From: Candidatus Heimdallarchaeota archaeon
GTDB taxonomy: Archaea > Asgardarchaeota > Heimdallarchaeia > Heimdallarchaeales > Heimdallarchaeaceae
Length of the DNA: 64,000 nucleotides
Reading direction: 5' to 3'
NCBI GenBank assembly: GCA_018238545.1
Contig: JABCTC010000013.1
Coordinates: forward strand, 1,719 to 65,718
Of this stretch, positions 1-64,000 are shown in pieces; the first letter of the stretch is position 1, and each line of letters starts with the position of its first letter. The notes beneath the pieces were generated by a model. It was not told where the DNA came from. It ran no database searches and saw only the letters and a program-made list of their open reading frames with translations. The translations under genes and the position numbers were made by a program.

Positions 1-268
1 ACATTAATACATAGAAAGCTAGGAACACACCAAAATCAAATATCCCTCCACTATAGGTAAAATGTGCGACAAAGTAATTGATCGTTAGTATCAAAGGTGT
101 ATAGATAATTGATGAGAAAGGAACTGATAGAATTCTGTCAAGAATAACCTCTCCTGTTGGAACCTCAAAAAGGTAATCACATCGTGGACATGTGTACATC
201 TTTGTGTATGCCTTGAGCGATTCCTTTTTACGTTTAGGTTTAAGATAACCACAATATGGACATTTCAT
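1..268 (-). CDS. partial CDS (N-terminal part; continues past window start): C4 zinc-ribbon followed by hydrophobic/TM segment
   Basis: Minus-strand ATG at 268..266 translates to MKCPYCGYLKPKRKKESLKAYTKMYTCPRCDYLFEV..., a CPYC...CPRC ribbon, then IIYTPLILTINYFVAHF (hydrophobic). Open to position 1. Absent from the ORF track because it is truncated. Confidence 0.4.
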   Translation of the reverse strand, partial: MKCPYCGYLKPKRKKESLKAYTKMYTCPRCDYLFEVPTGEVILDRILSVPFSSIIYTPLILTINYFVAHFTYSGGIFDFGVFLAFYVLM

Positions 269-312
269 CTTATCTCATCTCTCATCTGTTATGCTATTTC
301 CAGCAATGTAAC

Positions 313-2466
313 TTATTTCTTGTATTTTCTGTAAATTACTCCAAGCATAGGAACAACTAGTACTAATCCTAAGAAGCAATATGAGGTCTTATCTGTCGGG
401 ATACTGTTTTCATCAAGAGGGTCAGAACCGTTCTCTATCTCAACCCAGTCATCGTACCCATCCCCATCTGAATCTGGGTTCGATGGATCTGTCTCATAAA
501 TATCCACTTCTTCAACATTAGTTAATCCATCCCCATCGTAATCCGCTTCCGCGTCACTAAATAATGGATTCGTGAAATAACGTTTTATTTCATCACCGTC
601 TAATAGACCATCTCCATCTGTGTCTGGGTTCTCTGGGTCACATCCCCAGCTTCTTTCGTCTATATTGTCCAGATTGTCTTCATCATAATCTTGAAGAGCG
701 TCATCGGGATTATTAGGATCTAGAAAGTCATAGAGAACCTCATAATCGTCAGATAAGCCGTCTTCATCCGTGTCTGAAGATAATAAATTAGTGTTGTATA
801 TATTAACCTCATCCCCATCACTTAAGCTATCAAAATCTGTATCTGGGTTTTCAACATTGGAGTGATATAAGTCTACTTCTTCTATATTTGAAATTCCATC
901 TTCATCCGTATCTTTATCGATGTCTGAAACCAGCGGGTCAAGCAAATAATGGTTGACTTCATCCCCGTCGTTTACAGTGTCTCCATCCGTGTCGTTGTTA
1001 TACATATCTGTTCCTAAAATCTCTTCTTCATAATCCCAGAGACCATCATTGTCTTGATCGAAATTTGTTGTATGAGTTGAAGAACACAATATATCTATCC
1101 ACGGAGCTATCCCATAATCATTTGTTTCTTCGATGAAAATTAACCCCCTCTGACTTAAACGTACGATCTCTACTTCTCTGTCATTATCTATATCATAAAT
1201 TAAAGGAGAGCTCTGGTCTTCATAGAGCAAAAAGGTGTCAATTCGTTTCTTTAACTGCCCATCATGTTCCAATATATAGATATAGACACTATTTGTAATA
1301 ACAATCTCTGGAAAACTGTCTCCATCAATATCTGCTATAGCTGGTGTGCCAAATAACCAAGCCCCATAGAACGTGAAAACTTCTTCCAAATCTAAACCAA
1401 CAGAGAAAACAGATAATCCATAATATGTGTGCTGAATAATCTCTTTCTTTCCATCATTATCTAAATCATATGCAATTCCTTGAACATTATAATAAACACC
1501 GGTTAAAATGGGTGCATGCCAAGTTTTGTTCGTATATGGATCAAGTGAAACTCCATAAATGAAACCAGCTGTAGAAGCTGCGAAAAGTTCCTTTTTCCCA
1601 TCGTTATCAAAATCATCTACTATAGGCATCTCTCTTATCCATTCATCATTGTCTGGATAGGTTAAAGAGAGATTTCGTGGAAAATTATCAACTAGTGTTC
1701 CATTTTGATTCCAAGCATATACCATACCATTATCTGTGCAGACAATGATATCAAGTTCATTATCATAATTGATATCCTCAACTACTGGTTGAATGTAATT
1801 TATAGTATCATTAGCTTGTATAGGCCAATTGGTTACATTGTTTCCATCACTTGTAACTAAAAATACGTAACCATCTCTACGAACTAGAATAAATTCCTTA
1901 TCACCATCATTATTTATATCATGAAAAATGGTTCCCTGTACAAAAGAACCTAGTAAGCTAAATCCGAATGGAATATAAATATCTCCTTCTTCAGTAACAA
2001 TGAAAAATGTAGGATTATCTGCAAAAAATCCAGTTGAAGTTGAAGAGCAGAAAGCTACTCCCTCGTTAGGATTACCTGGTAGAATTACTTCACCTAGAAT
2101 TTCAATATTATCTGCGTCCCAGTAAAGTTCTAATGGCCATCCTGAAACTATTTGTTCATTCCGAATAAGGAAAATAACTATTCCTAAACCGTCTGCCATT
2201 GTTCCAACTACAACTGTTTCCAGAACTTGGTCATCATTAAAATCAAGAATTAGTGGAGCATACGGGTAATTATAATCAATAGGTAAGAAAATCTGTCTGC
2301 TTTGATCTTCTGTGTATATTTCTTTTAGTGAATCTGAAGAAGAATGACCCTCATTCATGACTGATGAATCTACTTGTGTTTGATTAAATGTAGTAGAAGC
2401 AAACAATACAAAAAGTGTGAAAAACAATACGCTCTTCTTTTTAGTAAATAACAATTTCATCATCAT
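313..2466 (-). CDS. secreted integrin-like surface protein: signal peptide, FG-GAP/beta-propeller repeats, C-terminal thrombospondin-type-3-like Ca-binding repeats, C-terminal TM anchor
   Basis: N-terminal hydrophobic signal (FFTLFVLFASTTF). Repeated FxDxNxDGxxE motifs (DINNDGDKEF, DLDNDGKKEI, DFDNDGKKELF, DIDGDSFPEIV). More than 10 DTDxDGxxDxxE repeats in the C-terminal half. Ends with hydrophobic helix + YRKYKK. Confidence 0.7.
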   Translation of the reverse strand: MMMKLLFTKKKSVLFFTLFVLFASTTFNQTQVDSSVMNEGHSSSDSLKEIYTEDQSRQIFLPIDYNYPYAPLILDFNDDQVLETVVVGTMADGLGIVIFLIRNEQIVSGWPLELYWDADNIEILGEVILPGNPNEGVAFCSSTSTGFFADNPTFFIVTEEGDIYIPFGFSLLGSFVQGTIFHDINNDGDKEFILVRRDGYVFLVTSDGNNVTNWPIQANDTINYIQPVVEDINYDNELDIIVCTDNGMVYAWNQNGTLVDNFPRNLSLTYPDNDEWIREMPIVDDFDNDGKKELFAASTAGFIYGVSLDPYTNKTWHAPILTGVYYNVQGIAYDLDNDGKKEIIQHTYYGLSVFSVGLDLEEVFTFYGAWLFGTPAIADIDGDSFPEIVITNSVYIYILEHDGQLKKRIDTFLLYEDQSSPLIYDIDNDREVEIVRLSQRGLIFIEETNDYGIAPWIDILCSSTHTTNFDQDNDGLWDYEEEILGTDMYNNDTDGDTVNDGDEVNHYLLDPLVSDIDKDTDEDGISNIEEVDLYHSNVENPDTDFDSLSDGDEVNIYNTNLLSSDTDEDGLSDDYEVLYDFLDPNNPDDALQDYDEDNLDNIDERSWGCDPENPDTDGDGLLDGDEIKRYFTNPLFSDAEADYDGDGLTNVEEVDIYETDPSNPDSDGDGYDDWVEIENGSDPLDENSIPTDKTSYCFLGLVLVVPMLGVIYRKYKK

Positions 2467-2678
2467 AATCTCTTCACTAATACTTCAGATTCTTTTTTCA
2501 ACAGATTACACCTATATTTATTACATATGAAGATAATTGTTTGTTGAAATATCACCATACATACAGTTTTTGCTTAGAAGACAATCTGTTTCTAAATATA
2601 CCCACATGTTAGGCATTTATTATTGTTTTTGAAGGTTGAAAAGTAAAATTTCCAGTTGAAAACAAATAAAGTTTAAAT

Positions 2679-4502
2679 TTGCAAGATAAATTTATTGTTG
2701 TGGCAGAAGAAAAGCTTAAACCTACGGATTTCACGAAACTACGAAATCAATTCAAGAGGCAAATTAGAAAATATTGGCAATACTCTCGTAAATGGTTCCC
2801 ATTTTCTATTTTGATTGGGATTGTCAGTGGGATTATAATGGCCATATTTACCAGTCTTATTGTTAATCTTCAGGATTGGTTGACAGTAATCCCCGTTTAT
2901 ATTAAATATCCAATTGTTGGTGGGATAACAAGTTTGTTTATTTATTTTGGTTTCAAAGAGGTTAAAGGAGCTGGTATTTCTCACGTTTTAGCTCACAAGA
3001 ATACAAGCACATCAATGAAACCTAGAACTATATTCACTAAATTTTTTACCAGCGTCTTAACATTAGGGGTAAATGCTCCTGCTGGAAGAGAAGGTCCTGC
3101 TGTTACTGTGGGAAGTACTACATCTACTGTATTAGCGGATAAATTGAAAATGTCAAAAGATGATCAGATGCACGCAATAACCATTGGTGCTGCGGCTTGT
3201 ACTGCAGCAGTTTTCAGAGCACCTTTAGGTGGGACTCTTTTTGCAGCAGAAGTCCCCTATAAGCATGATTTAGATGAAACAGTTTTCTTCCCAGCTCTCG
3301 TAGCCAGTGCAATCTCTCTCCTTATTTATGATTCTCTTTTACATTTGATATCATTAATCAGTTTTTTACCTGCAAAACCTGTTTATCTTGAACTAGGAAC
3401 TATTCAGTTTACATTATCTTTCTCGAGTTCTCTACATTTCATTCTCATAGGTATTTTTGCGGGTTTTCTAGGAATAGTATTCTCGCTCTTATTCAAACTA
3501 TTTTCTGGATTTGTAGAACGATATCTTAAAGCATTCTTATTGCCATTTATTGGAATGATGCTGACAGCTATAATCGTTTTCCTCGTTGATACATTTTTCT
3601 TTCCTCAAGAAGTCCAACTAGCTGGTACAGGTTTTAGTTCTATAAATCATCTAGTTGAAAATTTAGGCAGTATTGGTTTTGAGATTGTTCTTGTCTTATT
3701 GCTTGGCAAAATTTTAGTGACTTCTACATGTATTGGTTTTGGGAATAGTGCAGGTGTGATGGGTCCCACACTTATAACCGGAGCAGCTTTGGGTTATCTC
3801 TATTCTAGACTTTTCAACCTTGACAATACACTTACTATTGCAATGATCGTGGTAGGGATGTCAACAATGCATACTGCTACTACAAAAACACCAATCGCCT
3901 CAATGATATTGGTTCTAGAAATGGTGGGTTTTCCTAACCTCATCATCCCTATTATCCTCTCCAATGCAATATCTTTTATTATCTCTATGGATTTCAGTTT
4001 ATACAAGGGTCAGATTCAGAGCAAAGAGGTCATTTTAAGAAGAAGTCTCAAAAATACCGATGTCTTAGAAACAATTACTGTAAAAACAGCAATGAATGAC
4101 AATTTTAAGCTGCTTAATGAAAACGATTTGTTAGCAGAGGTTTTTCAAAATCTAAGCAAATACAAAGTTAGTGCACTACCTATAATTAATGCTAAGAAAG
4201 AACTTTGTGGAGTGATTAGTAGTGGAGATTTTCAAAAAGGCTTTTCTACAGGAAAAGAGTTTGTTCATGAAGTTATGACGCGAGATGTAATCGTAGCTTA
4301 TCCTGATGAAACTCTCGCAACAGTATTTGACAAATTAACTGATCACAGAATCGAAAACTTACCTGTATTGGCTTCAAAAGAACAGTTAGAAGTTATAGGC
4401 GTAATAAGTTTTATAGATGTTGAATCTTGCTATGAAAAGGCTATGATCGAAATGCGAAAAGATGATAAAGTTTCAGTAGAGGATATGCTAAATGATTTTT
4501 GA
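2679..4502 (+). CDS. ClC-family voltage-gated chloride channel/antiporter with C-terminal CBS-domain pair
   Basis: GREGP selectivity-filter motif (APAGREGPAVTVGS), multi-TM core, GxxxG-rich segments. C-terminal ~150 aa has two CBS-like modules. Confidence 0.85.
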   Translation: MQDKFIVVAEEKLKPTDFTKLRNQFKRQIRKYWQYSRKWFPFSILIGIVSGIIMAIFTSLIVNLQDWLTVIPVYIKYPIVGGITSLFIYFGFKEVKGAGISHVLAHKNTSTSMKPRTIFTKFFTSVLTLGVNAPAGREGPAVTVGSTTSTVLADKLKMSKDDQMHAITIGAAACTAAVFRAPLGGTLFAAEVPYKHDLDETVFFPALVASAISLLIYDSLLHLISLISFLPAKPVYLELGTIQFTLSFSSSLHFILIGIFAGFLGIVFSLLFKLFSGFVERYLKAFLLPFIGMMLTAIIVFLVDTFFFPQEVQLAGTGFSSINHLVENLGSIGFEIVLVLLLGKILVTSTCIGFGNSAGVMGPTLITGAALGYLYSRLFNLDNTLTIAMIVVGMSTMHTATTKTPIASMILVLEMVGFPNLIIPIILSNAISFIISMDFSLYKGQIQSKEVILRRSLKNTDVLETITVKTAMNDNFKLLNENDLLAEVFQNLSKYKVSALPIINAKKELCGVISSGDFQKGFSTGKEFVHEVMTRDVIVAYPDETLATVFDKLTDHRIENLPVLASKEQLEVIGVISFIDVESCYEKAMIEMRKDDKVSVEDMLNDF

Positions 4503-5268
4503 TACGAAAGAGTCAATATTCCACAAATATGAGAAACATGATTTCACTTTACATAATTGGTTAACACACTGGTATCCTCAGATTTGTAACTATCTTAATT
4601 TAGATTCTCAAATGGATTTTATTTCACTAGAAACTATTCTGACCGAGTATTCAAGTAATTATTCTGAAAACAATTTAAAACTTAAACTCCATAATAAAGA
4701 CATCTTCATTTTAGCCCCAGGTATTTATATGGAAGAAGAGTTTGGCGAATATTTACAGCATAAGACATCAAAAGACAAAATTCTTATTAGTATTGATGGG
4801 GCGACATCCTACGCAATTTCTAGAGATATAATCCCAGACCTTATTGTAACAGATTTTGATGGAAAAATTGAAGATCAAATCTCAGCACTAAACCAAGGTT
4901 CAATACTGGTAGTTCATAGCCATGGAGATAACCTGGAAACGCTAAGGAAATATCTACCTGAAATAGTGTCTGGAAGTTTTATGATAACTACTCAAATCAA
5001 ACCACAGCCTGGTTCGAGCAATTTTTTGGGTTTTACAGATGGTGACCGAGCAGTATGTTTAGCTACCATGATGTCTGCAAAAAAGATTTTTCTTTTAGGG
5101 TTTGATCTCAGTTCTTCCATAAGTTCTTATTCTAAACCTTCCCCGTTAGATTCAATACAACGGGATAGAAAGTTTAGAAAATTTGAGATTGCCAAATCGG
5201 TTGTTAATTGGTGCGTGTATAATGGTCAAAAAATCTATTTTTACAAAGATCAAGTAAATTCAAAATAA
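4492..5268 (+). CDS. MptE-like 6-hydroxymethyl-7,8-dihydropterin pyrophosphokinase (DUF115 family)
   Basis: Strong match by eye to the DUF115/MptE core: DLIVTDFDG, LVVHSHGDN, FLGFTDGDRAV, KKIFLLGFDL. Overlaps the ClC stop by 11 nt (co-transcribed). Confidence 0.6.
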   Translation: MIFDTKESIFHKYEKHDFTLHNWLTHWYPQICNYLNLDSQMDFISLETILTEYSSNYSENNLKLKLHNKDIFILAPGIYMEEEFGEYLQHKTSKDKILISIDGATSYAISRDIIPDLIVTDFDGKIEDQISALNQGSILVVHSHGDNLETLRKYLPEIVSGSFMITTQIKPQPGSSNFLGFTDGDRAVCLATMMSAKKIFLLGFDLSSSISSYSKPSPLDSIQRDRKFRKFEIAKSVVNWCVYNGQKIYFYKDQVNSK

Positions 5269-5299
5269 CTGTGGTTACATAAATATTGAGAAAAGAAAA

Positions 5300-5325
5300 A
5301 AACATTTGTTTGAACACAAATGTTT
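5300..5325. terminator. perfect 10-bp stem / 6-nt loop hairpin between convergent genes, flanked by T-tracts on both strands (bidirectional terminator candidate)
   Basis: aaacatttgt-ttgaac-acaaatgttt. The minus-strand RNA is followed by UUUUUCUUUUC and the plus-strand RNA by CUUUC. Lies in the 92-bp gap between the stops of 4492..5268(+) and 5361..7109(-). Confidence 0.4.
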
Positions 5326-5360
5326 CTTTCTAAAGTGAATTAATGAAATGATAGCTGCGA

Positions 5361-7109
5361 TTAATCAGTTTCACTCTCTGTTCTTAATGCTGCTAATCTT
5401 ATTGCTTCAAAGACATCCTGTTTGGTAATTATACCTACAATTAGGTCCGGTTCATCGTTTTTAACAACTGGTAGTCTTCCAACTTTGTGTTCGTTCATTT
5501 TTTCAAGAACTTCTTTTATCTTATTATCTGGATTCACCGTTATTACCGTTTTTGACATGATGTCCGTCACCGTCAAATTTTTTGTGTCCGTACCTTCATT
5601 CGGTATATCATTCATCGTAACAATTCCTACTAATTTGCCATCCCTAGTTACAGGATAACCCGTATGATGGTGTTCTAAATTGTATAATTCCAAAATAGAT
5701 AAGGGCATTTCGGCTCCAATTTCAACTACTTTTTTTGTCATTACTTCCTGTGCATCTACAAGATCTAGAATATATGGGCTTCCCATTTTAATGTTGATTC
5801 CTCTTCTTTGCAATTTGATTGTATATATCGAAGATCCTTTGAGGAACAACCATGTTACAAAGAAGCTTGTAAAAGATGCTAACATTATTGGTGGCATTAA
5901 AGCATAATCGTTCGACATTTCTGGAATCATGAAAATGACATTAAACGGAGCTTGAGCCGCACCAGCAAACAAAGCGGCCATCCCTGCTAATCCATAAGTA
6001 TAGGTTTGCTCCACTAGTGACGGAAAAGCCAATTTAAAAAGTCCTCCAAAACCTACTCCAAACATGGCTCCAATAAACAGACTTGGCGCGAATATTCCTC
6101 CACTTCCACCAGACCCTATTGTGAAAGACGTTGCAAGAATTTTAATAGCTCCTAGTAGAAAAGCTAAACCTATCGCGAGACTTCCTGCTAAAGCTAAATC
6201 TATTCCCTCGTATCCTACACCTGCAATTCCATAAACTGGGAAAAACATAATTAAAACACCAGTTAATAATCCTCCTACGCTCATCTTCAGACTTTCTGGT
6301 ATTTTCAGTTTTTCAAAGATAGTTTCGCTCCCATAGAATACTTTTACCCAAATAACTGAGATGAGTCCAAAAATAACCCCTAAGAGTAAGAAGAGCGGTA
6401 ATTCTTGAGGTTTCCATAGAACAATGTCAGCTAAATGAAAAGCGGTTTCTTGTCCTAAGATTGCTGCTGAAACAGCAACCCCTACAACTGAAGCTAAAAT
6501 TACCGGCATAGCATTAAAGATACCTATCCCACGTAACAATATCTCCATTCCAAATATTGCTCCCCCAAGAGGAGCATTAAAGGTACCTGCTATTCCTGCT
6601 GATAAACCACAAACAACTAGAAGTTTCTTCTGTTGTGGTTCAAGGTTGAAGATTTGACCGATGTATGAGCCAATAGTAGATCCTATTTGAGCAATTGGCC
6701 CTTCTCTTCCTGCACTTCCACCTGAGCCTATTGTTATTGCAGAAACGCCTATCTTGAAAAATGCAACTCTTTTTCTTATATTCCCTTCTCTCAGAGCGAC
6801 AGCTTCTAGTACTTCAGGAACTCCATGACCTTTTGTTTCTTTTGCAAATTTTACAATTAAAGGGCCAATAATTAATGCTCCTATGACAGGTAAGAAAATA
6901 TATCCAAGATTGTATCCCCCAACTTGAATTGTAATTAAAGGTAAAATAATTTCGAAAAAGAATATTTGAACATATTTGATTATATATCTAAAAAGAACTG
7001 CTCCTAATCCTCCTAAAACACCAACAACAATTCCTAGCAAATCTATCAATAACCATCGTTTAGCTACTGGAGTAAGGTTGATAAATTTCTTCATCTTTGG
7101 GGCTTTCAT
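5361..7109 (-). CDS. ClC-family chloride channel with C-terminal CBS pair (second, divergent paralog)
   Basis: SGGSAGREGP and GSGGSGGIFAPS motifs, ~10 TM segments, C-terminal CBS modules. Confidence 0.85.
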   Translation of the reverse strand: MKAPKMKKFINLTPVAKRWLLIDLLGIVVGVLGGLGAVLFRYIIKYVQIFFFEIILPLITIQVGGYNLGYIFLPVIGALIIGPLIVKFAKETKGHGVPEVLEAVALREGNIRKRVAFFKIGVSAITIGSGGSAGREGPIAQIGSTIGSYIGQIFNLEPQQKKLLVVCGLSAGIAGTFNAPLGGAIFGMEILLRGIGIFNAMPVILASVVGVAVSAAILGQETAFHLADIVLWKPQELPLFLLLGVIFGLISVIWVKVFYGSETIFEKLKIPESLKMSVGGLLTGVLIMFFPVYGIAGVGYEGIDLALAGSLAIGLAFLLGAIKILATSFTIGSGGSGGIFAPSLFIGAMFGVGFGGLFKLAFPSLVEQTYTYGLAGMAALFAGAAQAPFNVIFMIPEMSNDYALMPPIMLASFTSFFVTWLFLKGSSIYTIKLQRRGINIKMGSPYILDLVDAQEVMTKKVVEIGAEMPLSILELYNLEHHHTGYPVTRDGKLVGIVTMNDIPNEGTDTKNLTVTDIMSKTVITVNPDNKIKEVLEKMNEHKVGRLPVVKNDEPDLIVGIITKQDVFEAIRLAALRTESETD

Positions 7110-7179
7110 TCTGCATCAGAATAAGCAAAAAATCCCGCCTATATTAATTTTTCAATATTTAGGTAATGTTCTAATTTAT

Positions 7180-7261
7180 CAAATAAACATTAACACTACT
7201 AAAAAATCTCATAATGCTTTCAAATAAACATTAGTATTACTAAAAAATCTCATAGTGTTTT
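7180..7261. repeat. tandem direct repeat, 2 x 41 bp (36/41 identical)
   Basis: caaataaacattaacactactaaaaaatctcataatgcttt / caaataaacattagtattactaaaaaatctcatagtgtttt, in the 151-bp spacer upstream of the ClC gene start (7109) and just downstream of the PTPS-like gene. Confidence 0.7.
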
Positions 7262-7791
7262 CAATACCTAGGAAACAGCTCATATGTTACTCCTTGTCCT
7301 TCATACTCGAAAACAGTTACAGTAACTTGATCAATATTTTCCTTTTTAATCTCATTGTTCCACATTAATTTCTCAGCTAAGTAATGGCTTATTTCTTCTA
7401 CTGTCGTATTCTTAATTGGGAGTAGCATAACATCAGATTTAGGAAACTCATACTCTTTATTATAATTAGGTATCTTTATGACTATTTGTTCTCCTGATTC
7501 CGTGATTTCAAGTAGATTACTCTCTTCTGGAATTAAAATCTTATGATCCAAATTATCAACTATGGGTTTGAGTACTTTCTTTATGTCATAGAAATTTAGA
7601 ATCATATTCTCCTCGTCTTGATTTCCATAAATATTTATGAGGATTTTATAATTATGCCCATGCAATGTTTCGATAAACTTCTCTCCTACTACAAAGTGAG
7701 CACTTGAAAAAATCATGTAATCTCGACTAAGAAACAAATCATAACTCATTAATTCATCATCATTTATTAGAATTAAAAATCCTTCCTTCAA
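7261..7791 (-). CDS. 6-pyruvoyl-tetrahydropterin synthase family protein (PTPS/QueD-like; pterin branch)
   Basis: HGH motif in context (ETLHGHNYKILINIYG) typical of the PTPS/QueD Zn site. Size 176 aa. Adjacent to MptE-like HPPK (pterin context). Confidence 0.5.
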   Translation of the reverse strand: MKEGFLILINDDELMSYDLFLSRDYMIFSSAHFVVGEKFIETLHGHNYKILINIYGNQDEENMILNFYDIKKVLKPIVDNLDHKILIPEESNLLEITESGEQIVIKIPNYNKEYEFPKSDVMLLPIKNTTVEEISHYLAEKLMWNNEIKKENIDQVTVTVFEYEGQGVTYELFPRY

Positions 7792-7801
7792 ACAGCAATC
7801 T

Positions 7802-8737
7802 CTATTCTGAACGTTCTAATTGAAATGATTCTAGTTCTTGAATACCGAGATCAATATCAACAAGATATACCAAAAAATCAGATAACAAGGAGGCAAATTC
7901 GTTCCTTAATTCCTTTCCTAATATAGTCAATTCATCATAGTTGTTAATGTCATCTAACCCCCAAGACAGCACATCACACAACTTCCCTATCTCATCTTCG
8001 CTTAATTTGTCCTTTGATTTATTGTCCCCAATTTGTATTTGTGCAATAATTTTCTCTGCACTACTAATTTCATCCTCGAAAATCATGACTAAAGGATTAA
8101 TGCAGATGTCTAATAGCTCGTGTAATGTCATTTGAGCTTTGTCAGCAAGATTTATCGCTTCGTAAGAAAGATCAGTGGCTTGACTAATTAGGTCTTTCTG
8201 ATTCTGATATTCTTCTAATTCTGATAGGTTGGTTTTGTATATTTTATTGTATTCACCTTGTTTGGATAGAACAAGAGATAGATTTTGTCTGATGTTTTGC
8301 TCTGTTGTAATTTCTGGTGAGGTTCGATAATAGAGATCTTGCCAACTATTATTGACTACTTCTTTTATCCTGAATAACTCATTAGCTCTGGCCATGGTAT
8401 TTATTGTCTTCTGAACAATTAGTTCCCTTTCATTCATTCCCTTCAAGTAAGCTCTTTCGATTTCCTCTTTGAACTCTCTTTCAGTTTTCCCCCCTGACCG
8501 TAGATAATCAACAATAGATGTTTGATAAAACGTTCTAGCAAGAAGCGACATAGATGATAGAAGGGCTGCTCGCATATTGTGTAAACTATCTTCATTCGAA
8601 CTAAGAAAGCGGTCTATAGAACTAAGTAAATTGTTCATTATCGTATATATCTGGCGTAGTGTACGATAATTTAATCTGTCTAGAAATTTGCCTATGACAG
8701 TTTGCCTCTCCAGAACCGCTTCTGCATCTTCTTGCAT
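7802..8737 (-). CDS. hypothetical alpha-helical/coiled-coil protein
   Basis: Long ORF with no recognisable motif. Heptad-like charged segments. Confidence 0.45.
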   Translation of the reverse strand: MQEDAEAVLERQTVIGKFLDRLNYRTLRQIYTIMNNLLSSIDRFLSSNEDSLHNMRAALLSSMSLLARTFYQTSIVDYLRSGGKTEREFKEEIERAYLKGMNERELIVQKTINTMARANELFRIKEVVNNSWQDLYYRTSPEITTEQNIRQNLSLVLSKQGEYNKIYKTNLSELEEYQNQKDLISQATDLSYEAINLADKAQMTLHELLDICINPLVMIFEDEISSAEKIIAQIQIGDNKSKDKLSEDEIGKLCDVLSWGLDDINNYDELTILGKELRNEFASLLSDFLVYLVDIDLGIQELESFQLERSE

Positions 8738-8846
8738 TATTGAATATTTGATATAGTTACTTGAATAAAAGACTTGTCTTTGGGAATATTCGAAGTATGT
8801 AGATTACGGTTAGAATAAATAGAAAAAGAAAAAGAAAAGAAAAATA

Positions 8847-10778
8847 TTATTTCTTCTTTCGGTATAATGCTACAAAAGCTGCTGCACCAATAGCTGCTAG
8901 AATGCCAAAGAGCGGTAATGGCAAGTCAGTAACCTCTGGGAAGTATCTCGCAGCGGCTAACCATTCTACAGCTGCACTAAGATCGCGGTTGTACTTGATA
9001 ATGTCGTTATAGTAGTAGTATGCTGTGAACGGATAGATTATACTGTGGGAGAGTAAGTACTCACCATCATGAATAACCTGGTTGATTTCATCACGGTCGA
9101 TAGCATAGTTCATGGCTTTACGAACAGCAACACCTTTAGTGTATTCCTCTTTTCCAACATCTGAAAGCCATTCAAAGTTATCAACACCACCAACGAAAGG
9201 TCGGCGCAAGTTGTAGAACAGGAAGGTAAAGCTTGCACTTAAGAAGCTTTGTACTTCAAATCTTGTATCAGCTTGCATCTGTTTTCTATCAGATGGGAAG
9301 GCGGTTAAACCAGTTAAGTCTAGTTTACCAGCTTTGAATTCTGCTAACTCTGCTGAAATATCAGGGATTACACGAACATTGAATGTTTCGATGTCTAGAT
9401 CTTGTGCGGTTCCGTCAATGATACCTATACCCATCCAGTATGGACTTTTTTGGAGGACAGTAACAGAGCTTCTGATGTAGTAATCTAACATGTATTTTCC
9501 ACAACCAAATGCGGAAGTTGAGTAGTATACCCATGGTGCTGTATCTAAAATTCCATCATAGATACCAGTACATTCTGCATTACCAGAAGTGTAAGTAACT
9601 GTAGGATCGGAGGAATTCAAGAAGAATTCAGGAATAATTTCCCAAGGTAGTCTTGCCCAAAAGTCGACGTATTGGTCAAGTTCTGGAGTAGCAGGGTTAC
9701 CATCAATTTCAATGTGGAAAGATAGTGGGTCAGTAGCATCAACATAGCAATTTGAAATCCATTTATGATAAGATGGACTTTCACTGACTATGGAGTTTGC
9801 CCATGCAAGATAGGTAAAGACTGCGTCTTTGGCCATAACCTGTTGATTTGTACCATCACTAACTTCTCCGGCTTTTAGGCCTTCCATTAGTGGGGTGGTA
9901 GCAGGATCAAGTGGGTCAGAGCTAGCTGTTCTACCTGTTACATTGTATGAGGGGTTCCAAAACACATTGTCTCTCATAGTGAATTTGAAGTGGAATTCGT
10001 CAATTTGTTCCCAATCTACAACTAAAGCAGTTTTGAGTGGGGCCAAATCAGGACTCCAACCAACAATTGATTCAGCCATTAGGCCGTATATGAAAGAGCT
10101 GGATGTATCGTCTGTTTGTAGTGGATTCAAATCTCTCCAATTAGCGTCTGCTATACTGAATTCAGTTAGAGAAACTTGACCTTCATGTAAACCATCGTAC
10201 TCGATGTATGGTAAGGAATCAATAATTCCCCAACGTCCATCATAACCTTCGGTGTTTGCCCATGTTGCTACATATGATCTTGGTGCGAACAATGGAAGCA
10301 TAGGAACGATTTTGTCCATCATCAATTGTTGCCAATCGTAGTAGTGTTGTTGTCTTTGTTCAAGATCAACTATGGTAACACCGTCGATTTGATAGTTTTC
10401 ACTGTCATTGCCGTATGGCATTACTGTATCTATTCCGAACATGTTAAGTGAGCCTGCTTCACCATAACAATCGAACATGTCTGGTGTGGATCCACCGCCG
10501 GATAAACCAACAATACCCATATCAAAGTCTCTTGTTAATAGCAGAGTTCCAATGAACACTGTCCATTCTTCGACTTTAACTTCTACTTCTATTCCAATCT
10601 CTCTAAGATATTGAGCTATGTAAAGACCATAGTCAGGTCGTACTCCACCGCCGTTAGTCTTGAAGACTAAATTTGCGAGGGGTTCAACTGCTGCCTGTGA
10701 TGTTTGCGCATTAAATGCACTCATAGCTAGTAAGCTAGAAAGAATGAGAAGTGTAAAAAACACTGTTTTCTTTTTCAT
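8847..10778 (-). CDS. extracellular solute-binding protein, family-5 (Opp/Dpp-like) related, with signal peptide and C-terminal TM anchor; segment order looks permuted
   Basis: Signal peptide MKKKTVFFTLLILSSLLAMSA. SBP5-like segments: IAQYLREIGIEVEVKVEEW...FDMGIVG (normally C-terminal in SBP5) lies near the N-terminus. FKFTMRDNVFWN, VIPDISAELAEFKAGKLD and AVRKAMNYAIDRDEI follow. Tail LFGILAAIGAAAFVALYRKKK. Confidence 0.55.
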   Translation of the reverse strand: MKKKTVFFTLLILSSLLAMSAFNAQTSQAAVEPLANLVFKTNGGGVRPDYGLYIAQYLREIGIEVEVKVEEWTVFIGTLLLTRDFDMGIVGLSGGGSTPDMFDCYGEAGSLNMFGIDTVMPYGNDSENYQIDGVTIVDLEQRQQHYYDWQQLMMDKIVPMLPLFAPRSYVATWANTEGYDGRWGIIDSLPYIEYDGLHEGQVSLTEFSIADANWRDLNPLQTDDTSSSFIYGLMAESIVGWSPDLAPLKTALVVDWEQIDEFHFKFTMRDNVFWNPSYNVTGRTASSDPLDPATTPLMEGLKAGEVSDGTNQQVMAKDAVFTYLAWANSIVSESPSYHKWISNCYVDATDPLSFHIEIDGNPATPELDQYVDFWARLPWEIIPEFFLNSSDPTVTYTSGNAECTGIYDGILDTAPWVYYSTSAFGCGKYMLDYYIRSSVTVLQKSPYWMGIGIIDGTAQDLDIETFNVRVIPDISAELAEFKAGKLDLTGLTAFPSDRKQMQADTRFEVQSFLSASFTFLFYNLRRPFVGGVDNFEWLSDVGKEEYTKGVAVRKAMNYAIDRDEINQVIHDGEYLLSHSIIYPFTAYYYYNDIIKYNRDLSAAVEWLAAARYFPEVTDLPLPLFGILAAIGAAAFVALYRKKK

Positions 10779-10798
10779 TTAATATCACCAATATTTTA

Positions 10799-12028
10799 TT
10801 ATTTTCTCTTACGCAGGAATGCGTAACTAACTAGCCCGAGCATTGAGACACTTATAAGTATACCGAAGCCTAGTCCGGTAGGACCTACCTCTTCACCAAC
10901 GAATATTCTCATAACTGCTAAGTCATGACCAATGTTTGGTACTGCTTCTCCGTATAACTGTGCATAGTCATCAAGCTTAGAACCAAACAAACAGAAGAAT
11001 ACATAGTTTTGACCTTCATACAGTTGTAATTGGTCTTCACCAATTCTCCAGATTTGTTCATCTGTAACGGGGTCGATTTCTCCAGTCCATGATCCATTAC
11101 CTAGGTTATGACCTCGGCCATGATTAACAAACCATACATATGTATATTCTCCCATTGTATTTAGATCAACGAAATTTGCTCTTCCATAACTTCCACTAGT
11201 TAGTTCGAGGGGGTTATCTGAAACATTGTAGTTTACTGTAGCTTCTGTTACAACAGGAGTTCCTTCTGGAGCTACTGGTATTGTTTGATAAACAGGGTTA
11301 GCTGCTTCTGCTACTGGTCTTGGATTGTCTGACCAATATGTCCAGTTGTAGTATTGTCCTAGATGTTCAGAGTTAACCTCGTTTGCTACTAATGAAACCT
11401 CGTTGTATACGGCTTTCTTAATAGGATCTGGAACAAAACCTCTGTCATCTGCAACATAAAATGTTACTTGGTCTTTAGCGTATTCCCAATGAAATTCTGT
11501 GTGATTTCCATTGGATACCATTTCTGCGGCTACAACAGTTAGATAATGCCATCCAACATCTAAGTTTAACCTGATTTCTTGATAATTTCCATTATCTTCA
11601 TCAAGCCAGAAGTTGGACATTCCTAGGTCATAATCATCAAGCATCAGATTAAACATACCAGCGAATCTGGTGACGTTGTATAAATCTGAACCTGTATAAC
11701 CTAGGGATGCATTGTTTTGATCTGCATAGAACCATTCATCGAATTGCCGCCCATAACCAGTGGTATATAGGTAGTTTACGAATGATGCAATAGCTACGTC
11801 ATAGTAAAACGCAAAGTGAAGGATGTCATTTGATGAATACACTTGACTATCACCGATAAATCTAGTGTCAAATTCAACATAAACTCTATCACTTGGGACG
11901 TAAGCTGAGGGGATATAGTCTAATGTTATTTCGACTTTATTATCGCCCTGTTCAGCAGATGTTAATGCAATGGCACTAACAGTTGAAACTACAAAAAGGA
12001 ATATAAAAATTAGTCCTTTTTTATTCAT
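10799..12028 (-). CDS. secreted hypothetical protein with C-terminal TM anchor
   Basis: Signal peptide. Aromatic/Asn-rich extracellular domain. Tail GLGFGILISVSMLGLVSYAFLRKRK. AGGTGA 8 nt upstream of the ATG. Confidence 0.55.
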   Translation of the reverse strand: MNKKGLIFIFLFVVSTVSAIALTSAEQGDNKVEITLDYIPSAYVPSDRVYVEFDTRFIGDSQVYSSNDILHFAFYYDVAIASFVNYLYTTGYGRQFDEWFYADQNNASLGYTGSDLYNVTRFAGMFNLMLDDYDLGMSNFWLDEDNGNYQEIRLNLDVGWHYLTVVAAEMVSNGNHTEFHWEYAKDQVTFYVADDRGFVPDPIKKAVYNEVSLVANEVNSEHLGQYYNWTYWSDNPRPVAEAANPVYQTIPVAPEGTPVVTEATVNYNVSDNPLELTSGSYGRANFVDLNTMGEYTYVWFVNHGRGHNLGNGSWTGEIDPVTDEQIWRIGEDQLQLYEGQNYVFFCLFGSKLDDYAQLYGEAVPNIGHDLAVMRIFVGEEVGPTGLGFGILISVSMLGLVSYAFLRKRK

Positions 12029-12199
12029 TTTTTATTCACCTTACTTACATTAAGTAAGTTAATTGCTTCTTTCAAACCATGATATAAAAACATTATGCCT
12101 AAAGCTTATCACTCTACTGTTAGAACAAATGAAGGTCTAAAATAATCCAAAACAGATTTTTTCTTCTTTGTGCGTAAATTGACCTTAAGAGTAAGTTTC

Positions 12200-12931
12200 T
12201 CACATGTTCTCAAGTGAGTTTTTTACGTCTTTCAACTTTTTAGTTACTTCGTTCATTTTATTTTCTAAATCTTCAACAAGAGAAGTTACATGAGAAATTT
12301 TTTCTTTGTCACTCATTTCTTGGTCATTTTGTACTTCAACTTCTTCTTCTTGCTTTCCATGTTCGTTATTAAAAGCAGCTTCATCTGTATCTTCACCTAT
12401 TATCAGATTCTTACTCATGTGTTCAAAGAGTTCTATAATATTTTCTCCAGTCAGAGCAGATGTTTCATAAGTTTTCACTGGGAATTTTACGATTTCATCA
12501 AACTTCCTTACTATTTTGTTCACATCTTCTTGTGTTACCTCTACGTCATCTGTAAGATCTATTTTGTTCCCTATCAGGTAAATTTTTCTCAAGGAGTTTT
12601 TGGCAAATTTTACAGCTTCTTCTCCCCACTTCAAGCAGTTCTCCAATGAAGAAGGGTTTGTCACATCAAAAACAATTAGAGCACACTTGCACCCATGATA
12701 GAAAGAAGATCTCATTCCATGGAAAATTGATTGTCCTGCTAAATCCCATATAGTCAATAGTACTAATTCCCCTTCTACGTTTACTTTCTGTGCTGCAAAA
12801 TCTGCTCCAAGAGTTTTCAGATAATCAGCCCTGAAAGATTTTCCCATGTATTTCCTTCTAATAGATGTTTTCCCTACCTCGGGGTCACCTATTAAGACTA
12901 TTTTATAAGCTCGTTTAGGTTCAATTGACAT
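12200..12931 (-). CDS. Ras/Rab-like small GTPase with C-terminal acidic coiled-coil tail
   Basis: G1 GDPEVGKTS, G3 WDLAGQ, G4 GNKIDL, G5 ETSA. ~70-aa E/K-rich C-terminal extension. Confidence 0.85.
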   Translation of the reverse strand: MSIEPKRAYKIVLIGDPEVGKTSIRRKYMGKSFRADYLKTLGADFAAQKVNVEGELVLLTIWDLAGQSIFHGMRSSFYHGCKCALIVFDVTNPSSLENCLKWGEEAVKFAKNSLRKIYLIGNKIDLTDDVEVTQEDVNKIVRKFDEIVKFPVKTYETSALTGENIIELFEHMSKNLIIGEDTDEAAFNNEHGKQEEEVEVQNDQEMSDKEKISHVTSLVEDLENKMNEVTKKLKDVKNSLENM

Positions 12932-13015
12932 TTTTATCCCTATGCTGACTCTATATTACTATGTTTTATTTCTTTTGCTTTTTCTTTAATAATAATGTTC
13001 ATCCAACGATTTTAT

Positions 13016-14335
13016 TTACTTATTTGTTAACTCCATAAACAGTTTTTGGTAAAATGTTCTTGCAATTTCTAGGCTAGATATCTCTATAAATTCATTTGAT
13101 CCATGGACATTGCCTCCCAAGGGCCCGAATTCTAACGTTGGTATACCAAGGTAACTAAACCACCTACTATCAGTTGCGCCACCCATTTCAATCGGTACTG
13201 GAGATAGCTTCATTTCTTTTGCTACCTTCATGCTTTTTTGGATCAGAATAGAATCCTTTGGTGTTTCAACTGATCCTATGCTCCCCCTGATGTTTATTTT
13301 CGTTTTTATTTTTGAAGTGACAACAAAATTTCTAAAATAATTTTCTACATCTGTGTTGTTATTGCTCATAATCCGCAAATCCATATAACATACATGTGTC
13401 TCCTTCTCATTTTTGTAATAGTTGAATGTTAGATTTATGCCATAATCACTAGGTGCGGAGGGTATATCGACATTTTTAAATTTTGTAACAAAATAGATGA
13501 AATTTGTCAAGTTCTCATCGTACGTACATACTTCTAAAGACCCTTCATCAGGCATAATATACTCCATAGAAATTTCTGAAGGAAGAACATTGTTTTTGAC
13601 AAAATTGCCTTCCATTTTGCTTACAAAAAAGTTGTTTTCTCTTACAAAATCAGACGCTGCATCAACACAGTGGATATCTATGTCTCTCATAAAGTATGCT
13701 GCATGCATTGTTCGATTACCAGCTATTTCGGTCTTGAAAGTTTTTGTTTCCTTTCTTCCTTTAATTCTTCTTTTTATTTCAGGCATGCTCAAGTTTATTG
13801 CATATGAATTTCTTCTTCTGTTTACAATTTGCAGACCAATAGCATCTCCATTTATTATGTAATCAGGTACAATATCATTTTCTTCAAAAATTTTCATCAA
13901 ATTTCCTGCCCCATACTTCCCTCCAGATTCTTCATCTAGATTTATTGCATAAACAACAGAACAATTACTTTCTTCTTTAAAATATTCTGCTAAACTCAAC
14001 ATAACTGAAACGGCACCTTTCATGTCAGCTGATCCTCGTCCATACGCTTTATCTCCTGCTATTTTTAATGAAAAAGGGTCTGTCTTCCAACCTGGTCCTG
14101 CTGGAACAACGTCACAATGTCCTATGAAAAGAATAGTTGGAGCATCTCGTTTAATATAAGAAACCAAACTCCAGTAGTTATTTTTCTCAAATAAAATACT
14201 TTCATATCCTAGAGGGCGCAATAATTCATCATTTATGTAATCCAGAATATCTTTGTTTGGCAATACTTTCTCTGTTGGGTTATTAGATGTATCATAACTT
14301 ACTAGTTTGTGTAAAATTTCTAAAGGTTCTAGCAT
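13016..14335 (-). CDS. M20-family metallopeptidase (ArgE/DapE/carboxypeptidase-like)
   Basis: IGHCDVVPAGPGW and GRGSADMKG motifs characteristic of the M20 dinuclear-metal site. Confidence 0.8.
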   Translation of the reverse strand: MLEPLEILHKLVSYDTSNNPTEKVLPNKDILDYINDELLRPLGYESILFEKNNYWSLVSYIKRDAPTILFIGHCDVVPAGPGWKTDPFSLKIAGDKAYGRGSADMKGAVSVMLSLAEYFKEESNCSVVYAINLDEESGGKYGAGNLMKIFEENDIVPDYIINGDAIGLQIVNRRRNSYAINLSMPEIKRRIKGRKETKTFKTEIAGNRTMHAAYFMRDIDIHCVDAASDFVRENNFFVSKMEGNFVKNNVLPSEISMEYIMPDEGSLEVCTYDENLTNFIYFVTKFKNVDIPSAPSDYGINLTFNYYKNEKETHVCYMDLRIMSNNNTDVENYFRNFVVTSKIKTKINIRGSIGSVETPKDSILIQKSMKVAKEMKLSPVPIEMGGATDSRWFSYLGIPTLEFGPLGGNVHGSNEFIEISSLEIARTFYQKLFMELTNK

Positions 14336-14435
14336 TTTATCTTAGTCCGTAACATAGTTTCGTTACATTACATGAAGCGCTTTTGAATGTTTTGTATTCT
14401 TTTACTTTTTTAAAAAGAAATAAGGAAACATACTG

Positions 14436-15014
14436 CTAAGTGATTGTAAGTAGTCCACTTTGATAGAATGAAGTAAGTGTTTGAATTCTTGCACCTAGAT
14501 CTGATATGTATGTATAGTTTACAACAATATATACTAAAGTACCATCTTCAAGTTCTCCATCATTTATACTCAAATCGCTTGCTTGAATATCAAAAGAGGC
14601 GTTAATAGACCCATAAGGGAGAGCATATCCTGAAAATTCAGCTTTCCAGTTTTGAAGTGTATCAATTATTATCCAAGGGTTAGTACTGTCGATTGTAATT
14701 CCCGTCGGTAAAATAAGATCAATATCATTGATGTATATCGTAGGTGAATCTACATCTAATGAAAGGTAGAGAGAGATTTTATCGAATAGCGTATCAAGAT
14801 CAGTATCTTCATTACTTATTAGAGCTAGAGTAAGATGAACATCCTTTGCAGTTACATCATCAGTATCCCAAGGGAGATCTGCAACATCTATGTTTAAAAT
14901 AACAACTCCCACAATTGCACTTGCTCCAACTACAAGAGAGATAATTATCACTACGGCCAAAACTTCCGAAACTGCTCTTTTCGATTTTCGTAGTTTTTTA
15001 AACATGGATATCAC
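14436..15014 (-). CDS. archaeal type-IV-pilin-like protein (class III signal peptide)
   Basis: N-terminus KLRKSKRAVSEVLAVVIIISLVVGASAIVGVV: basic region, then KRAVSEV cleavage-like motif, then a hydrophobic helix. Confidence 0.6.
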   Translation of the reverse strand: MISMFKKLRKSKRAVSEVLAVVIIISLVVGASAIVGVVILNIDVADLPWDTDDVTAKDVHLTLALISNEDTDLDTLFDKISLYLSLDVDSPTIYINDIDLILPTGITIDSTNPWIIIDTLQNWKAEFSGYALPYGSINASFDIQASDLSINDGELEDGTLVYIVVNYTYISDLGARIQTLTSFYQSGLLTIT

Positions 15015-15090
15015 TTTTAGATACTAAAAATAATATGTTAATTAGAGTTTATAAATGATTTTCTGCCGGTTTGTCTTTATTTCAAATGAA

Positions 15091-16719
15091 TCAATCTTTA
15101 AGTTCTAGTTTTGATCGATAGAATATTTTCTTGAAAAATTGAGTGATATTCTGGAAAATGGAAATTACGTCCTCTTTTAACATTTTATAACTTTTAGCTT
15201 CAAATAAGCTTTTGAATATCGAGGGTGGGAAAAGAACGCTTACAACAGCAAAAATAATTAGCAGATATAAAGGATGCAAGAATCGTGATTTTGTTATTAT
15301 GATGAAGTTGAAGTAATAGAATAAAGCTGTTAATCCTAGAAATAGAACGTAAAATAATGATTCTTGAAGCACTGTATTCCAATTTATCTGAGTCTTTTCT
15401 TTGTTTTCCTTATCCTTCAAACCTTTGCTGACTGCAGATATGGAATCTTTTCTTAATTTCTTAATTACGAAACAGATGGATTTGTCTAAGTATAAGATTA
15501 TTATTAATACGATAAATGGTGTAAAGACGGCGTCGTAATACTTGTAAACACCTCTAGAAAGAAATGTATGAGAGATAAGAATCACCCAAGTAGTATGTAA
15601 TGTGAACAAGGATTCATCGTTACCAATTTCCTTCCCTCTGAAATACGTGATTAACAAAGAGATCATATAAATTAGTAGAAACGGAATCATATAATCGTTA
15701 ATTACTTTGTAAAATTGTGCAAGTGATTCGCTTCCAAGATATAGGAAAGTGTGCGCTAATGTAACAGTACTTCCTCGATATGCATCATCCAAACTTAATA
15801 TGGCTAAAGGTTTTCCAGGACCAAAAAGCTTTGCGAAATATCCGTACGGAGAAACAAACATCCAAGGAAGAGAGATGATAAAAGAAGTTAGCAAGAAGGT
15901 AAGAAGAAAATCAACTAGAGCTGTTCTCAGATCTTTCTTTTTCCATATTATCAAAAACCAAGGAGCTAAAAGGAACAGCGGCATTTGCTTCGATAACCAA
16001 GCAATTGTAAGCATAAAGGCTGTTATTTTGTATTTCTCTCTCATAAAGAGAAGAAAAGCAATTATTGTAAACAAGGTCATTTGAGGGATGTTGAGATAAA
16101 TACTATCCACATAAAGAAGATTAATCGGCATTAGCATTAACGAAAAAGCACCCAATAATCCAACTATATGTTTTTTCACTTTTTTCTCTTTAAATGCTTT
16201 CAGAGAGATGATGATTAAATAAAGCATAACTACACATAGTGAATCAAATGCTATGTGTGTCCATTTCACTGATTCTGAGACAATGAGGGATCTACTCATA
16301 TTAGGATTGAATAAACTAACAACTAAGGAAATAAGATATAATCCATAGATGAAAATCGGTCCATAAGCATATCCGTCCAAAGGACCTTCCCCTCCTGCAT
16401 ATGGGTTCCAGTTAAGATATCGGAAATTGTAGAGATATGGTTCATAATAATAAGGTGCGTCAACATAAGCTTCGATTTCCCAGACTTCAATTAATACATC
16501 AGTTTCATCGTAAAACATCCAGAAGAATCCAAAATCTCGACTTGAATCATGTTGTTCCCAATATGCATTTGATGCAATATTCTTGAGTATTAACGATAGG
16601 GAGAATAAGAAAAGGCAAATTGCTATAATAATCGAAACTTGTATTATGAGTTTCTTTTTCTGTTCCTTATTCGTTGTGAGTCGATTCCTTAGTTCTGCTA
16701 TATTCCCAGATTCCATCAT
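15091..16719 (-). CDS. polytopic (>=10 TM) membrane protein, possible GT-C-type glycosyltransferase
   Basis: Hydropathy only. No diagnostic catalytic motif recognised. Sits next to the pilin-like gene. Confidence 0.45.
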   Translation of the reverse strand: MMESGNIAELRNRLTTNKEQKKKLIIQVSIIIAICLFLFSLSLILKNIASNAYWEQHDSSRDFGFFWMFYDETDVLIEVWEIEAYVDAPYYYEPYLYNFRYLNWNPYAGGEGPLDGYAYGPIFIYGLYLISLVVSLFNPNMSRSLIVSESVKWTHIAFDSLCVVMLYLIIISLKAFKEKKVKKHIVGLLGAFSLMLMPINLLYVDSIYLNIPQMTLFTIIAFLLFMREKYKITAFMLTIAWLSKQMPLFLLAPWFLIIWKKKDLRTALVDFLLTFLLTSFIISLPWMFVSPYGYFAKLFGPGKPLAILSLDDAYRGSTVTLAHTFLYLGSESLAQFYKVINDYMIPFLLIYMISLLITYFRGKEIGNDESLFTLHTTWVILISHTFLSRGVYKYYDAVFTPFIVLIIILYLDKSICFVIKKLRKDSISAVSKGLKDKENKEKTQINWNTVLQESLFYVLFLGLTALFYYFNFIIITKSRFLHPLYLLIIFAVVSVLFPPSIFKSLFEAKSYKMLKEDVISIFQNITQFFKKIFYRSKLELKD

Positions 16720-16796
16720 TAATCACAACAATTTTCTCTCAACAAGTATTCCAATACATTGAAAATTAATAAGTTTAATGAATAAATAGGTTATCA

Positions 16797-17714
16797 TCAC
16801 TTTATCTCATCAGAATATTCAGTTTTAATTATCTGGTACCACTGTCTAACTGTATTAGCAAAATTTTCAAACGCAGCAAGAACATTTTCACTCTCTGTAC
16901 ATGAAATAAACTCCGATAGTACTATTGTACCATATTCTTTCTCTAAAGATTGTCTAAAGGGTTCAACTTCTTTTGCTAAGGATGCAAGTTCATCTTCATT
17001 TTGTAAGTCAATTTTATTGCCGAGAATCATTATCGGAGGACACAAGTCATATGAATACACATCTAGAAATGTATCTAGCCAATCTTGTATTTTTTCAAAG
17101 GTTGAAGGGTTGGTTACATCATATACTAGGATTACACCAAAACAAGCTTTAGCGTACAGCCAATGTGGTGATCCTGAGGGGATATCTAGAATAACACTCT
17201 CAAAATCTATATTGAAAGCCTCTGAAGCACGAACAATCTTCCCAAAAAACACTCCAGGGGCAGGTTGATTTGGTGTTTCTCCTGACAAAGCATATACAAA
17301 TGATTGTTTTCCAACTCTTTCTTCGCCTAATAGAATTATCCTTGCAGAAAATGATTGTATTATTCCTCCCTTCGGTTTTGTCTGAGGTATGACTGGTATT
17401 TTTGAAACGTCAAGCGCCCCGGCCCCTTCCTCCCAAGCAAGTTCACTATGACTTGGAACAGTATACAAATACCACTTCCAAAACGAATCATGTATCTTAT
17501 CAAGACATAATCGAATCAGTTCATGGGCAAAAATTATTCTTTTTCCTTCCTTTAAGAAGCCTGTTCGATCACTCTGTTGTAAAAAATAATTCTTAACTTG
17601 GTTAGATGACAAGTTTATCTTATTGGATAGTTTCTCTTCATTCAAGTACGAATTGCCAAATAGATGCTCATCTAGAATTTTAAGTAACTCCTCTTTCTGC
17701 ATATAAAAATTCAA
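16797..17714 (-). CDS. multidomain small GTPase (Ras/Rab-like G domain with ~120-aa N-terminal extension)
   Basis: G1 GEERVGKQS, G4 GNKIDL, ILVYDVTNPSTFEKI. The N-terminal extension has no obvious motif. Confidence 0.75.
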   Translation of the reverse strand: MNFYMQKEELLKILDEHLFGNSYLNEEKLSNKINLSSNQVKNYFLQQSDRTGFLKEGKRIIFAHELIRLCLDKIHDSFWKWYLYTVPSHSELAWEEGAGALDVSKIPVIPQTKPKGGIIQSFSARIILLGEERVGKQSFVYALSGETPNQPAPGVFFGKIVRASEAFNIDFESVILDIPSGSPHWLYAKACFGVILVYDVTNPSTFEKIQDWLDTFLDVYSYDLCPPIMILGNKIDLQNEDELASLAKEVEPFRQSLEKEYGTIVLSEFISCTESENVLAAFENFANTVRQWYQIIKTEYSDEIK

Positions 17715-17771
17715 TCCTTTTGAAAGGCATTTTGAGAATAATGCTTTGTTTACAAAAGGGAAAATATAATA

Positions 17772-18209
17772 TTAAAATCTGCTTGTATTCTTAGTGTGAC
17801 TTGGGGAAGGAATTGTTTTGAAGCGAGAATATGATTTTTCAGCTGATTTAAATGAGCTTTGTAGTAAACCAATTTCTTCATTATTTAGACCTGCTTTTCT
17901 CAATTCTTCTAAGAAACTATCAGGAGCAATTATGAATCTTTTCCAATTACCTTCTCCGCGCAATAATGTTTCCATCTTCCTCCGCATATTGAAAAGATAT
18001 GGACGGTTTTTGAAATGGATGAGAGCTTTTCTGATTTCTCCTCTTACAATTTCAGCATCTTCAAGAGGAACCCTTGTTTCACTGTCTTCTAAGAAATGTG
18101 TTATTTCTTTCAATATCTGGGGCTCTATCTCTTCTGTAGATGGGAATATACTATTCAATGCAATATTAATGAATTCGTCAACATCATCATATTCACTAGC
18201 TATCATCAA
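17772..18209 (-). CDS. hypothetical helical protein upstream of the small GTPase
   Basis: ORF only. 57-bp gap to the GTPase gene suggests co-transcription. Confidence 0.4.
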   Translation of the reverse strand: MMIASEYDDVDEFINIALNSIFPSTEEIEPQILKEITHFLEDSETRVPLEDAEIVRGEIRKALIHFKNRPYLFNMRRKMETLLRGEGNWKRFIIAPDSFLEELRKAGLNNEEIGLLQSSFKSAEKSYSRFKTIPSPSHTKNTSRF

Positions 18210-18320
18210 AGAAAGTTTCTATCCTTCAATCATAAGACCACATGAGACTGAGATATGATTGTAAACTTATACCGGGTATTACACTTTGATGAAAGTGGAG
18301 ATAATTTACAAAAAGATTCA

Positions 18321-20867
18321 CTAAACATATGCTTGATATTCATTGTAATTCTCAATTAATTCTAATCTCATTGTTTTTAGCAATTTTATAGCTTCAATAG
18401 CTCCTTTCTTATTCAGAGGTTGATTGTTATTTCCACACTGATAAGAATAGGTACATCGAGGACAACCATCTATTGTTTTGCAGGTACATCCCTCAAGAAT
18501 TTTCAATGATCTTTCAAAACCATCCTCTAATCTATCATAAAGCAATTTGACTAACCCACTCCCACCTTTTGCAGCATCATAAACAAAAATAGCTCCCGAG
18601 CTACCCATCGAAATTCCACCTATTTCCGCACTACCTCCCCCAGTTAGCATAGAACTCGATTCAATCAAAACGTGTTCAAGAGCATGGAAAGTTCCACTCA
18701 TTAGGATTTCTTCCGATAGATTAGGATATTCAGATAAAATCATAGTTGGTTGCGGTGCAGTAAAAACAAATCCTTTTGTTTGAAATGAATAAACAATGGG
18801 TTCATTCAGTTCTTTAATCGCCTTTAGTTTGTTGGTGTAAATTTCACTTATTTTGTAACCTATAACGTATTCAGTTATTTTCAAATCGCAATATGCAACT
18901 TCTGTTCCCAACACTCGTTTCCTTTCGTTTATCTTAATTATAGTAGGTACCGCATATCGCGTTGCTGAAGTTTTGAGATTAAGTGCTTCGATTTTTTCTA
19001 GCGTTATTTCTCCACCACCAAATCTAGAATCATATTTGAAAGATGTAGATCGATAATGCTTTCCTCCAAGCAAATAAATTGCCCCAGGAAATAGTTCTCT
19101 AGCGGCCATGGGCATAGATCTTTCACCCATTCTAATTCCCTTATCGCTCTTGATTAAAACGGTGTCTCCAATTCCTCGAATAGAATATGACCGTAGTAAA
19201 TTAAGAATTTCTTTTCTATTTACTGGTCGATAAAGGTTTTCTGAGGTTCTTCGAATAAGATTGTTTTCTTCCATCATTTTAAGCATAGAAATGTGTTCAG
19301 GGAATTCTTTCTCTTGTAAAGGTTTTTCCAATATAGAAGCTAAAAGTTGATAATATGAAACAATTTCATTTCTTGGTTCAACATAACCTTTTCTTACATC
19401 ATCGAAATATGTCTCAGGGTATAAACTGTAAAACGTACTAATTGGATCATCGTTTCTAAGTATAAGAGCACCAACAGATTCTTGTCCCTTCCTACCAGCT
19501 CTACCAATTCGTTGTATGAAACTAGTTATATCAACAATTGAAGACACAACACCATCTACGTCCCCAATATCGATTCCTAGTTCGAGAGTAGGTGTTGAAA
19601 CTAAGGCTTGAAGGTCTCCTCCTTTGAAACGAGTTTCTACTTGATCTCGAAATTCTTTAGTTAGACCAGCACGATGAACAGATGATTTAATTCTAGCAGA
19701 TTGTAAAAGTAAATTCACAATTTCAGCATTTTTATGACTGTTTTGGAAACATAATGTTTTATGACCTGAGGACACCAATTGACGAGCAATCTCTGATGTA
19801 ATTGTATATTGACTTACCCCCCATGGTAGAATTATTAGTAAATGTGTTGGAGCTTTTCTTGCATCTTTAACAGCAATTTCTTTTACATCGGTGTCAAACA
19901 AGTTACTTGCGAATTCTTTTGCGTTTCCAATTGTAGCTGAAGAACCAATAAATTGTACCTTGTTTTTAATAATTCTTTGTAATCTTTTTAGAATGAAAAA
20001 TAGATTAGAACCAAATGCGCCAACCGCTACATGAATTTCATCAATAATAACGAATTTTACTGATCGAATTATGTCTTTGAAACTGTGATTTTTCATGTGA
20101 ATGTGAAGCATGTCTGGGTTAGTTATCAGAATATTTGGCGGATATTCCATAATTCTTGTTCTTGTCTTTTGTGGAGTATCACCATCATAAACTTCACATG
20201 TTATACCCAATTTTTTGCCATATCGTAATATCTTCCTTTGTTGATCTTTTGCCAATGCTTTGGTAGGATAAATTATAATCGCAAATAGACCTCGTCTCAT
20301 AAGAGGGTGAGGAGATTCCTCTAGAATCTCTGCTAAAATTGGCAGAACAAACGCTTCTGTCTTTCCGGTTCCCGTAGGAGCTACGATTACAATGTCCTCA
20401 CCTTCGCTAATAGCTTCAAATGATTCTGATTGGAAAGAATATAATTGGTTTATTCCGAGTTCCTTCAAGTAAAGCTGGAAATCTGTTGGCAAATTAACGT
20501 CAATTTTAGCTAGGGGTGGTTTGTTTTGTTTTAAGAATTTATAATAAATGAGTTCAATATTAGGGTTGTTGATTATTTTATTTACAGATGAAGGAAGTTT
20601 TTTTGGATCGTATCCGCCTCTTTCAATCATTTTCGTTATTTCTTCATCTGTTTTTCGCTTAAATGAAAATTCCAACATTTTATCTTTTCTTCTAGAAGGA
20701 GGTAGCATCTCCTTTCTTGTCGTCCTTTTCTTGATTAGTTTATTATAAGCATCGTTTATGTTTCCTGTTTGGATTTTTTCAGCAAACCCACAAAAACCGC
20801 AGTGAAAGCTTACAAGGGAAGTCTTTCCGTCTACAGTTAAAGGTTTATCACAGTCAGGACACTTCAT
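18321..20867 (-). CDS. DExH-box helicase of the MrfA/YprA type: N-terminal zinc ribbon, SF2 core, C-terminal DUF1998 (Cys4) domain
   Basis: CPDC...CGFCGF ribbon. Walker A APTGTGKT. DEIH box. C-terminal CTCKTIDGCPRCTYSYQC metal-binding cluster typical of DUF1998. Confidence 0.8.
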   Translation of the reverse strand: MKCPDCDKPLTVDGKTSLVSFHCGFCGFAEKIQTGNINDAYNKLIKKRTTRKEMLPPSRRKDKMLEFSFKRKTDEEITKMIERGGYDPKKLPSSVNKIINNPNIELIYYKFLKQNKPPLAKIDVNLPTDFQLYLKELGINQLYSFQSESFEAISEGEDIVIVAPTGTGKTEAFVLPILAEILEESPHPLMRRGLFAIIIYPTKALAKDQQRKILRYGKKLGITCEVYDGDTPQKTRTRIMEYPPNILITNPDMLHIHMKNHSFKDIIRSVKFVIIDEIHVAVGAFGSNLFFILKRLQRIIKNKVQFIGSSATIGNAKEFASNLFDTDVKEIAVKDARKAPTHLLIILPWGVSQYTITSEIARQLVSSGHKTLCFQNSHKNAEIVNLLLQSARIKSSVHRAGLTKEFRDQVETRFKGGDLQALVSTPTLELGIDIGDVDGVVSSIVDITSFIQRIGRAGRKGQESVGALILRNDDPISTFYSLYPETYFDDVRKGYVEPRNEIVSYYQLLASILEKPLQEKEFPEHISMLKMMEENNLIRRTSENLYRPVNRKEILNLLRSYSIRGIGDTVLIKSDKGIRMGERSMPMAARELFPGAIYLLGGKHYRSTSFKYDSRFGGGEITLEKIEALNLKTSATRYAVPTIIKINERKRVLGTEVAYCDLKITEYVIGYKISEIYTNKLKAIKELNEPIVYSFQTKGFVFTAPQPTMILSEYPNLSEEILMSGTFHALEHVLIESSSMLTGGGSAEIGGISMGSSGAIFVYDAAKGGSGLVKLLYDRLEDGFERSLKILEGCTCKTIDGCPRCTYSYQCGNNNQPLNKKGAIEAIKLLKTMRLELIENYNEYQAYV

Positions 20868-20994
20868 TCTAGTTTCTATGCACCTAATTTGTTAATCATT
20901 AATAAAGTTGCAGTGTGAGCATCATATATCAGTCGAAATGCCTTCAGAAAGGATATATTTAAAATAGTTTTAACTCTATTCGAAACAAGCTAAG

Positions 20995-21261
20995 GTGAAA
21001 AAAATGTCTACTCCACGCGCATGTAAATGGAAACAAAGTGTTTCAGGTAAAGCACCTGATGGTTCAATACAGAAAGTCAATTTCCCCTGTAGATTTCCAG
21101 ACGAAGAACTTACAACTGATTTATGTTCTCTTTGTCTTCAAGGAGATTTATTCTCAATGTTTTACGCTCAGATGATGAGTATGAAACAAGGTGCTAATAT
21201 GCAAGAAGAGATTATGGCTTTTCTCAAAAATTTCACGTCTGAAGATTTTGACATGAGGTAA
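20995..21261 (+). CDS. possible small Cys-containing protein (88 aa)
   Basis: Only plus-strand ORF in the 436-bp gap between two minus-strand genes. Contains C..C...CSLC. No other support. Confidence 0.3.
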   Translation: MKKMSTPRACKWKQSVSGKAPDGSIQKVNFPCRFPDEELTTDLCSLCLQGDLFSMFYAQMMSMKQGANMQEEIMAFLKNFTSEDFDMR

Positions 21262-21303
21262 ACATACCTGATCAATGTATTCAAAACAGTGATCTAAATG
21301 TCT

Positions 21304-24300
21304 CTATTTATTTCTTAACTTTGATATAATCATAGCAATCGACAAAGTGATGGTAATCACTGCTACACTAACCAGAGGATAGAATAAAGGTAATGAAGAG
21401 TAAGTAATTCTTTCATATGCACCAGATATGGGTATATTTATTGTAAAGAGGCTGGAGAAAGTCGACCATATAAAATAGTTTTGAGAATCTTCATTTATTG
21501 TTGATGGAGACAGTTTCATGGATAGTGGAATCTCTAGTGTTGTCGATGGATTTTCTTGCGTTTCTATAGATTGAAAATCTGTTGTAAGTATTTCATAAAG
21601 TGATAAGTAATTTACTATTAGTGGAGGTACAGTAAAATTATCTGGTAAGTCAGTGCCAGTAATAGTGATGACGATTTTGTCTCCGGGGTAAAGAGTCATC
21701 GTAGCATAAGTTACCTTTACAGTTCCAAATACTACTGATGTTTCAATTATTAGTTCTGATTCGACTTCGTTGTGAATATACTGCACATTAGCTTCAAATG
21801 AATCTAGTAAAGATTGATCAATAAATTGGAATAGTGAAATATTTGCAGGAGACATTCCTTTGTTCTCTATTTTATATTGCAGAAACAATGAACTATCTTC
21901 TTCAGTGACTTCAAACATTGATTCTACAGTTATTTCAGGTAGTGGAAAAGCTTGTTTTGCTTGATTCTCAAGCGAAGGTGGAGGCAATAAGATTCCAAAT
22001 GTTAATGTTGAACTAACGAGATTTCTTGCCTCTCCTCCATAAATCCAAGAGATTGTATTACCAGTCCATGGATTAATTATTTCAACTATACCTTGGTCTT
22101 TGTCTGACGTGAAGCTAATAAGCGCTATATAGGTATTGAGACCTATGTAACTGTTTGCGATTATTGAAAATTCATGTGATAATTCTTCACCAATAAGTAT
22201 CTCATCGATATCAAAGGATTTTACCTTCACGATACCTGTTGGTTGCCAGAGAAAATCAAGTTTTAAGTTTACAATATCCACGTGTATATCAGAGGCATCT
22301 AAAGAACCAAAATTAGTGATATTCAAATTAAAATTAATTTGCTCACCAACCCTATAGATTGATTCTTCTAGGGTAAGTAAACTTTCCAAAACAGCTTCAT
22401 CATCTCCAATCTGCAAATTTAATCCATTTGTTAGACCGTAATATTCTTGCCCATTTATATCCGAATAGCTGTATCTACTACCTAAGGAGATGAAAGAGCT
22501 TGTGACCTCATCAAAGGTACTAAGGAAGCGTCCAGCACTGTTAATTACAGCAAAAAGTGTTAGCATCAAATCCTTGTAATCACTTTCTACAGTTCGAAAT
22601 ACAGCATATTCACAAAAACCACTATATTCAGGATAAACAGAGAAAGCCCCGAATTTATCTGAAGATGTAGGGATATTGGAAATTTGCCAAGAGAAATCCA
22701 CAGTTTCATTAACCTCCAAACTTGGGATAACAAATTCAAGATAATCACCAAAAATTCCGGTTTTATTTGAAAAATCAGCTGATTCAAATTGGAATAAAGT
22801 CTTGTTTTTATAAAACTTAGAGAAAACAGTATCGTATGTATTGCTTATTGCGTTTGTAAGTTTAGTCTGAAGTGTTGATCTATAATTGGCAAGGTTTAAA
22901 AATATTATTTCAGAACCGACAGATTCTATAAATGGGAGAATTTCCTGTTCAACCTCATAGTATAAATCAGAAGATAAACCAGAGGAACAATAGATTGTAG
23001 CATATTCGTCGAGAATAATTTCCGTATCATTTCGCCATCCTTCAAACTGTGAGGTTATAGTATTTTGATACCAACCCCGAATATCAAGAATCGAGATATT
23101 GGCTGAATAAACACCATAATTAAAATATAGGTAAATAAAAGATGAAAAAGTTTCGTTTATTGTTAAATAATCTTTCATTACAGGTATCTCTGCACCATTA
23201 TAGATGAATGATGCTAACTCAGGAGGGATTGGCATTTTGATAGAAGTATCTAAGGCAACATCTGTACCAATGTTTGTAGCTCTGTAAGTCATGTTGAGCA
23301 CTCCTTCATCTTCAAGAATTTGATCTGAGTATGAGTTTGTAACAACAACTTGAGGATATGTAAAATCAGCCAATGAGGAGGGGTGATATGAGATTTCTGC
23401 GTTAAAATTAGGATAACGTGTGATATTGGAATACTTCAATAACCATTCAAATGAACCAGTAATACTTGCTCCAACATTATCAGGTACAGGATTAATAGAG
23501 GTAATATTGGCAATGAACGGGATCCTGAAAGAAGCTCTTGATATAAACGCTTCTGGGTTGGGAGAAATTATTTCTCCAAAAGTGTTTTCTAGATTGAAAG
23601 TGTAGATACCGTTAATCAAAGATATCTTATCTGCAAGTGAAACCATAGCTCCTCTAGTTATTTTGTTTACTGACCACAAATTCTTCTGGATAGAATACCC
23701 AAAAGCATAGATGTCAGGAGATTGATTGATAGCTTCTTCCATTAAAACTACCGAGTTACCATGTAGAATATCATCATATGGAGAGAAAATATCGCTAAAA
23801 AGAGACAATGCTATCTCAGGAGTGATTGGAGCTAACAAAGAAATCAGTGTTTCTGTATAAGAAATAGATTGTACTGAATATAAACTTAAATTTAAATTAT
23901 AATTTTGTTCGACTAGAGTTATAATATTATTTGAAATTGCTTCTAAACGAGATACTGTGGTAGTTCGTGTTTTTATTCGAACAACCAGACCATCAGGGAC
24001 TCGCCATAATGGATTAGACCAAACATTTGAGAATTGAGATTGGTTTGAAACAATAAAATCAATTTGAGTAACTGGTGACAAAGCTATAGATGTAAGGTCA
24101 AACGGTGTCTCAATTTGTCCTCCATTTAGCTCTAATGAGGCTATTATTGAATTATCTCTTCCGGCAATGAGATCCAGTTTTTCTTGGTAAAAGTCAAGTT
24201 CTTCTAAAACCATTGGCTGCATTAAAGAACCATTATTTCCTACAAAAGTGGAAGAAACAAGATTATTTGGAGACATAAGAATGGAAGAGAGGAAAATCAA

Positions 24301-24372
24301 GAGTACCAAAATTGTTTGAGGATAATTTGGGGCTATTCTATTCCTAAGACGGAGAAGTTTTTTGATACTCAT
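21304..24372 (-). CDS. giant (1022 aa) secreted surface protein with signal peptide and C-terminal TM anchor
   Basis: N-terminal hydrophobic signal. Ser/Thr/Asn-rich extracellular body. Tail LVSVAVITITLSIAMIISKLRNK. Confidence 0.6.
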   Translation of the reverse strand: MSIKKLLRLRNRIAPNYPQTILVLLIFLSSILMSPNNLVSSTFVGNNGSLMQPMVLEELDFYQEKLDLIAGRDNSIIASLELNGGQIETPFDLTSIALSPVTQIDFIVSNQSQFSNVWSNPLWRVPDGLVVRIKTRTTTVSRLEAISNNIITLVEQNYNLNLSLYSVQSISYTETLISLLAPITPEIALSLFSDIFSPYDDILHGNSVVLMEEAINQSPDIYAFGYSIQKNLWSVNKITRGAMVSLADKISLINGIYTFNLENTFGEIISPNPEAFISRASFRIPFIANITSINPVPDNVGASITGSFEWLLKYSNITRYPNFNAEISYHPSSLADFTYPQVVVTNSYSDQILEDEGVLNMTYRATNIGTDVALDTSIKMPIPPELASFIYNGAEIPVMKDYLTINETFSSFIYLYFNYGVYSANISILDIRGWYQNTITSQFEGWRNDTEIILDEYATIYCSSGLSSDLYYEVEQEILPFIESVGSEIIFLNLANYRSTLQTKLTNAISNTYDTVFSKFYKNKTLFQFESADFSNKTGIFGDYLEFVIPSLEVNETVDFSWQISNIPTSSDKFGAFSVYPEYSGFCEYAVFRTVESDYKDLMLTLFAVINSAGRFLSTFDEVTSSFISLGSRYSYSDINGQEYYGLTNGLNLQIGDDEAVLESLLTLEESIYRVGEQINFNLNITNFGSLDASDIHVDIVNLKLDFLWQPTGIVKVKSFDIDEILIGEELSHEFSIIANSYIGLNTYIALISFTSDKDQGIVEIINPWTGNTISWIYGGEARNLVSSTLTFGILLPPPSLENQAKQAFPLPEITVESMFEVTEEDSSLFLQYKIENKGMSPANISLFQFIDQSLLDSFEANVQYIHNEVESELIIETSVVFGTVKVTYATMTLYPGDKIVITITGTDLPDNFTVPPLIVNYLSLYEILTTDFQSIETQENPSTTLEIPLSMKLSPSTINEDSQNYFIWSTFSSLFTINIPISGAYERITYSSLPLFYPLVSVAVITITLSIAMIISKLRNK

Positions 24373-24469
24373 GAAGCATTTCCCTCATAATTCATTATGT
24401 TTTTCACTCTTGATAAGATTTTATTTCTACAAAGTTTAAAGTATTCAGTTCTATTTTTCTCGAACATCA

Positions 24470-25312
24470 TCATATAGTGACCTCCAGAAGGTTCATAATC
24501 AAAAATGCTAACCCGTTTAGAATAAAAACCACAAATAGTGTGGCTAATCCAGCCTTCTCAACCCTTAATTCCTTAATAACAACAATTGACTCAGTCAAAA
24601 GTCCTACGAATATTAATTGTGTAAACATTAGCAACACGATCACCCAGATATCCATCTGTAAAGGTGAAATGGGATATTCAAAATCAAAAACAAGTGCTTC
24701 AAGTATACAAAATAAAACCAACGGTATTTGAGCAAATATAGCGCTTTGAAATAGGGCTAACTTCCCCGCTTTTCTTTTGTAAATAACCGACACAAATAGC
24801 TCAGTTAACAGATATGTAACGATTGTAGATACTAAGAAGAATATTGGAGCAAAGAAATCAGGAACAATGAAAGAAGGAAATAAGAAAATGGGAGCAAATG
24901 AAAGGAAGTATGTGGCAACCCCTAACCCAACAAAAAGCAAGATAGAGAATCCTAATGACCTAACAGGATCATTTTCTATAAAACGAAAGACGGGCCTTAA
25001 GAAAACCGAATGTAGAAATGACATTTTCCCATATGTGGGTAAACTAGGTGCAGAAATATCTAATTCATCCTCAATCAGTGCATATGATCTTCTTCCCTTC
25101 TCTGTTAACAGATATTTCTTAGTAGAATCTTGAGTTATAAGCTCTCCAAGAGTATCAAGGTGATGATAAAGTGTTCCAACTTTCATATGAAAACGTTCTT
25201 GAATTTCAGTAAAAGAAACAACCATTTTTTCACCAATAAAACAAAGTAAATCCCTTCGAATTTTATTCGAAAGTGCCTTCCAAATTTCAGGTGGTTGTTT
25301 CTTCGAATTCAT
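24470..25312 (-). CDS. membrane-anchored winged-helix (ArsR/PadR-like) transcriptional regulator
   Basis: N-terminal ~90 aa HTH-like (SFTEIQERFHMKVGTLYHHLDTL) followed by ~5 TM helices. Confidence 0.55.
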   Translation of the reverse strand: MNSKKQPPEIWKALSNKIRRDLLCFIGEKMVVSFTEIQERFHMKVGTLYHHLDTLGELITQDSTKKYLLTEKGRRSYALIEDELDISAPSLPTYGKMSFLHSVFLRPVFRFIENDPVRSLGFSILLFVGLGVATYFLSFAPIFLFPSFIVPDFFAPIFFLVSTIVTYLLTELFVSVIYKRKAGKLALFQSAIFAQIPLVLFCILEALVFDFEYPISPLQMDIWVIVLLMFTQLIFVGLLTESIVVIKELRVEKAGLATLFVVFILNGLAFLIMNLLEVTI

Positions 25313-25360
25313 AGAACTAAACTATAGTTGACAAACTCAAATTTAAAACTTGGCTTTCTA

Positions 25361-26503
25361 TTAATGGGTCTTGAGTATGTTGTAAAGAGTGTCTCTCTGA
25401 GCAGGAATTCTATTGGCATCACGAATTAAATCAATAAATTCCTCTGCTGTTTTCTCTTCACCATGTGTTCCACCCGCACTTTTGGTAATACTCTCATAAA
25501 ACAATGTTCCACCCACATCATTAACCCCAGCATTAAGCGAGATTTGTGAGAATTTTGAGCCTAGTTTTACCCAAGAAGTCTGAATGTTTGAAAAAAGCTC
25601 GCCCAGATATAACCTTGCGGTACTAAAAAGAGCTAAATCATGCATTCCTGTACTACCGGGTCTCGCACCTAGATATTTATACAAAACGGTTTTGTTGTGT
25701 ATAAAAGGCAAAGGTACAAATTCTGTAAAACCTTTTGAAATTTCTTGCATATGTTTTAGTAAAACTAGATGTTCAGCTTCATTTTCCAGAGTTTCTACAT
25801 GTCCATACATCATCGTTGATGTAGATTTTAAACCCAAACTATGTCCAGTTAGTACGATGTTTACCCATTGATTTGTAGATATTTTTTCTGGGCAAATCAC
25901 TTGTCGGATTTCATCTACTAGAATTTCTGCGGCTGTTCCTGGAAAAGAATCTAGTCCATTCCTAAAGAGCTCCTTGAACACATCCTCCACTGTTTCACCA
26001 GAAATTCGTGACATATAAGCAATCTCAGAGGGAGAGAAAGCGTGTATATGGATATTAGGTGCGGTGGTTTTTACTAATTTTAAAAGGTCTAGATAAAATT
26101 CGTAATTTATTTCTGGATCTAGACCTCCTTGAATGCATAACTCAGTACAGCCTCTTGCTACAGCTTTTTCCGTTTCTAGTCGTATATCATCAAGAGAGAG
26201 TCTTATAGATTTGATGTTATTTTTGTTATTTGTATAGTTAAACGAACAAAATCTGCAGGAACCAATGCAATGATTTGAAAAATTAATGTTCTGATTAACT
26301 ACGTATGTGACTTTATCTCCAACCTGTTGATGTCTTAAATCATCAGCCAAAGCTGTTTGGACCCATAACTCCTTTCCGCGTTTTTTTAGTAGTGAAGTTA
26401 CTTCTTTTATTTCACGAGTATTTGATTTGCTAAAAGCAGTAAAATCAACTATTTCATCGATTTTTGGGGGAGATAATTTCTTCATTCCTATACTTATCCT
26501 CAA
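25361..26503 (-). CDS. cofH: FO synthase subunit 2 (radical-SAM, CofH)
   Basis: CxxxCxxC cluster motif CIGSCRFCSF. ~380 aa. 50-nt overlap with the upstream cofG-like gene. Operon with ArfC-type reductase. Confidence 0.7.
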   Translation of the reverse strand: MRISIGMKKLSPPKIDEIVDFTAFSKSNTREIKEVTSLLKKRGKELWVQTALADDLRHQQVGDKVTYVVNQNINFSNHCIGSCRFCSFNYTNNKNNIKSIRLSLDDIRLETEKAVARGCTELCIQGGLDPEINYEFYLDLLKLVKTTAPNIHIHAFSPSEIAYMSRISGETVEDVFKELFRNGLDSFPGTAAEILVDEIRQVICPEKISTNQWVNIVLTGHSLGLKSTSTMMYGHVETLENEAEHLVLLKHMQEISKGFTEFVPLPFIHNKTVLYKYLGARPGSTGMHDLALFSTARLYLGELFSNIQTSWVKLGSKFSQISLNAGVNDVGGTLFYESITKSAGGTHGEEKTAEEFIDLIRDANRIPAQRDTLYNILKTH

Positions 26504-27560
26504 TTATTTTGCGAATTTTTTTGTTTAAATACTTTTCATAAGGAGGGTACACGGGCAATCTTTGTTTCAAAAAGAACCCTTCAGATTCCAAGTTCTTCCC
26601 CAAATTACTCTCTTCCTGCCAAGTCATATTTGGATTGATATAATCAATGGTTGCAGATGAAATTCCTCCCAAATCATTTGCTCCATAGTCTAAAAGAGTA
26701 ATTATTCTATCTCTATTAAGATTAGGAGGTGCTTGAATATTAACATTAGAACCCATAATCATGCGCGAAAGGGCAATTGTTAACAGAACATCCTCTTCTT
26801 CAGGAGGGGGATAATCTTGCATAGGTGTTCCTTTTTGAGGGTTAAAATTCTGTATAATTATTTCTTGTATGTGTCGATATTTCTTATTGATATTTTGTAA
26901 ATACAACAGAGATTCTATTCGCTCTTCTTTTGTTTCCCCAATCCCTATAAGCAAACCTGAAGTAAATGGTATTCTTAGTCTTCCTGCATTTTCAATGACC
27001 TCAAGTCTCAATTTTGGATCTTTTGTGGGAGAAAGGTAGTGAGCTTCGTCTTTGTCTAATAAACGAGTACTTGAGGATTCTAACATTAAACCTAGACTAG
27101 CATTGGAATCTTTTAGATTTTTAAGCTCCTCAAAAGTAATTACTCCTGGATTAGAATGAGGCAATAAATTTTCATCTAGGGCAAGCTCGCAGAACATTTT
27201 CACATAGTCTACAGTTGAATTGCAGCTGTATCGTCGTAAAAATTCTCTAGCAGTCTCATATTTCTCCTCAGGTTTTTCCCCCAAAGTTAGAAGAATTTCA
27301 GAACATTTTTCCGATTTTGCTTTCTTTAATAAAGATTGAAATGAATCAGGAGTGATCCAACTTTTAACATCATCTGAAACGAAACTACAATAACCACAAC
27401 GATTTCTACATTGATGAGTGATTGGCACAAAAAAATTCCGTGAATAAGTTATAGTCTGACCATATAAATTTCTTGCTTTTTCATTTGCTAGACTCTGTAG
27501 TTCTTTAGGTTCGTTGTTTAACAAGGAAAGATAATAGTCGAAACTCATTTTGTGCATCAC
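26454..27560 (-). CDS. cofG: FO synthase subunit 1 (radical-SAM, CofG)
   Basis: CRNRCGYCSF radical-SAM motif, ~368 aa, directly upstream of the cofH-like gene. Confidence 0.7.
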   Translation of the reverse strand: MMHKMSFDYYLSLLNNEPKELQSLANEKARNLYGQTITYSRNFFVPITHQCRNRCGYCSFVSDDVKSWITPDSFQSLLKKAKSEKCSEILLTLGEKPEEKYETAREFLRRYSCNSTVDYVKMFCELALDENLLPHSNPGVITFEELKNLKDSNASLGLMLESSSTRLLDKDEAHYLSPTKDPKLRLEVIENAGRLRIPFTSGLLIGIGETKEERIESLLYLQNINKKYRHIQEIIIQNFNPQKGTPMQDYPPPEEEDVLLTIALSRMIMGSNVNIQAPPNLNRDRIITLLDYGANDLGGISSATIDYINPNMTWQEESNLGKNLESEGFFLKQRLPVYPPYEKYLNKKIRKIIEDKYRNEEIISPKNR

Positions 27561-27567
27561 TTGCTTA

Positions 27568-28257
27568 TTATTTATTATCTATGTTCTTAATTGGAGTAAG
27601 TGTCACCAAAATACCTTCATCTAATTTTGTAATCTCCGCTGCTTTAAACATCAAAGCACCTTGGACATCTTGAACTAATAAATCATCATACAAATTCTTA
27701 CCTCCCTTATTTCCAACAAATACAAACCTGTAAAAGATATGTAAAACATCAACCAGTTGGTTTTTTAGTAATTGTGTTATCATTGTTGAACCTCCCTCTA
27801 CTAATACTCGAGATACAAAATACTTCGTACGAAGTACTTTCAAAACTGTTTTCATATCCAAAAATTTTCTATCATCTTTTTCCTCAATAAGTTCGACTTT
27901 TACCCCCAAACGCTGTAGTTTACTTCTTTTTACTTCAGAGCTTTGGTGAGATGTAAAAATAATTGTTGGGATCATGTGTTGATCTTGTATAATTTTAGAA
28001 TCTAAATGAATTCGACACTTTGAATCCAAAACAACTCTAAGTGGATGAGGAGATTTAGGTTCCGTATATCGAACAGTTAGAAGCGGATTATCACTAATAA
28101 CTGTATTAATACCAATAAGAATTGCATCAACTGAATTTCTCAATTTATGTACTCTAATCCAATCTTCTTTTGTTGACAAAGAAAGAGCACCTTCTTCTGA
28201 GCCTATTATCCCATCAAGAGAGCTTGCAACATTTATAATTACTTCTGGTTTTTCCAT
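27568..28257 (-). CDS. RibD-C/ArfC-type 2,5-diamino-6-ribosylamino-pyrimidinone 5'-phosphate reductase
   Basis: DHFR-like reductase signature VIINVASSLDGIIGSEEG...ILIGINTVISDNPLLTVR. 229 aa. Confidence 0.65.
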   Translation of the reverse strand: MEKPEVIINVASSLDGIIGSEEGALSLSTKEDWIRVHKLRNSVDAILIGINTVISDNPLLTVRYTEPKSPHPLRVVLDSKCRIHLDSKIIQDQHMIPTIIFTSHQSSEVKRSKLQRLGVKVELIEEKDDRKFLDMKTVLKVLRTKYFVSRVLVEGGSTMITQLLKNQLVDVLHIFYRFVFVGNKGGKNLYDDLLVQDVQGALMFKAAEITKLDEGILVTLTPIKNIDNK

Positions 28258-29417
28258 TTTACTAACCTACCTTTGTACATTTGAAAATCTATATCAATGG
28301 GTGTAGCTCGCATGGTTAATGCCGCATAAACATCTTTTGAGAAACTGAGATTGGGGTTATTTAAGTCAAATCCTAGAAAATCACCGCTATATCCCACAGA
28401 TAATTGCCCAATTTTTCGTTGGATTATTAAGCCAGGGTTAACAGTTAAAGCTTTGAGTATGTCTTTTGGGGAGATAAGCTGTTTAGTGGAGCGAGCATTG
28501 TAAAGCGAAAAGGCCATTAATCTGAAAGGGTCTGGGTTACAGCAAAAAACATTATCTGACCCTAATCCTAGAAGTATCCCTTCGTCAATAATGGCCTTTA
28601 AGGGAGGAAAATCTAGACCATTATAGAGATTGGAAAGAGGGCAACACACAACACTAATATTGTTTTTTTTCAAAGATTGGAGATCGTTCTCATCTGCATA
28701 AGTCGCATGGATAACGAAGTCCAAATCTAATTGATCAATTGCTACTTCGATATCCCTTTTACCAAAAGTTGCTAAAGATCGAGAAATAACTTCTAAAGAT
28801 TCTGAGACATGAATCGCACACAAATGACCAACTTTATTTTCTTTCAAAATATTTGCTTCCTCGCAAAGCACGTCATCTAAAGAAAAGACATCTGGAAACC
28901 CAGTACCATCACTTTGTTGACTAATTTCTACTAATGGGTCTTTATTATCTGGACGTCCTAAAATCAAACCACGAATAGGAAAATCCACAAGAGATTCTTT
29001 CAACAAATTGATTCCCTGTAAACCTCCTTCTCTAAAATCTATGAAGCTTGTAAAACCATTGTTGACTTGCATTTCCAATGAGTTTCTTATACTGGAAATT
29101 TTTTCTTCAGTTGTACTGGAACTTAGTTTCTTGTATTTTACTCCAGTAGGACCCACAGCCTCGTCAAGAGATAATCCATAAGTGTGATCCTTAAGATATG
29201 CATCACCAACGTGAACATGAGCATTTACAAATCCTGGAATTAGCAAGTAAGATGAGGGTAAAACGTATTCAGCTGGTTTTTCTTCTTCTGAAATATCTAT
29301 TATGGTACCATCACTATCAACTTGGAACCGTACATTTTCAACAAACTCCAAATCTGGACCAACCAAAGCATTGGCACGAACGGCTACCATGGCTCTCTTA
29401 TGAAAATTTGTGAGCAA
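28239..29417 (-). CDS. amidohydrolase-superfamily deaminase (cytosine/guanine-deaminase / chlorohydrolase-like)
   Basis: Metal-binding GFVNAHVHVGDAY near the N-terminus, later HATYADENDL. Stop overlaps the reductase start by 19 nt (translational coupling). Confidence 0.65.
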   Translation of the reverse strand: MLTNFHKRAMVAVRANALVGPDLEFVENVRFQVDSDGTIIDISEEEKPAEYVLPSSYLLIPGFVNAHVHVGDAYLKDHTYGLSLDEAVGPTGVKYKKLSSSTTEEKISSIRNSLEMQVNNGFTSFIDFREGGLQGINLLKESLVDFPIRGLILGRPDNKDPLVEISQQSDGTGFPDVFSLDDVLCEEANILKENKVGHLCAIHVSESLEVISRSLATFGKRDIEVAIDQLDLDFVIHATYADENDLQSLKKNNISVVCCPLSNLYNGLDFPPLKAIIDEGILLGLGSDNVFCCNPDPFRLMAFSLYNARSTKQLISPKDILKALTVNPGLIIQRKIGQLSVGYSGDFLGFDLNNPNLSFSKDVYAALTMRATPIDIDFQMYKGRLVKWKNQK

Positions 29418-29529
29418 GTATTAAGATTTTACGGAAAAAGCGCATTCATGTTTAAAGGACAGATTGCAAGCAAAAAAAAAGAATGTTTACACTTTAATCT
29501 TTCAATTAAAAAACATTAGAATCAGTATA

Positions 29530-29537
29530 TTTATAAT
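29530..29537 (+). promoter_or_regulatory. candidate TATA box (tttataat) ~35-40 nt upstream of the EF-2-like start codon
   Basis: AT-rich divergent intergenic region. Position fits an archaeal TATA about 26 nt upstream of a short-leader TSS. Confidence 0.25.
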
Positions 29538-29571
29538 TCAACCTTAAAATTTAGCGTCAAAGCAGATTTAT

Positions 29572-31797
29572 GTGATAAAGATGGTTCGAGTAAAGAATCC
29601 AGATGAAATCCGAGAGATGATTAAAAGTCATCCTATGAACTTGCGTAGAGTATTCTCTATTGCAGCTCATATAGATCATGGAAAAACAACAACTAGTGAT
29701 TATCTCCTGCGTAAAGCTGGTCTGATGTCAGATGCAGATGCAGGAAAGAAAGTAATGATGGATAGTGATGATGAAGAACAAGAAAGAGGAATCACTATTT
29801 TTACAAGTGTAGTAATGTTATCCTACGAATTCGAAGGTGAAACATATCTATGTGAAATTAATGACACTCCAGGACATATTTCCTTTACTGGAGAAGTAAG
29901 TAGAGCACTTCGAGGAAGTGATGGTGTTGTTATATTAGTAGATGCGCTTGAAGGGGTTATGACCCAGACTGAAACCAACATAAGACTAAGTTTAGCTGAA
30001 AAATGCAAACCAGTTCTTTTCATTAATAAGGTAGACAGACTTATTTCTGAACTAAGGCTTGCTCCCAAAGATGTTTTTGCAAAAATTGATACAATTGTTG
30101 AAGGTGTTAAAAAACTAATCAAAGATAACGCTCCTAAAGGTTCAGTTAAAGACTGGATGGTATCTTTCCAAGAAGGATCAGTTACAATAGGTAGTGCTAA
30201 AGATGGCTGGGCTTTTAACATGTCAACTCTTCAAAGATTAAAGATTACACCCCAAGATGTTTTTGCAAAATATGATGAAGATGACAAAGATTGGTTAAGA
30301 GAGAATTTACCACTTGAAGAACCAATATTAGAGATGGTTATCAAGCACTTACCTGACCCTGTTGAAGGACAAAAAGTTAAGATCCCAGCAATTTGGAGCG
30401 GAGATTTAGAAAGTCCTGAAGGTCAAGCTCTTTTGAATTGTGATAGAGATGGACCATTAATGGGCATGATCACAAAGATATTTATTGAACCAAAGTCTAA
30501 AAGACCTACTCTTATTGGAAGAGTATACTCAGGTACGTTAAAGAAAACAGATTCTCTATTTCTAGTTGGAAAGAAAACCAAAGCAACCATTAAACGACTA
30601 GGAGTTATGGAAATTACTGACATTCTTGATGTAGATGAAGTTCCAGCAGGGAATCTTTTCGCTATTTACGGCTTTATTACTCCAGCTGGAGAGACTTTTG
30701 TGAGAGAAGGAGATGAAAAGAGGTTAACGCCTTTTGAAGAAATTTCTTATGCTTCAGATCCAGTTGTTAGCAGAACAATTAAACCAAAAGATCCCCAAGA
30801 TATTGCTAAATTGGGTGAAGTGGTATCAAAATGGATAATGGCTGACCCAACTGCTACTTTCAGACATGACCAAGAATCTAAGACATATGTTTTATCAGGT
30901 ATTGATCCTTTGCAAATAGAAATTCTAGTTACAAGAATTCAAGAGCAAGTACAGATTGATGTAAGTGATCCAATTATTGTATACAGAGAAACTCCATCTA
31001 AAATAGGTATTACTGTTCATGCCAAATCTCCAAATGGACATAACAGATTAATGGTACATGTTGAGAAATTAAACGCCGAATCACAGGCATTGTTCAAATC
31101 TGGTAAGATCCATAATGATATGGATCGTAGAGAAAGAGCAAATCAACTTCAAGAAGAAGCAGGATGGATTGCTAAGCAAGCTAGAAGAATCTGGTATATT
31201 AAAGATACAAATGTACTCGTTGATGCAACCTCAGGTGTTCAAAGATTAGATAATATTAAAGCATATGTTATCCAAGTTTTCAATGATTTCTGTGAAGGAG
31301 CCACATTAGCAAAAGAACCATTAATGGGTTCAAAGTGGATGATCACAGATGCTACTGTTCATGTAGATCCAGCTCATACAGGGTTTACAGAAATATTCCA
31401 AATGTGTTTAGCAGCATATCATACATCCTTCTTGACCAGTGACCCACACTTAGTTGAACCAATGCAAATTATAGACATTAAGGTTCCTAGCAGTTATGTA
31501 GGAAATATGTCAAAAGTAATTACCCAAAATAGAGGAGTAATTCAAGATATGACCCAAGAAGGAGAGAATACCAACATAAGAGGAAGGATACCAACAGCCG
31601 AAACTATTGATCTTGCAGATGAGATACGAGGTAATAGTTCAGGTAGAGCATTCTTTGGTTATGTCTTCGATGGATTTGATCCCGTTCCTACTAATTTGGA
31701 AAAAGAAGTGATAGAAGCTATTCGTACTCGAAAAGGCCTTTCTCCACAAGTTCCTGAAGTATCCAATTGGGAACGGTTCATGTATAAGAGAACATAA
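29572..31797 (+). CDS. elongation factor 2 family GTPase with divergent diphthamide loop (candidate EF-2 paralog)
   Basis: G1 AHIDHGKTT, RGITI, DTPGHISF, NKVDRL, five-domain length (741 aa). In domain IV the canonical HxDAIHRGGGQ is HVDPAHTGFTE: the His is kept but RGGGQ is lost. Confidence 0.85.
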   Translation: MIKMVRVKNPDEIREMIKSHPMNLRRVFSIAAHIDHGKTTTSDYLLRKAGLMSDADAGKKVMMDSDDEEQERGITIFTSVVMLSYEFEGETYLCEINDTPGHISFTGEVSRALRGSDGVVILVDALEGVMTQTETNIRLSLAEKCKPVLFINKVDRLISELRLAPKDVFAKIDTIVEGVKKLIKDNAPKGSVKDWMVSFQEGSVTIGSAKDGWAFNMSTLQRLKITPQDVFAKYDEDDKDWLRENLPLEEPILEMVIKHLPDPVEGQKVKIPAIWSGDLESPEGQALLNCDRDGPLMGMITKIFIEPKSKRPTLIGRVYSGTLKKTDSLFLVGKKTKATIKRLGVMEITDILDVDEVPAGNLFAIYGFITPAGETFVREGDEKRLTPFEEISYASDPVVSRTIKPKDPQDIAKLGEVVSKWIMADPTATFRHDQESKTYVLSGIDPLQIEILVTRIQEQVQIDVSDPIIVYRETPSKIGITVHAKSPNGHNRLMVHVEKLNAESQALFKSGKIHNDMDRRERANQLQEEAGWIAKQARRIWYIKDTNVLVDATSGVQRLDNIKAYVIQVFNDFCEGATLAKEPLMGSKWMITDATVHVDPAHTGFTEIFQMCLAAYHTSFLTSDPHLVEPMQIIDIKVPSSYVGNMSKVITQNRGVIQDMTQEGENTNIRGRIPTAETIDLADEIRGNSSGRAFFGYVFDGFDPVPTNLEKEVIEAIRTRKGLSPQVPEVSNWERFMYKRT

Positions 31798-31888
31798 AAT
31801 CTCTTTTTTCTCTCTTTTTACTTTTATTTCTCAATCTAAATTTGAGTGTATATTTAAAAAATAAAGGAAAAGTGATGAAGAAAAATTT

Positions 31889-33412
31889 CTAATCGCCTGA
31901 GTCTTCATCAAACTCTGCAGATAACTGTTCATAAAACAGGTCTTCTTCCGAAACTGGAGCAACATCTTCTTCAGTTATTATTCTTGATCTGTCGTCCTCC
32001 AAATATTCCATATCTTCTAGAATTGGTTCCAGTTCTTCTTCTACTCTTGCAGAGAATTTCTCTTGTATAAAACCAAGAAGAGAGGTAAACAATAGGATAA
32101 ATATTACCAGTGGAATTAAGAGAAGAACTACACCTTCTGGTTCTAACATCTCAAGCGAGTTATAAATGGAAGGAGGATATCGTAAGAAGAATAATAAGAT
32201 GTCTGGATTTAAGATAGCGTATAGTCCCCCAAGCATTATTCCCACTCGGAATATAACTGATATTCCAACATACATGAGAGTTTTGAAAGGAGTTATAGCT
32301 ATTGATGCACCTACCAGCTTATCATCTACTTTTGGATCACTATGAATCAAACCATCATGATACCTTTGCAATCTAGCGGTCAGTTTGTCTTTTTGACCAC
32401 CAGGACGAGCAAACAGAGAATCTGAAGCTTTTTCCATGAAATAAGTTAATCCGGCTAAACCAAATTTTCTCCTGATAGAACTACTCGCACCCGTAATTGA
32501 GCTACCAGATTTTTTATCTCCACTGTCATCTGTTTCTGCTCCTTCTTCAGCTTCTCCTACCACAGGCATAGCTCGAGAGCTAGTAATCCCTAAACGGAAT
32601 TCTTTCAATCTGTCCAAAGCTCTTAAAACTCTTTCTTGTCTACTCTGAGCAGGGTTAAGAATCTTCGTCATATATGATATCTGTAAGGCTATCTCAAGGA
32701 ACAGATATGAGGCAAGCGCAATTAATACTACTTCGTTCGTGATAAGTTCTCCGAAGTTACGTGTGGGGGAAAATGAGAACCCTGGTTTGAAGAGTAACTT
32801 AACACTTCCGTAGTAGACCACTAACTGGATACAAACAAACGCAGCAGTTGCTGAGCGCATGTCTGCTCTTAATAGAAATGCAGCAACTGATACTGAAAAT
32901 AGAATTACGAATAATATTAAAATAGATGCTCTATTTGCAACTTTTAAGGTGCCTAAATTGGTGAAGTAATAAGCAAATGGAGAGAACAGTGCGTTTACAG
33001 CAGAATCACCTACACCATATAGTCCTGATGTAGTCATCTCACCCGGAGGGGAAACATTATTGAATAAATCCACTGTAATAAATGCTCTCGCACCTAAAAG
33101 AATAGCATTTGCATCTGTCCCTGAGATAAGTAGAAATATCATCAAAGGAAGAGAGAAAAGTACAAGAGCTATATTCTCAAAGAAAATGAATAGCAGAGTT
33201 AAGCTATCTAATAAATGACCATCTGGAAATTTTTCTGTGTTTGTAAAATCAATTAAATCTGCAAATTGAAGCGCAACCCAAACAACAGCTCCTATAGCGA
33301 ACAATCGTCCAATTAAATTAGTAATTGTAGTTTGAATCTTTGCTCCTCGGATTCTACGTTGAACTCCTCGGATTCCAAGTTCGATAGATTGTGTGTCTCC
33401 TAACGATTCCAT
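31889..33412 (-). CDS. polytopic membrane protein with acidic C-terminal tail (last gene of operon A; possibly SpoIIM/DUF95-like)
   Basis: ~8 TM helices. 7-bp gap to the upstream DUF58 gene. Confidence 0.5.
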   Translation of the reverse strand: MESLGDTQSIELGIRGVQRRIRGAKIQTTITNLIGRLFAIGAVVWVALQFADLIDFTNTEKFPDGHLLDSLTLLFIFFENIALVLFSLPLMIFLLISGTDANAILLGARAFITVDLFNNVSPPGEMTTSGLYGVGDSAVNALFSPFAYYFTNLGTLKVANRASILILFVILFSVSVAAFLLRADMRSATAAFVCIQLVVYYGSVKLLFKPGFSFSPTRNFGELITNEVVLIALASYLFLEIALQISYMTKILNPAQSRQERVLRALDRLKEFRLGITSSRAMPVVGEAEEGAETDDSGDKKSGSSITGASSSIRRKFGLAGLTYFMEKASDSLFARPGGQKDKLTARLQRYHDGLIHSDPKVDDKLVGASIAITPFKTLMYVGISVIFRVGIMLGGLYAILNPDILLFFLRYPPSIYNSLEMLEPEGVVLLLIPLVIFILLFTSLLGFIQEKFSARVEEELEPILEDMEYLEDDRSRIITEEDVAPVSEEDLFYEQLSAEFDEDSGD

Positions 33413-33419
33413 TTTTTTA

Positions 33420-34874
33420 TCACCCTTGACGTTGCATGCGGTTAAACTGTGCCATTATTGTAGGCAAGAAGTCATCTGGACCTACTGAGATAGATACCGC
33501 ATCATATCTTCTTAGAAGCTTGAAAAGATTCTGTCGTTCGCCTAATTGTTTCTCAACCATAGCATGTCCTACCATTTGTTCTACTGGTGAAAGTTGATGT
33601 GAAACAATTTCAAACCATGGTCCAAAGGGAGAGATAACAGTGATATTATGCTTCCTTGCTCTAGCTCTTCTGATAGCTTTAATAATTCTATCAGGATGAG
33701 ATTCTAAATCTGAAATTATTACGATGTAAGATGCACGTTTCACTCTTTGCAATAAATAGTCGATTGCAACTTCCAAGTCTGCCTCTCCTTGAGGTTTAGC
33801 GTGAGCAAGCGACTCTAGAAACTGAAATAGACGAGATCTCACTGAAGTGATATCAACCCAATTCCTTATTTTATCATCATAAATACATAGACCTACAAGA
33901 TCCTTTTTCTCGAATGCAAGATGTATAAGAAGAACAGCACTTCGGATAGCGTACTCTAGCTTAGTATTGCGAGGTAAACCTGCACCCATGCTTACTGAAG
34001 AATCTACCAATACAATCACACGTATATTCTCTTCAGATTCATATTCTCTAACCATCATCTTTCCTGACCGCGAGAAAGCTTTCCAATCTATGAATTTGAA
34101 AGGATCGCCCACCTGGTATTTTCGTATACCCCAGAAATCTGAACCCATACCTTTGATTTTCGTTCTATGAAAACCAAACAGCACGCCTAGTTGTCTCTTC
34201 TTACCAATCATTTCCAATTTCTTGATATCTTCATAACTTGGATAAACTAAGATCTCTGTTTTTGTAATTATCTCTCCTTCTGTTGCGTAAAATCCCATTC
34301 GATCTCTTATAATCACTTTAGTAGGACCTATCTCAAAAACCCCTCTTATTGGGATTCTAACGACATATCCATAAGTTATTGTTTGTCTTGGATTCAGCTG
34401 TGTAACGATAAAGTTTTCACCTAGAATTAAATCGAAAACTTCTGGTATTGCATCATAAATCTCAACGGTTGGCAACTGATTTACAGATTTGTTCCTAGCA
34501 GTTACTTCTATGTATACATAATCTCCTGCGAAAGCCTTGGGTTTTGAAACTTTTCTTGTAATTTCAATTGACTTGGGGTTAGCTCCTAGTCGGTAAAATG
34601 GCAATCCCAAAAGAACTGAAAAGATTAACATTACTCCACCGAGTATGAAAAACCAGATTAGAGTGCCTTCTGTGTCAAGATAGAAATGTAAGAAATCCAT
34701 TATCCCTATACCTTGATTATCAGCAGGAACTCCAGTCGTTGTGGAGTTTACTTGGGGGCTTACACCAAATGAATCTAACATGGTATTTAATGATAAGTAA
34801 CCCATTAATGCAAAGCCTATGCTAATCATTATGATTCCACCAAAGACTAAAAAACCGCCTCGACGTGTGAACAC
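33420..34874 (-). CDS. DUF58 (vWA-like) protein, MoxR partner, with N-terminal TM helices
   Basis: DUF58 signature KGMGSDFWGIRKYQVGDPFKFIDWKAFSRSGKMMVREYESEENIRVIVLVDSSVSM. Confidence 0.7.
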   Translation of the reverse strand: MFTRRGGFLVFGGIIMISIGFALMGYLSLNTMLDSFGVSPQVNSTTTGVPADNQGIGIMDFLHFYLDTEGTLIWFFILGGVMLIFSVLLGLPFYRLGANPKSIEITRKVSKPKAFAGDYVYIEVTARNKSVNQLPTVEIYDAIPEVFDLILGENFIVTQLNPRQTITYGYVVRIPIRGVFEIGPTKVIIRDRMGFYATEGEIITKTEILVYPSYEDIKKLEMIGKKRQLGVLFGFHRTKIKGMGSDFWGIRKYQVGDPFKFIDWKAFSRSGKMMVREYESEENIRVIVLVDSSVSMGAGLPRNTKLEYAIRSAVLLIHLAFEKKDLVGLCIYDDKIRNWVDITSVRSRLFQFLESLAHAKPQGEADLEVAIDYLLQRVKRASYIVIISDLESHPDRIIKAIRRARARKHNITVISPFGPWFEIVSHQLSPVEQMVGHAMVEKQLGERQNLFKLLRRYDAVSISVGPDDFLPTIMAQFNRMQRQG

Positions 34875-34902
34875 TATATTACACCTAATTTGCTCGTTTC
34901 AT

Positions 34903-35916
34903 TTATACTGGAACAGGTAAGTTTCGAAGTATTTCACTTACAACGATAGTTCCAGTGGTTCCTTCTAATTCTGCTTCTGGTTTCATCATTAATCTATGAG
35001 CTGTTGCTACTCTGGCAACTCTTTTCACATCATCGGGGATAACGTAATCTCTGCCTCTCATAGCTGCTACAGATTTACAGGCATTTAGAAGAGCTATACT
35101 ACATCTTGGACTACCGCCCAATGTTAGTCTAGGATCTGTTCGAGTTGCCATGACCATATCCCGGATATAATTCAGAATATCTTCATGAACAAATATCTGT
35201 GTCGCAATGCATTCTTTCATTTTAGTTATAGTCATAGGTGTTGTCACTCTGCGAACTGACTGTCGAATCTGTTTATGCTTTAATAGTATGATGTCCAACT
35301 CTTCTTCACGGGAAGGCAAGCCTACTAAAAGCTTAAACATGAACCTATCGACTTGAGCCTCGGGTAGAGGATATGTTCCTTCTTGTTCGATTGGGTTTTG
35401 GGTAGCTATAACCAAAAATGGGTCATCTAGTTTGAAAGTGGTTCCTTCTACTGTAACCTGTTTTTCTGCCATTGCTTCAAGCAATGCTGCTTGAGTTTTT
35501 GGTGGGCTTCTGTTGATTTCATCAGCCAACAAGATATTTGTGAATATTGGCCCTTTTCTCATCTTGAATGTTCCAGCTTTTGGATCATAAATGGTAGTTC
35601 CTACCACATCTGATGGCAGAAGATCTGGAGTAAATTGAACTCTTTTGAATTCACATCCAAGTGTTAGAGCAAAGCTGTTAGCCATTACAGTTTTTGCAAT
35701 ACCTGGAACGCCCTCTAGTAGACAATGTCCTCCACCGAGTAGAGCTATAAACATGTCTTCTAGAACATCGACTTTCCCAATAATTACTCGTCGCAATTCG
35801 CTATATATTTCTTCCCAGACTCTTTTAATATCCTTTGGGGTAACAACTGCTTCTGTTGTTGTCTTTGCTTTAGCTTTTCCTTTTGCTTCACTATTTTCTT
35901 CACTCATTTTTTTCAC
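34903..35916 (-). CDS. MoxR-family AAA+ ATPase
   Basis: LLEGVPGIAKT Walker A, ILLADEINRSPPKTQAALLEAMAEKQVTV (MoxR signature), DRFMFK. Confidence 0.85.
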   Translation of the reverse strand: MKKMSEENSEAKGKAKAKTTTEAVVTPKDIKRVWEEIYSELRRVIIGKVDVLEDMFIALLGGGHCLLEGVPGIAKTVMANSFALTLGCEFKRVQFTPDLLPSDVVGTTIYDPKAGTFKMRKGPIFTNILLADEINRSPPKTQAALLEAMAEKQVTVEGTTFKLDDPFLVIATQNPIEQEGTYPLPEAQVDRFMFKLLVGLPSREEELDIILLKHKQIRQSVRRVTTPMTITKMKECIATQIFVHEDILNYIRDMVMATRTDPRLTLGGSPRCSIALLNACKSVAAMRGRDYVIPDDVKRVARVATAHRLMMKPEAELEGTTGTIVVSEILRNLPVPV

Positions 35917-35949
35917 TTTTCCTTATATTATTTTTTTTTCCTTGTAATC

Positions 35950-37758
35950 TTACAATCTATCAATTAATCCTTTAATAAATGTCATATATCTCATGAACAC
36001 AAATTCGGGGATGAACTTTGGTCTATTAAGATATTCGTTTATTCTTACTAATTCATCATAAAGATCTTTAAATCTTAAGGAAGGAATTTTTGTGCTTAAG
36101 TATTCAGCTATTTCTTCTGGTGACGACATTGATTGTCTTGACACTTTTCTTAAGCCCCTTACCATCGATCTATATAGAAGACCAACAGCTTCACTATAGG
36201 CACCTGAATCAACGATTCGCCGTATTTCTCTGTCAAACCTTGATGTCCCTTCTTCTCCTCTAACCTTAGTCCATAACACTGGAGACAATCTTGTTTTCTT
36301 TGGTATCAATGGATAAGCTATTACTGCAAACAGGATAGGTATAAAGGGCGAATAAAGTGGGAACATTGACATTTCTGTGATAAACTTCATTATTGCCATT
36401 GAATATACGGAAGCGCTGTAAAACTTCTGATGAGCATGGCCTTCATCAAAGATTATAGGGATAGCTGTTCCTGCTGTTAGATTCATATCGCTTCCTAAAT
36501 AATTAAACAAGTTCCTACTAAATATTAAATTATCATTTTCTTCTGGTTTGTCAATCCATTTGTTAATGAAAATATCAGGATCACCAATCATTACTATTTT
36601 ACCGCGACCAATTGGTAAAGTCATAATTGGAGCAAACATAACATTTCCCCATTCATCAGCATCTGGAAAGGCATTACCTTCTTTTGCTGATTGGAAATCA
36701 GATTCCATCCAAGCCGATCTCGATGTGTAGAACGGAAGGAAGGGGAGAAACATATCTTCTATTTCAAAACCAAATATTTCCAATGAAATAGCTTGTAGAG
36801 GCATCCAATCGGTTCTATAAACCTCTTCGCCACTTACATTTTCAGAGTGTCTGATAGCTAAACTCAAAACTGTTCCAAACTCCATTTGCAAACCTTTGGA
36901 TATACCATCAGTCAGAGGGTTTGATGTTTCCATATTTCTCAGAAGAGGTTGAGCAGGATTTGTTGTGTATGTTTCAGCATCCATTAGAACTGATCCATTA
37001 AAGGCAAAACCTTTCAGCATTCCCAACATACTAAAGATTAATGTCTCAGGACCTGCTGTTTGATTTTCTCCACCAAATCCAAACAAATCTAATAGAGAGG
37101 GTATTGATCCGTTACTTATTTCAGCTATATCATCCCAAGCATTAAGGAGAGAGAAGAATGGATCAAAAATCTGCGCTCCCGTACCAAAATCGTCAGCTAT
37201 GACCAAACTACCGCCCTTTGCTAGGAATGTAACCAAAGATATTGTATCTATGGTGTCGTAATTTGCTGCTGGACCAATAATTGCAACTATTCCAGGATCA
37301 GGATAACGGTTAAGTATTGCTAGAGATGACATACCATTTGAAATGTTATATCCTTCGTTTTCTAAGTTAACCCTTAAACTTGATAATCCATCCCAACCTT
37401 CATTATAGATGCTGAATTTTGTTCCATATCCAGCTAAACCAACGACTCCTAGTAAAATAGGCACCACTATAATCATAAAAAGTATGAACATTGCAATGGA
37501 GTATTTTGAGAAATTTCTAACGAATTCAGACATCAAGTATAAAATCAGAATTACTATAGTTACCACTATCATCATAGCTCCAATTTCTCGAGAAAATATG
37601 TAAGCTACGATTGTTCCTACAATAGCCAAGACTTCGGCAACTATGAAGAGAACTAATTTTTTTGGAGATATTTGTATGTTTATTCTCTTCTTCTTAGCCT
37701 CTGGACTTGATCTTCTTTCTCTTGACTTGTTTCTTTGTTTGTTGTCTTGCTGGCTCAA
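35950..37758 (-). CDS. DUF4350-like membrane protein (N-terminal TMs, extracytoplasmic domain, second TM)
   Basis: VAIIGPAANYDTIDTISLVTFLAKGGSLVIADDFG parallels the paralog 50211..51497 (LIIAGGSKNYRDSEILAIDGFILQGGLAVILAGSG). Same operon position. Confidence 0.5.
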   Translation of the reverse strand: MSQQDNKQRNKSRERRSSPEAKKKRINIQISPKKLVLFIVAEVLAIVGTIVAYIFSREIGAMMIVVTIVILILYLMSEFVRNFSKYSIAMFILFMIIVVPILLGVVGLAGYGTKFSIYNEGWDGLSSLRVNLENEGYNISNGMSSLAILNRYPDPGIVAIIGPAANYDTIDTISLVTFLAKGGSLVIADDFGTGAQIFDPFFSLLNAWDDIAEISNGSIPSLLDLFGFGGENQTAGPETLIFSMLGMLKGFAFNGSVLMDAETYTTNPAQPLLRNMETSNPLTDGISKGLQMEFGTVLSLAIRHSENVSGEEVYRTDWMPLQAISLEIFGFEIEDMFLPFLPFYTSRSAWMESDFQSAKEGNAFPDADEWGNVMFAPIMTLPIGRGKIVMIGDPDIFINKWIDKPEENDNLIFSRNLFNYLGSDMNLTAGTAIPIIFDEGHAHQKFYSASVYSMAIMKFITEMSMFPLYSPFIPILFAVIAYPLIPKKTRLSPVLWTKVRGEEGTSRFDREIRRIVDSGAYSEAVGLLYRSMVRGLRKVSRQSMSSPEEIAEYLSTKIPSLRFKDLYDELVRINEYLNRPKFIPEFVFMRYMTFIKGLIDRL

Positions 37759-38146
37759 CTAATTCTACACCTTGTTCTCTTATTCCACGGAAACATATAT
37801 CTAATCTCTGGATGGCTTCTTGATAGTCATCATATTGAATTTCCGTGTCAGTATATCTAGCAATTTCAAAGGATGTAAGATACTCGTCCATAACTTCTGT
37901 GGAGATGTTAGCTCTATTAGCAACTGAAAAACCAAATTCTCTTCCAGTTTCATATGGTGCACGGGACATATCTAGTAACCCGTGAGCAATGTTGGCTAAT
38001 CCTCCAAAGGAAGCTATAACGGCACCTTTGTAATCTTGTCTTTGCTCAAATATTCTTACATCTGCCATAACAGATGTAAACATCTGGTTTAATGATTTCA
38101 CTTGTTTTCTTTTCTTGAAGAACCCAAATATACCTCTATGACTCAA
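37694..38146 (-). CDS. small DUF4129-like cytoplasmic protein
   Basis: ...EIARYTDTEIQYDDYQEAIQRL resembles the DUF4129 xARY motif found in 51494..52288 and the tail of 38136..41813. Start may be internal (the ORF overlaps its neighbours). Confidence 0.4.
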   Translation of the reverse strand: MSHRGIFGFFKKRKQVKSLNQMFTSVMADVRIFEQRQDYKGAVIASFGGLANIAHGLLDMSRAPYETGREFGFSVANRANISTEVMDEYLTSFEIARYTDTEIQYDDYQEAIQRLDICFRGIREQGVELVEPARQQTKKQVKRKKIKSRG

Positions 38147-41100
38147 TTTTCATTTCACCTACTTCTATTTTATCTACTATTTTTAATAATGCACGTAATC
38201 CGGAATTGAAGTCATTTTCTGTAATTTCTTCATGTCCGTATCGTGCTTTTTCGAAATACGAGAGAAGTGTGTACATTATCTCTCGTTCAATTTTACCTTT
38301 TTCTGAAAGCAATCGCGAAAACTCCCAAGGAGTTTGACTCTTATATCTTGGTAAGTCGAAGAATTCTCGACCAATACCTTCTACCACTGTCCAAGTTTTT
38401 AGTAACCCTTCTTGATATCTTCCTTCCAATCCGTCTCTTTTAATATCTTCTATTATCTCTTTTAGATAATCACGTAATCGTCTTCTGAAAGTTTGTTTCT
38501 TTGCATAAGTTTGCAGAGAGTGTCTATTAAACCACAAGAAAAGAAGTGCTACAACTGCCACAATACCTCCTATAACACCTCCAATTATTGCTCCAATACT
38601 ACCTGTTATTCCCCCTGGCGGAGGAGCTGTAGGACTAGCATTGATAATAACTAAATTCACTGGAGTTGTGGATCTTGAATTTTCAACAGCATCCACTGCT
38701 TCAATATTATATTCCAAATTATAATTACCATAATCGGGTAGTTCTATATCTGAGAGATCAAATGTTGCTTCAAATACATCAGAGACTCCAACGCGGGTCA
38801 TAGTGATATCATAATCTACTTCATTGTAAGTAATATGTAATATCACCTCAGATACTGAAGTAAGAATATCTGTCACTGTTGCAGAGAATTCAAGTGTCGT
38901 ATCAGGGGTTATATATGAGATGTTTCCCGCTACAGCTACATTACTAATAGATGGTGCATCATTATCAACAGCTTGCACAGTCTGCATTGGACCCGTGAGA
39001 GAATTTTTTGTTGGTATTGCCGTATCATAGGCAATATAATACCACTCATAGTGGTAATTATACTGAAGCGTAAGTTGATAGAACCATTCATTGGTACTGG
39101 GAACATTTATCATCGAAGCCACTATATAATCGGTCTGATTTTCAAGTGTAACTAAATTGTGACTATTAACATGGAGTGTGACATTGTACATACCGCTCCA
39201 AACAATACTATCATTGATGAATACGGTAATGTTGATATACGGGGTTAGGGGGTTGCCAGAGGGGATAATAGTCGGCACTTGCTCCTCAAATGGTTCAACA
39301 AAATCTCCTAACTGGAATTCATTGGGAGAAGATTGTGAATATAATAAGCCTTCCCAACCAAAGTTAGCATCATAGTAAAGAGGAACAACAGTCTGTTTAG
39401 CACCGAATTCATCTAGTCCATGACCTGCGAAATCTATTATTTTAATATAATATAAGACATAATATTTTGATTCTGAAACTGTAGCATTGAGAATACCTCT
39501 GTACTGATCCCCACCAACATGCCATAGCGCAAAAGATTGCCACCCACCAATTGATGTGTTACCTACAGGTTCTAAATACTCAAAGAAAAACTCAACTGAT
39601 CTAATTCCTGTTCCAACATCAGTAACATAAATATCAAATTGAATATTGAAATATGGATCGTGAATTCCCGGATCGTAAGGATCAGGTGTTACAACCTCAC
39701 CTGTAACAATAGGTACGTTGTTATCTGGTCCATAAATATCTAGTGTATGAGTTATGGTAGTAGCTGGGGCATAATCACCACCAGAAGCTACTAACGACAG
39801 ACCTGGATATGCATGAGTGTCCTGAAGTATTGTTAGAAAATTAAGGGCAGTAAAATCAACCCAATTCTTCGTTGAAGTGATTAGGAGATTGGATGTTTCA
39901 ACATCGCCACCATTTGTAAGTGTAAGGAAAATATTAACCTTTTCTGGTAATCTTAACCATTGGTCAGTAACCGTCAGAGTATAATTGTGAGTTGCATCAA
40001 GAGCTCCCCAGAAAGTACTGTTAAATACAGTAGATGTTGTGCCATCTAAAATATTTGCTCCACTAGGATCTGTTAGAGTTAATATTAGTGCAAAATAAGT
40101 GTTGAACACAGAATTATTTAAAGCTCCAGCAGCAACAGCATAACGGTAATCTGCTCCTGAAACAGCTAGAGCTGTAACAGTTATTGTTTTTGTTTGTGTC
40201 TCATTAGTAGAATAATCTGGAATGACAGTTTCAATGTGTCTGGATCCTGTTGCAACAGAATAAGGTTGAACGATTGAATCAGGGAAGTTCAGTTGGAAAC
40301 TAGAAGATTGAGCAACATTGCTATATTCGTCATATAATGCAACGGTATAACCTATAGTATTCCCAGTTGTATAATATCTCACATTATCATCCAAATCCAG
40401 ATCAATTCTAGTTATATTAACTGCCAAATGTCCTTCTAAACTATCATGAGTTAAAGTTGATCCAACAAATTCATCTCCGTTAGGATCTATTAAGAAACTA
40501 AACAGTAACGCATCTGTTATGTCAGATATGTTGTTACCATCAAAGTAAAATGTGTCTTGAATCTCAGCAGTAGGATTAGATGTTACATAATCATTTGTAT
40601 AAATGGTCCCCTCACCTGCTCCAGAGATTGTTAATCTGATAGTTGAATCAGGTTCTAAGCCCGATTGTGAAGTTAGATTTGCATAAACTGTAACATATGT
40701 ACCTCCAATGATTTCAGTTGGTATGTTTATTTTACTTGGTCCCACTATGAAGTAAGCATCAACAACTACTTGATTCTCTGTAGCATCTACAATAATTTCA
40801 TGGATCAACCTATCATTTTGAATGTCACTAGTTCCTTCGTCTGCAAAGAAATTAAATCCTAGTTGACTAATATCATAATACGCTTCATATGTGACACCAT
40901 CAACTAAAACAGGGGCAGTATTTGTATACAGGTCTTGATTAGAGGCAAATGTTCTGTTAGTATCAATATGCGTGCCATCAGCGTCCCAGTTGACCTTAAG
41001 AGTGTATTCTGTTCCAGTTGGATCTATAACTGTATCATTATCAAATAAAATGCGAGTGTTAAATGAATAAGAGGCGCTTGGATTTGTAACATCAACAGTT

Positions 41101-41813
41101 ACATCTAATTTAATTTGACCGAAATAAAATACATTTACGTCTCCTGGGCTTCCGGCTCCTCTTCCCATACCTGGGTTACCATAAAACCAAGCAAGAAGGG
41201 TAATTTCTCCAATTTTAGAGAAGGGGTCTATAGAAAGAGCAGAAGTAGTTAATGCAATGGAAAATTGACCTAATGCATTAGTTGAAGCGCTTCCAACCTG
41301 ATATTGAGGTGTTTCATAGGTTGCAGGACTAGCAATAAATTGACTTTCAGTAACATTGTAGAAAAGCCAAACAGTTTCACCGTTCCAGTAATCTCCTACA
41401 ACAATACCTTGCAAAACACCCTCTACATTAATGAGAGTATCTCTAAAAATATACGCAGATGGTGTTGGAGATGTTATACTTTTCATTATAGTTGGCATGG
41501 TTTGAATTTCTGTGTCAACACCTTGAACAGTTAAATCACTGTTTTTAGGGGAATAAATTATTTTGTTTTCAGATTCAATTTCTGGTTGAACAGAATCTTC
41601 AGCAATGTCTGGAAAATACTCATACCTAGTTGGTGCATAAGTATTGTCAACAATAGTTTGTGACCCTTGCCCAAATATATAATTTGGAGAGTTAATCTCA
41701 CAATTTTGGTTGTCCAAAGTATTTTGTGTTTGAACTATAACCGCAGTAGACATCTGCATGATGAGTATTAGAAAGAAAATCATCCCTGTTAGTTTTGTTT
41801 TAATACTCTTCAT
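38136..41813 (-). CDS. giant (1225 aa) surface protein: signal peptide, large extracellular beta-rich region, single TM, cytoplasmic DUF4129-like tail
   Basis: N-terminal signal. TM GAIIGGVIGGIVAVVALLFLWF near the C-terminus, followed by ...LSYFEKARYGHEEITENDF (DUF4129-like). ATGA overlap with the upstream gene. Confidence 0.65.
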   Translation of the reverse strand: MKSIKTKLTGMIFFLILIMQMSTAVIVQTQNTLDNQNCEINSPNYIFGQGSQTIVDNTYAPTRYEYFPDIAEDSVQPEIESENKIIYSPKNSDLTVQGVDTEIQTMPTIMKSITSPTPSAYIFRDTLINVEGVLQGIVVGDYWNGETVWLFYNVTESQFIASPATYETPQYQVGSASTNALGQFSIALTTSALSIDPFSKIGEITLLAWFYGNPGMGRGAGSPGDVNVFYFGQIKLDVTVDVTNPSASYSFNTRILFDNDTVIDPTGTEYTLKVNWDADGTHIDTNRTFASNQDLYTNTAPVLVDGVTYEAYYDISQLGFNFFADEGTSDIQNDRLIHEIIVDATENQVVVDAYFIVGPSKINIPTEIIGGTYVTVYANLTSQSGLEPDSTIRLTISGAGEGTIYTNDYVTSNPTAEIQDTFYFDGNNISDITDALLFSFLIDPNGDEFVGSTLTHDSLEGHLAVNITRIDLDLDDNVRYYTTGNTIGYTVALYDEYSNVAQSSSFQLNFPDSIVQPYSVATGSRHIETVIPDYSTNETQTKTITVTALAVSGADYRYAVAAGALNNSVFNTYFALILTLTDPSGANILDGTTSTVFNSTFWGALDATHNYTLTVTDQWLRLPEKVNIFLTLTNGGDVETSNLLITSTKNWVDFTALNFLTILQDTHAYPGLSLVASGGDYAPATTITHTLDIYGPDNNVPIVTGEVVTPDPYDPGIHDPYFNIQFDIYVTDVGTGIRSVEFFFEYLEPVGNTSIGGWQSFALWHVGGDQYRGILNATVSESKYYVLYYIKIIDFAGHGLDEFGAKQTVVPLYYDANFGWEGLLYSQSSPNEFQLGDFVEPFEEQVPTIIPSGNPLTPYINITVFINDSIVWSGMYNVTLHVNSHNLVTLENQTDYIVASMINVPSTNEWFYQLTLQYNYHYEWYYIAYDTAIPTKNSLTGPMQTVQAVDNDAPSISNVAVAGNISYITPDTTLEFSATVTDILTSVSEVILHITYNEVDYDITMTRVGVSDVFEATFDLSDIELPDYGNYNLEYNIEAVDAVENSRSTTPVNLVIINASPTAPPPGGITGSIGAIIGGVIGGIVAVVALLFLWFNRHSLQTYAKKQTFRRRLRDYLKEIIEDIKRDGLEGRYQEGLLKTWTVVEGIGREFFDLPRYKSQTPWEFSRLLSEKGKIEREIMYTLLSYFEKARYGHEEITENDFNSGLRALLKIVDKIEVGEMKIES

Positions 41814-44800
41814 AGATAATATCGCTCCTTAATTGTAGCAAAATTGTGATTACACGTTTGAATAGTAATGTAAACTATTGACTGTAAGATTATTGATAAT
41901 GATAACATGTTCTCAATATTAGTTATACTAATTACCGAGAAACTAATGCTCATATGTATAGGATCACTGCGAATCTGATTCATAGCTACAGCAAAACTTG
42001 CTGGAGGAGTTGAAATGAAAACAGATGCAGATGCATTCCATCTATCTAAATAGAAAGTTAAGAAGACAAATGATCCCGCCCCATGGTTTCTAGCATCAAT
42101 TACTATTGTAGTATTAACAAAACCACTTGCATCTGTCACTCCATTATACATTATTTTGTTATATGGGATAGAAGCGTTCAAAGTAGATGCAAGCTCAGAT
42201 TTATAGGTTGCTACATCCTTAACACCTGTATATGCCTCATAATCTGATTCTTGTATGAACCATACTTCTATTGCTTCTCCATCTATTGCTGTTGGAGCAC
42301 CCAATGGAGGTTGCATGTAAAGAAAGAAATCAAAACCTTCCCACAAGAAATATCCATCGACACCCACATCAAGAAATGTATCATTTAACGTTGTATCAGA
42401 TCTTAGATAATCGATTAGTAACATAACTGAAAATGTATAATTCTGACCATAATTTGCAACTAAGTAGTACGTTGTATCTTCGGGTAAGGCAAAATAATCT
42501 GTTATTCCATCATTTGAATATACTGTTGATGTCCCACCACCATTGGTTAAGCCATCACCAATTTTAGTAACATCTTCAGGACCAATTATACCTAATTGCA
42601 ACTGTTGAAGCTCATCAGCCGTTAAAATATAATAAGACACATATCTTCCAGATAAGGGCGTTATTAACCCGGGTTCTGCGTAAAGAGTTGTGCTTAAAGA
42701 ATACGTGAACCCTCTTTGAGCAATATAATAATTATAAAATGTTCCAGGGTCTTCTGGACTCGGTAAGTATTGTGTTGTTGCATTCATCGAAACAGATGTC
42801 AAATACCCCTCAGGGAGAATTATGAACCCTGTACCATTCAAAGAAGTAAAACTAACATATGCAAAAACTATATACGTTGTACTATCCGGATCAGAAGGAT
42901 TAAACACTGGATATGCCGTGCTATTAAATGTTGGATATACTTCTGCTCTTCCAATCACATTTGTTGCTTCTTCTCCCAAATTATCAGCGATATCAAGAAG
43001 TTGGGCTGGATTGGATTGATAAGTTTGATAATCTGCAGAGGTCACCGCTTTGAAATTAACTATAGCTCCATCTACAGGAGAACCTTCACTTGAAATATCT
43101 GCTCTTACTACATATTGTAGATTATCTATAACATACACTTCATCGCTCCCCACAACTTGCGTTGGAAGATTATTGTATGTTGGATACTCATACATCGATA
43201 CATCTACATCATAAGAAGTATAGAGAGTATTTTCACAATAAACCAGATCACTTCCACTAGGATAGGGACCTACTTGAAATTGTCCCCAACGGTATACAGG
43301 GTCAATACCACCTTCATCTATAGGAAGGAGAGCTTCTATCCAACCATAAAGATTAGCAAATGTCAATGTTCTATTATTTGGGTCTCCACCATTTGGGCTA
43401 CCTATAGCAAATCCAAAAACAGGTCTTGCAGGGATTCCATTCAAACGCATAGCCATAACAGCTAAAGAAAGAAAAGCAGAGATTGAGAAATCTGTTCTTT
43501 CAGTAAGAAGTTGTGCTCTATCCCTACCCCCATTGTCAGTTTGGTCAGCTGTGGGTGTTCCATAATCAAGTAACATCTTGTCAATTATGTAAGCAGCACG
43601 TTCATAATATGTATGGCCTGCAGGAGTTGATACATCGTCGACATCATTTGCGAACTTTATAACACCAGAAGAAGTTGTGTCATAATTTGTAGGAATTTGG
43701 AGAAATCTTTGAACCGCTGTATCAGTAGCGTAACCGGGAACATAAGCATCTGTACAATCATTAATTATTGTTTGAGTATCATCTTGAACAAAATAAGTTG
43801 AATAGTGATATGTACCAACATAACCTAATATTTCAGCTGCAGATTGTAGTAATAATTGATCTCTTAGTGTATAAACAATATCTGTTGAACCATCCACTGC
43901 TACATTTGTACCGTTTTCATCAAATAGGTAATCATCCCAATCTGTGCTGGAACTTCCTGTATCAAGAGAATATTCACTAAGATGAGGATAATTATATGAA
44001 CTCCAAGTTGTAAGTAATGGAGTGGTAACTGTTGTAGTAGCGGAATAGGCTAATTGCTTGATATCCATACCAATCGCCGTGGGACCTGGTGGTCCATAAT
44101 CCGAACCATCTTGGAGGGCATTAGTTACAGCGTCGTTTGAGATGAATTCCCACGTTGTAGAATCGTAATAATCGTGAACCTCCCACCTATAAAGGAAATC
44201 ACCTAAATCACCATTCGAACCATCCGTAAAAACTTCCGCCATCTCTTGATTAGCGAAACTATCATTGAAATCTAGAGCATCTAAAAGATCCAGTAAACCA
44301 TCAATGTAAAAGGGAGCAGAACCTTGGAAATTCGCATTGAACCAATCAGGATCAATAAGTTGTTCATCAATAACTCCTGGAGGTAAGTCACGATATTTAT
44401 CTAACATGCTCAGATAAGGACCCATGAATGACATCAAGAGAATATAAATTGTAAAACCTGTAAAGAGAATCCTCCAGACATTATGTCTAGAATGCCATTT
44501 AAAAAGTACAAATGGCCAAGATATTATGGGGAGGAGTATATACAAAAAGAGTGCAGCAATAATTCGCAAAGCTGTAGGTTTGAATTCAACCCTATAAGTT
44601 TCAAACGCTGTTAGCAATAAAAATATGTTTACTCCAATCGCTATATAAAACAGAGTTGATGTTACAAAGGTAGGTAATCCTGCAATCTGTAAATCACTAA
44701 AAATAAATGTCATTACGATTGTAGCTACTAATGATGCACCAAAAATAATTGTAAAAACAATATTTACTGGTTTGATCTTTTTTTCTGCCATCATTTCTGT

Positions 44801-44917
44801 AGCAAACTTACCTTGCTTTTTCTTTAGTTTTCTCTGCTTGGGGACAACGGCAGCTCGTGTCTTCAGTTTACTACCACTCTTTAGTTGCTTAACTTTTGTT
44901 GATTTTTTCTCAGACAT
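41810..44917 (-). CDS. transglutaminase-like (DUF3488-type) membrane protein, probable pseudo-enzyme
   Basis: Basic N-terminus + ~6 TM. Core region TDFSISAFLSLAVMAMRLNGIPARPVFGF...NLYGWIEALLP aligns with TGase GxCxxFAxxxxxLLRxxGIPAR...GHAWVEVYLP, but with Cys->Ser and His->Tyr. Confidence 0.6.
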   Translation of the reverse strand: MSEKKSTKVKQLKSGSKLKTRAAVVPKQRKLKKKQGKFATEMMAEKKIKPVNIVFTIIFGASLVATIVMTFIFSDLQIAGLPTFVTSTLFYIAIGVNIFLLLTAFETYRVEFKPTALRIIAALFLYILLPIISWPFVLFKWHSRHNVWRILFTGFTIYILLMSFMGPYLSMLDKYRDLPPGVIDEQLIDPDWFNANFQGSAPFYIDGLLDLLDALDFNDSFANQEMAEVFTDGSNGDLGDFLYRWEVHDYYDSTTWEFISNDAVTNALQDGSDYGPPGPTAIGMDIKQLAYSATTTVTTPLLTTWSSYNYPHLSEYSLDTGSSSTDWDDYLFDENGTNVAVDGSTDIVYTLRDQLLLQSAAEILGYVGTYHYSTYFVQDDTQTIINDCTDAYVPGYATDTAVQRFLQIPTNYDTTSSGVIKFANDVDDVSTPAGHTYYERAAYIIDKMLLDYGTPTADQTDNGGRDRAQLLTERTDFSISAFLSLAVMAMRLNGIPARPVFGFAIGSPNGGDPNNRTLTFANLYGWIEALLPIDEGGIDPVYRWGQFQVGPYPSGSDLVYCENTLYTSYDVDVSMYEYPTYNNLPTQVVGSDEVYVIDNLQYVVRADISSEGSPVDGAIVNFKAVTSADYQTYQSNPAQLLDIADNLGEEATNVIGRAEVYPTFNSTAYPVFNPSDPDSTTYIVFAYVSFTSLNGTGFIILPEGYLTSVSMNATTQYLPSPEDPGTFYNYYIAQRGFTYSLSTTLYAEPGLITPLSGRYVSYYILTADELQQLQLGIIGPEDVTKIGDGLTNGGGTSTVYSNDGITDYFALPEDTTYYLVANYGQNYTFSVMLLIDYLRSDTTLNDTFLDVGVDGYFLWEGFDFFLYMQPPLGAPTAIDGEAIEVWFIQESDYEAYTGVKDVATYKSELASTLNASIPYNKIMYNGVTDASGFVNTTIVIDARNHGAGSFVFLTFYLDRWNASASVFISTPPASFAVAMNQIRSDPIHMSISFSVISITNIENMLSLSIILQSIVYITIQTCNHNFATIKERYYL

Positions 44918-45242
44918 GGTTTTTCCTCATGCTAATAGAAGGTTTACTGCACACCAGATGGTTACCCTATTAACGTTATACAACCACTTTATTCAAAAAC
45001 TTTTTGTGATATGTAATGACATTATTTCTGCAAGACATAAAAAGAAAGATAGTTTTTCTGATCATCGATTTCTTTAACTTAATATAATTTGATTTTAAAT
45101 TATTACTATTATAATATCACAATAGTATAATAACAGCTAGAGTTAACTTCAAAAACGGATGTCATACATTCATTAAAAAACAAGTTGAAAATAGTTTCAT
45201 TTAGTACTATAATAATTATAATATTAGTAAAGTAAAACTAAG

Positions 45243-47030
45243 GTGATCATCATCCAAGTTAAATTAATTTCTTACCCTGAAGAAGCAGAGTTAATAGCAA
45301 AAATGGCCGGGTTAATATGCTATTCCGGCGAGAAGGTTTTCGAAGAGATAAAGGATAAAGCTGCCCTTAAAACTGATGAGTATCTTGAAGCAATAATAAA
45401 ATCTGGTCACTTATCAATATTAGAACACAATGTTTTTGTTTTCTATGTTACAGGAATAAGTAGAGCTTGCTACGATAAGAAAACGGAAGTATATACTAAG
45501 GATGGGTGGAAGTTCTTTGAGAATCTAAAGAAAGAAGATTTGTTTCTGACACGTGATATAAATGGATCTGTCGAGTTTCAAAGTGCAGAAAGATTCATTA
45601 AATACAAGTATCATGGAAAAATGCATCATTACACATCACAAAATTTCGATTTGGTTGTTACACCAGATCACAATCTACTCTTAAGGAGATACGAACTCAA
45701 AAAAGGTGAGAATAGAGAGTTTAAGCTACAAAAATCAAATGATTTTCCACAGCAGAGAATGACTATGGACAAAAGGATTCGTCATACTGTAGAAATGGAT
45801 GATTATTTTATAGTTAAGGGATACAACTATGTCAGAAAAAACAAAATAGGTAAGGATTATACAGTATCGACCCCAGATTTAATGCTAAAACGAAAGTACT
45901 TCATGCAGTTTTTAGCTTGGTATTTATCCGAAGGTAGCTTATATTACAATCCTAAAGAGAACAGTTACCGTATCGTAATATCCCAATCATCCGCAAAAAA
46001 GTCGAATCGTAAAGAAATTGAGGATGTAATTAGGAAATTAGGTTGTACTCCAACTATTTTACAAAATCAAATTGCTTTTAAAAATCAGACACTTGGAAAA
46101 TTTCTGAAGGTTCTAGGAAAAAGTTTTGAGAAATATATTCCTTTGAATTTGTTCGAAGAATTCAATGATAAATATGCAAAACTATTTTTGGAAACTTATG
46201 TTAAAGGGGATGGTACAAAAGAAAAAAATGGACATATGCGTATATATACAACTTCAACGAAGCTTGCGAATCAGATTCAAATCTTATGTTTCATAGCAGG
46301 GTATACGGGTAGCATCTGGATTGACGATAGAATAGGATTAAAAAGGACTATTGGGAAAATTCACTTTGAAAATAAGAGAATATGTTATATCGTTTCTATA
46401 TCCAAAGGAAAAAGAAATCGAACGCCTGTACTAAAGATGAACAAGCATTTCTCTGAAGTTTCCTATAATGATTATGTGTACTGTGTAGAAGTTCCTAAAT
46501 TTAACACATTATTTGTAAGAAGGAATGGATTAGCTATTTGGTGTGGTAATTGTTCTCATCAATTGGTAAGAAAGAGAATAGCTAGTTTTTCACAGCAATC
46601 ACAGAGATATGTTAATGCGGAAAATTTTGAATATATCATTCCAGACGAAATCAATAAGTCAACTTTTGGAGAAAGATATAAGGAAATTGTAAATCAAACT
46701 CATGAACTTTATCAAGAGATGGTTAACAATGGCGTTCCAAAAGAGGACGCGAGATACATTTTACCTAATGCAACTTCCACCCAGCTAATAGTTTCTATGA
46801 ATGGTCATTCACTAATTGATTTACTAGTAAGAAGGATTTGTGAAAGAAGCCAGTGGGAGATTCGTGAGTTAGCGGAGAGGATGTTAGAGGAAGTAAAAAA
46901 GGTTGCTCCAGCAATCTTCAAAAATCTTGGTGCATTTTGTGATTTCTATGGGTATTGCCCAGAAAATAGTCATTCGTGCGGAAGAATGCCTACAATAGAT
47001 GAATTAAAAGAAAAAGCTTCTCTTAAATAG
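45243..47030 (+). CDS. thyX: flavin-dependent thymidylate synthase ThyX, interrupted by an intein (GTG start)
   Basis: Exteins: LICYSGE, HLSILEHNVFVFYVTGISRA | CSHQLVRKRIASFSQQSQRY (ThyX RHR/SxxxSxR signature). Spliced product ~234 aa. Confidence 0.85.
   Translation: MIIIQVKLISYPEEAELIAKMAGLICYSGEKVFEEIKDKAALKTDEYLEAIIKSGHLSILEHNVFVFYVTGISRACYDKKTEVYTKDGWKFFENLKKEDLFLTRDINGSVEFQSAERFIKYKYHGKMHHYTSQNFDLVVTPDHNLLLRRYELKKGENREFKLQKSNDFPQQRMTMDKRIRHTVEMDDYFIVKGYNYVRKNKIGKDYTVSTPDLMLKRKYFMQFLAWYLSEGSLYYNPKENSYRIVISQSSAKKSNRKEIEDVIRKLGCTPTILQNQIAFKNQTLGKFLKVLGKSFEKYIPLNLFEEFNDKYAKLFLETYVKGDGTKEKNGHMRIYTTSTKLANQIQILCFIAGYTGSIWIDDRIGLKRTIGKIHFENKRICYIVSISKGKRNRTPVLKMNKHFSEVSYNDYVYCVEVPKFNTLFVRRNGLAIWCGNCSHQLVRKRIASFSQQSQRYVNAENFEYIIPDEINKSTFGERYKEIVNQTHELYQEMVNNGVPKEDARYILPNATSTQLIVSMNGHSLIDLLVRRICERSQWEIRELAERMLEEVKKVAPAIFKNLGAFCDFYGYCPENSHSCGRMPTIDELKEKASLK
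45468..46550 (+). mobile_element. intein (361 aa) with LAGLIDADG homing-endonuclease domain inside thyX
   Basis: Begins CYDKKTEVYTKDGW (Cys1, block A), ends ...NGLAIWCGN, followed by +1 Cys. Two LAGLIDADG-like motifs (FLAWYLSEGS, FLETYVKGDGT). Insertion splits the conserved ThyX SRA|xSHxLVR site. Confidence 0.75.
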
Positions 47031-47035
47031 TGTTA

Positions 47036-47869
47036 TCAACTGATGTTTTCGATGCCATCTTCAGTTGCTTCTGTATCAGAGTTTTTCTCTTGTTGTCGAT
47101 TATCTTGTGTATCCACATCCACAATCTTAGGTAGAATTGCGTTGGTTCTAATTAATAAAACAGAATATATTATGGCTACTAAGATCAAAGAAGGACGAAT
47201 TATATATTCAGCTAAGGAATCTTCAGGGATGAGATAAAAGATCATTAAAGCATAAAGGGCAGCAAGGGCAGCGAAAATAATCAATAGCATAAAGGGCCAC
47301 AACATCCTTCTAAATAATACAATCCATTTTTGCAATGTTTTTATTCCTTCAGGAGATATGTATTCAAAATCAGTTTTTATCAAATTGTCCTTATATTGCT
47401 GCACTTGTTCTCTTGTATACTTACTCCTTGTTTTTACAAATGGATGGTCTTGTTCTAAGTATTCCATATAATAAAATGTAGACAGAAAACGTAGACCTAT
47501 ACATAATCCTGCTAAGGATTGATATATTATGATATCAACTCTACCCAGAGTAGCGGGGAAAAACATTGAGTTTGGGTTAGCTAAAAGAAGAGATAATATT
47601 GTACCAAATATGAAGAAAAGTCCAAAAGTAACTTCAGAGGACAATTTCATTTGAGTTCCTTTGAAAAAATCTGTCATTAATATTACTACACCAAGAACCA
47701 ACCAAATTGCGAAGATGTAGATATTCAAACTAAAAGCTGATTGGATAATAATTAAACTGACAGCTAAAGCTCCGAAGAGATGATGGGCACCTGCGATGAA
47801 AGTGGAGCCTAGAGCTGTCAAAGAAGTTAGTTCCCAATCTTCTTCAAATACTTTATCTCTTATTCTCAT
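47036..47869 (-). CDS. polytopic membrane protein (last gene of operon B; SpoIIM/DUF95-like candidate)
   Basis: 6-7 TM helices. 4-nt overlap with the upstream DUF58 gene. Confidence 0.5.
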   Translation of the reverse strand: MRIRDKVFEEDWELTSLTALGSTFIAGAHHLFGALAVSLIIIQSAFSLNIYIFAIWLVLGVVILMTDFFKGTQMKLSSEVTFGLFFIFGTILSLLLANPNSMFFPATLGRVDIIIYQSLAGLCIGLRFLSTFYYMEYLEQDHPFVKTRSKYTREQVQQYKDNLIKTDFEYISPEGIKTLQKWIVLFRRMLWPFMLLIIFAALAALYALMIFYLIPEDSLAEYIIRPSLILVAIIYSVLLIRTNAILPKIVDVDTQDNRQQEKNSDTEATEDGIENIS

Positions 47870-49248
47870 GATGCTCGCCTCATTGCTTCTTGAACCAGTC
47901 TCTGTGTTGGAGAATATTTTTTCATTAATCTGAATAATGATAGGATGATATTATCGTCATATCCAAATACATCCACATAATCTCCACGAATTGAATACAG
48001 GAGTTGACGTAATTCAATTTCCCTCTTTCTATATTCATCACTCACAATACTTGGAAAAACATCTTGTAATATTTCTCCATAATTCATATCTTCTGTCCTA
48101 TCCAACATCCAATCTTGTGAGGATAAGATATTGAAATGCATGGTAGCAAAATTAACAAAAATCACCCTACTCCCCATGGTTTGGAGAAGATGTATGCCTT
48201 GCAGTTTTTTTACTAAATCTCCTTCTAAATCCGAAAATATTATAGCGATAGAATGCAAAACATTATTGTTTTTGGTAAATTTAACAGCGTTAAGGAAACT
48301 ACTATGAACACCAGTAGCTTCAATATCATATAGGTTGAGCATAAGTCTTAGCTCATGTTTTCCTACTTGTGGTATTATGTATTTTTGCACATTTTCGGAA
48401 TAAGCAACCACGGCCAAATCATGATTGGTGCCTTTAATCAGCGAACATAATTCTACTACTGAAGATAACGCGTACTCGAACTTGGGTCCAAACATTGTAC
48501 TGCTAAGATCCAGATAAATCAAGAAGTGCAAGTTTCTTTGGTCTTCAAATTCTCTTGAAATCAATTTATCATGTCTCGCAGTTGCATACCAATCAATATG
48601 TTTTAGTTGATCTCCGGGTAAATAATCTCGAAGCGCAAAAAATTCATCACCTCGTCCCTTTACTCTTTGAGCAAATTCATGAACCATTTTCAACAATAGT
48701 TCTTTCTTTGTCTTCCATGGAATATTAATACGCGGCCTCTGTGGCAGTATCTTGATTTGTTGTGTATCTTTCAGTATTCGCTTATGTTTGAAGAGATACT
48801 GGAATGAACCAACGGAAATTTCAATAGGACCAATTTCTCCATTTCCTCTTCTAGAGGCAAGCAATAACCAAACAATTTTCGTCTTCTTTTGTGGAAGTAA
48901 TTTGATTAGTATTGTCTCTGGTTTGTCTATACTCTTAAAATGGAATGAAAAACGAAGACTAATTTTCGTGAGAATTGTTCTTCTAGATGGGTTTGTCAAT
49001 TCAACTGCTACAGCTAATAAACCTCTACTTCTCATAAAATCCTTTGAACAACTCATTTTTGTATTGAAAGAATAAGTATGTGAAAATATGAAAGAAATAA
49101 AAGTGGAAGTAATAACTACTAAGAATAAAACACCAGGAACTATAAGAAGTAAAGTATCTATTGCTAAGCCTATTATCACAAATAGACTACCGAATAGAAT
49201 GAAAATTTTACCATTCTTTGTAAGTTCAAAGTGTCTTTCTTCTTCCAT
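47866..49248 (-). CDS. DUF58 (vWA-like) protein with N-terminal TM hairpin
   Basis: RVKGRGDEFFALRDYLPGDQLKHIDWYATARHDKLISREFEDQRNLHFLIYLDLSSTM. Confidence 0.65.
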   Translation of the reverse strand: MEEERHFELTKNGKIFILFGSLFVIIGLAIDTLLLIVPGVLFLVVITSTFISFIFSHTYSFNTKMSCSKDFMRSRGLLAVAVELTNPSRRTILTKISLRFSFHFKSIDKPETILIKLLPQKKTKIVWLLLASRRGNGEIGPIEISVGSFQYLFKHKRILKDTQQIKILPQRPRINIPWKTKKELLLKMVHEFAQRVKGRGDEFFALRDYLPGDQLKHIDWYATARHDKLISREFEDQRNLHFLIYLDLSSTMFGPKFEYALSSVVELCSLIKGTNHDLAVVAYSENVQKYIIPQVGKHELRLMLNLYDIEATGVHSSFLNAVKFTKNNNVLHSIAIIFSDLEGDLVKKLQGIHLLQTMGSRVIFVNFATMHFNILSSQDWMLDRTEDMNYGEILQDVFPSIVSDEYRKREIELRQLLYSIRGDYVDVFGYDDNIILSLFRLMKKYSPTQRLVQEAMRRAS

Positions 49249-49269
49249 TTGAAATCTCTGCCTTTTGTT

Positions 49270-50214
49270 TCATATCACAACTTCTACATCTGAAAGAATA
49301 TTTTCAATAATCTCAGAAATTCGGATTTGTTCGATTTCTGCCTCTGGAGAGAGCATCAATCTATGGTTCATAACAGGATAGAATATAGATTTGATATCAT
49401 CAGGTTCAACAAAATCTCTCCCCCTAATTGCAGCAATAGACCGACTCAAAGTAAGTAAAGCTATTGAACCCCTTGGACTTGCTCCAAGTGCTAAGGAAGG
49501 AATCGAACGTGTTGCAATTACTAGTTTTGCAATATACTCAAGAATCTGGTTACTTACAGTTACGTTTTTCTCAATTTCTGTTATTAATTTGAGAATGGTT
49601 TTTTGATCAGTAACTATCTCAATATCTGCAAACATCTTTTCTCTCTTTTTAACAAGCATCTCAACTTCTCCATTAAGAGAAGGAGGATAAACAGGAATCT
49701 TAACTAAAAATCTATCAATCTGAGCTTCTGGAAGAGGATAGACTCCTGTACTTTCGATTGGGTTCTGAGTTGCTATAACCATAAATGGTTCCGGAAGCTT
49801 GAACGTTTGATTACCTGAAGAAACTTGTTTCTCCTGCATTGCTTCTAACAAAGCTGATTGTGTTTTGGGTGGCGCTCTGTTTATTTCATCTGTAAGTAGT
49901 ATACTGGTGAAAACTGGTCCTTCAATGAATCTAAAGGAACTTGTTTCTCTTTCGTATATGTTACCTCCTGTGATATCAGCTGGCATCAAATCGCTTGTAA
50001 ACTGAATTCTTTTGAAACCCATTTTGATAACTTCAGCTAAAGTACTAGCCATCAATGTTTTTGCTATTCCCGGGACACCTTCTAGCAGAACGTGTCCTTC
50101 ACTTAGAAGAGAAGCAAACATCAGTTCGATAACATTTTCATTACCCACTATTCGTTTTTTCATTTGTTCCATTATTTTTTCAAAAATATCTTTTGCTTCT
50201 TGCACTTTTGTCAT
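49270..50214 (-). CDS. MoxR-family AAA+ ATPase (paralog)
   Basis: LLEGVPGIAKT, ILLTDEINRAPPKTQSALLEAMQEKQVS, DRFLVK. Confidence 0.85.
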   Translation of the reverse strand: MTKVQEAKDIFEKIMEQMKKRIVGNENVIELMFASLLSEGHVLLEGVPGIAKTLMASTLAEVIKMGFKRIQFTSDLMPADITGGNIYERETSSFRFIEGPVFTSILLTDEINRAPPKTQSALLEAMQEKQVSSGNQTFKLPEPFMVIATQNPIESTGVYPLPEAQIDRFLVKIPVYPPSLNGEVEMLVKKREKMFADIEIVTDQKTILKLITEIEKNVTVSNQILEYIAKLVIATRSIPSLALGASPRGSIALLTLSRSIAAIRGRDFVEPDDIKSIFYPVMNHRLMLSPEAEIEQIRISEIIENILSDVEVVI

Positions 50215-51497
50215 TTAAATCGTCCTCTTTTTTGTATCTCTTCAAGCATTTTGAAGAGTGAAAGGAAAGTTTTTTGATCTAATTTCCTTTTAAACGCTAT
50301 TTCGAATAACTCTTTTTCCTCCTCTGTGAATTTCTCCAATTGAATATAACTTGCCTTTTTTGTAAGATAATACTGATACGCTTTCTTAGGATAAAGCTCA
50401 TACTGGAAATACAAGTTTGATAGAAACTGTTCTTCAATCGTTGGTTTTATTGGAGATCCATAAGTATCGTACAACTCCCTCTCCCTTGACCAGATCCTAT
50501 CTGATAAAAATTTCTTATAAGTTTCCTTTGGTTTGAATGTTTCTCTAAATCTTGGAGTGAAATAATATAATGTTAAAACAACCAAAACAAGTAAGAAAAT
50601 AAAGACTTGTGTTTTTGATAACAGAATTATTGTTCCATAAGATTGGTTAATCATCCCCTCAGTTGTTGAAAAGGGCCATCTTTTATGACTTTCCTCAAAA
50701 CAGACAAGTCTTTCTTCTCCTGAAGAATAATACCCAATAAGATAGAGTGCGAGATTAATATTCCCAAAACCTTGACTATAAAGATCGTTAGTTAGAAAAC
50801 TTGGAGAAGAAATAACAATAACGAATCCAAGCCCTCTTTTGAGAACTGTACCTACTTGCAAACTTGCTGTAGGTTCAGAATCAATATTCCAAATACCATC
50901 TTGGCTCTCGTCTAGAAATGCGGTGCTATAGGTACTTATCCCAAGGAGTTCTGTCTGTGTTGAACTCTCTGCTATAAAAGACAGTTCTCTAGCTTCTATC
51001 ATGCATAGGCTAGTGTTTGTTTCAATTGGTGAATTTAACATTATTATTTCTGGTGTTTTATAATAATAGGTTGTTTCTAATATGGTTGAACTAGAAAGAA
51101 AAACTCCGAAGTGTTTTGCTAGAATATTGGTAGGACCAGAGCCAGCCAATATTACTGCTAAACCCCCCTGTAAAATAAAACCATCTATTGCTAATATTTC
51201 TGAATCCCGATAGTTCTTTGAGCCCCCAGCTATAATAAGAGTTGATGATTTTGGAAGTTTAATAATAGGGTCTGTTGATAATATCGTTCTTGTAGTATTG
51301 TAACCAGATTCAAGAAGTAAACTATTGAAATATGACATTCCACCAGGTCCTGTATTGTTTATAGAATATGGAGGTTGTCCGCTTGTGATGTTGATACTAA
51401 GGGGGAGAATGATTACTAAGAATATTAGTAAGGTTTGGATAAGCATTTTGAACAATGGAGAATATTTCTTTGAAAATATAACAGGTGTAAGCTTCAT
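50211..51497 (-). CDS. DUF4350-like membrane protein (paralog of 35950..37758)
   Basis: Same TM-ectodomain-TM-cytoplasmic-tail architecture. Shared motif block with the operon A copy. Confidence 0.5.
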   Translation of the reverse strand: MKLTPVIFSKKYSPLFKMLIQTLLIFLVIILPLSINITSGQPPYSINNTGPGGMSYFNSLLLESGYNTTRTILSTDPIIKLPKSSTLIIAGGSKNYRDSEILAIDGFILQGGLAVILAGSGPTNILAKHFGVFLSSSTILETTYYYKTPEIIMLNSPIETNTSLCMIEARELSFIAESSTQTELLGISTYSTAFLDESQDGIWNIDSEPTASLQVGTVLKRGLGFVIVISSPSFLTNDLYSQGFGNINLALYLIGYYSSGEERLVCFEESHKRWPFSTTEGMINQSYGTIILLSKTQVFIFLLVLVVLTLYYFTPRFRETFKPKETYKKFLSDRIWSRERELYDTYGSPIKPTIEEQFLSNLYFQYELYPKKAYQYYLTKKASYIQLEKFTEEEKELFEIAFKRKLDQKTFLSLFKMLEEIQKRGRFK

Positions 51498-52288
51498 TGT
51501 TCATCTTCCTCGCTAATTCGTTGAATAATTTCGATATCTGTTTGAGCCGCACTCAAACCTTTTACTGCTTCAAGATCTCTGATGAAATCCAACAAATCTT
51601 TCCTTTTCATCTGTTGTTTTTTATATCTTGCAACATAGAAAGTTTGTATCATTGAATTTAAGTAGGGAAGAATATTTGGCAAATCAAGTGACTTTGCAAA
51701 TTCCTTGGGTGTAAGGTAAGTTTCTCTGCTTATCCCTAGAATTTTCTTCATGTTCTCATCAAGTTGATGATAACCGAAAATTATACCTTCCGTATATTTT
51801 CCTTCTCTCAAATATTCTCTAAGTACTTCCGTAAGTGTTCTTATTTGTGTTCTGAATTTTTCTCTTCGAGATTGAAGTGTACTTCCTGTAACAATGGATC
51901 TAGGCGCAGACCTAGTTTCCTCAGTCTTTCTTCTAAGAAATAGAAAAACGATTATGAGTACTATAATTACTGCAACAGTTATGGGAATAACTTGAGCGGG
52001 GACAAGTCCCTCACTTCCACCTTGTGGATTATTGGGTGGAACAGTAGGAGTATTAGTTGGATATGGGGGAGTAGAGGGGTCAGTTGTAAGAGGGTCTGTT
52101 GTGGGGGCAGGAGGAGAGAAAGAAGTGGTAGAAAGCGTACTTATAGAATAATCATCGATACCGTAGTATGTTTCTTGAGTACTGTTTACTAAGATAAATA
52201 TTAGTATACAAGCGAGAATTATAAACAACCTAATATTAATAAATTTCTTGAAATCAATCTTCACTTGTATCACCTTTTTGAACTTCAT
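51494..52288 (-). CDS. DUF4129-like protein with N-terminal TM and Pro/Thr-rich linker
   Basis: TM, then PPAPTTDPLTTDPSTPPYPTNTPTVPPNNP linker, second TM, C-terminal ...IQTFYVARYKKQQMKRKDLLDFIRDLE. Confidence 0.5.
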   Translation of the reverse strand: MKFKKVIQVKIDFKKFINIRLFIILACILIFILVNSTQETYYGIDDYSISTLSTTSFSPPAPTTDPLTTDPSTPPYPTNTPTVPPNNPQGGSEGLVPAQVIPITVAVIIVLIIVFLFLRRKTEETRSAPRSIVTGSTLQSRREKFRTQIRTLTEVLREYLREGKYTEGIIFGYHQLDENMKKILGISRETYLTPKEFAKSLDLPNILPYLNSMIQTFYVARYKKQQMKRKDLLDFIRDLEAVKGLSAAQTDIEIIQRISEEDEQ

Positions 52289-53258
52289 CTATTACTAGTT
52301 TGCTTTGACGAAGGAAAGCGTAAATTTTGCACAAAGGCCAATATCTGCTTATGCACACTTGATACTTATGAGCTGCTGTAAGATATCCCAAATAAGCGCA
52401 TCTTCCATCTTCATAATATATACAAGTATCAGTTTTTACTCTCCTTAGGATTAAATTAACTGTTCTATTCAGATAGACCATCGATAAAGCACTAAATTGT
52501 CTTTCGCTTCTTTTTGGAGGTTCGTCCAGATCGAAGATTGTTTTAACAGACAATGGCATATCTGGCAAAAGAAGATGTGAGTAAGACACCTTTGAACCTT
52601 TCTTGGTCGTTGATATACCAGATAGAAGTTTACCTAACTGAATACCAATTGCACCTCCAAGTCCACTTACTATTGTTAGCGAAAATGCAAAGATGATCAG
52701 AAAGCCTAAGAAGTAATTACTTGCGAAGAATGCGGAGACATTTGTAGAGCCTAATGAAGTAAATAGAACTATTTGAGAGAGGTAAAGAAGAATAAAAAAG
52801 AGAAGAGAAAAAACAACAGTTGGAATGATGAGATCGTGAGCTTCTTCTCTCCACATAATTCCTACAATTATACCAGAAAGGAGAAAGGGGATGAAAGCTG
52901 TAATCATATAATTTGTGATTAATTCGAAAGCGTCTGTTCCTTCAAACGCAAATGTAAAGGGTAGAATCAAAATGGTATCAGGAGACCAAATAACAGTAGT
53001 TATAGTGAAAAGCTTCTGGAGTATATGATAAAGGACACCAAAAAATATCGAAAAACCATATCCAATTGCCATGTAAGTTGAGATTCTTAGAATAAGTTTT
53101 GTGATATACTCACGTTTTCCGCTATTTTTTAGATGAGGAAAAACCAATTTGAACATTACTCCCCTTAAAGTCATCTTGAGGGGAGGGGTACCTCCTTCAA
53201 CCTTTGGACCACGATCAACAGGAAGGGGAGGGCGTCGGCTAATTACCATATTATTCAC
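52254..53258 (-). CDS. membrane protein with C-terminal Cys-cluster
   Basis: ~6 TM. C-terminal CIYYEDGRCAYLGYL...CISRYWPLC. Confidence 0.45.
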   Translation of the reverse strand: MNNMVISRRPPLPVDRGPKVEGGTPPLKMTLRGVMFKLVFPHLKNSGKREYITKLILRISTYMAIGYGFSIFFGVLYHILQKLFTITTVIWSPDTILILPFTFAFEGTDAFELITNYMITAFIPFLLSGIIVGIMWREEAHDLIIPTVVFSLLFFILLYLSQIVLFTSLGSTNVSAFFASNYFLGFLIIFAFSLTIVSGLGGAIGIQLGKLLSGISTTKKGSKVSYSHLLLPDMPLSVKTIFDLDEPPKRSERQFSALSMVYLNRTVNLILRRVKTDTCIYYEDGRCAYLGYLTAAHKYQVCISRYWPLCKIYAFLRQSKLVIDEVQKGDTSED

Positions 53259-54959
53259 CTATAAAATTACCAATCTTACTCCTTTTGATGTTTTTAATAG
53301 GAAGTAAACACTTGCAGAAACTAATACAAGTGTGCATAACATACCTATGATTCCATAGACCATATGTAAGATAGTGATTATCAAAAGTAATGAAAAAACT
53401 ATCATATACAAAGAGGTCACGATTATTGATATAGCGACAATTGAAAGAAGGTTTATTGAACTTATAATAGCTTTCACTCTATTCTTTTTGTATCTGTGCC
53501 ATACCACGGTTACGAATATTGCAATTATAATAGAAAGTAAGAATAGAGTATAACCAAGGAAAGATACTGTATCTTCAATAGTTGCAAATGTAAAAATAAA
53601 ACTTATTAACATCCCAACAGCCAGAATACGAGTAAACCCAACTGCGATTGATGAGTAAAATGGTGGAGAGGAGGAACTCATCTTTTCATATAATGCATCA
53701 ACTTCTGTTCCACAGGACCAGCAAATACGTGTAAATGACGGCAGTACTTGATTGCAATTTCGACACTGTATTTTAGGGAAGGACCAACAATTCAGACAAA
53801 ATTGACCATTATATACTGGTGTTCGGCATTGTGAACACACCATTAAATTAGTTTTTTCATCATAAAGAGGTTCTATTTCTTTCATTTTCTCAAGATTTTC
53901 CTTTGAATGATGTAACTGAGATGAAGTATCTGAACATTCTTTCCCAATGTGTTGAGTAAAACATTTAGGACAAAAGCTAGGGACATAAAAAATTACCACC
54001 AAAATAAATATCCCAAACAAAGCATAAGATAAAATCCCTAGGATGGAATAGATTAGCGACACGGTTTCCACATTTGTGTTAAATTTTGTATTGTAATTCC
54101 ACAAACTATGGATAAAAATGCTTAGAGCTAGAAACAGTATAACTACTATAGCTCTCGTGAATTTTGGAAGCTTATTGCGATATAAGAATGCCAACCCTAA
54201 ACCTGTAGCAGCCAACATAGTTGTTACAGTGTGTAAAGGGTAGATGCATCGTTTAAGAACTAATAAATCAATAACTGTTTCAGGTGAAGAAGATCGAGAA
54301 TAGGAAAGAAATTGTTCAAATAAATCAAACCAAGCTCCAAAAAAACCACCTACAATAACAAAAATTCTGAATGAGGGGGTAAGCCTAGTGTGAATCGATC
54401 GTTTAGAGTTGAGATTCAATCTTACATAGTTTCCTAGCAAGATAATTATGGGGAAAATCTTAGCTATTTCTTCAACTATAGGGATAATAAATACGTAGAA
54501 GATATAATGTATGATATGATACACTTCAGGAAATGAATCTATCGATGAGAAAAACCCAGAAATAATGGAAACTAGAGTAAAAGACTTGTTCTCTATGACT
54601 ACAGCAAAATAAGCTGAAAGAACCCCCATCACCAAGAGAAGAGAAAAGAGTTTCTTAATTAATTTGGTTTCAAGTTGAGTGCTTGTTATACTAAATAGTA
54701 AATAAAGGCAGGCTACCCAAAGAATGAAGAATACAATAATTAGGAGAATTATAAGAATTGGAAAATAGATAGAAGTTTCATATTTAATAACAAAAGTTAC
54801 TAGGAAATAAGCCAGAATTGCTATTACAGCTAAAATTGAGATTTTAGCTAGTGTTGAGAAACTCAAGATGCGTTTGTGTATTGGTTCAACAATTAACAAA
54901 TCTTCAACTGAAGGAACTGATTTTTTTTTCTTAGCTGAAATATGAATCATTGTTTCCAA
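53259..54959 (-). CDS. polytopic membrane protein with internal multi-zinc-ribbon cytoplasmic insert (first gene of operon B)
   Basis: >=10 TM helices. Insert CPKCFTQHIGKEC ... CSQCRTPVYNGQFCLNCW ... CRNCNQVLPSFTRICWSCG (three to four CxxC pairs). Confidence 0.55.
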   Translation of the reverse strand: METMIHISAKKKKSVPSVEDLLIVEPIHKRILSFSTLAKISILAVIAILAYFLVTFVIKYETSIYFPILIILLIIVFFILWVACLYLLFSITSTQLETKLIKKLFSLLLVMGVLSAYFAVVIENKSFTLVSIISGFFSSIDSFPEVYHIIHYIFYVFIIPIVEEIAKIFPIIILLGNYVRLNLNSKRSIHTRLTPSFRIFVIVGGFFGAWFDLFEQFLSYSRSSSPETVIDLLVLKRCIYPLHTVTTMLAATGLGLAFLYRNKLPKFTRAIVVILFLALSIFIHSLWNYNTKFNTNVETVSLIYSILGILSYALFGIFILVVIFYVPSFCPKCFTQHIGKECSDTSSQLHHSKENLEKMKEIEPLYDEKTNLMVCSQCRTPVYNGQFCLNCWSFPKIQCRNCNQVLPSFTRICWSCGTEVDALYEKMSSSSPPFYSSIAVGFTRILAVGMLISFIFTFATIEDTVSFLGYTLFLLSIIIAIFVTVVWHRYKKNRVKAIISSINLLSIVAISIIVTSLYMIVFSLLLIITILHMVYGIIGMLCTLVLVSASVYFLLKTSKGVRLVIL

Positions 54960-55118
54960 CTCTTTTTCTTTTATAGGTTCATAGCTTATTTAGAGAAATG
55001 TCATCTTCGCGTCTAAGGTCAGTAATATTAAACACTTAAAACCTTTTATGCAAATCATAGCTATCACTAAGAAAATAAAAATAGGTAGAAGAACTAGTTC
55101 GTCTTCTTATCATTTTGT

Positions 55119-55367
55119 TTATTCTATTAATGCTGCTTCTGTTATATCACCTATTCCTTTGAAAAGGAAGAATATGAATATAATTGCTGCAGCTACGAAG
55201 ATGCCTAACAGTGCAAACACTGGTAGTGGGCCATCGGCGTAGGCTATGCCCCCTGGCACTTGTCGTAAATCTGCTAATGATAACGAAAGAAGCATTGCTC
55301 CCATTGATATTGTCAATGGAACAAAATAGAATAAAGTTATTTTTAGAGCTTGTAGTATTTTTACCAA
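55119..55367 (-). CDS. possible small membrane protein (82 aa)
   Basis: Two predicted TM helices. No other support. Confidence 0.3.
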   Translation of the reverse strand: MVKILQALKITLFYFVPLTISMGAMLLSLSLADLRQVPGGIAYADGPLPVFALLGIFVAAAIIFIFFLFKGIGDITEAALIE

Positions 55368-55506
55368 TTTAACGGCCTCTGGATAATCGTTATTATTTTT
55401 TCTCTTTTTATCTTTTAAACCTTTTTTTAATTCCCTAAAGGAAACAATTCATCATATCATTTGAATTGGCTAATGATAAAAGCTAAAGACGAATGAAAAG
55501 GAACAA

Positions 55507-56229
55507 TCAACTGTGTTTCTCTGTAAGAATTCTCATTTTTTCCTTAACTTCTTCAATTCTTCCTTGAGATCCTGCTAATTGATAATTTTGAAGGGCTTCA
55601 GAATAATGTTTCAAAGCTAGTTGAGGTTTCTCATCTTCAACAAAAAGAGCATTATAATAAGCTAGATGGGCTTTAATGACTGGTTTGTCAGAACCTCTTT
55701 CTCCCATGAGTTCAACCGCTTTTTTAAGAAAAACTTTTCTTCCGGAAATATTTTTCTCTGCTGCTGCACGAGAGATATATGATTTTGCTTTGCAATCAAG
55801 TTCTTCAGCCTTATTATCGATTCGTTGATAAGCAATTGCAGCTTGTTCAAAATGAGATGCAGCTTCAACAAAACGTTTTTCCTTCATAAGTTGTCCAGCA
55901 ATTACTCGCAAGATTTTTGCTTGTTGATGGAAAATTCTCTGATATTCCGCAATCAGACCTAAGCGATGGTAAAATCCACCTGATCTTCCTAAGTAATTCG
56001 CTGCTTCTAGCGCCTTGTTAAACTTAATAGCATCCATACCAAGATATTCATAGTGTAAAGCTTTTGCTAAATCTATCTGCTTTCTGTTCTCGTTTTGTTT
56101 GAAAATTTCTATAGCTTTTTCGGCATGTTCAGATGCTTCGCCATATTTTTTCTGTTGAGCCGCTAAACGTGCTTTTCCTAAACATTCGTTGGCTTTTTCG
56201 GCAGTAGATTTCTTTAACCCTTTAAACAA
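55507..56229 (-). CDS. TPR-repeat protein
   Basis: Repeated A/Y/L-rich 34-residue helical repeats (AxxYxxLG... patterns). Confidence 0.6.
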   Translation of the reverse strand: MFKGLKKSTAEKANECLGKARLAAQQKKYGEASEHAEKAIEIFKQNENRKQIDLAKALHYEYLGMDAIKFNKALEAANYLGRSGGFYHRLGLIAEYQRIFHQQAKILRVIAGQLMKEKRFVEAASHFEQAAIAYQRIDNKAEELDCKAKSYISRAAAEKNISGRKVFLKKAVELMGERGSDKPVIKAHLAYYNALFVEDEKPQLALKHYSEALQNYQLAGSQGRIEEVKEKMRILTEKHS

Positions 56230-56451
56230 AGAATTGCACCTCTCTGGTCTTAGTTGAGCAGCTGAAATATATCGCGGACAACTAATCTAGTTAAAAAACA
56301 GAAGAATATAAACGTTTGTTTAGTTTAAACCTAACCTAGTTAATCTTTGATTTCTGGTTCTTAAACAGCATTATTAAGACATTAACTATTGAAATAATCT
56401 ACGCACGTTATGAAACTTGGTTAGACTTGCCAAAGGCTTTCTAGCCGTCGT

Positions 56452-58451
56452 TTAAGTGTGTCCCCTCACATGCGTTGAGGGGAAGGAATCGTAGGAAAGG
56501 AGTGTACCAGTAAGGGAAGCGATATTCTTAGCTGCATTTGCATGAGAATCAACTCGCCGTCCACACTTCTTGCAGGGCGCAACATCATACTGACCAGATT
56601 GACGAGTAAGAACACCTTCACAACCATAATGGAGTTTGCTGGTGTAATAGGGAAGAACAGACTCTAACTGTACATCATAACCTAACTCCAAGGAAGCCAA
56701 CCATACAGCTTTCTTGTAGATGAACAAACTATCGGGCATGGTGTAGATGGCCTTAGCTGAAGCACCTTTAGTACCAGTAGAGGATCAACTGTGAGATGTT
56801 CAATCTTCAATTTTTTACACTTTTTTTTCACCATCACAGCTGCAAGAAAGTGAGGGAGAAGACGAGTAAGCTCGCGAAGAATCCTGTGACGGCGAGTATA
56901 GACGCGATTGAGTTCTCCTTTCAGTTTGCAACATCCGTGAACATCATACTCTTTACGTTTACGAAGTAATCCCCTGGTAAGTTCGGGAAGGACTTTATCA
57001 CTAAGGTGAGTATACTGTTCAGCCAATTGTAGTAAATCCTGAGGGAGAGGAATGGGTGTGTTAAACGCAACCATATACTGTCCTAAACAATTAATGTCTA
57101 CTCCAAGAATAGATAATGTTTTTCTAGGAACTTGTGCAACATAACGGTGAAGAAACATAGAAGAATGGAAACAAATATGTGTTCCTTCTAGTACCACATC
57201 TATCCTAGGTTTTAAACTAGGTTTTTGTCCACTACTTACTTGGAACACTTTGATGTGAGCACCATTCCTGATGTATTCATTAACCTTAGATGGATAGTGA
57301 ACCTGAGCATAAAGCTTCTTTTTTCCTTTTTGTGGAAAACCTAATTCTGTCCACCCTTGCTTTTTTATTTGTTTAGTTAACTCTTCTGCATTCCCTTGTC
57401 GGGTGATAACATAATCTTTTTTCATTAACAATTTTATTGGTATTCTTCCTTTCCTTTTTCGTTTAAATGGGAGGGGAACAACCTTAACTACAAGAAGACC
57501 TTTGAGTAACTGAGGGACACTCTGCATATAATGATCAAAGAGTGTGAAAACTATAATCAACCTAACTGCTGAAAAGAGTTTTCGGGAAGGCTTTCCTATT
57601 AGTTTAGCTAGTTGTTCGGAGAGAGACTTGAGACTTTTCCATCGAGACTTATGTGAACTGTTAATCCATGAGGTGAGAAATGGGACAACTGTCTTTTGTT
57701 CTTTCTTTAAGAGTTGAAGTTTGGCTAGAAATGCTTTCTGATTCTCTGTAAGCTGAGCTAAGAGGGGAAATTCATGGTTGTAGTAAGACAGTGCATCGTC
57801 AATTGCTTGGAGAACTTCAAGCTGAGTACATGTGGGGAGGAGAGCATTAAATTGTAAGAAGTCAGCGAAATAACTTATCTTGTGCTTCTTTCTCCAATAA
57901 GCGCCTGCTTGTAATCTAGTACTGGTAAGCAAGTTGATGATATACCTTCTTTTTAGTTGCCAATATTTCTCTAAACTACTTTCTGTATAAGGGGAACGAC
58001 CAAAAGTCACCCATTCTATCAATTGTTGAGGGTTCTTTACAAGAAAATTGAGTAAACCTTGAACTTTCTGTTCCTTATCTATCTTACCCTTAATAGCTAT
58101 GTATAGCCAATGGAAGGCACTTTCGGCTATATTTGGGCTTTTTCCCACTTCTTTACAGAGTTGGCGAGTGAAGAATCCTTCTTTAGGATTTGTTCTATAT
58201 AGTTCCACTGCTTTCTTTAAAACTTTGGGAGTAAGGAGAATATGTTGCCTTTCTTCAAGAGTTCTTATCCTCTGATTAATCTCTTCTCGTTGGGATTGAT
58301 CAACACATTTAAGCACTACTTGATAACTTCTCATCACTCTCTTTGAAGTGGAAGGAGAAAATTGTTTGTGGTTTGATGGTTGTTTGTGTGACCAATATCT
58401 CTCAGTTAGTATATCTGTAGAATGGTATTTAAACACGAAGAAAATTTTCAT
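56452..58451 (-). pseudogene. frameshifted TnpB / IS605-OrfB-like RuvC nuclease gene with ~350-aa N-terminal extension
   Basis: 589-aa ORF ends ...ILGVDINCLGQY (RuvC-I) ...RRHRILRELTRLLPHFLAAVMVKKK. A second-frame 95-aa ORF carries FIYKKAVWLASLELGYDVQLESVLPYYTSKLHYGCEG...CKKCGRRVDSHANAAKNIAS (TnpB C-terminal Zn-finger + RuvC-III). The frames meet near a T8/A8 homopolymer at ~56818. Confidence 0.6.
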
Positions 58452-59042
58452 GCAAGTGAGGTATTTCCATTCTCTGCTGTCTATGGGTGCTTCCTGTAAA
58501 GAAGGTGACGAGAGCGATTGTTTTTCTCAGTATTGCAATAAACCAATTTTTTTGTAAATTAGGAAAGCAAAAGAATTCCTACTTCAAACAGCAAAGAAGA
58601 AAATTGTAGGCTTCTGATTAGAAGCCCCGTTTTCAATAATTGAAACATTCAAATTACAGGAGCTAATTTAATAAACTGCAATATTAACACTTTGTAGAAG
58701 TTCTATTCCCTTAAAACCGTTTTTTATCTCATTATTTGCAATAATTATTGTCCCTACATTAACTTCTTCAATTTGTATACCTATACCATTGTGGGTGTTT
58801 TTACAATTTCTTATTATGTAGAAGCTCGTTGTATAAGCTATTCTTATTCCAGATTTTTCACCATTAATGTTCTTGTTTTCAATAATAAAGGTTGACTGCT
58901 GTTCCATTTCTGATTCATTTTGTATACAATTTTGTAAACTTAAATTCCAAGAGTAATAATCTATTGTAATGGGAATGGATGCTGATTATATTGTGAGTAG
59001 TGTCACTAGGAATTTCAATGGTATTTTTCTTCGTTTTCCCAT

Positions 59043-59064
59043 CTCTTCAAGAACTTGAAGAGAT
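59043..59064. terminator. 10-bp perfect hairpin 33 nt downstream of the cofE stop
   Basis: tctcttcaag-aa-cttgaagaga. No strong T-tract on the cofE strand, so this is weak as an intrinsic terminator. Confidence 0.25.
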
Positions 59065-59096
59065 TCTTATTAGTTCTTCTGCCCTTCCTATTCTTA

Positions 59097-59933
59097 CTAG
59101 TATTTTACCTTTTCATTTCTTTTTTGTTGAAGAAGATTGTTCTCAATTCCCTTTCTCTCTTTGCTAAGATTGGATAAGATTTCACGCTTCAGTAGAATAC
59201 GGTCATCTTCAAACTGAAGTTCCTCAATATCCGAAACAATTGATCGTTGTTTTAATCCCTTTATTATTGCAACAGGTATCATCTCTCCAGCTTGACCCAT
59301 CACTAGTTCAGCTGCCGAACACACTTCATCAGCCAAAGCCACAATTGTTGATTTAAGCTTGTACCCAAAAATATCATCTCTTCCTTTCGCATCATCTATA
59401 ACTGAAAAATTGTAGGAGCCAATTGCTACGTTGATTGCTCCACGCCTTAAGGCTCTACCATGAGTATCGGCTATTAATAAAGATAGATTTTTTTGAAAAG
59501 TTTCAGATAATTTCTTACCAATGAAAGTTGCTGATTTACTAGAATCAATTGGAAGAATCACAGCACAGTTAGGTTGGGCATTTGATTGATCTACTGCAGA
59601 GTTAGCACAAATCCATCCTTGTTTGGTTTTTGTTATGATGACATTATTTCTTACTTTTAGAATCTTTGAAGCTTCTGATAATATAAGCTCAACAAGAGAG
59701 GGATCTTTGCCTGTTTTTCTTGCAATCAATTCAGCAATGGGTGAAGGGTTAAGGGAGGGCAGATAAAATTCCATGCCTTCAGCTCTAGAGATTATTGTAT
59801 GGGCAATTACTATTATGTCACCATCTGATATTTGAATGGTTGTTTTCTGAATGGAATCAACAATAAGATCCGCTATATCATCGTCTTTCTTAATTATTGG
59901 TAATTCCAATGGAATGATCTCAATATGGTGCAT
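59097..59933 (-). CDS. cofE: coenzyme F420-0:L-glutamate ligase CofE
   Basis: DGDIIVIAHTIISRAEG, GWICANSAVDQSNAQP, LIADTHGRALRRG: CofE family hallmarks. Confidence 0.75.
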   Translation of the reverse strand: MHHIEIIPLELPIIKKDDDIADLIVDSIQKTTIQISDGDIIVIAHTIISRAEGMEFYLPSLNPSPIAELIARKTGKDPSLVELILSEASKILKVRNNVIITKTKQGWICANSAVDQSNAQPNCAVILPIDSSKSATFIGKKLSETFQKNLSLLIADTHGRALRRGAINVAIGSYNFSVIDDAKGRDDIFGYKLKSTIVALADEVCSAAELVMGQAGEMIPVAIIKGLKQRSIVSDIEELQFEDDRILLKREILSNLSKERKGIENNLLQQKRNEKVKY

Positions 59934-59954
59934 TTAATTCACCGATGATGGAAG

Positions 59955-61010
59955 TTATGCCGATTCTATGGGAGCTAAGGATTTAGCTATTTTTCTTTTT
60001 AATGATGATAATTTGACAGCAGGAGCTAATGTTTCTTCCCATTTACTTTTATCAATTTTCTTTACATCTAACAGATTTTCTTTAAGAGCGAATTCGAATA
60101 ACTCTTTTCCCGCTTTGGTTCTTAATAGAATGATGTTGCTATCATCATCAACACCAATATTACCAATTGAGATATCTGCAAATTCTGCAGCAAAATCTTG
60201 GCAATATTTACATCCCTCTGCTTTAGCAGCACCACATTCTTTGATTTTTATGTCTGTTCTGCCATCAGGATGTTCAAAAAAGAATTTCCCACGAGCACAA
60301 TCGGTTTTTGTAAGATCGGGTGCAGAGAGACCCAAACTGCTAGAAATAATATCTCTAAAACCAACTGGATCATAGCTGCTCATACAGAACAAGCCTATTT
60401 TGTATTTTACTCTAAAATCTGCTCCAAGATTTTTCATTTCCATTATATTAGTTAAAGTTTCATTATGACAAGGTAAACCAACTGCTGCAACTTTTTTCTT
60501 GTTACTTAGTTTAATAGATGGAAGTTTTATCAGAACCGGATTAAGAGTATATTTAGATTTTGATGATTTTCGGATATCGAACTCAGAAAGTGCTAACATT
60601 GGCACGGGGCTTAATAGATCACTTCCATGAGCGGTCACTAGCGAGCTATCAATTTTTCCCTTCTTCATAGCTGTTAAGAGCAAAGTAGTTACAATACCAC
60701 CATTTTGTGATCTAGAATGAATTTCTTCATCTTTAGTTTTTCCTGTATAAACCTCCAAAATAGGTCCAATCTCCTCTGCAGGGTAGGTTGGTTGTTCAAC
60801 TTTTTGTTTAAATCGTAAACATATATCTACACAAGCTCCACAAGAAATACAAGCTCCAACAAGCTTTGGTTTTAGTTGCTCAATTGCAATAACATAAACA
60901 GGACAAACTGCCTCACACCCTCCACATGAAACACAATAACCTGGCTTAATTACTTCACGGTTTAGCATTGCAAAATTTCTCTTTCTTTTTCTTGGCTCTT
61001 TATCGCTCAT
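59955..61010 (-). CDS. FrhB/FdhB/FpoF-family F420-binding Fe-S oxidoreductase subunit with N-terminal 2x[4Fe-4S] ferredoxin domain
   Basis: CVSCGGCEAVCP and CISCGACVDIC ferredoxin motifs. C-terminal ~250 aa with additional Cys (CAAKAEGCKYCQD). Next to cofE. Confidence 0.5.
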   Translation of the reverse strand: MSDKEPRKRKRNFAMLNREVIKPGYCVSCGGCEAVCPVYVIAIEQLKPKLVGACISCGACVDICLRFKQKVEQPTYPAEEIGPILEVYTGKTKDEEIHSRSQNGGIVTTLLLTAMKKGKIDSSLVTAHGSDLLSPVPMLALSEFDIRKSSKSKYTLNPVLIKLPSIKLSNKKKVAAVGLPCHNETLTNIMEMKNLGADFRVKYKIGLFCMSSYDPVGFRDIISSSLGLSAPDLTKTDCARGKFFFEHPDGRTDIKIKECGAAKAEGCKYCQDFAAEFADISIGNIGVDDDSNIILLRTKAGKELFEFALKENLLDVKKIDKSKWEETLAPAVKLSSLKRKIAKSLAPIESA

Positions 61011-61127
61011 TTCAAATCATCTCTAGTAAAGATTAAACTGAATTGGATTAATCCATTTTTAAACTATGCGAGAGGGATATGTACAAAAAATAGAAGAAAA
61101 TAGATGAAAAATTAAGAAAATAGGAAA

Positions 61128-62288
61128 TTAAACTTCTTCCAATTCATCAAGAAGATATCTTTCGCTACCAGATTGTCTGGATTGTATCGCTAATTCCCTT
61201 TCAGAGATAATTTCTCTTTCAAGTCTATCTAGGGCTACGGCATGTGCACTAAAGACTCCATAGCCTTCTGCTTTAGCTACATAAGTGTAGCCTTTGTCTG
61301 TGGATATTCTCAATCTTATCTGATAGAGAACAAAACCTCTAAACTTCTTCTTTGGTATAGATTTAGCGTGGATAAATAATTGCCCAGAATTACCAATCAC
61401 TGAAGCAAATTTCTTTACAAGATCTACTCCCATCTCAACGATTGGTTCCATATCTTCGTCATCAACATCTCCAATTACTCTCACATAGTATCCTTCAGTC
61501 TTAGGCGGGATACTTACTGTTTCGAGAAGGTCTGTAGTTGTTAAAACTCCAACGGGGTGATTTTCTTCATTTATTATTATTAGTGTTTTATGATTAGTTT
61601 TGAAAAGCTTACTTATAGCTTCAAGAACCAGCTCGTTCTCTTTACAACTAACCACTTCTTCAGTCATAATATCTTTAATTGGAGCAATAAGTGGCGTATG
61701 TTGTAAAGCTGACCTATCACCCCTAGTTTGTTTAGTGGGAAAAGTAGGAATTAGAAGCTCAGCCATATCATGAGGACTAACAATGCCTAATAAGTAATTA
61801 TTTTCATCTACAACAGGTGCCCTAGAAATATTATTTGTCCTAGATATTGCGATTAATCTTGCTGCCGTAGTATCAGGACTTACACATATGGGATTTGGTG
61901 TCATTACATCTTTCACAGTGTTATCTTTAAATAAAACAGCAGAGACCCTAATGACATCGATATCCCTATAGACACCAATGATTTTTCCCTCGTCTTCGAT
62001 AGGAACGGTATTTATCTTTGCGGATAAAAGAGCTCTTGCTATATCATCAACAGAGGAGTTTTTCTTAACGGTGGGGACTTTTTGGAGTAAGTTGGATACT
62101 TTAGTATCAGGTTGTATTCTAGATTGTCTAGTTATATTTTTCTTTGTAAGATAGCCAAAGAAAGTGCCCTTTTCATCAAAAACTAGAAGTTCACGTATAT
62201 TTTCCTTAAAATATTCAAACACTTTTGATATTGGTTCATCAAGATTGATTGAAGTATACTCAGAAACAATTGATAACTCAGTACTCAT
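61128..62288 (-). CDS. tandem CBS-domain protein (4 CBS modules) with C-terminal ~90-aa domain
   Basis: Four repeats of the CBS pattern (hydrophobic-x-V/I-x-D...G-I-V/I-T/S-x-x-D). Confidence 0.65.
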   Translation of the reverse strand: MSTELSIVSEYTSINLDEPISKVFEYFKENIRELLVFDEKGTFFGYLTKKNITRQSRIQPDTKVSNLLQKVPTVKKNSSVDDIARALLSAKINTVPIEDEGKIIGVYRDIDVIRVSAVLFKDNTVKDVMTPNPICVSPDTTAARLIAISRTNNISRAPVVDENNYLLGIVSPHDMAELLIPTFPTKQTRGDRSALQHTPLIAPIKDIMTEEVVSCKENELVLEAISKLFKTNHKTLIIINEENHPVGVLTTTDLLETVSIPPKTEGYYVRVIGDVDDEDMEPIVEMGVDLVKKFASVIGNSGQLFIHAKSIPKKKFRGFVLYQIRLRISTDKGYTYVAKAEGYGVFSAHAVALDRLEREIISERELAIQSRQSGSERYLLDELEEV

Positions 62289-62364
62289 AAGCTAATATAA
62301 GTTTTTATGATTATAAAAGATTCTTATTAGTTGAAGGAAAGCAGAAAAAATGGAGGAAGTCTTT

Positions 62365-62952
62365 CTAAAGTATGTATTCCATTCTAAATTTAAGGTGTTC
62401 TTCGCTAAATTGCTTTCCCAACCTCCCAGCATGGTAAAATAGTTTATCCACGTTATGTGCTGAAAGTGCAGATGTTTCTACATAGTCGAATCTGTGTAGT
62501 TTTGCAAAAGCTATAGCATCATCGCGGGATACTGCTCTCGCATCTTTCAGGTCATATTTGTTTCCACATAGAATAATAGGGATGTCAGGCACTCTTGAAA
62601 GAACTTCATTTGTCCAGATATCAACATCATCAAAGGAATTTTGATTTGTTATATCAAAAACAATGATTGCACAGGTAGCACCTACATAATATTTAGGACG
62701 AAGATAAGTGAACATTTCTTGACCACCTGTATCCCAACAACTAAGTCTAATAGTTTCAGGATCAGTATATATTTTCTTTTGCATATTCTCATTCAACAAT
62801 TCTGGTGTAAAAGTTAATGTTTTTGTTAACCAACTTACACCTAGCGTTGGTATGTAACTGTGAATAAATGTATTTAGCGTAAATCTTCTTGCTAATGAAG
62901 TCTTTCCAACAAATGCTGAACCCACACATATTATTTTTTGTAACTGCTTCAT
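62365..62952 (-). CDS. Ras/Rab-like small GTPase
   Basis: G1 GSAFVGKTS, G3 WDTGGQE, G4 GNKYDL, G5 ETSAL. 4-bp gap to the upstream longin-like gene. Confidence 0.85.
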   Translation of the reverse strand: MKQLQKIICVGSAFVGKTSLARRFTLNTFIHSYIPTLGVSWLTKTLTFTPELLNENMQKKIYTDPETIRLSCWDTGGQEMFTYLRPKYYVGATCAIIVFDITNQNSFDDVDIWTNEVLSRVPDIPIILCGNKYDLKDARAVSRDDAIAFAKLHRFDYVETSALSAHNVDKLFYHAGRLGKQFSEEHLKFRMEYIL

Positions 62953-62956
62953 TTTT

Positions 62957-63808
62957 TTATCTCCACACTACATCTAATAAATCTTGAATCAAACCTAATC
63001 CATCCAATCTCTGCCATTCTACTTTCATTGCCACAGGCACTCTCTGAGCAATTATGTACCTTAATCCTTCTTCTCCCATCTCTTTTTGTAAACAATCTAG
63101 CATATTCCTAAGAAAATATATGAATTCTCTCTTAATCTCACTTGTTGTAATTTTCTTTATATCAGCTTCATGGATATCAAATCCCTCTTCAAGTGTCAGA
63201 GAATAAACTTCCTTTAGATAAGAATGGTTTTCATCTAAATATGCTTGTAAATTTTTACTGAACTTCTTATAAAAATCTTCTATTTTTATTGAGTCTCTTT
63301 CATCAATATATCTTTTTATCCCAATCCAGATAGAATTTAAGATGTTTTCAAACACCTCTACAAGATTCCTTTTATCAATATCCTCAATATGAAGATCTAA
63401 AACATTCCACAACAAAAATGAGTGAGAAAGTGACTCTGATACTTCACGTCTCCTAATCCCTTCTAATTCTTGTAAAAACTCATTTGAACTATTTTCATCT
63501 TTAACTTCAAATGCATTCAAAAAAAGTTTCATAAAGAAAAACAATTGGGAAGAAACCATTTCCAATGAATAATTTGGAGGGCTAAGCAAGATAAACAAGA
63601 ATGAGTATTTACACATAAACAGAATTTGTGTATTACCAAATTTCAAAACTTGAAGTTCTTCTAAATTAGGGTTATTTTCAGCTTCAGAATAAAATTGAAG
63701 TAAAAATTTAACTATGTCGTCTACGTCTTGATCCTCTTTTTGAATCGCGTGGGGACGACAAAAAAGCACTTCCATTTCATCTTTGTTTATTACGTAGAAG
63801 CCAATCAT
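62957..63808 (-). CDS. longin-like domain protein + helical C-terminal region; putative small-GTPase regulator
   Basis: N-terminal ~110 aa has longin-like secondary-structure order by eye: MIGFYVINKDEMEVLF (beta-hairpin) / DIVKFLLQFYSEAE (helix) / LQVLKFGNTQILFMCKYSFLFILLS (3 strands) / SLEMVSSQLFFFMKLFLNAF (helix). Co-oriented and 4 bp from the GTPase. Confidence 0.4.
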   Translation of the reverse strand: MIGFYVINKDEMEVLFCRPHAIQKEDQDVDDIVKFLLQFYSEAENNPNLEELQVLKFGNTQILFMCKYSFLFILLSPPNYSLEMVSSQLFFFMKLFLNAFEVKDENSSNEFLQELEGIRRREVSESLSHSFLLWNVLDLHIEDIDKRNLVEVFENILNSIWIGIKRYIDERDSIKIEDFYKKFSKNLQAYLDENHSYLKEVYSLTLEEGFDIHEADIKKITTSEIKREFIYFLRNMLDCLQKEMGEEGLRYIIAQRVPVAMKVEWQRLDGLGLIQDLLDVVWR

Positions 63809-64000
63809 ATAGCATTACAACCCTACAATATTATAATTAGCTCAATACGCTTAAAAATCTATTTTAAGTATCATATCAAGATGATTAAGGAAATTGTTAT
63901 AACACAAAAGAAAGGAAAAAGAGAGGGATTACTTAAGTGTAACCAATCTTTGGACTTGTAATTTGACTTGGTCGCTTGAACTTTTCACTGATTTTTTCGT

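What the first reader, a model, noticed from the sequence alone, without database searches (positions are those of the whole stretch)
25361..29417. FO-synthase operon led by a translationally coupled amidohydrolase: candidate for the archaeal riboflavin/FO-pathway pyrimidine deaminase
Four co-directional genes with overlapping junctions: amidohydrolase-superfamily deaminase (HVHVGDAY metal site), then ArfC/RibD-type reductase, then cofG, then cofH. The reductase and CofG/CofH bracket the step where 2,5-diamino-6-ribitylamino-pyrimidinone-5'-P must be deaminated to the 5-amino-uracil substrate of FO synthase. To my knowledge, the enzyme for that deamination in archaea has not been firmly assigned. 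A cytosine/guanine-deaminase-like amidohydrolase whose stop overlaps the reductase start by 19 nt is a strong guilt-by-association candidate. The alternative is an MTA/SAH or nucleobase deaminase recruited for 5'-deoxyadenosine salvage of the radical-SAM by-products of CofG/CofH, which would also be a neat functional coupling.
Basis: inference. Interest (0 to 1): 0.55.

Follow-up and report, generated by a model that had tools for sequence, protein, structure and literature searches.

The report
Predicted archaeal riboflavin/FO pyrimidine deaminase operon
A Heimdall-group archaeon carries a four-gene operon whose first gene is very probably the still unproven archaeal enzyme that removes an amino group from the pyrimidine precursor of vitamin B2 and deazaflavin, but the same protein family was proposed for this job in 2010.

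Summary
Four tightly packed minus-strand genes encode an amidohydrolase (AH), a RibD_C/ArfC-type reductase, CofG and CofH. AH and ArfC overlap by 19 nt.

AH is followed directly by a single-domain ArfC in about 75 of 81 loci, spanning Asgard and Nitrososphaeria lineages and other Thermoproteota MAGs. In Nitrosopumilus the order is ribE-ribB-ribH-arfA-AH-arfC. In Jord- and Freyarchaeia it is ribB-ribC-ribH-arfA-AH-arfC-arfB. In Heimdall, Loki and Hermod lineages the AH-arfC pair sits in front of cofG-cofH. AH+RibD_C and Creatininase(ArfB-like)+AH fusion proteins also exist.

AH has the complete mononuclear deaminase signature (HxH, HxxE, H, D). It scores far below the cut-offs for DadD, MtaD and guanine deaminase, so the 5'-deoxyadenosine-salvage alternative is not supported.

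The idea is not new. AH is a divergent member of the MJ0699/PRK07213 family, which SEED names "Pyrimidine deaminase archaeal predicted" (Osterman 2010; "PyrD" in Rodionova 2017; HVO_2483 in Pfeiffer 2021). I found no biochemical proof in literature up to 2026. The new points here are the Asgard cofGH linkage and the fusions.

The parts
28239..29390 (-). AH: amidohydrolase-superfamily (cog0402-type) deaminase-like protein of 383 aa. It is a divergent member of the MJ0699/PRK07213 family and the predicted 2,5-diamino-6-ribitylamino-4(3H)-pyrimidinone 5'-phosphate 2-deaminase. The ORF listing extends it to a TTG at 29417.
   Evidence: Pfam Amidohydro_1. Best NCBIfam model NF005552 at 242 bits, next best 72 bits. 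32% identity and E 1e-45 to MJ0699. All 28 checked signature residues are shared with the family, and 27 of the 28 with MJ0699 itself. AF2 pLDDT 95.9. Foldseek TM about 0.85 to cog0402 deaminases.
27568..28257 (-). ArfC/Rib7-type pyrimidine nucleotide reductase of 229 aa. It has a RibD_C domain only and no CDA deaminase domain. Its start overlaps the AH stop by 19 nt.
   Evidence: Pfam RibD_C E 4.7e-39. TIGR00227 152.2 bits (cut-off 150.15) and TIGR01508 152.9 bits (cut-off 186.45). Junction sequence.
26454..27560 (-). CofG, the FO synthase radical-SAM subunit. The GTG start lies 7 nt after the arfC stop; alternative ATG starts are at 27557 and 27548.
   Evidence: NF004884 409 bits (cut-off 209) and TIGR03550 392 bits. 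Junction sequence.
25361..26503 (-). CofH, the FO synthase radical-SAM subunit. The likely ATG start is at 26485. It overlaps the cofG stop by 32-50 nt.
   Evidence: TIGR03551 447 bits (cut-off 374) and Pfam CofH_C. Junction sequence.
29391..29580 (.). Divergent intergenic region of 190 nt between AH and an EF-2-family gene. It contains a TATA-like box, ATTATAAATATACTGATT (29520-29537), conserved among Heimdall loci. It is the presumed promoter region of the operon and/or of the EF-2 gene.
   Evidence: Sequence. Alignment of five Heimdall-type loci. Promoter function is inferred, not tested.

Best explanation
The four genes form one operon that converts the riboflavin/F420 branch-point nucleotide into the deazaflavin chromophore FO.

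1. ArfC reduces 2,5-diamino-6-ribosylamino-4(3H)-pyrimidinone 5'-phosphate to the ribityl form.
2. AH, a mononuclear-metal TIM-barrel amidohydrolase, hydrolytically removes the 2-amino group of that isocytosine-type ring. Its HxH, H194, H228 and D279 residues would hold the metal-bound water, and E197 of the HxxE motif would shuttle the proton. The product is 5-amino-6-ribitylamino-uracil 5'-phosphate.
3. An unidentified phosphatase removes the phosphate.
4. CofH and CofG condense the product with tyrosine to make FO.

AH is thus the non-homologous archaeal counterpart of the cytidine-deaminase-fold domain of bacterial RibD and fungal Rib2. The overlapping AH/ArfC reading frames (translational coupling) play the role of the RibD domain fusion.

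Shown here: gene identities, synteny, fusions, active-site signature, fold, and family membership with MJ0699. Inferred: the substrate, the order of reduction and deamination (taken from M. jannaschii biochemistry), the metal, and the idea that conserved basic residues (K67, K85, R120, R146, R361) bind the 5'-phosphate.
For: (1) Synteny. AH is followed at once by a co-directional single-domain ArfC (215-242 aa) in 72 of 81 loci by ORF calling, and in 3 more by tblastn. The frames overlap in 67 of the 72.

(2) Three independent operon architectures share only the AH-arfC core.
- Nitrosopumilus: ribE-ribB-ribH-arfA-AH-arfC.
- Jordarchaeia/Freyarchaeia: ribB-ribC-ribH-arfA-AH-arfC-arfB. This holds every known dedicated archaeal enzyme from GTP to riboflavin (kinase and FAD synthetase steps excluded) plus AH.
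- Heimdall/Loki/Hermod: AH-arfC-cofG-cofH.
arfA lies directly upstream of AH in 56 of 80 loci. Where arfC is not adjacent, other rib genes are: L038 has AH-ribB followed by a DMRL_synthase-family gene (ribC or ribH), and L007 has ribB-ribC-ribH-arfA-AH.

(3) Fusions. P0303 is Amidohydro_1 + RibD_C and is followed by cofG-cofH. P0300, P0477 and P0478 are Creatininase (ArfB-like) + Amidohydro_1, seen on at least 17 contigs.

(4) Chemistry. HxH, H, HxxE, H and D are invariant in 67 family members. The AF2 model (pLDDT 95.9) superposes on cog0402 deaminases. These include guanine, 8-oxoguanine and isocytosine deaminases, which perform the same 2-amino-4-oxopyrimidine to 2,4-dioxo conversion.

(5) The known deaminase domain is absent. 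Every adjacent reductase lacks the CDA domain, and orthologues of the RibD deaminase domain are reported missing in Archaea.

(6) Independent prior prediction. MJ0699 and HVO_2483 are the published candidates. MJ0699 scores 589 bits on NF005552, the model that is also the window protein's best hit. Methanocaldococcus lauensis orthologues are named 'Pyrimidine deaminase archaeal predicted'.
Against: - No enzyme assay or genetic test of any family member was found.
- The window protein is below NCBIfam's cut-off for NF005552 (242 against 294 bits). It is only 30-35% identical to the Loki, Thaumarchaeota and methanogen members.
- In Methanococcales the gene is not linked to rib genes.
- Marine Actinomycetota relatives keep almost the whole signature but sit in an unrelated, catabolic-looking neighbourhood. 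Signature and HMM score alone therefore do not fix the substrate.
- The 80 loci are the best scorers of 594 and are dominated by closely related Nitrososphaeria, so the counts overstate the number of independent observations.
- The AH+RibD_C fusion is a single MAG contig.
Confidence: 0.8

Rival explanations
1. AH is a DadD/MtaD-like deaminase. It would detoxify or salvage 5'-deoxyadenosine (or MTA/SAH), the by-product of the two radical-SAM enzymes CofG and CofH encoded downstream.
For: AH belongs to the same cog0402 branch of the amidohydrolase superfamily as MtaD and DadD. MTA/adenosine deaminases are among its best structural neighbours (4gbd, 4dyk, 4f0r, TM0936). In the window it shares an operon with two radical-SAM genes.
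Against: - The DadD model NF005557 gives 57.5 bits against a cut-off of 522, and the MtaD model NF012037 gives 43.5 against 779. Both cover only the C-terminal catalytic half.
- The conserved partner is ArfC, not CofG/H: about 75 of 81 loci have arfC next to AH, and only 19 have cofGH.
- 56 loci place AH between arfA and arfC in riboflavin operons with no radical-SAM gene.
- M. jannaschii has a family member (MJ0699) besides its characterised DadD, which is MJ1541 (from my own knowledge, not checked here).
- The fusions are to RibD_C and Creatininase domains.
Confidence: 0.03
2. AH is a formamide hydrolase. It would replace ArfB by deformylating 2-amino-5-formylamino-6-ribosylamino-pyrimidinone 5'-phosphate in lineages that show no creatininase-type ArfB in the operon.
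For: The Thaumarchaeota and Heimdall operons contain no ArfB gene. Amidohydrolases can hydrolyse amides. ArfB is itself unassigned in some archaea, for example haloarchaea.
Against: - AH and a creatininase-type ArfB coexist in the same operon in Jord- and Freyarchaeia.
- They are even fused in one polypeptide, which argues for different, consecutive-pathway functions.
- M. jannaschii has a family member (MJ0699) in addition to the ArfB characterised in that organism (cited).
- The HxxE motif with a single-metal HxH/H/H/D site is the deaminase signature of cog0402.
Confidence: 0.05
3. AH is a generic nucleobase or pterin deaminase (guanine, isocytosine, 8-oxoguanine or pterin type). Its linkage to arfC would then be inherited gene order without functional meaning. 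Alternatively, AH is the missing phosphatase for 5-amino-6-ribitylamino-uracil 5'-phosphate.
For: Structural neighbours include guanine, 8-oxoguanine and isocytosine deaminases. Bacterial relatives with the same signature lie in non-riboflavin contexts. The phosphatase step is also unassigned in archaea.
Against: - The guanine deaminase model gives 50 bits against a cut-off of 375.
- The N-terminal, substrate-binding half is family-specific, and other deaminase models align mostly to residues from about 170 to 390.
- The linkage persists across phylum-level lineages and through operon rearrangements and fusions, which inherited order alone does not explain.
- No phosphomonoesterase is known with this HxxE single-metal deaminase site (established knowledge of the amidohydrolase superfamily).
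Confidence: 0.07

Closest known systems
MJ0699 / HVO_2483 family (NCBIfam NF005552 PRK07213 'chlorohydrolase'; SEED role 'Pyrimidine deaminase archaeal predicted'; 'PyrD' of Rodionova et al. 2017)
   Same: NF005552 is the best NCBIfam model for both proteins. The window protein is 32% identical to MJ0699 over 360 aa, E 1e-45. MJ0699 keeps 27 of the 28 signature residues checked. Both have the predicted role inferred from clustering with riboflavin genes.
   Different: The window protein belongs to a divergent Heimdall-type subclade that scores below the NF005552 cut-off (242 against 294 bits). It sits in an AH-arfC-cofG-cofH operon rather than a riboflavin operon or an isolated position. I did not find the cofGH linkage or the AH+RibD_C and ArfB+AH fusions mentioned in the papers read. 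No member of the family has been characterised biochemically.
cog0402 amidohydrolase-superfamily deaminases with solved structures (guanine deaminase; 8-oxoguanine/isocytosine deaminase Vcz 7ww2/8is4; MTA/SAH/adenosine deaminases 4gbd, 4f0r, TM0936; AtzA 4v1x; 3lnp)
   Same: Predicted (beta/alpha)8 barrel plus beta-sandwich fold, TMq 0.79-0.88. HxH, H, HxxE, H and D metal and catalytic residues are present. The C-terminal catalytic half is homologous, up to 148 bits profile-to-sequence. Guanine and isocytosine deaminases carry out the same ring chemistry as proposed here.
   Different: Only 13-19% identity. None of their family models is reached. The N-terminal half, with conserved K67, K85, FxDFRE(120-121) and GR146, is specific to this family. 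The proposed substrate is a phosphorylated ribitylamino-pyrimidine, not a free base or nucleoside.
RibD N-terminal domain / fungal Rib2 (cytidine-deaminase-fold pyrimidine deaminase, EC 3.5.4.26 and the Rib2 reaction)
   Same: Same proposed pathway step and the same partnership with a RibD_C-type reductase. In bacteria the two are fused in RibD. Here they are translationally coupled, and in P0303 they are apparently fused.
   Different: The fold is unrelated: a zinc CDA fold with HxE/PCxxC motifs against a TIM-barrel amidohydrolase. This is a functional analogue, not a homologue. Orthologues of the RibD deaminase domain are reported absent from Archaea.

Membership tests
MJ0699/PRK07213 family (predicted archaeal pyrimidine deaminase) | Full-length match to NCBIfam NF005552 above its curated cut-off of 294 bits | tested here: not met
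   The window protein scores 242.3 bits over residues 11-380. It is still the best model by 170 bits. Other members: MJ0699 589, M. igneus 583, M. fervidus 450, Nitrosotalea 322.5, Loki P0059 272.5. The cut-off therefore excludes the Asgard members in general.
MJ0699/PRK07213 family (predicted archaeal pyrimidine deaminase) | Direct full-length homology to MJ0699 and a shared family signature | tested here: met
   BLASTP gives 32% identity over 360 aa, E 1e-45. Of the 28 invariant or near-invariant positions (P52 N56 H58 H60 D63 K67 G83 K85 G112 D118 R120 E121 G126 G145 R146 G162 G164 H194 E197 H228 C250 P251 G277 D279 N280 T316 N318 R361), MJ0699 is identical at 27; P251 is V in MJ0699.
MJ0699/PRK07213 family (predicted archaeal pyrimidine deaminase) | Chromosomal clustering with riboflavin-pathway genes, which was the basis of the published prediction | tested here: met
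   arfC lies directly downstream in the window and in about 75 of 81 loci. arfA, ribB and ribH lie upstream in 51-56 loci.
MJ0699/PRK07213 family (predicted archaeal pyrimidine deaminase) | Deamination of 2,5-diamino-6-ribitylamino-4(3H)-pyrimidinone 5'-phosphate | not testable with these tools
   No assay for any member was found in the literature.
Amidohydrolase superfamily, mononuclear cog0402-type deaminases | HxH after strand 1, His after strand 5 with an HxxE motif, His after strand 6 and Asp after strand 8, on a (beta/alpha)8 barrel | tested here: met
   H58/H60, H194/E197, H228 and D279 are invariant in 67 sequences. In the AF2 model they sit at or just after the C-terminal ends of strands E54-59, E190-195, E225-228 and E274-276. 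Foldseek probability 1.00 and TMq up to 0.88.
DadD / MtaD (5'-deoxyadenosine, MTA/SAH deaminases) | Score above the NCBIfam equivalog cut-offs (NF005557: 522; NF012037: 779) | tested here: not met
   57.5 and 43.5 bits, covering the C-terminal half only.
Guanine deaminase | Score above the TIGR02967 cut-off (375.4) | tested here: not met
   50.2 bits, residues 198-358 only.
FO synthase CofG/CofH | Scores above the equivalog cut-offs, distinguishing them from MqnC/MqnE | tested here: met
   CofG: NF004884 409 bits (cut-off 209). CofH: TIGR03551 447 bits (cut-off 374), whereas the MqnC model gives 319 bits, below its cut-off of 428.
ArfC / Rib7 (EC 1.1.1.302) reductase | RibD_C domain without a CDA domain, and an archaeal-type equivalog score | tested here: inconclusive
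   RibD_C E 4.7e-39, and 229 aa means a single domain. TIGR00227 is passed (152.2 against 150.15), but the archaeal equivalog TIGR01508 gives 152.9, below its cut-off of 186.45. Preference for the diamino versus the deaminated substrate cannot be read from sequence here.

The most novel reading that the evidence does not exclude
The MJ0699-family TIM-barrel amidohydrolase really is the long-missing archaeal diaminopyrimidine-nucleotide deaminase, a non-homologous replacement of the cytidine-deaminase-fold RibD/Rib2 enzyme. In Asgard archaea it forms, with ArfC, a two-step module wired directly to FO synthase. In one Promethearchaeota MAG the module is even a single AH+RibD_C polypeptide, which would re-invent the bacterial RibD deaminase-reductase architecture from an unrelated fold.
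Probability: 0.75. Interest if true: 0.5.

Novelty: new member of a known kind. Interest (0 to 1): 0.38.

Why it matters
The deamination step is one of the last unassigned reactions of archaeal riboflavin and F420 biosynthesis. It has been open since the pathway order was established in 2002.

Its product, 5-amino-6-ribitylaminouracil, has three roles. It is the branch point to flavins, the substrate of FO synthase, and the precursor of the MAIT-cell antigen 5-OP-RU, which a 2026 preprint links to gut archaea.

Confirming the family would complete pathway annotation for most archaea, including the Asgard relatives of eukaryotes. It would also add a clear case of non-homologous enzyme displacement.

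This window does not open the question for the first time. It adds independent support through the cofGH-linked operon and the domain fusions, and it shows that the NCBIfam cut-off misses the Asgard members.

Tried and rejected
- Profile search of the 5.8-billion-protein set with alignment A1. It returned only Asgard and Thaumarchaeota members and did not reach M. jannaschii. MJ0699 was reached indirectly: representative search, then M. igneus P0202, then its homologues, then cluster members.
- The supplements of Rodionova 2017 are not held, so their PyrD locus tags could not be read directly.
- The sigma-70 promoter and terminator scan is not applicable to an archaeon and was ignored.
- Model coordinates are not exposed. 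I could not measure whether the conserved Lys and Arg residues line the active-site mouth, so that remains an inference from their positions at strand ends.
- Rib or arf genes elsewhere in the window: tblastn found none at E 1e-3.
- High HMM score as a proxy for function was rejected, because the Actinomycetota relatives score 294 bits in an unrelated context.
- The DadD/MtaD, ArfB-analogue, generic base deaminase and phosphatase readings were considered and set aside, for the reasons given under the rival explanations.

Full report
**1. What is in the sequence.**

Between 25361 and 29417, all on the minus strand, lie four consecutive ORFs.

| Gene | Coordinates | Evidence |
|---|---|---|
| AH | 29417 (TTG) or 29390 (ATG) to 28239 | Pfam Amidohydro_1, E 9e-24 |
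| Reductase (ArfC-type) | 28257 to 27568 | 229 aa, RibD_C only, E 4.7e-39; TIGR00227 152.2 bits (cut-off 150.15); archaeal equivalog TIGR01508 152.9 bits (cut-off 186.45) |
| CofG | 27560 to 26454 | NF004884 409 bits (cut-off 209) |
| CofH | 26503/26485 to 25361 | TIGR03551 447 bits (cut-off 374); MqnC and MqnE models stay below their cut-offs |

The junctions were read directly.
- The AH stop and the arfC ATG overlap by 19 nt.
- arfC and cofG are separated by 7 nt.
- cofG and cofH overlap by 32 or 50 nt, depending on the start codon.

Close homologues of AH are almost all 383 aa, and an ATG sits at 29390. AH is therefore 383 aa, not 392.

GC content is about 35% throughout. The best protein matches, 80-92% identical, come from Candidatus Heimdallarchaeaceae MAGs.

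**2. What the amidohydrolase is at the sequence and structure level.**

Its best NCBIfam model by far is NF005552 (PRK07213, 'chlorohydrolase'): 242 bits over the full length, with the next model at 72 bits.

Models of characterised deaminases reach only 43-57 bits, against cut-offs of 375-779, and align only to the C-terminal half. These are DadD (NF005557), MtaD (NF012037), guanine deaminase (TIGR02967) and 8-oxoguanine deaminase.

No solved structure is close.
- The single sequence gives at best E 1.8e-12, to AtzA.
- A 67-sequence profile gives at best 148 bits, to 3lnp, then AtzA, MTA/adenosine deaminases, TM0936, the 8-oxoguanine/isocytosine deaminase and guanine deaminases. Most of these matches cover positions from about 170 to 390.

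An AlphaFold2 model built on that alignment is confident (pLDDT 95.9, pTM 0.94). It superposes on the same cog0402 deaminases with TMq 0.79-0.88 at 13-19% identity.

In 67 family members the positions H58, H60, D63, H194, E197, H228, C250, P251, D279, N280, T316 and R361 are invariant. K67, K85, R120, E121 and R146 are at least 97% conserved.
- H58/H60, H194, H228 and D279 sit at or just after the C-terminal ends of barrel strands 1, 5, 6 and 8 of the model.
- E197 completes the HxxE motif.
- Together this is the mononuclear-metal deaminase site of this branch of the superfamily.
- The conserved basic residues sit after strands 1-3, in the family-specific N-terminal half. I infer, but could not test, that they bind the 5'-phosphate.

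**3. Comparative genomics.**

A scan of one genome per GTDB species with the family profile gave 594 confirmed relatives. The best 80 loci were fetched.

tblastn with the window's ArfC, CofG and CofH, plus ORF-order analysis, gave these results.
- A co-directional single-domain ArfC (215-242 aa) is the very next gene in 72 of 81 loci, counting the window. The frames overlap in 67 of those 72.
- In three more loci (L006, L018, L021) tblastn finds ArfC directly downstream, although my greedy ORF picker chose a shadow ORF.
- L060 has one inserted zinc-finger gene between AH and arfC.
- cofG-cofH follow in 19 loci, all Asgard-type (Heimdall, Loki/Promethearchaeota, Hermod, or unclassified MAGs with the same operon).

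Pfam annotation of the other neighbours, followed by tblastn with them, revealed two further architectures.
- Nitrosopumilus/Nitrososphaera: ribE (Lum_binding)-ribB-ribH-arfA (GCH_III)-AH-arfC.
- Jordarchaeia/Freyarchaeia (L005, L006, L008): ribB-ribC-like-ribH-arfA-AH-arfC-arfB (Creatininase family). Related loci L007 and L018 have the same upstream genes but no arfB hit.

Across the 80 loci, arfA is immediately upstream of AH in 56, and ribB and ribH are present in 51-52.

Where arfC is not adjacent, other riboflavin genes are. L038 has AH-ribB followed by a DMRL_synthase-family gene (ribC or ribH). L007 has ribB-ribC-ribH-arfA-AH. Only L029 (a 2.8-kb contig) and L047 (Altiarchaeales) show no pathway neighbour, and L061 ends at the gene.

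The Jord/Frey operon contains every known dedicated archaeal enzyme from GTP to riboflavin, leaving aside the kinase and FAD synthetase steps, plus AH. The only unassigned steps of that pathway are the deaminase and a phosphatase.

The AH-arfC pair is attached either to the riboflavin genes or to FO synthase. That is what one expects of enzymes making 5-amino-6-ribitylamino-uracil, the intermediate shared by both branches (one search gives the CofG/CofH substrate).

**4. Fusion proteins.**

Some of the best 150 representatives of the family are longer than usual, so I scanned them against Pfam.

- **P0303** (636 aa) is Amidohydro_1 (56-382), then a linker of about 35 residues rich in Gly, Pro and Arg, then RibD_C (415-625). 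It comes from a Promethearchaeota MAG and is followed by cofG and cofH. This is the window's operon with the first two genes joined. It is a single contig, so it needs read-level confirmation.
- **P0300, P0477 and P0478** (504-580 aa) are Creatininase (ArfB-like) + Amidohydro_1. They were seen on at least 17 contigs from several sources.

AH is thus fused to the enzymes of the two preceding pathway steps.

**5. Identity with the published candidate.**

Rodionova et al. 2017 state that orthologues of the RibD deaminase domain are apparently missing in Archaea. They add that a candidate archaeal-specific pyrimidine deaminase ('PyrD') was proposed by Osterman, Overbeek and Rodionov (2010) from chromosomal clustering and co-occurrence, and that it 'remains to be tested'.

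Pfeiffer and Dyall-Smith 2021 name the proteins as HVO_2483 and MJ0699 (Q58110), and say the gap-filling proposals 'require experimental confirmation'.

I linked the window protein to MJ0699 in these steps.
- The family profile finds Methanotorris igneus WP_013798840 at 358 bits.
- The homologues of that protein include a Methanocaldococcus cluster.
- The members of that cluster include AAB98692/Q58110, 'Uncharacterized protein MJ0699'. A sister cluster holds M. lauensis proteins literally named 'Pyrimidine deaminase archaeal predicted'.
- MJ0699 scores 589 bits on NF005552.
- It aligns to the window protein at 32% identity over 360 residues, E 1e-45.
- It keeps 27 of the 28 signature positions.

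The window protein is therefore a divergent Heimdall-type member of that family. NCBI's cut-off of 294 bits excludes it, and also the Loki member (272.5 bits).

**6. State of knowledge.**

Eight literature searches found no biochemical or genetic test of any family member. A 2026 review of riboflavin biosynthesis says only that some archaea and fungi use separate polypeptides for the two steps. F420 biosynthesis genes in Heimdall and Loki archaea are already documented.

**7. Mechanism proposed.**

1. ArfC reduces the ribosyl side chain of 2,5-diamino-6-ribosylamino-4(3H)-pyrimidinone 5'-phosphate. The order, reduction before deamination, is taken from the M. jannaschii work cited. It was not tested here.
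2. AH's metal-activated water attacks C2 of the isocytosine-like ring, with E197 shuttling protons. Ammonia leaves, giving 5-amino-6-ribitylamino-uracil 5'-phosphate.
3. An unknown phosphatase acts.
4. CofH and CofG add the tyrosine-derived ring to give FO.

The near-universal overlap of the AH and arfC reading frames suggests coupled translation and perhaps a complex. This would mirror the covalent deaminase-reductase fusion in bacterial RibD.

I put 0.8 on AH being this deaminase.

**8. Rivals.**

- **5'-deoxyadenosine/MTA deaminase (0.03).** Model scores contradict it. So does the fact that the conserved partner is arfC and the rib genes rather than radical-SAM genes. M. jannaschii also has a family member (MJ0699) alongside its characterised DadD, which to my knowledge is MJ1541; that locus tag was not checked here.
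- **ArfB analogue (0.05).** AH and ArfB coexist in one operon and in one polypeptide, which contradicts it.
- **Generic base or pterin deaminase with meaningless linkage, or the phosphatase (0.07 together).** This fits poorly with linkage that persists across rearranged operons and with the deaminase-type active site.

Caveats.
- Marine Actinomycetota relatives (P0238 cluster) keep nearly the whole signature but lie among CoA-transferase, amidohydrolase, nitrilase-superfamily (CN_hydrolase) and luciferase-like genes.
- The Methanococcales gene is unlinked to rib genes.
- Many of the 80 loci are close relatives of one another.

**9. Verdict.**

The secondary interpretation is not.

The finding rediscovers a published but still untested prediction. 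The added value is threefold:
- the Asgard AH-arfC-cofG-cofH operon;
- the fusions;
- the demonstration that annotation thresholds miss these members.

I rate it a new member of a known (predicted) kind, of moderate interest.

Noticed in passing
L009, L010, L011, L013, L016, L017, L026, L028, L035, L039, L040, L042, L044, L060, L069 (about 8.9-9.9 kb in the 21-kb loci): In 15 Loki/Hermod-type loci a GCHY-1 family gene (PF02649, FolE2/MptA-type GTP cyclohydrolase) lies directly upstream of AH-arfC-cofG-cofH. It is divergent in 13 loci and co-directional in L009 and L039. No arfA is nearby. It could be unrelated pterin metabolism, or the GTP-opening enzyme that feeds this operon.
   Followed up: partly
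L087 6001-7911 (P0303); L085 6001-7629 and L086 313-1941 (P0300): Domain fusions of the family. One is Amidohydro_1 + RibD_C (636 aa, one Promethearchaeota MAG, followed by cofG-cofH). The other is Creatininase (ArfB-like) + Amidohydro_1 (504-580 aa, at least 17 contigs from marine metagenomes, organism unknown; its neighbours mostly have no Pfam hit, apart from a second amidohydrolase and an EamA transporter).
   Followed up: partly
L081 4083-5348, L082 4746-6011, L083 622-1887: Marine Actinomycetota relatives (P0238 cluster, 34 members, 421 aa) keep almost the whole family signature (K85R, G164S). They sit next to a CoA-transferase, a second amidohydrolase, a nitrilase-superfamily (CN_hydrolase) enzyme and luciferase-like oxidoreductases. 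No riboflavin genes are nearby.
   Followed up: partly
window 29520-29537 (within intergenic 29391-29580): A TATA-like box, ATTATAAATATA(A/C)TGATT, is conserved in four of five Heimdall-type loci. It lies in the divergent region between the EF-2-family gene and AH, 44-61 nt upstream of the EF-2 ATG (29581) and 130-147 nt upstream of the AH ATG.
   Followed up: partly
window 24470-25312 (-): A 280-aa protein with an N-terminal winged-helix domain (weak DUF7347 hit) and a multi-pass membrane C-terminus lies 48 nt downstream of cofH. Similar-sized ORFs (287 and 285 aa) follow cofH in L001 and L002; their homology was not tested. It may be a membrane-bound regulator and possibly a fifth operon gene.
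   Followed up: no
window 29572-31797 (+): An EF-2/EF-G-family GTPase (741 aa from the GTG start; the likely ATG start is at 29581) is divergently transcribed from the operon. A similar-sized ORF (741-746 aa) holds the same position in L001 and L002; its homology was not tested. I did not determine whether it is the canonical aEF-2 or an Asgard EF-2 paralogue.
   Followed up: no
window 31889-37758 (-), 16797-17714 (-), 18321-20867 (-), 21304-24372 (-): Other neighbours in the window. There is a MoxR-type AAA ATPase + DUF58/VWA + DUF4350 + membrane-protein cluster, a Ras-family small GTPase with an N-terminal extension of about 120 aa, and a DEAD-box helicase with a MrfA-type zinc-binding (MZB) domain. 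A 1022-aa protein has no Pfam hit, and an ORF of similar size (1024 aa) holds the same position in L001.
   Followed up: no
L060 11503-12585; L044 12903-14535: The operon has been interrupted in two Promethearchaeota MAGs. In L060 a DUF4379 zinc-finger gene is inserted between AH and arfC. In L044 two opposite-strand genes are inserted between cofG and cofH.
   Followed up: no

Follow-up and report, generated by a model that had tools for sequence, protein, structure and literature searches.

Two anciently diverged DUF4350/DUF4129-MoxR-DUF58 operons side by side in Heimdallarchaeaceae, with a possible role in the envelope

Two operons, A and B, flank the thyX gene in the window, the whole stretch of 64,000 nucleotides analysed here. 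They are homologous and share an ordered core of DUF4129, DUF4350, MoxR and DUF58/vWA genes, as an earlier reading made from the letters (the sequence-only reading) had proposed and as HMM and BLASTP searches confirm. Tentatively, and with a confidence somewhat short of even, we interpret them as two anciently diverged envelope systems of the arCOG01314 type, in which MoxR/vWA machines would assemble or remodel the envelope proteins encoded with them.

All 14 open reading frames of the two operons are present on the minus strand, where they had been placed, and the Asgard source that had been thought likely is borne out: the MAGs most closely related to it, with 86-88% identity in MoxR, belong to Candidatus Heimdallarchaeota/Heimdallarchaeaceae, and family searches with A7, A1 and B1 retrieved members solely from Heimdallarchaeota/Heimdallarchaeaceae genomes. 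The genes are the following.

A1, 41810..44917, minus strand: polytopic membrane protein; K-rich N-terminus, ~4 TM helices (hydropathy), ~870-aa acidic sequon-rich region
A2, 38136..41813, minus strand: signal/TM segment, ~1,040-aa predicted ectodomain, TM helix 1075-1093, predicted cytoplasmic DUF4129 tail
A3, 37694..38146, minus strand: small soluble DUF4129 protein of 150 aa, paralog of the A2 tail
A4, 35950..37758, minus strand: DUF4350 protein; N-terminal TM segment(s), GldG/GIFT-like predicted ectodomain, TM helix, basic predicted cytoplasmic tail
A5, 34903..35916, minus strand: MoxR-type AAA+ ATPase (AAA_3 219.6 bits, AAA_lid_2 80 bits)
A6, 33420..34874, minus strand: DUF58 protein; N-terminal TM hairpin, Ig-like domain, vWA domain with intact MIDAS
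A7, 31889..33412, minus strand: polytopic membrane protein; ~7 TM helices, conserved predicted cytoplasmic segment D331-K365, acidic C-terminal tail
thyX, 45243..47030, plus strand: spacer gene between operons A and B, with a LAGLIDADG intein inside
B1, 53259..54959, minus strand: PrsW-family intramembrane protease; ~8 TM helices, then three predicted cytoplasmic zinc ribbons and a C-terminal 4-TM extension
B2, 52254..53258, minus strand: membrane protein; 3-4 TM helices, weakly DUF5518-like, C-terminal Cys/His cluster
B3, 51494..52288, minus strand: bitopic DUF4129 protein; signal/TM segment, short Pro/Thr-rich predicted ectodomain, TM helix, predicted cytoplasmic DUF4129 tail
B4, 50211..51497, minus strand: DUF4350 protein; signal/TM segment, predicted ectodomain, TM helix, basic tail
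B5, 49270..50214, minus strand: MoxR-type AAA+ ATPase (AAA_3 211.9 bits, AAA_lid_2 77.4 bits)
B6, 47866..49248, minus strand: DUF58 protein (60.1 bits); N-terminal TM hairpin, vWA-like domain, degenerate MIDAS
B7, 47036..47869, minus strand: polytopic membrane protein of a narrow family; 5-6 TM helices, acidic C-terminus
TPR protein (55507-56229) and 82-aa ORF (55119-55367), together 55119..56229, minus strand: 5' of B1

The junctions measure -4, -11, -65, +33, +28 and +7 nt in operon A and 0, -35, -4, -4, +21 and -4 nt in operon B, three of the overlaps hinging on start-codon choice. Packing is tight, although the limit of 25 bp that had been claimed was slightly generous. The thyX product matches Thy1 (194.9 bits), LAGLIDADG_3 and Intein_splicing in Pfam and probably stands outside the system. 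The TPR protein, whose TPR_12, TPR_2 and TPR_1 matches are all under the Pfam cut-off, and the 82-aa ORF precede B1 with intergenic gaps of 139 and 159 nt. The same pair precedes B1 in loci L081, L163, L164, L165 and L166 (TPR protein 69-78% identical), and the two genes may be accessory to operon B.

The shared core

In the Pfam searches AAA_3, DUF58, DUF4350 and Transglut_core were recovered above cut-off as anticipated, DUF4129 reached its cut-off in A2 only, and SpoIIM was not recovered. Likewise, the four core pairs are detectably homologous, but the A7-B7 pair is not.

The MoxR proteins are the most alike. Walker motifs are intact in both A5 (in translation, GVPGIAKT and LLADEINR) and B5, and among solved structures A5 comes closest to 2r44_A (E = 6e-81) and next to midasin AAA domains (1e-11). 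The DUF58 proteins A6 and B6 are 23% identical (BLASTP, E = 2e-15). A6, which matches DUF58 (120.5 bits), VWA_2 (42 bits) and, weakly, DUF11 in Pfam, retains the MIDAS DxSxS residues D291, S293 and S295, kept in its orthologs. In the B6 family this position holds D-L-(S/G)-S-(T/N/A). The DUF4350 proteins exceed the Pfam cut-off of 30.4 bits (A4, 48.6; B4, 32.6, with ABC_transp_aux and IFT52_GIFT matches under cut-off) and are 25% identical over 100 aa (BLASTP, E = 6e-6). The A4 start codon is uncertain, its orthologs aligning only from residue 82 on. The DUF4350 tail resembled DUF4129 in an HMM search (E = 0.019), but hhalign (0.6%) did not confirm this.

With respect to DUF4129, the Pfam model scores 29.8 bits on A2 (residues 1153-1208; cut-off 24.8), 18.8 bits on A3 and 16.1 bits on B3. 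BLASTP relates A3 to the A2 tail (E = 3.5e-7) and B3 to the A2 C-terminus (E = 0.002). A local DUF4129 HMM finds residues 1102-1221 of A2 at 2e-38, A3 at 2.7e-38 and B3 at 1.6e-32, but its scores (~1e-32 to 1e-39) are partly circular, since the 30 tails used include A2c, A3 and B3 as seeds. The domain has conserved acidic residues in its T..EF and FE.A.Y motifs, which might serve a MIDAS site as ligands; such a metal-mediated contact cannot be general, because B6 is without a canonical MIDAS. Many DUF4129 proteins of other loci (147-747 aa) show the layout of A2 and B3, a variable predicted ectodomain, a TM helix and a conserved, presumably cytoplasmic, domain. The "giant surface protein" of operon A, A2, does carry a giant ectodomain, but fused to DUF4129, so that it is itself a DUF4129 subunit and not cargo.

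Lead genes and polytopic proteins

Transglut_core barely exceeds its cut-off in A1 (23.9 bits against 23), where the transglutaminase-like (TGL) domain occupies about residues 436-560, within the acidic region rich in glycosylation sequons. Alignment to the active TgpA-like protein of locus L034 indicates that the whole catalytic triad has been lost, in agreement with the pseudo-transglutaminase that had been recognised. In a 25-sequence family alignment the equivalent positions are S480 (Ser in 18, Thr in 6, Pro in 1), Y524 (Tyr in 19, Phe in 6) and Q548 (Gln in all 25). The whole A1 family, 38 proteins, is from Heimdallarchaeaceae.

B1 had been described as a polytopic membrane protein with zinc ribbons. 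The three ribbons are there, but its identity is corrected to a PrsW-family protease (PrsW-protease 42.5 bits, cut-off 23.5; weak DZR match), and family members are annotated at source as "PrsW family glutamic-type intramembrane protease". Invariant in 24 aligned sequences are E163, E164, K167, H243, H284 and N288, with which the protease is apparently active, as well as the Cys/His sets C330/C333/H337, C375/C378/C388/C391 and C399/C402/C413/C416. B2 scores under the DUF5518 cut-off (20.4 bits; cut-off 27), and 4 orthologs all keep its C279, C287, H297, C302 and C310. The lead genes of the two operons thus differ, as "cargo-swapped" implied, but this description missed a regularity: both operons lead with a polytopic protein bearing a peptidase fold, a dead TGL domain in A and PrsW in B.

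The fifth core gene, proposed to be SpoIIM-like, does not hold up. A7 and B7 agree in position only: neither matches any Pfam or NCBIfam family, SpoIIM included, BLAST detects no similarity between the two, and a profile-profile comparison (26 and 9 aligned sequences, respectively) gave a probability of 1.8%. By contrast, planctomycete versions have a real SpoIIM (111 bits) upstream, a position unlike that of A7 and B7. The A7 family is almost confined to Heimdallarchaeaceae. Locus L004 has the minimal set MoxR-DUF58-A7-like, suggesting that the A7-type protein is a direct partner.

Age, synteny and distribution

The operons had been called duplicated, which is true of two homologous copies but not of a recent event. 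An identity of just 50% between A5 and B5 (BLASTP, E = 3e-108) indicates ancient paralogs; this distance equals that of each to bacterial MoxRs, and A5 is closer to MoxRs of other lineages than to B5. Other Heimdallarchaeaceae contigs carry the two operons in full and in synteny, and operon A also occurs in the complete Ca. Heimdallarchaeum endolithica genome. The operons adjoin around thyX across the family, even after an inversion: an intein-free thyX lies between B7 and A1 in loci L164, L165 and L166 and adjoins A1 in L001, L027 and L163. In all relatives this is a stable core-genome neighbourhood, among EF-2, thyX and F420 genes, and no variable island. Evolution is fast in the surface-exposed parts (A1 and A2, ~40% identity to orthologs; A2 rises to 75% in its tail) in comparison with the cytoplasmic machinery (69-88%; for instance, B5 86% in locus L081 and A3 84-86% in loci L001, L002 and L027). 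Nor is the shared order a coincidence: genes for DUF4129, DUF4350, MoxR, DUF58 and a polytopic protein follow one another in this succession in Planctomycetes, in Thermoplasmata/Methanomassiliicoccales and on contigs from marine metagenomes as well.

Proposed mechanism, alternatives and known systems

From gene content, homology, motif status, conservation and synteny, which are observed, we infer a topology, a set of protein contacts and a direction of action. Topology is predicted from hydropathy and composition only, which define two classes. Predicted ectodomains have 3-5% K+R and 1.2-1.7 NxS/T sequons per 100 aa (A2, 2.9% and 1.7; A1 residues 180-1000, 3.3% and 1.3; A4, 4.9% K+R), whereas DUF58 (residues 99-484; 14.8% in A6), MoxR and the DUF4129 tails (18.9% in A2) have 11-20% and are almost sequon-free; the A4 tail has 19.8%. 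This would place the vWA and DUF4129 domains on the ATPase side of the membrane, A6 being predicted to be cytoplasmic beyond its TM segments (9-27 and 72-90 by hydropathy). About four TM helices and a cytoplasmic N-terminus would put the large domain of A1 inside, against its composition.

In both operons the MoxR AAA+ ATPase, as a hexamer in the cytoplasm, would pair with the DUF58 adaptor, tethered to the membrane by its N-terminal TM hairpin with its Ig-like and vWA domains toward the cytoplasm. The motor could grip the cytoplasmic parts of the other subunits (DUF4129 tails, basic DUF4350 tail, A7 or B7 with its acidic C-terminus), and ATP hydrolysis would assemble, hold or remodel the membrane-spanning complex. 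The outer face of operon A would be a large glycoprotein assembly of the A2, A1 and GldG/GIFT-like DUF4350 ectodomains, the dead TGL domain possibly serving as a binding module. In operon B, a like motor with degenerate MIDAS may be coupled to the PrsW-type protease, whose seemingly active state suggests that ATP drives the presentation or control of a membrane substrate that is to be cleaved.

Different explanations have to be weighed against this one. Zhang and Aravind (2012; PMC3495828) analysed MoxR-vWA-transglutaminase operons and hypothesised membrane-proximal proteolysis, in which the vWA protein recruits, MoxR unfolds and a peptidase-fold membrane protein cleaves. We find this rather unlikely. 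The peptidase folds of both lead genes, the PrsW motifs EExxK, H and HxxxN kept in 24 diverse homologs of B1 and, in locus L034, the classic trio of MoxR, DUF58 and a TgpA-like protein with a Cys-His TGL speak for it. However, the triad of operon A has become Ser/Thr, Tyr/Phe and Gln across the family, a TGL domain of ectodomain-like composition could not take a substrate unfolded in the cytoplasm, and Pseudomonas aeruginosa TgpA is described with a periplasmic TG domain and transglutaminase activity (PMC3507681); proteolysis fits operon B at most. A novel secretion system was predicted for the same type of neighbourhood by Makarova, Galperin and Koonin (2015), who judged the vWA protein likely secreted, contrary to the placement proposed here, and related DUF4350 to GldG of the gliding/T9SS-linked ABC system. 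The DUF4350/GldG-like, polytopic and Ig-like surface proteins would be the export apparatus, powered or regulated by MoxR, and the large surface proteins its substrates or structural parts. This is unlikely in our opinion, despite the ABC_transp_aux match of B4 and the large secreted or anchored A1 and A2: in Pfam/NCBIfam searches the components hit no known family of channels, secretins or translocases, A2 and B3, with signal/TM segments of their own, would go via Sec, the known role of MoxR ATPases is that of remodelling chaperones and not of translocation motors, and operon B has nearly no exported mass (B3 ectodomain, ~50 aa).

Transmembrane sensing, with the variable ectodomains of A1, A2 and DUF4350 binding ligands and the DUF4129 tails and MoxR-DUF58 relaying or resetting the signal, appears improbable. 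PrsW is the site-1 protease of the Bacillus RsiW/sigma-W envelope-stress pathway, a part that B1 could play in operon B. The bitopic layout of A2, B3 and many DUF4129 proteins and the bifidobacterial PFNA cluster, which ties MoxR-DUF58-TGase to a Ser/Thr kinase, would also suit signalling, but neither the operons nor their conserved flanks were found to encode an output domain, such as a transcription factor, a kinase or an anti-sigma-like protein. Finally, a role in biological conflict or defence against viruses, as in the MoxR-vWA "ternary" systems (Kaur, Burroughs, Iyer and Aravind, 2020), is disfavoured as very improbable. Although A5 and B5 have secondary bpMoxR matches in Pfam (29.7 and 46.5 bits) and the ectodomains evolve fast, AAA_3 outscores these by far (212-220 bits), a beta-propeller or effector domain is lacking, PADLOC returned nothing meaningful and the neighbourhood is stable core genome.

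The chaperone-like assembly or remodelling role, which the sequence-only reading had also suggested, is still the most reasonable idea, given the family assignments, the conservation and the precedent of NorQ/NorD. MoxR ATPases and their vWA partners remodel specific target complexes, and in NorQ/NorD a finger of the vWA protein inserts into the AAA+ pore (PMC13036017; PMC9976466). No experiments on any DUF4350, DUF4129 or DUF58 protein were found in the searchable literature. The view that the module is chiefly bacterial has to be abandoned, the archaeal DUF4350-MoxR-vWA neighbourhood having been in print since 2015 (Makarova, Galperin and Koonin). The operon type itself is thus already known, though uncharacterised; in this locus two old, diverged copies of it stand side by side.

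Gene content and family assignments

Two sets of seven consecutive minus-strand ORFs, here called operons A and B, occupy region 31889-54959, and a plus-strand, intein-bearing thyX gene lies between them. All of these ORFs are present exactly where the sequence-only reading had placed them. The gene junctions are -4, -11, -65, +33, +28 and +7 nt in operon A and 0, -35, -4, -4, +21 and -4 nt in operon B.

Proteins of operons A and B in 5' to 3' order (all minus strand) and their Pfam matches
A1: protein with a dead transglutaminase-like domain (TGL); Transglut_core 23.9 bits (cut-off 23), barely over the threshold
A2: giant DUF4129 protein, 1,225 aa; DUF4129 29.8 bits, residues 1153-1208
A3: DUF4129 protein, 150 aa; DUF4129 18.8 bits, under the cut-off
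A4: DUF4350 protein; DUF4350 (PF14258) 48.6 bits, cut-off 30.4
A5: MoxR, directly downstream of the DUF4350 gene; AAA_3 219.6 bits and AAA_lid_2
A6, 33420-34874: DUF58 protein; DUF58 120.5 bits and VWA_2, DUF11 weak
A7, 31889-33412: polytopic protein; no Pfam match
B1: PrsW protein; PrsW-protease (PF13367) 42.5 bits, cut-off 23.5, double zinc ribbon weak
B2: Cys/His membrane protein; DUF5518 weak
B3: DUF4129 protein; DUF4129 16.1 bits, under the cut-off
B4: DUF4350 protein; DUF4350 (PF14258) 32.6 bits, cut-off 30.4
B5: MoxR, directly downstream of the DUF4350 gene; AAA_3 211.9 bits and AAA_lid_2
B6, 47866-49248: DUF58 protein; DUF58 60.1 bits
B7: polytopic protein; no Pfam match

MoxR, DUF58 and DUF4350, all proposed for both operons, were recovered in both by Pfam. 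For DUF4129 the same search places A2 above the cut-off but A3 and B3 below it. The A2 tail, A3 and B3 score 1e-32 to 1e-39 with an HMM built iteratively from the DUF4129 tails of 160 fetched MoxR loci, a score that is partly circular because these three sequences were among the seeds. NCBIfam provided nothing usable for ten of the proteins. The Walker A and B motifs of A5 and B5, as read from the translations, are intact (GVPGIAKT and (A/T)DEINR), and the closest PDB structure for MoxR is 2r44_A (E = 6e-81); A6 has no PDB relative. By hydropathy, A4 and B4 carry an N-terminal and a late transmembrane (TM) helix followed by a tail of about 110 aa. The suggestion that this cytoplasmic DUF4350 tail is a cryptic DUF4129 (HMM E = 0.019, but hhalign probability 0.6%) is left unproven.

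Both operons had been described as sharing a paralogous five-gene core. Four of the five pairs are truly homologous by BLASTP: MoxR (A5/B5, 50% identity, E = 3e-108), DUF58 (A6/B6, 23%, E = 2e-15), DUF4350 (A4/B4, 25% across 100 aa, E = 6e-6) and DUF4129, for which the A2 C-terminus matches B3 (E = 0.002) as well as A3 (E = 3.5e-7). The A7/B7 pair is not: BLASTP detects no similarity, a deep-profile comparison was negative too, and the two proteins are alike in position and general topology only (two groups of TM helices around a hydrophilic section, then an acidic tail). Thin-profile hhalign comparisons among A7, B7, true SpoIIM and the polytopic proteins encoded downstream in other loci were all negative. 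Neither A7 nor B7 matches SpoIIM (PF01944) by sequence or profile, and the label 'SpoIIM-like' given to the last gene is not supported. Residues 331-366 of A7 form a hydrophilic motif, DSLF..PGG....LT.RLQRYH..L...D...D.KL.G, that is invariant across 26 homologs and matched no known family; AF2 confidence is poor there.

The genes that lead each operon had been regarded as exchangeable 'cargo'. A2, taken as a giant surface protein of this kind, is instead a DUF4129 subunit, since it ends in a DUF4129 tail. A2 and B3 are built alike, with a signal/TM segment, an ectodomain (about 1,040 aa in A2), a TM helix and the DUF4129 tail (residues 1099-1225 in A2, 124-264 in B3), and A3 is an additional soluble copy of the A2 tail. 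DUF4129 has conserved acidic residues, the E of T..EF and that of FE.A.Y. In other loci, DUF4129 proteins have 1-2 TM helices and sizes of 147-747 aa, so the usual design is a constant tail joined to a variable ectodomain.

The description of A1 as a pseudo-transglutaminase is borne out, the TGL triad being lost family-wide. The reference was a TgpA-like protein from a classic MoxR-DUF58-TGL operon of another genome (locus L034), with Transglut_core at 81 bits and a C-terminal DUF4129. In the alignment to this active-type protein, Ser/Thr replaces the nucleophile Cys and Tyr/Phe replaces His, while the equivalent of Asp, found by motif inspection, is Q548. Among 25 members of the A1 family these positions are occupied by S/T/P, Y/F and an invariant Q. 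More distant family members are annotated with PF01841 in precomputed annotations. A1 has no DUF3488 or DUF4129 match in Pfam, DUF4129 being found on A2 and A3 instead, and comparison of A1 alone and of its 25-member alignment with the PDB, by sequence and by profile, returned spurious TM matches only. There is no TGL among the proteins of operon B.

B1 had been called a multi-zinc-ribbon polytopic membrane protein. The zinc ribbons are present, but the protein is identified by sequence as a PrsW-family intramembrane protease, predicted to be active. All 24 homologs compared, with identities as low as 36%, retain E163, E164 and K167 (EExxK), H243, and H284 and N288 (HxxxN), as well as the three Cys/His zinc-ribbon motifs. 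No candidate anti-sigma-like substrate is encoded nearby. The C-terminus of B2 carries a putative metal-binding-like cluster (C279, C287, H297, C302 and C310, invariant in 4/4 orthologs).

Conservation, genomic neighbourhood and age of the operons

An exact-sequence look-up of A5 matched no record, and the lineage was recognised from homologs. The closest relatives of the A5-type MoxR come from Candidatus Heimdallarchaeota MAGs (86-88% identity), and the A7, A1 and B1 families comprise Heimdallarchaeaceae entries only, Ca. Heimdallarchaeum endolithica among them. Operon A is complete and syntenic (thyX-A1..A7-EF-2) in two relatives, L001 and L027, and its order is also found in L161, from the complete H. 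endolithica genome, a locus that begins inside A1. Operon B is complete in five relatives (L081, L163, L164, L165 and L166). The order B-thyX-A1 is found in L164, L165 and L166 and is implied by the NCBI locus tags of a 238.8-kb contig; in L163 operon A is inverted yet still adjoins thyX and operon B. Identity to orthologs is 86-88% for MoxR (A5, B5), 82-87% for A6 and 84-86% for A3, against 40-41% for A1 and A2 and 45-46% for B1, B2 and B3. In each operon, the fast-diverging proteins are the exposed or lead ones and the conserved proteins are the cytoplasmic machinery.

Other features of the neighbourhood
15091-16719 (-): ORF of 542 aa without Pfam match
16797-17714 (-): Ras/Arf/Roc-family small GTPase, Ras 49.6 bits
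21304-24372 (-): ORF of 1,022 aa without Pfam match
25361-27560 and 59097-61010: F420 genes flanking both operons (cofG/cofH-like radical SAM pair, cofE, FrhB-like protein)
45243-47030 (+): thyX, 595 aa including an intein with a LAGLIDADG homing-endonuclease domain
55119-56229 (-): 240-aa TPR protein and 82-aa ORF
56230-59096: cofE-TPR stretch, about 2.7-2.9 kb
56452-56739 (-): 95-aa ORF with a Cas12f1-like/TnpB TNB zinc-ribbon domain, 29.3 bits
56682-58451 (-): 589-aa ORF without Pfam match, overlapping the former
62365-62952 (-): Ras/Arf/Roc-family small GTPase, Ras 155 bits

The TPR protein and the 82-aa ORF lie directly upstream of B1 in every relative examined, although the small ORF is on the opposite strand in L163. 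The TPR protein is 69-78% identical among relatives, above the values for B1-B3. By analogy with the TPR proteins of Bat-type MoxR operons, both may belong to operon B. The thyX orthologs of L001, L027, L081 and L163-L166 have 231-241 aa or align at residues 1-74 and about 400/438-590. The intein is absent from them, and is therefore a recent acquisition in this lineage. The cofE-TPR stretch is missing from L164, L165 and L166, where the gap between both genes is 80-160 nt; the stretch may represent a mobile-element insertion or a large TnpB-like gene that has suffered a frameshift. Small GTPases of the Ras/Arf/Roc type are typical Asgard 'eukaryotic signature' genes, and the one at 62365-62952 is syntenic in L164, L165 and L166. 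Ca. H. endolithica has a 1,063-aa gene without Pfam match at the position matching the 1,022-aa ORF.

The module is not confined to this family. Among the 160 fetched MoxR loci, 137 contain DUF58, 24 DUF4350 and 25 DUF4129, and the order DUF4129-DUF4350-MoxR-DUF58 recurs in Planctomycetes, in Methanomassiliicoccales/Thermoplasmata and in marine contigs; in most cases a polytopic protein with 5-8 TM helices comes next. A minimal trio, MoxR-DUF58-A7-like, occurs in an uncultured archaeon (L004, an unrelated contig) beside the F420 genes cofE and cofD (11446-13865); this recurring F420 neighbourhood may reflect inherited synteny or a functional link. In the same sample, the PrsW and A1-type TGL profiles match Heimdallarchaeaceae loci only, and PrsW-MoxR-DUF58 linkage is found solely in the Heimdallarchaeaceae contig L081.

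The operons had been presented as duplicated. They are paralogous but the duplication is not recent. The 50% identity between A5 and B5 equals that of either one to planctomycete, Bdellovibrio or Thermoplasmata MoxRs, and B5 ranks no higher than 60th among the neighbours of A5 when 162 MoxRs are compared by distance. In an NJ tree without bootstrap support values, and thus indicative only, both fall into one 40-member clade enriched for DUF4350/DUF4129-linked loci, within which A5 joins L082 and then a marine/Thermoplasmata group, whereas B5 branches apart. A recent local duplication is rejected on the MoxR distances and this tree, which point to operons A and B as old paralogous subtypes of one system family, or as separate acquisitions. 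On the whole the sequence-only reading was largely correct: the ORFs, their order and four homologous pairs stand, while the fifth pair and the cargo reading of A2 do not.

Membrane topology, proposed mechanism and rival readings

Hydropathy and composition divide the protein segments into two classes. The ectodomain-like class (A1 180-1000, A2 30-1065 and the central parts of A4 and B4) is acidic, with 3-5% K+R and 1.2-1.7 N-glycosylation sequons per 100 residues. The cytoplasmic-like class (MoxR, DUF58 past its TM hairpin, all DUF4129 tails, the DUF4350 tails and the A7 middle) has 11-20% K+R and is nearly devoid of sequons, resembling EF-2. From these two classes we infer that the vWA domain and DUF4129 are cytoplasmic, on the ATPase side of the membrane, and that the dead TGL of A1 is extracellular. 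However, A1 has about four N-terminal TM helices and a K-rich N-terminus, a count that would place its large domain inside, against its composition.

The DUF58 families differ in the metal-site motif (MIDAS) of the vWA domain. The DxSxS motif is intact in the A6 family (D-S/A-S-x-S) and degenerate in the B6 family, D-L-(S/G)-S-(T/N/A); across 180 DUF58 proteins the three MIDAS positions are conserved at 100%, 82% and 78%. In A6 and B6 the TM hairpin and the vWA domain are separated by an Ig-like domain with weak DUF11 and BatD matches. In the DUF58 protein of L004 (8491-9819) the same domain matches TRAP_beta (translocon-associated protein beta) at 27.6 bits (cut-off 22.4), which is probably a generic beta-sandwich similarity.

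In the mechanism that we favour, each operon would encode a MoxR hexamer with a membrane-tethered cytoplasmic DUF58 adaptor, and this pair would engage the co-encoded envelope proteins by their cytoplasmic tails to assemble or remodel a complex that spans the membrane. The product of operon A would be a large glycoprotein assembly at the surface, with the dead TGL as a binding module; in operon B the same engine would be coupled to a predicted active intramembrane protease. All of the protein contacts in this scheme are ones that we infer.

MoxR-vWA-TGL operons have been proposed to be membrane-proximal degradation systems (Zhang & Aravind 2012, PMC3495828). For operon A, a model in which an unfoldase feeds the TGL does not fit, given that its triad is lost and the domain has the features of an ectodomain. 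A proteolytic model may apply to operon B, which is led by the putative protease. The case for a secretion system, a signalling device or a defence system is weaker than that for remodelling of an envelope complex. A beta-propeller conflict/defence system would be suggested by bpMoxR matches of 29.7 and 46.5 bits, but AAA_3 scores 212-220 bits; PADLOC gave no significant match, and this result together with the stable core-genome synteny led us to reject defence. A Bat/aerotolerance-type operon was also discarded: neither A nor B contains a second vWA protein (BatA/BatB), and only the TPR protein upstream of B1 is present.

The idea that A and B form one Heimdallarchaeaceae-specific unit, in which the predicted-active PrsW machine of operon B processes, sheds or quality-controls the giant glycoprotein complex of operon A, each step with its own MoxR-vWA motor, seems to us very improbable. 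If true, a single unit would join prokaryotic counterparts of the midasin/dynein AAA+ module, a vWA partner, a TGL and a GIFT-like domain. Asgard archaea are the archaeal group nearest to eukaryotes. MoxR/vWA/TGL-type modules have been proposed to have seeded ciliary and nuclear machinery, MoxR and TGL being linked to dynein, midasin and ciliary TGL proteins (Zhang & Aravind 2012, PMC3495828).

MoxR-DUF58 operons with DUF4350, DUF4129 or TGL partners are among the most widespread uncharacterised envelope clusters of bacteria and archaea. Here a single genome carries two diverged copies: the first pairs a dead peptidase-fold ectodomain with an intact MIDAS, the second a predicted live protease with a degenerate MIDAS. 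Their comparison separates the common engine (MoxR, membrane-tethered DUF58, DUF4129 tail and DUF4350) from exchangeable features and, for the TGL-bearing version, argues against a simple 'AAA+ unfoldase feeds TGL peptidase' scheme. The locus also documents surface proteins that are conserved in, and specific to, the Heimdallarchaeaceae, a lineage with a poorly known envelope. The locus alone does not reveal function.

Comparison with known systems

Systems of this kind have already been described by comparative genomics, although no functional study of DUF4350 or DUF4129, and nothing specific on MoxR in Asgard or Heimdall archaea, was found in the literature. The kind was reported for archaea in 2015: arCOG01314 (DUF4350) is found in a widely distributed archaeal neighbourhood with MoxR, an Ig+vWA protein and membrane/S-layer-like proteins (Makarova, Galperin & Koonin 2015). 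Members listed in that paper are TON_1832 of Thermococcus onnurineus and PAB1295 of Pyrococcus abyssi (both arCOG01314) and MMP0360 of Methanococcus maripaludis (arCOG02884). Operons A and B resemble it in combining, within the same operon, a DUF4350 protein with a signal segment and a C-terminal TM helix, a COG0714 MoxR, an Ig-like + vWA (DUF58) protein, and more membrane and large surface proteins. None of the proteins (0 of 14) matches the S-layer-like families COG4743/pfam07760; the A1 and A2 ectodomains are large, acidic and sequon-rich. DUF4129, the pseudo-TGL and PrsW are absent from the available part of the 2015 component list, and 'transglutaminase' was not found mentioned in that paper. 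The vWA protein, cytoplasmic by composition here, is outside in the proposal as given there, and, unlike in that neighbourhood, two copies are kept in tandem. New are the variant led by PrsW, the loss of the TGL triad throughout the A1 family, the MIDAS contrast between the DUF58 families, the evidence for a cytoplasmic vWA domain and the conserved tandem arrangement in Heimdallarchaeaceae.

Operon A shares with the MoxR-DUF58-TgpA/YebA operon the combination of MoxR, DUF58 and a polytopic Transglut_core protein whose large domain starts at about residue 180. In Pseudomonas aeruginosa, tgpA is essential and co-transcribed with PA2875 and PA2874; the TG domain of TgpA is annotated as periplasmic, and purified residues 180-544 show transglutaminase activity in vitro (PMC3507681). 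In operon A, however, the Cys-His-Asp triad has become Ser/Tyr/Gln, DUF3488 is not detected, the DUF4129 that TgpA-like bacterial proteins carry at their C-terminus is split onto A2 and A3, and DUF4350, a giant ectodomain protein and A7 are added. The Bifidobacterium PFNA cluster, pkb2-fn3-aaa-atp-duf58-tgm (PMC8430577), likewise has a large surface protein, MoxR, DUF58 and a membrane TGL protein in fixed order. Unlike PFNA, operon A has no Ser/Thr kinase, phosphatase or FHA genes, no FN3 was detected in A2, and DUF4350 and DUF4129 subunits are present.

The planctomycete/actinobacterial-type cluster (L006, L028, L048 and L078) has the same central DUF4129-DUF4350-MoxR-DUF58 string. The planctomycete versions have a true SpoIIM (111 bits) and a 4-TM protein upstream of it, whereas here SpoIIM is undetectable and another polytopic protein follows DUF58. 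PrsW is the site-1 protease of the anti-sigma factor RsiW in Bacillus subtilis (MEROPS M82). B1 shares with it the Pfam domain and the EExxK, H and HxxxN motifs but, unlike it, is extended by three fused zinc ribbons and four additional TM helices and lies within a MoxR-DUF58 operon that has no anti-sigma/sigma pair.

Finally, the NorQ-NorD, RavA-ViaA and CbbQ-CbbO systems also combine a MoxR-class AAA+ ATPase with a vWA partner. The likely role of such pairs is the remodelling of a dedicated target complex (PMC9976466, PMC13036017); in NorQ/NorD, a finger of the vWA protein enters the MoxR pore and force is applied via this partner (PMC13036017). Their targets are soluble or respiratory enzymes, with metal insertion involved, whereas the presumed clients of operons A and B are envelope proteins and the vWA protein, unlike that of those pairs, is membrane-tethered.

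Follow-up and report, generated by a model that had tools for sequence, protein, structure and literature searches.

In the window (the whole analysed stretch of DNA, 64,000 nucleotides, from an Asgard archaeon of the Heimdall group), the first gene of a MoxR operon encodes a TgpA-like membrane protein whose transglutaminase-like (TGL) core has the fold of transglutaminases and none of their catalytic residues, a loss common to every known member of the family. We think it probable that this protein is a surface-exposed pseudo-enzyme, derived from the TgpA type, with a binding or scaffolding role in an envelope complex serviced by MoxR and vWA proteins. The gene and its parts are as follows.

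41810..44917, minus strand: TgpA-like membrane protein with catalytically dead TGL core, complete ORF of 1035 aa (ORF list, translation)
44771..44917, minus strand: Lys-rich tail with 18 K/R, residues 1-49 (composition; predicted disordered, pLDDT below 50)
44411..44770, minus strand: membrane anchor of four hydrophobic helices, residues 50-169 (hydropathy, AF2)
44255..44344, minus strand: acidic amphipathic linker that follows the last of the N-terminal TM helices, residues 192-221, WFNANFQGSAPFYIDGLLDLLDALDFNDSF (conservation scan)
43778..44254, minus strand: beta-sandwich domain N-terminal to the TGL core, residues 222-380 (AF2 strands, pLDDT about 80-88)
43223..43714, minus strand: TGL core, helical lid and papain-like core, residues 402-565 (Pfam, hhalign, AF2, Foldseek)
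42008..43210, minus strand: array of about four beta-sandwich (Ig/macroglobulin-like) domains, residues 570-970 (AF2 all-beta, pLDDT 80-90)
41816..41926, minus strand: C-terminal helix, residues 998-1034 (AF2 helix; hydropathy peak 1001-1022)

The sequence-only reading had proposed the core from a GIPAR-containing segment (RTDFSISAFLSLAVMAMRLNGIPARPVFGF, residues 474-503, 43409-43498 on the minus strand), and profile and structure comparisons establish that this similarity is true homology. Pfam Transglut_core (PF01841) matches residues 436-528 with 23.9 bits, a margin of only 0.9 bits over the gathering cutoff of 23. An hhalign comparison of the family core with 15 canonical Cys-His-Asp TGLs gives 99.5% probability (E 1.3e-22, 136 columns), and among 1.8 billion proteins a profile search retrieves canonical TgpA_N+Transglut_core+DUF4129 proteins. 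In Foldseek searches with AlphaFold2 models the TgpA periplasmic domain (6g49) ranks first (E 1e-9, TMt 0.65), and for a model of the core only (pLDDT 80, pTM 0.78) all 50 of the top 50 matches are transglutaminase-superfamily structures, among them protein 4.2, a known pseudo-enzyme. Searching revealed 38 homologues, full-length or partial; the family alignment covers 37 homologues at 35-92% identity from Heimdallarchaeaceae-type genomes. In a collection with one genome per species, 24 distinct loci carry a full-length ORF, among them loci of AB_125, Ca. Heimdallarchaeum aukensis and Ca. Heimdallarchaeum endolithica. Against five orthologues dN/dS is 0.13-0.20 for the entire gene and 0.09-0.19 for the TGL core, i.e. 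the gene evolves under purifying selection.

The catalytic triad was mapped by sequence and profile alignment, together with secondary-structure position, to three codons.

43481..43483, minus strand: Ile479, position of the catalytic Cys (hhalign, TgpA alignment, GIPAR spacing, family columns)
43346..43348, minus strand: Tyr524, position of the catalytic His, HxW replaced by YGW (TgpA alignment, hhalign, family columns)
43274..43276, minus strand: Gln548, position of the catalytic Asp, FDPT replaced by FQVG (hhalign, family columns)

The nucleophile has indeed been replaced, as first suggested, but not by Ser. Both hhalign and the TgpA alignment place the Cys at the I of FSISAF, and the spacing of 15 from Cys to G(IPAR), constant in 31/31 canonical domains examined, likewise selects Ile479, which Ser478 and Ser480 merely flank. 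As the Ser call was one residue off, a serine-nucleophile reading does not apply to this protein. Column 479 (I/L/V/F/A/S) is among the least conserved of the core, set between highly conserved neighbours. The motif LYGWIE (residues 523-528, 43334-43351) was correctly read as the His site, with Tyr524 in a column that is Y or F throughout the family. Gln548 is invariant within the invariant W544-G545-Q546-x-Q548, the Asp column being read from WGQFQ against canonical W..FDPT. The AF2 model has the expected geometry, with I479 at the start of helix 479-492 and with Y524 and Q548 on two successive strands. The loss of the Cys-His dyad extends to the orthologues, and to the Asp as well, the triad being absent from 37/37 aligned members. 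A search for an alternative conserved Cys/His/Asp set elsewhere in the ectodomain found none: the family alignment shows no conserved ectodomain His, and the sole conserved Cys, C561 (at least 90%, the ectodomain being otherwise Cys-free), is replaced by Gly in a single member, P0010, as it is in sister clades (YGRN/FGxN). With Ile479, Tyr524 and Gln548 in place of Cys-His-Asp, thiol-dependent transamidation, deamidation and proteolysis are impossible.

The protein keeps the TgpA ectodomain plan, a beta-sandwich ahead of a papain-like TGL core, an arrangement that Foldseek aligns to the TgpA periplasmic domain over 341 columns of 6g49. TgpA, however, lacks the four or so Ig-like domains that follow the core here, for which Foldseek matches are the MG-domain arrays of alpha-2-macroglobulin, complement proteins and TEP1. 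At the N-terminus, the Lys-rich tail, presumably cytoplasmic, has family-conserved residues M1, S2, L18, K19, T20, A23, V24 and V25. The AF2 helices of the anchor span 50-71, 83-109, 116-141 and 147-169, with a conserved K140-R149 loop in which K140, R144 and R149 are invariant. The linker 192-221, although its pLDDT is low, is the most highly conserved 30-residue stretch of the protein, and a motif within it, P[FV][YD]ID[GS]LLD, was picked as the family signature. The C-terminal helix, the least conserved part, is a possible second membrane anchor.

The gene's placement in a MoxR operon was also read correctly. It opens a densely packed operon that includes MoxR and DUF58/vWA genes, in the order TGL, ~1200-aa surface protein with C-terminal DUF4129, small DUF4129 protein, DUF4350, MoxR, DUF58/vWA and TM protein, and this order is kept in relatives at 35-41% identity. 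The six genes that follow the TGL gene are listed below.

38136..41813, minus strand: gene 2, 1225 aa, with signal peptide, ~1040-aa ectodomain, single TM helix and cytoplasmic DUF4129
37694..38146, minus strand: gene 3, 150-aa soluble DUF4129-like protein (Pfam DUF4129 E 0.0017, below cutoff)
35950..37758, minus strand: gene 4, 602-aa membrane protein, DUF4350 (Pfam DUF4350 E 1.5e-12; weak IFT52_GIFT match)
34903..35916, minus strand: gene 5, MoxR-family AAA+ ATPase (Pfam AAA_3 E 1.3e-65, AAA_lid_2)
33420..34874, minus strand: gene 6, DUF58/vWA protein with two N-terminal TM helices (Pfam DUF58 E 7.8e-35, VWA_2 E 1.6e-10)
31889..33412, minus strand: gene 7, 507-aa polytopic membrane protein

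The start of gene 2 (Lys-poor ectodomain; Pfam DUF4129 E 6.5e-7) and the stop of the TGL gene share 4 nt (ATGA), and the pair likewise overlaps at the related loci L001 and L028 and abuts at L003. The position of gene 3 is occupied by a gene for 149-165 aa at L001, L003 and L028, and that of gene 7, for which Pfam and NCBIfam searches matched no family, by one for 503-535 aa at L001-L003. DUF4350 of gene 4 corresponds to a GldG/GIFT-like flavodoxin-fold ectodomain of the arCOG01314 type (Makarova et al. 2015, PMC5898192). The translations show intact Walker A (GVPGIAKT) and Walker B (LLADE) motifs in MoxR and an intact MIDAS motif (DSSVS) in the DUF58/vWA protein. At L028 the module consists of TGL, surface protein, DUF4129 and a 592-aa protein with MoxR/DUF58 not adjacent, indicating that coupling to MoxR is not obligatory in all lineages.

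The nearest outgroups of the family form a series of active-site states. Bacterial TgpA-type proteins have Cys-His-Asp, relatives in Hod-, Hermod- and Baldrarchaeia have Ser-His-Asp, and other Heimdall lineages mostly keep the His but lack the nucleophile and have Asn for Asp. DUF4129 is fused to the TGL in the TgpA-type and Baldrarchaeial relatives, whereas it is encoded by separate adjacent genes in the Heimdallarchaeal operon. The protein is best explained as a Heimdallarchaeaceae-specific derivative of the TgpA/YebA-type membrane-anchored TGL proteins, the type encoded in prokaryotic operons together with MoxR AAA+ ATPases and DUF58/vWA proteins.

Several other readings must be weighed against this pseudo-enzyme. 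A decaying relic, or a chance GIPAR match of no functional meaning, might be suspected from the narrow Pfam margin and from a single-sequence phmmer search against PDB sequences that found nothing, but this is hardly credible, and is refuted by the hhalign and concordant Foldseek results, the low dN/dS of the core, and intact ORFs of about 1000 aa with conserved synteny at loci spread over 24 genomes. An atypical hydrolase or transferase, using non-canonical chemistry in the old cleft with Ser478/Ser480 or Cys561 as nucleophile, assisted by Glu528, Tyr524 or Gln546/Gln548, has more in its favour: the cleft region is among the best-conserved parts, with the WGQ-x-Q motif, E528 and N563 invariant and C561 strongly conserved, and Ser-for-Cys TGLs that keep His and Asp occur in other Asgard lineages, such variants having been proposed as active serine peptidases (PMC3495828). 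We nevertheless regard it as unlikely, given that Ser478 (S/A/T/P) and Ser480 (S/T/P) are neither invariant nor in the nucleophile column, the ectodomain has no conserved His, C561 gives way to Gly as above, and E528 is in the hhalign alignment the usual Glu of the canonical HAWVE motif and not a new residue.

The location of the large domain bears on a further reading. In composition (K 1.1%, net charge -79) the domain agrees with the ectodomain that gene 2 encodes behind a signal peptide (K 1.3%, net charge -97), and it is unlike every cytoplasmic protein and domain in the window (K 7-10%); the homologous TgpA domain is periplasmic, as supported by protease shaving (PMC3507681), and relatives have one or three N-terminal TM segments, which would put the domain outside. 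By this composition and analogy, the Lys-poor acidic region probably faces the cell exterior. The four TM helices predicted after the strongly positive tail with its 18 K/R conflict with this, since an even count read literally leaves the domain cytoplasmic, where it would be a non-catalytic adaptor that passes substrates directly to MoxR/vWA on the cytoplasmic side of the membrane; indeed, YebA-like TGL domains have been predicted to be cytoplasmic with MoxR as unfoldase (Zhang and Aravind, PMC3495828). Set against the composition and the relatives, we find that arrangement improbable. Slightly better placed than the enzyme, though still doubtful, is a dead TGL ectodomain acting not as structural scaffold but as a ligand-sensing head that relays an external cue across the membrane to DUF4129, DUF58 and MoxR, on the model of the actinobacterial Esr or PFNA clusters. 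There, MoxR-vWA pairs with Ig-repeat surface proteins and a transglutaminase gene make up threat-sensing pathways that have experimental support (bioRxiv 10.64898/2026.09.08.750141), such pairs also constitute the PFNA cluster (PMC8430577), and the conserved tail and TM loop of the TGL protein would suit signalling. Domain searches of the operon, however, show no output domain such as a kinase, phosphatase or FHA domain, the transglutaminase of Esr has been proposed as an active enzyme for anchoring and not as the sensor (bioRxiv 10.64898/2026.09.08.750141), in PADLOC none of the TGL, MoxR and DUF58 proteins matches a defence system significantly, and the ectodomain is under purifying (dN/dS about 0.1-0.2), not diversifying, selection.

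The pseudo-enzyme proposed at the outset thus stands as to fold and lost triad, while precedent and purifying selection make it reasonable to suppose that it binds or scaffolds, a role suggested by analogy and gene order. Inactive TGL domains serve as peptide-binding modules in Rad4, Cyk3 and CC2D2A (PMC3495828). By the same token the former active-site cleft, still conserved (R491, GIPARP, W526, E528, WGQFQ), may bind a peptide or envelope ligand without turnover, the likeliest being some part of the 1225-aa surface protein, whose gene is translationally coupled to that of the TGL. These cleft residues are largely structural in active TGLs too, and their conservation alone is no proof of a ligand site. 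The pseudo-enzyme would then act as scaffold or adaptor of a surface complex that also contains the DUF4350 and DUF4129 proteins; the assembly, remodelling or quality control of this complex would be driven by the cytoplasmic MoxR ATPase and its vWA/MIDAS partner.

A single open reading frame of 1035 codons fills window positions 41810-44917 on the minus strand and encodes a protein with a transglutaminase-like (TGL) core. The Pfam domain Transglut_core (PF01841) matches residues 436-528 at 23.9 bits (gathering score 23), the whole protein used as a single phmmer query finds no PDB sequence at E <= 10, and the family-core profile gives marginal matches to PDB sequences (TgpA, E 0.15; a fish transglutaminase, E 0.4). 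For profile work we cut the TGL core out of an alignment of 37 homologues and compared it by hhalign with 15 canonical Cys-His-Asp domains, collected by searching 1.8 billion representative proteins with a profile; the two align over 136 columns with a probability of 99.5% and an E-value of 1.3e-22. The AlphaFold2 model of the full-length protein (mean pLDDT 73, 80-90 over residues 220-970) has as its best PDB match in Foldseek the periplasmic domain of Pseudomonas aeruginosa TgpA (6g49, E 1.1e-9, TM-score 0.65 normalised on TgpA, 341 columns). When the core only is modelled (pLDDT 80, pTM 0.78), the top 50 Foldseek matches are transglutaminase-superfamily structures without exception, among them TgpA (TMq 0.52), TG2, TG3, factor XIII, the Cytophaga TGL protease 3isr, TglA, PeiP and protein 4.2, a known pseudo-enzyme. 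Profile match and modelled papain-like fold both place the protein in the TGL superfamily, and as judged from profiles and models its transglutaminase similarity is real. Matches to Kunitz-type trypsin inhibitors at residues ~540-563 (window ~43229-43300, minus strand; E 0.13-0.15), in which RWGQFQIGPYPxGxDLIYCEN aligns with a loop of the plant inhibitors 4j2k and 8hnr, are probably due to chance.

The catalytic columns were mapped by sequence and profile alignment together with secondary-structure positions in the model. By hhalign the canonical Cys falls on Ile479 (DFS-I-SAF against EGH-C-EYF), the His on Tyr524 (ANLYGWIE against RDAHAWVE) and the Asp on Gln548 (WGQFQVGP against WMSFDPTP). 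A separate profile alignment to TgpA agrees on the Cys and His columns, and the spacing from Cys to the Gly of the GIPAR motif, 15 residues in 31 of 31 canonical domains, lands on Ile479 when counted from Gly494. In the AlphaFold2 model Ile479 opens helix 479-492, while Tyr524 and Gln548 fall in strands 523-533 and 541-548, which follow one another, a predicted placement with the geometry expected of a papain-like triad. The core helix lacks a catalytic Cys at its start, and the His (HxW) and Asp (FDPT) are missing too. The sequence-only reading, which quoted residues 474-503 (window 43409-43498) and LYGWIE (residues 523-528, 43334-43351), was correct that Cys and His of the triad are lost, as both alignments and the spacing confirm, but the Ser it put at the nucleophile position is one residue off: the column is Ile479, flanked by Ser478 and Ser480. 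The replacement of Asp by Gln548 had gone unmentioned. The profile alignment it proposed upholds the TGL similarity as genuine and finds the triad nowhere else, and the proposed check of orthologues extends the loss to all 37 aligned homologues (35-92% identity). Within this family column 479 is I, L, V, F, A or S and among the least conserved core positions, column 524 is Tyr or Phe, and column 548 is invariably Gln, within an invariant W-G-Q-x-Q motif.

The gene is under purifying selection and fixed in a conserved operon. Against five orthologues the gene as a whole has a dN/dS (Nei-Gojobori) of 0.13-0.20, and the TGL core one of 0.09-0.19. Scanning a one-genome-per-species collection gave 24 distinct loci, titled nearly all Heimdallarchaeota, including AB_125 as well as Ca. 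Heimdallarchaeum aukensis and endolithica, the latter two as complete genomes; one record bears the title Thorarchaeota. The best protein match has 92% identity, which marks the source of the window as a close relative. Named protein matches are likewise from Heimdallarchaeaceae, Heimdallarchaeota or the 'Asgard group', and some family members are automatically labelled 'transglutaminase domain-containing protein'. Gene order is retained at 35-41% identity, as a PrsW-led MoxR operon, an opposite-strand ThyX gene, the TGL-led MoxR operon and an EF-2-family gene. NCBIfam has no family for the TGL protein, PADLOC returned nothing relevant, and a full-text literature search for Heimdallarchae* with transglutaminase found no paper.

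The TGL operon comprises seven minus-strand genes, head-to-tail, with overlaps or gaps of <=33 nt.

Genes of the TGL-led MoxR operon, in window coordinates
41810-44917, minus strand: TGL-like protein
38136-41813, minus strand: 1225-aa protein with C-terminal DUF4129 (Pfam E 6.5e-7)
37694-38146, minus strand: 150-aa DUF4129-like protein
35950-37758, minus strand: DUF4350 membrane protein (Pfam E 1.5e-12)
34903-35916, minus strand: MoxR ATPase (AAA_3, E 1.3e-65)
33420-34874, minus strand: DUF58/vWA protein (DUF58, E 7.8e-35)
31889-33412, minus strand: 507-aa membrane protein

The TGL stop codon and the start of the 1225-aa gene share 4 nt (ATGA), and the TGL gene is translationally coupled to that of a giant surface protein. 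Walker A and Walker B motifs are readable in the MoxR translation and the MIDAS motif DSSVS in that of the DUF58/vWA protein, for which Pfam reports DUF58 and VWA_2 and a weak DUF11 match at an N-terminal beta-sandwich. The MoxR setting claimed from the sequence thus holds: MoxR and DUF58/vWA genes stand with the TGL gene in this tight string, and its synteny is kept. DUF4350, MoxR, an Ig/vWA protein and Ig-like membrane proteins also co-occur here, the Ig-like arrays being seen in the TGL protein model (AlphaFold2, Foldseek). Kinase or FHA genes are absent from the operon. The 1225-aa neighbour (38136-41813, minus strand) has a signal peptide, a Thr/Asn-rich ectodomain of ~1040 aa (1.3% Lys) that has no Pfam match, a Gly-rich transmembrane (TM) helix and then the cytoplasmic DUF4129; it is the likeliest candidate partner or client of the dead TGL. 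Directly downstream of the operon, on the opposite strand, lies a 741-aa EF-2/EF-G-family GTPase gene (29572-31797, plus strand), syntenic in two related loci (L001 and L002).

Across ThyX from the TGL operon is a second, paralogous MoxR operon (47036-54959, minus strand), and the tandem of the two is kept in L001 and in a third related locus, L003. In lead position it has an apparently active PrsW protease where the first operon has the dead TGL.

Genes of the PrsW-led operon, in order, in window coordinates
53259-54959, minus strand: PrsW-family intramembrane protease with double zinc ribbon (EExxK and HxxxN readable)
second gene, minus strand: 334-aa TM protein
51494-52288, minus strand: DUF4129-like protein
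50211-51497, minus strand: DUF4350 protein
49270-50214, minus strand: MoxR
47866-49248, minus strand: DUF58 protein
last gene, minus strand: 277-aa TM protein

The ThyX (Thy1) gene itself (45243-47030, plus strand) encodes 595 aa, with its Thy1 match split around a LAGLIDADG/intein-like insert. As the syntenic ThyX genes of L001, L002 and L003 encode 230-236 aa, the window copy, and not those of its relatives, therefore carries an intein of ~360 aa.

An exhaustive profile search recovered 106 proteins at E <= 1e-3, which we classed by the three catalytic columns (group A being the window family); taxonomy is from source names, present for few clusters.

Active-site groups outside the window family (residues at the Cys, His and Asp columns; mean core identity to the window family)
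Group B: V/P, F/S, Gln; two proteins of ~940-1060 aa; 37%
Group C: I/M/L, mostly His, Asn (SWGIFNPI); ~1000-1100 aa; 33.5%
Group D: Ser, His, Asp; named members from Hodarchaeales, Hermodarchaeota and Baldrarchaeia; 29%
Group E, canonical: Cys, His, Asp; TgpA_N + Transglut_core + DUF4129; 30%

The window family is closest to groups B and C, while core identities of 29% and 30% do not separate D from E in their order relative to it. Group C shares the architecture of the window family, and of its named members two are Kariarchaeaceae and Heimdallarchaeota and one is labelled Methanobacteriota. Asgard TgpA-like proteins thus span a range of active-site states (group C, P0045-P0069; group D, P0073-P0129), with a hydrophobic residue, His and Asn in other Heimdall lineages including Kariarchaeaceae. 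The Asgard Ser-His-Asp and hydrophobic-His-Asn variants appear to be undescribed so far, and it is a reasonable reading that the active site was eroded stepwise within Asgard archaea. At the group C locus L028 (10001-19717, from a Heimdallarchaeota MAG) the first four operon genes are as in the window, encoding a TGL protein of 1111 aa, DUF4129 proteins of 1349 and 165 aa and a 592-aa protein; its TGL and surface-protein genes overlap. MoxR/DUF58 are not adjacent to this four-gene module, and a GT2 glycosyltransferase and an AMP-binding enzyme follow in their place. An Arf/Ras-family small GTPase gene lies ~2 kb upstream.

The modelled TGL protein is multidomain, with the core between beta-sandwich domains.

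Domains of the TGL protein (residues)
1-49: Lys-rich tail with 18 K/R (composition)
50-169: four hydrophobic helices (hydropathy, AlphaFold2)
192-221: acidic amphipathic segment (window 44255-44344, minus strand; conservation scan)
222-380: beta-sandwich (AlphaFold2, Foldseek)
402-565: TGL core
570-970: about four further beta-sandwich domains, matching macroglobulin-type domain arrays
998-1034: C-terminal helix, poorly conserved

Segment 192-221 (…GSAPFYIDGLLDLLDALDF…), directly after the last N-terminal TM helix and modelled with low confidence, is the most conserved 30-residue stretch of the protein although outside the TGL core, and may be a partner-binding motif. The codon of Cys561 (43235-43237, minus strand) specifies the single nearly invariant Cys in an otherwise Cys-free, probably extracellular region of 815 residues, and the adjacent Asn563 does not vary in groups A to C. 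With 1.1% Lys and a net charge of -79, region 171-985 has essentially the composition of the 1225-aa neighbour's ectodomain (net -97), whereas cytoplasmic proteins and domains in the window contain 7-10% Lys. The homologous domain of TgpA is periplasmic (PMC3507681), and relatives have three N-terminal TM segments (P0026, P0045, P0047, P0058) or one (P0079, a Hermodarchaeota protein, and P0096). From this composition, the periplasmic homologue and the odd helix counts we infer that the large TGL-bearing domain is probably extracellular, despite the even count of helices that hydropathy and AlphaFold2 give for the window protein. There is a topology paradox here, as the 18-K/R tail and four TM helices (44411-44917, minus strand) would put the 'ectodomain', poor in Lys as it is, within the cell. 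Loop K140-R149 hardly varies.

The closest known counterpart is the TgpA (PA2873)/YebA type (Zhang and Aravind 2012, PMC3495828; Milani et al. 2012, PMC3507681; PDB 6G49), with which the window protein, whose best structural match is TgpA, has in common a polytopic N-terminal anchor, a beta-sandwich and the TGL core, as well as an operon with a MoxR AAA+ ATPase and DUF58/vWA and a link to DUF4129. The two differ in that TgpA has an intact Cys-His-Asp triad and transglutaminase activity in vitro (PMC3507681). TgpA_N (PF11992), matched by P0108, P0121 and P0094, has no Pfam match in the window protein at E <= 0.1, yet the beta-sandwich and core still superpose on the TgpA periplasmic domain. DUF4129, fused C-terminally in P0108, P0119, P0121 and P0096, is on two downstream genes in the window, where the TGL protein further has an extra Ig-like domain array of ~400 aa and the operon gains the 1225-aa surface protein and the DUF4350 protein. 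Unlike TgpA, the window family is archaeal and restricted to Heimdallarchaeaceae.

In keeping the TGase/papain-like fold with its catalytic residues substituted the protein resembles protein 4.2, Rad4/XPC, Cyk3, CC2D2A/MKS6 and CEP76, such inactive proteins being used for binding or scaffolding (PMC3495828). With fold kept, catalytic residues lost and selection maintained it belongs with these pseudo-transglutaminases, which are a functional class and not a clade. Indeed, we found no specific homology to the eukaryotic ones beyond the shared fold, the nearest relatives being prokaryotic TgpA-like proteins; the eukaryotic proteins are cytoplasmic or nuclear, whereas this one is membrane-anchored, probably extracellular, archaeal and in a MoxR operon. 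A second archaeal neighbourhood, arCOG01314 (DUF4350)-MoxR-vWA-Ig, is predicted to form a complex for secretion or membrane remodelling (Makarova, Galperin and Koonin 2015, PMC5898192). As described there it is like the Heimdall operon in its DUF4350, MoxR, vWA with N-terminal beta-sandwich and large anchored Ig-like ectodomains; the description consulted names no TGL component, where the Heimdall operon has the dead TGL and DUF4129 as syntenic members.

MoxR-vWA-TGL operons are very common in prokaryotes, and the leading proposal for their mechanism is that MoxR-vWA-YebA/TGL forms a 'membrane-proximal degradation system' of which the TGL protein is the peptidase (PMC3495828). Our alignments and models show a TgpA-like fold from which every residue for thiol or serine catalysis is missing; this argues, at least for this lineage, against the TGL subunit as the system's peptidase, and predicts that the triad-less protein would be without transglutaminase activity. 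By analogy with the inactive TGL domains of Rad4, Cyk3 and CC2D2A, which are proposed peptide binders (PMC3495828), the TGL protein would be a pseudo-enzyme exposed at the cell surface that binds a peptide or envelope ligand in its former cleft. It would scaffold a complex with the 1225-aa, DUF4350 and DUF4129 proteins, which MoxR and its MIDAS-bearing vWA partner could assemble or remodel from the cytoplasm at the expense of ATP. Two published predictions meet in this operon, the TGL system (PMC3495828) and the DUF4350 system (PMC5898192).

Other roles can be weighed against this pseudo-enzyme scaffold. Catalysis by non-canonical residues is unlikely: a serine nucleophile is ruled out, the column being Ile479 with Ser478 and Ser480 not invariant and with no His or Asp partner, and so is a triad relocated within the domain, because the 37-homologue alignment contains no conserved His anywhere in the ectodomain, and at its sole conserved ectodomain Cys, Cys561 (YCEN), P0010 and the sister clades (YGRN/FGxN) have Gly. 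That the gene is a relic, or its similarity a chance match, we regard as practically negligible, pseudogenisation or relaxed selection being ruled out by the dN/dS of 0.09-0.19 and the intact orthologues. The literal four-helix topology would favour a cytoplasmic adaptor, which the composition and the helix counts of relatives make quite improbable.

Two bacterial clusters suggest a sensing role, the actinobacterial Esr pathway and the bifidobacterial PFNA cluster. In both, MoxR, vWA/DUF58, an Ig/FN3 surface protein and TGL are clustered as here (Esr, bioRxiv 10.64898/2026.09.08.750141; PFNA, PMC8430577), but with Ser/Thr kinase, phosphatase and FHA parts. The EsrD TGase is proposed to be an active enzyme tying the surface protein to the envelope, whereas the Heimdall TGL is dead and, unlike the Esr scheme, its surface protein has its own TM anchor. 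A comparable sensing role has a small chance of being right; purifying selection counts against it, and so does an operon lacking kinase and FHA genes.

Inactive TGL domains became ciliary adaptors in eukaryotes. MoxR is the proposed ancestor of the dynein and midasin AAA+ domains, the GIFT-like DUF4350 domain has the fold of IFT52, CC2D2A/MKS6 of the ciliary transition zone carries a membrane-tethered inactive TGL domain, and the host of this operon is of the archaeal lineage closest to eukaryotes. It is conceivable, though we think it very improbable, that the MoxR/vWA/GIFT-like/dead-TGL module is an archaeal forerunner of the ciliary associations of dynein, IFT52 and CC2D2A. Were it so, a prokaryotic form of the module that supplied eukaryotic ciliary and transport parts would survive in the Heimdall operon, and catalytic loss with a shift to pure binding would have occurred already on the archaeal side, stepwise, from Cys-His-Asp to Ser-His-Asp (Hod-, Hermod- and Baldrarchaeia), then to His-Asn lacking a nucleophile in the other Heimdall lineages, and last to Ile-Tyr-Gln in Heimdallarchaeaceae.

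Pseudo-transglutaminases and MoxR-vWA-TGL operons are already known; new are a lineage-wide, fully triad-less TgpA-like protein retained in a MoxR operon, the fusion of a triad-less TGL to an Ig-domain array, the splitting of DUF4129 onto neighbouring genes and the graded active-site states across Asgard lineages. The label 'transglutaminase domain-containing protein' on such MAG proteins is not to be taken as an enzyme assignment. Being 'catalytic-dead' by nature, the family offers a control for studies of TgpA-like proteins, among them the essential TgpA of P. aeruginosa, and the graded Asgard series is a compact example of how a pseudo-enzyme evolves, from the archaea most closely related to eukaryotes. 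In a whole lineage purifying selection maintains this operon while its TGL protein is incapable of thiol catalysis, and the role of the TGL subunit is therefore at least partly non-catalytic, in binding, anchoring or scaffolding.
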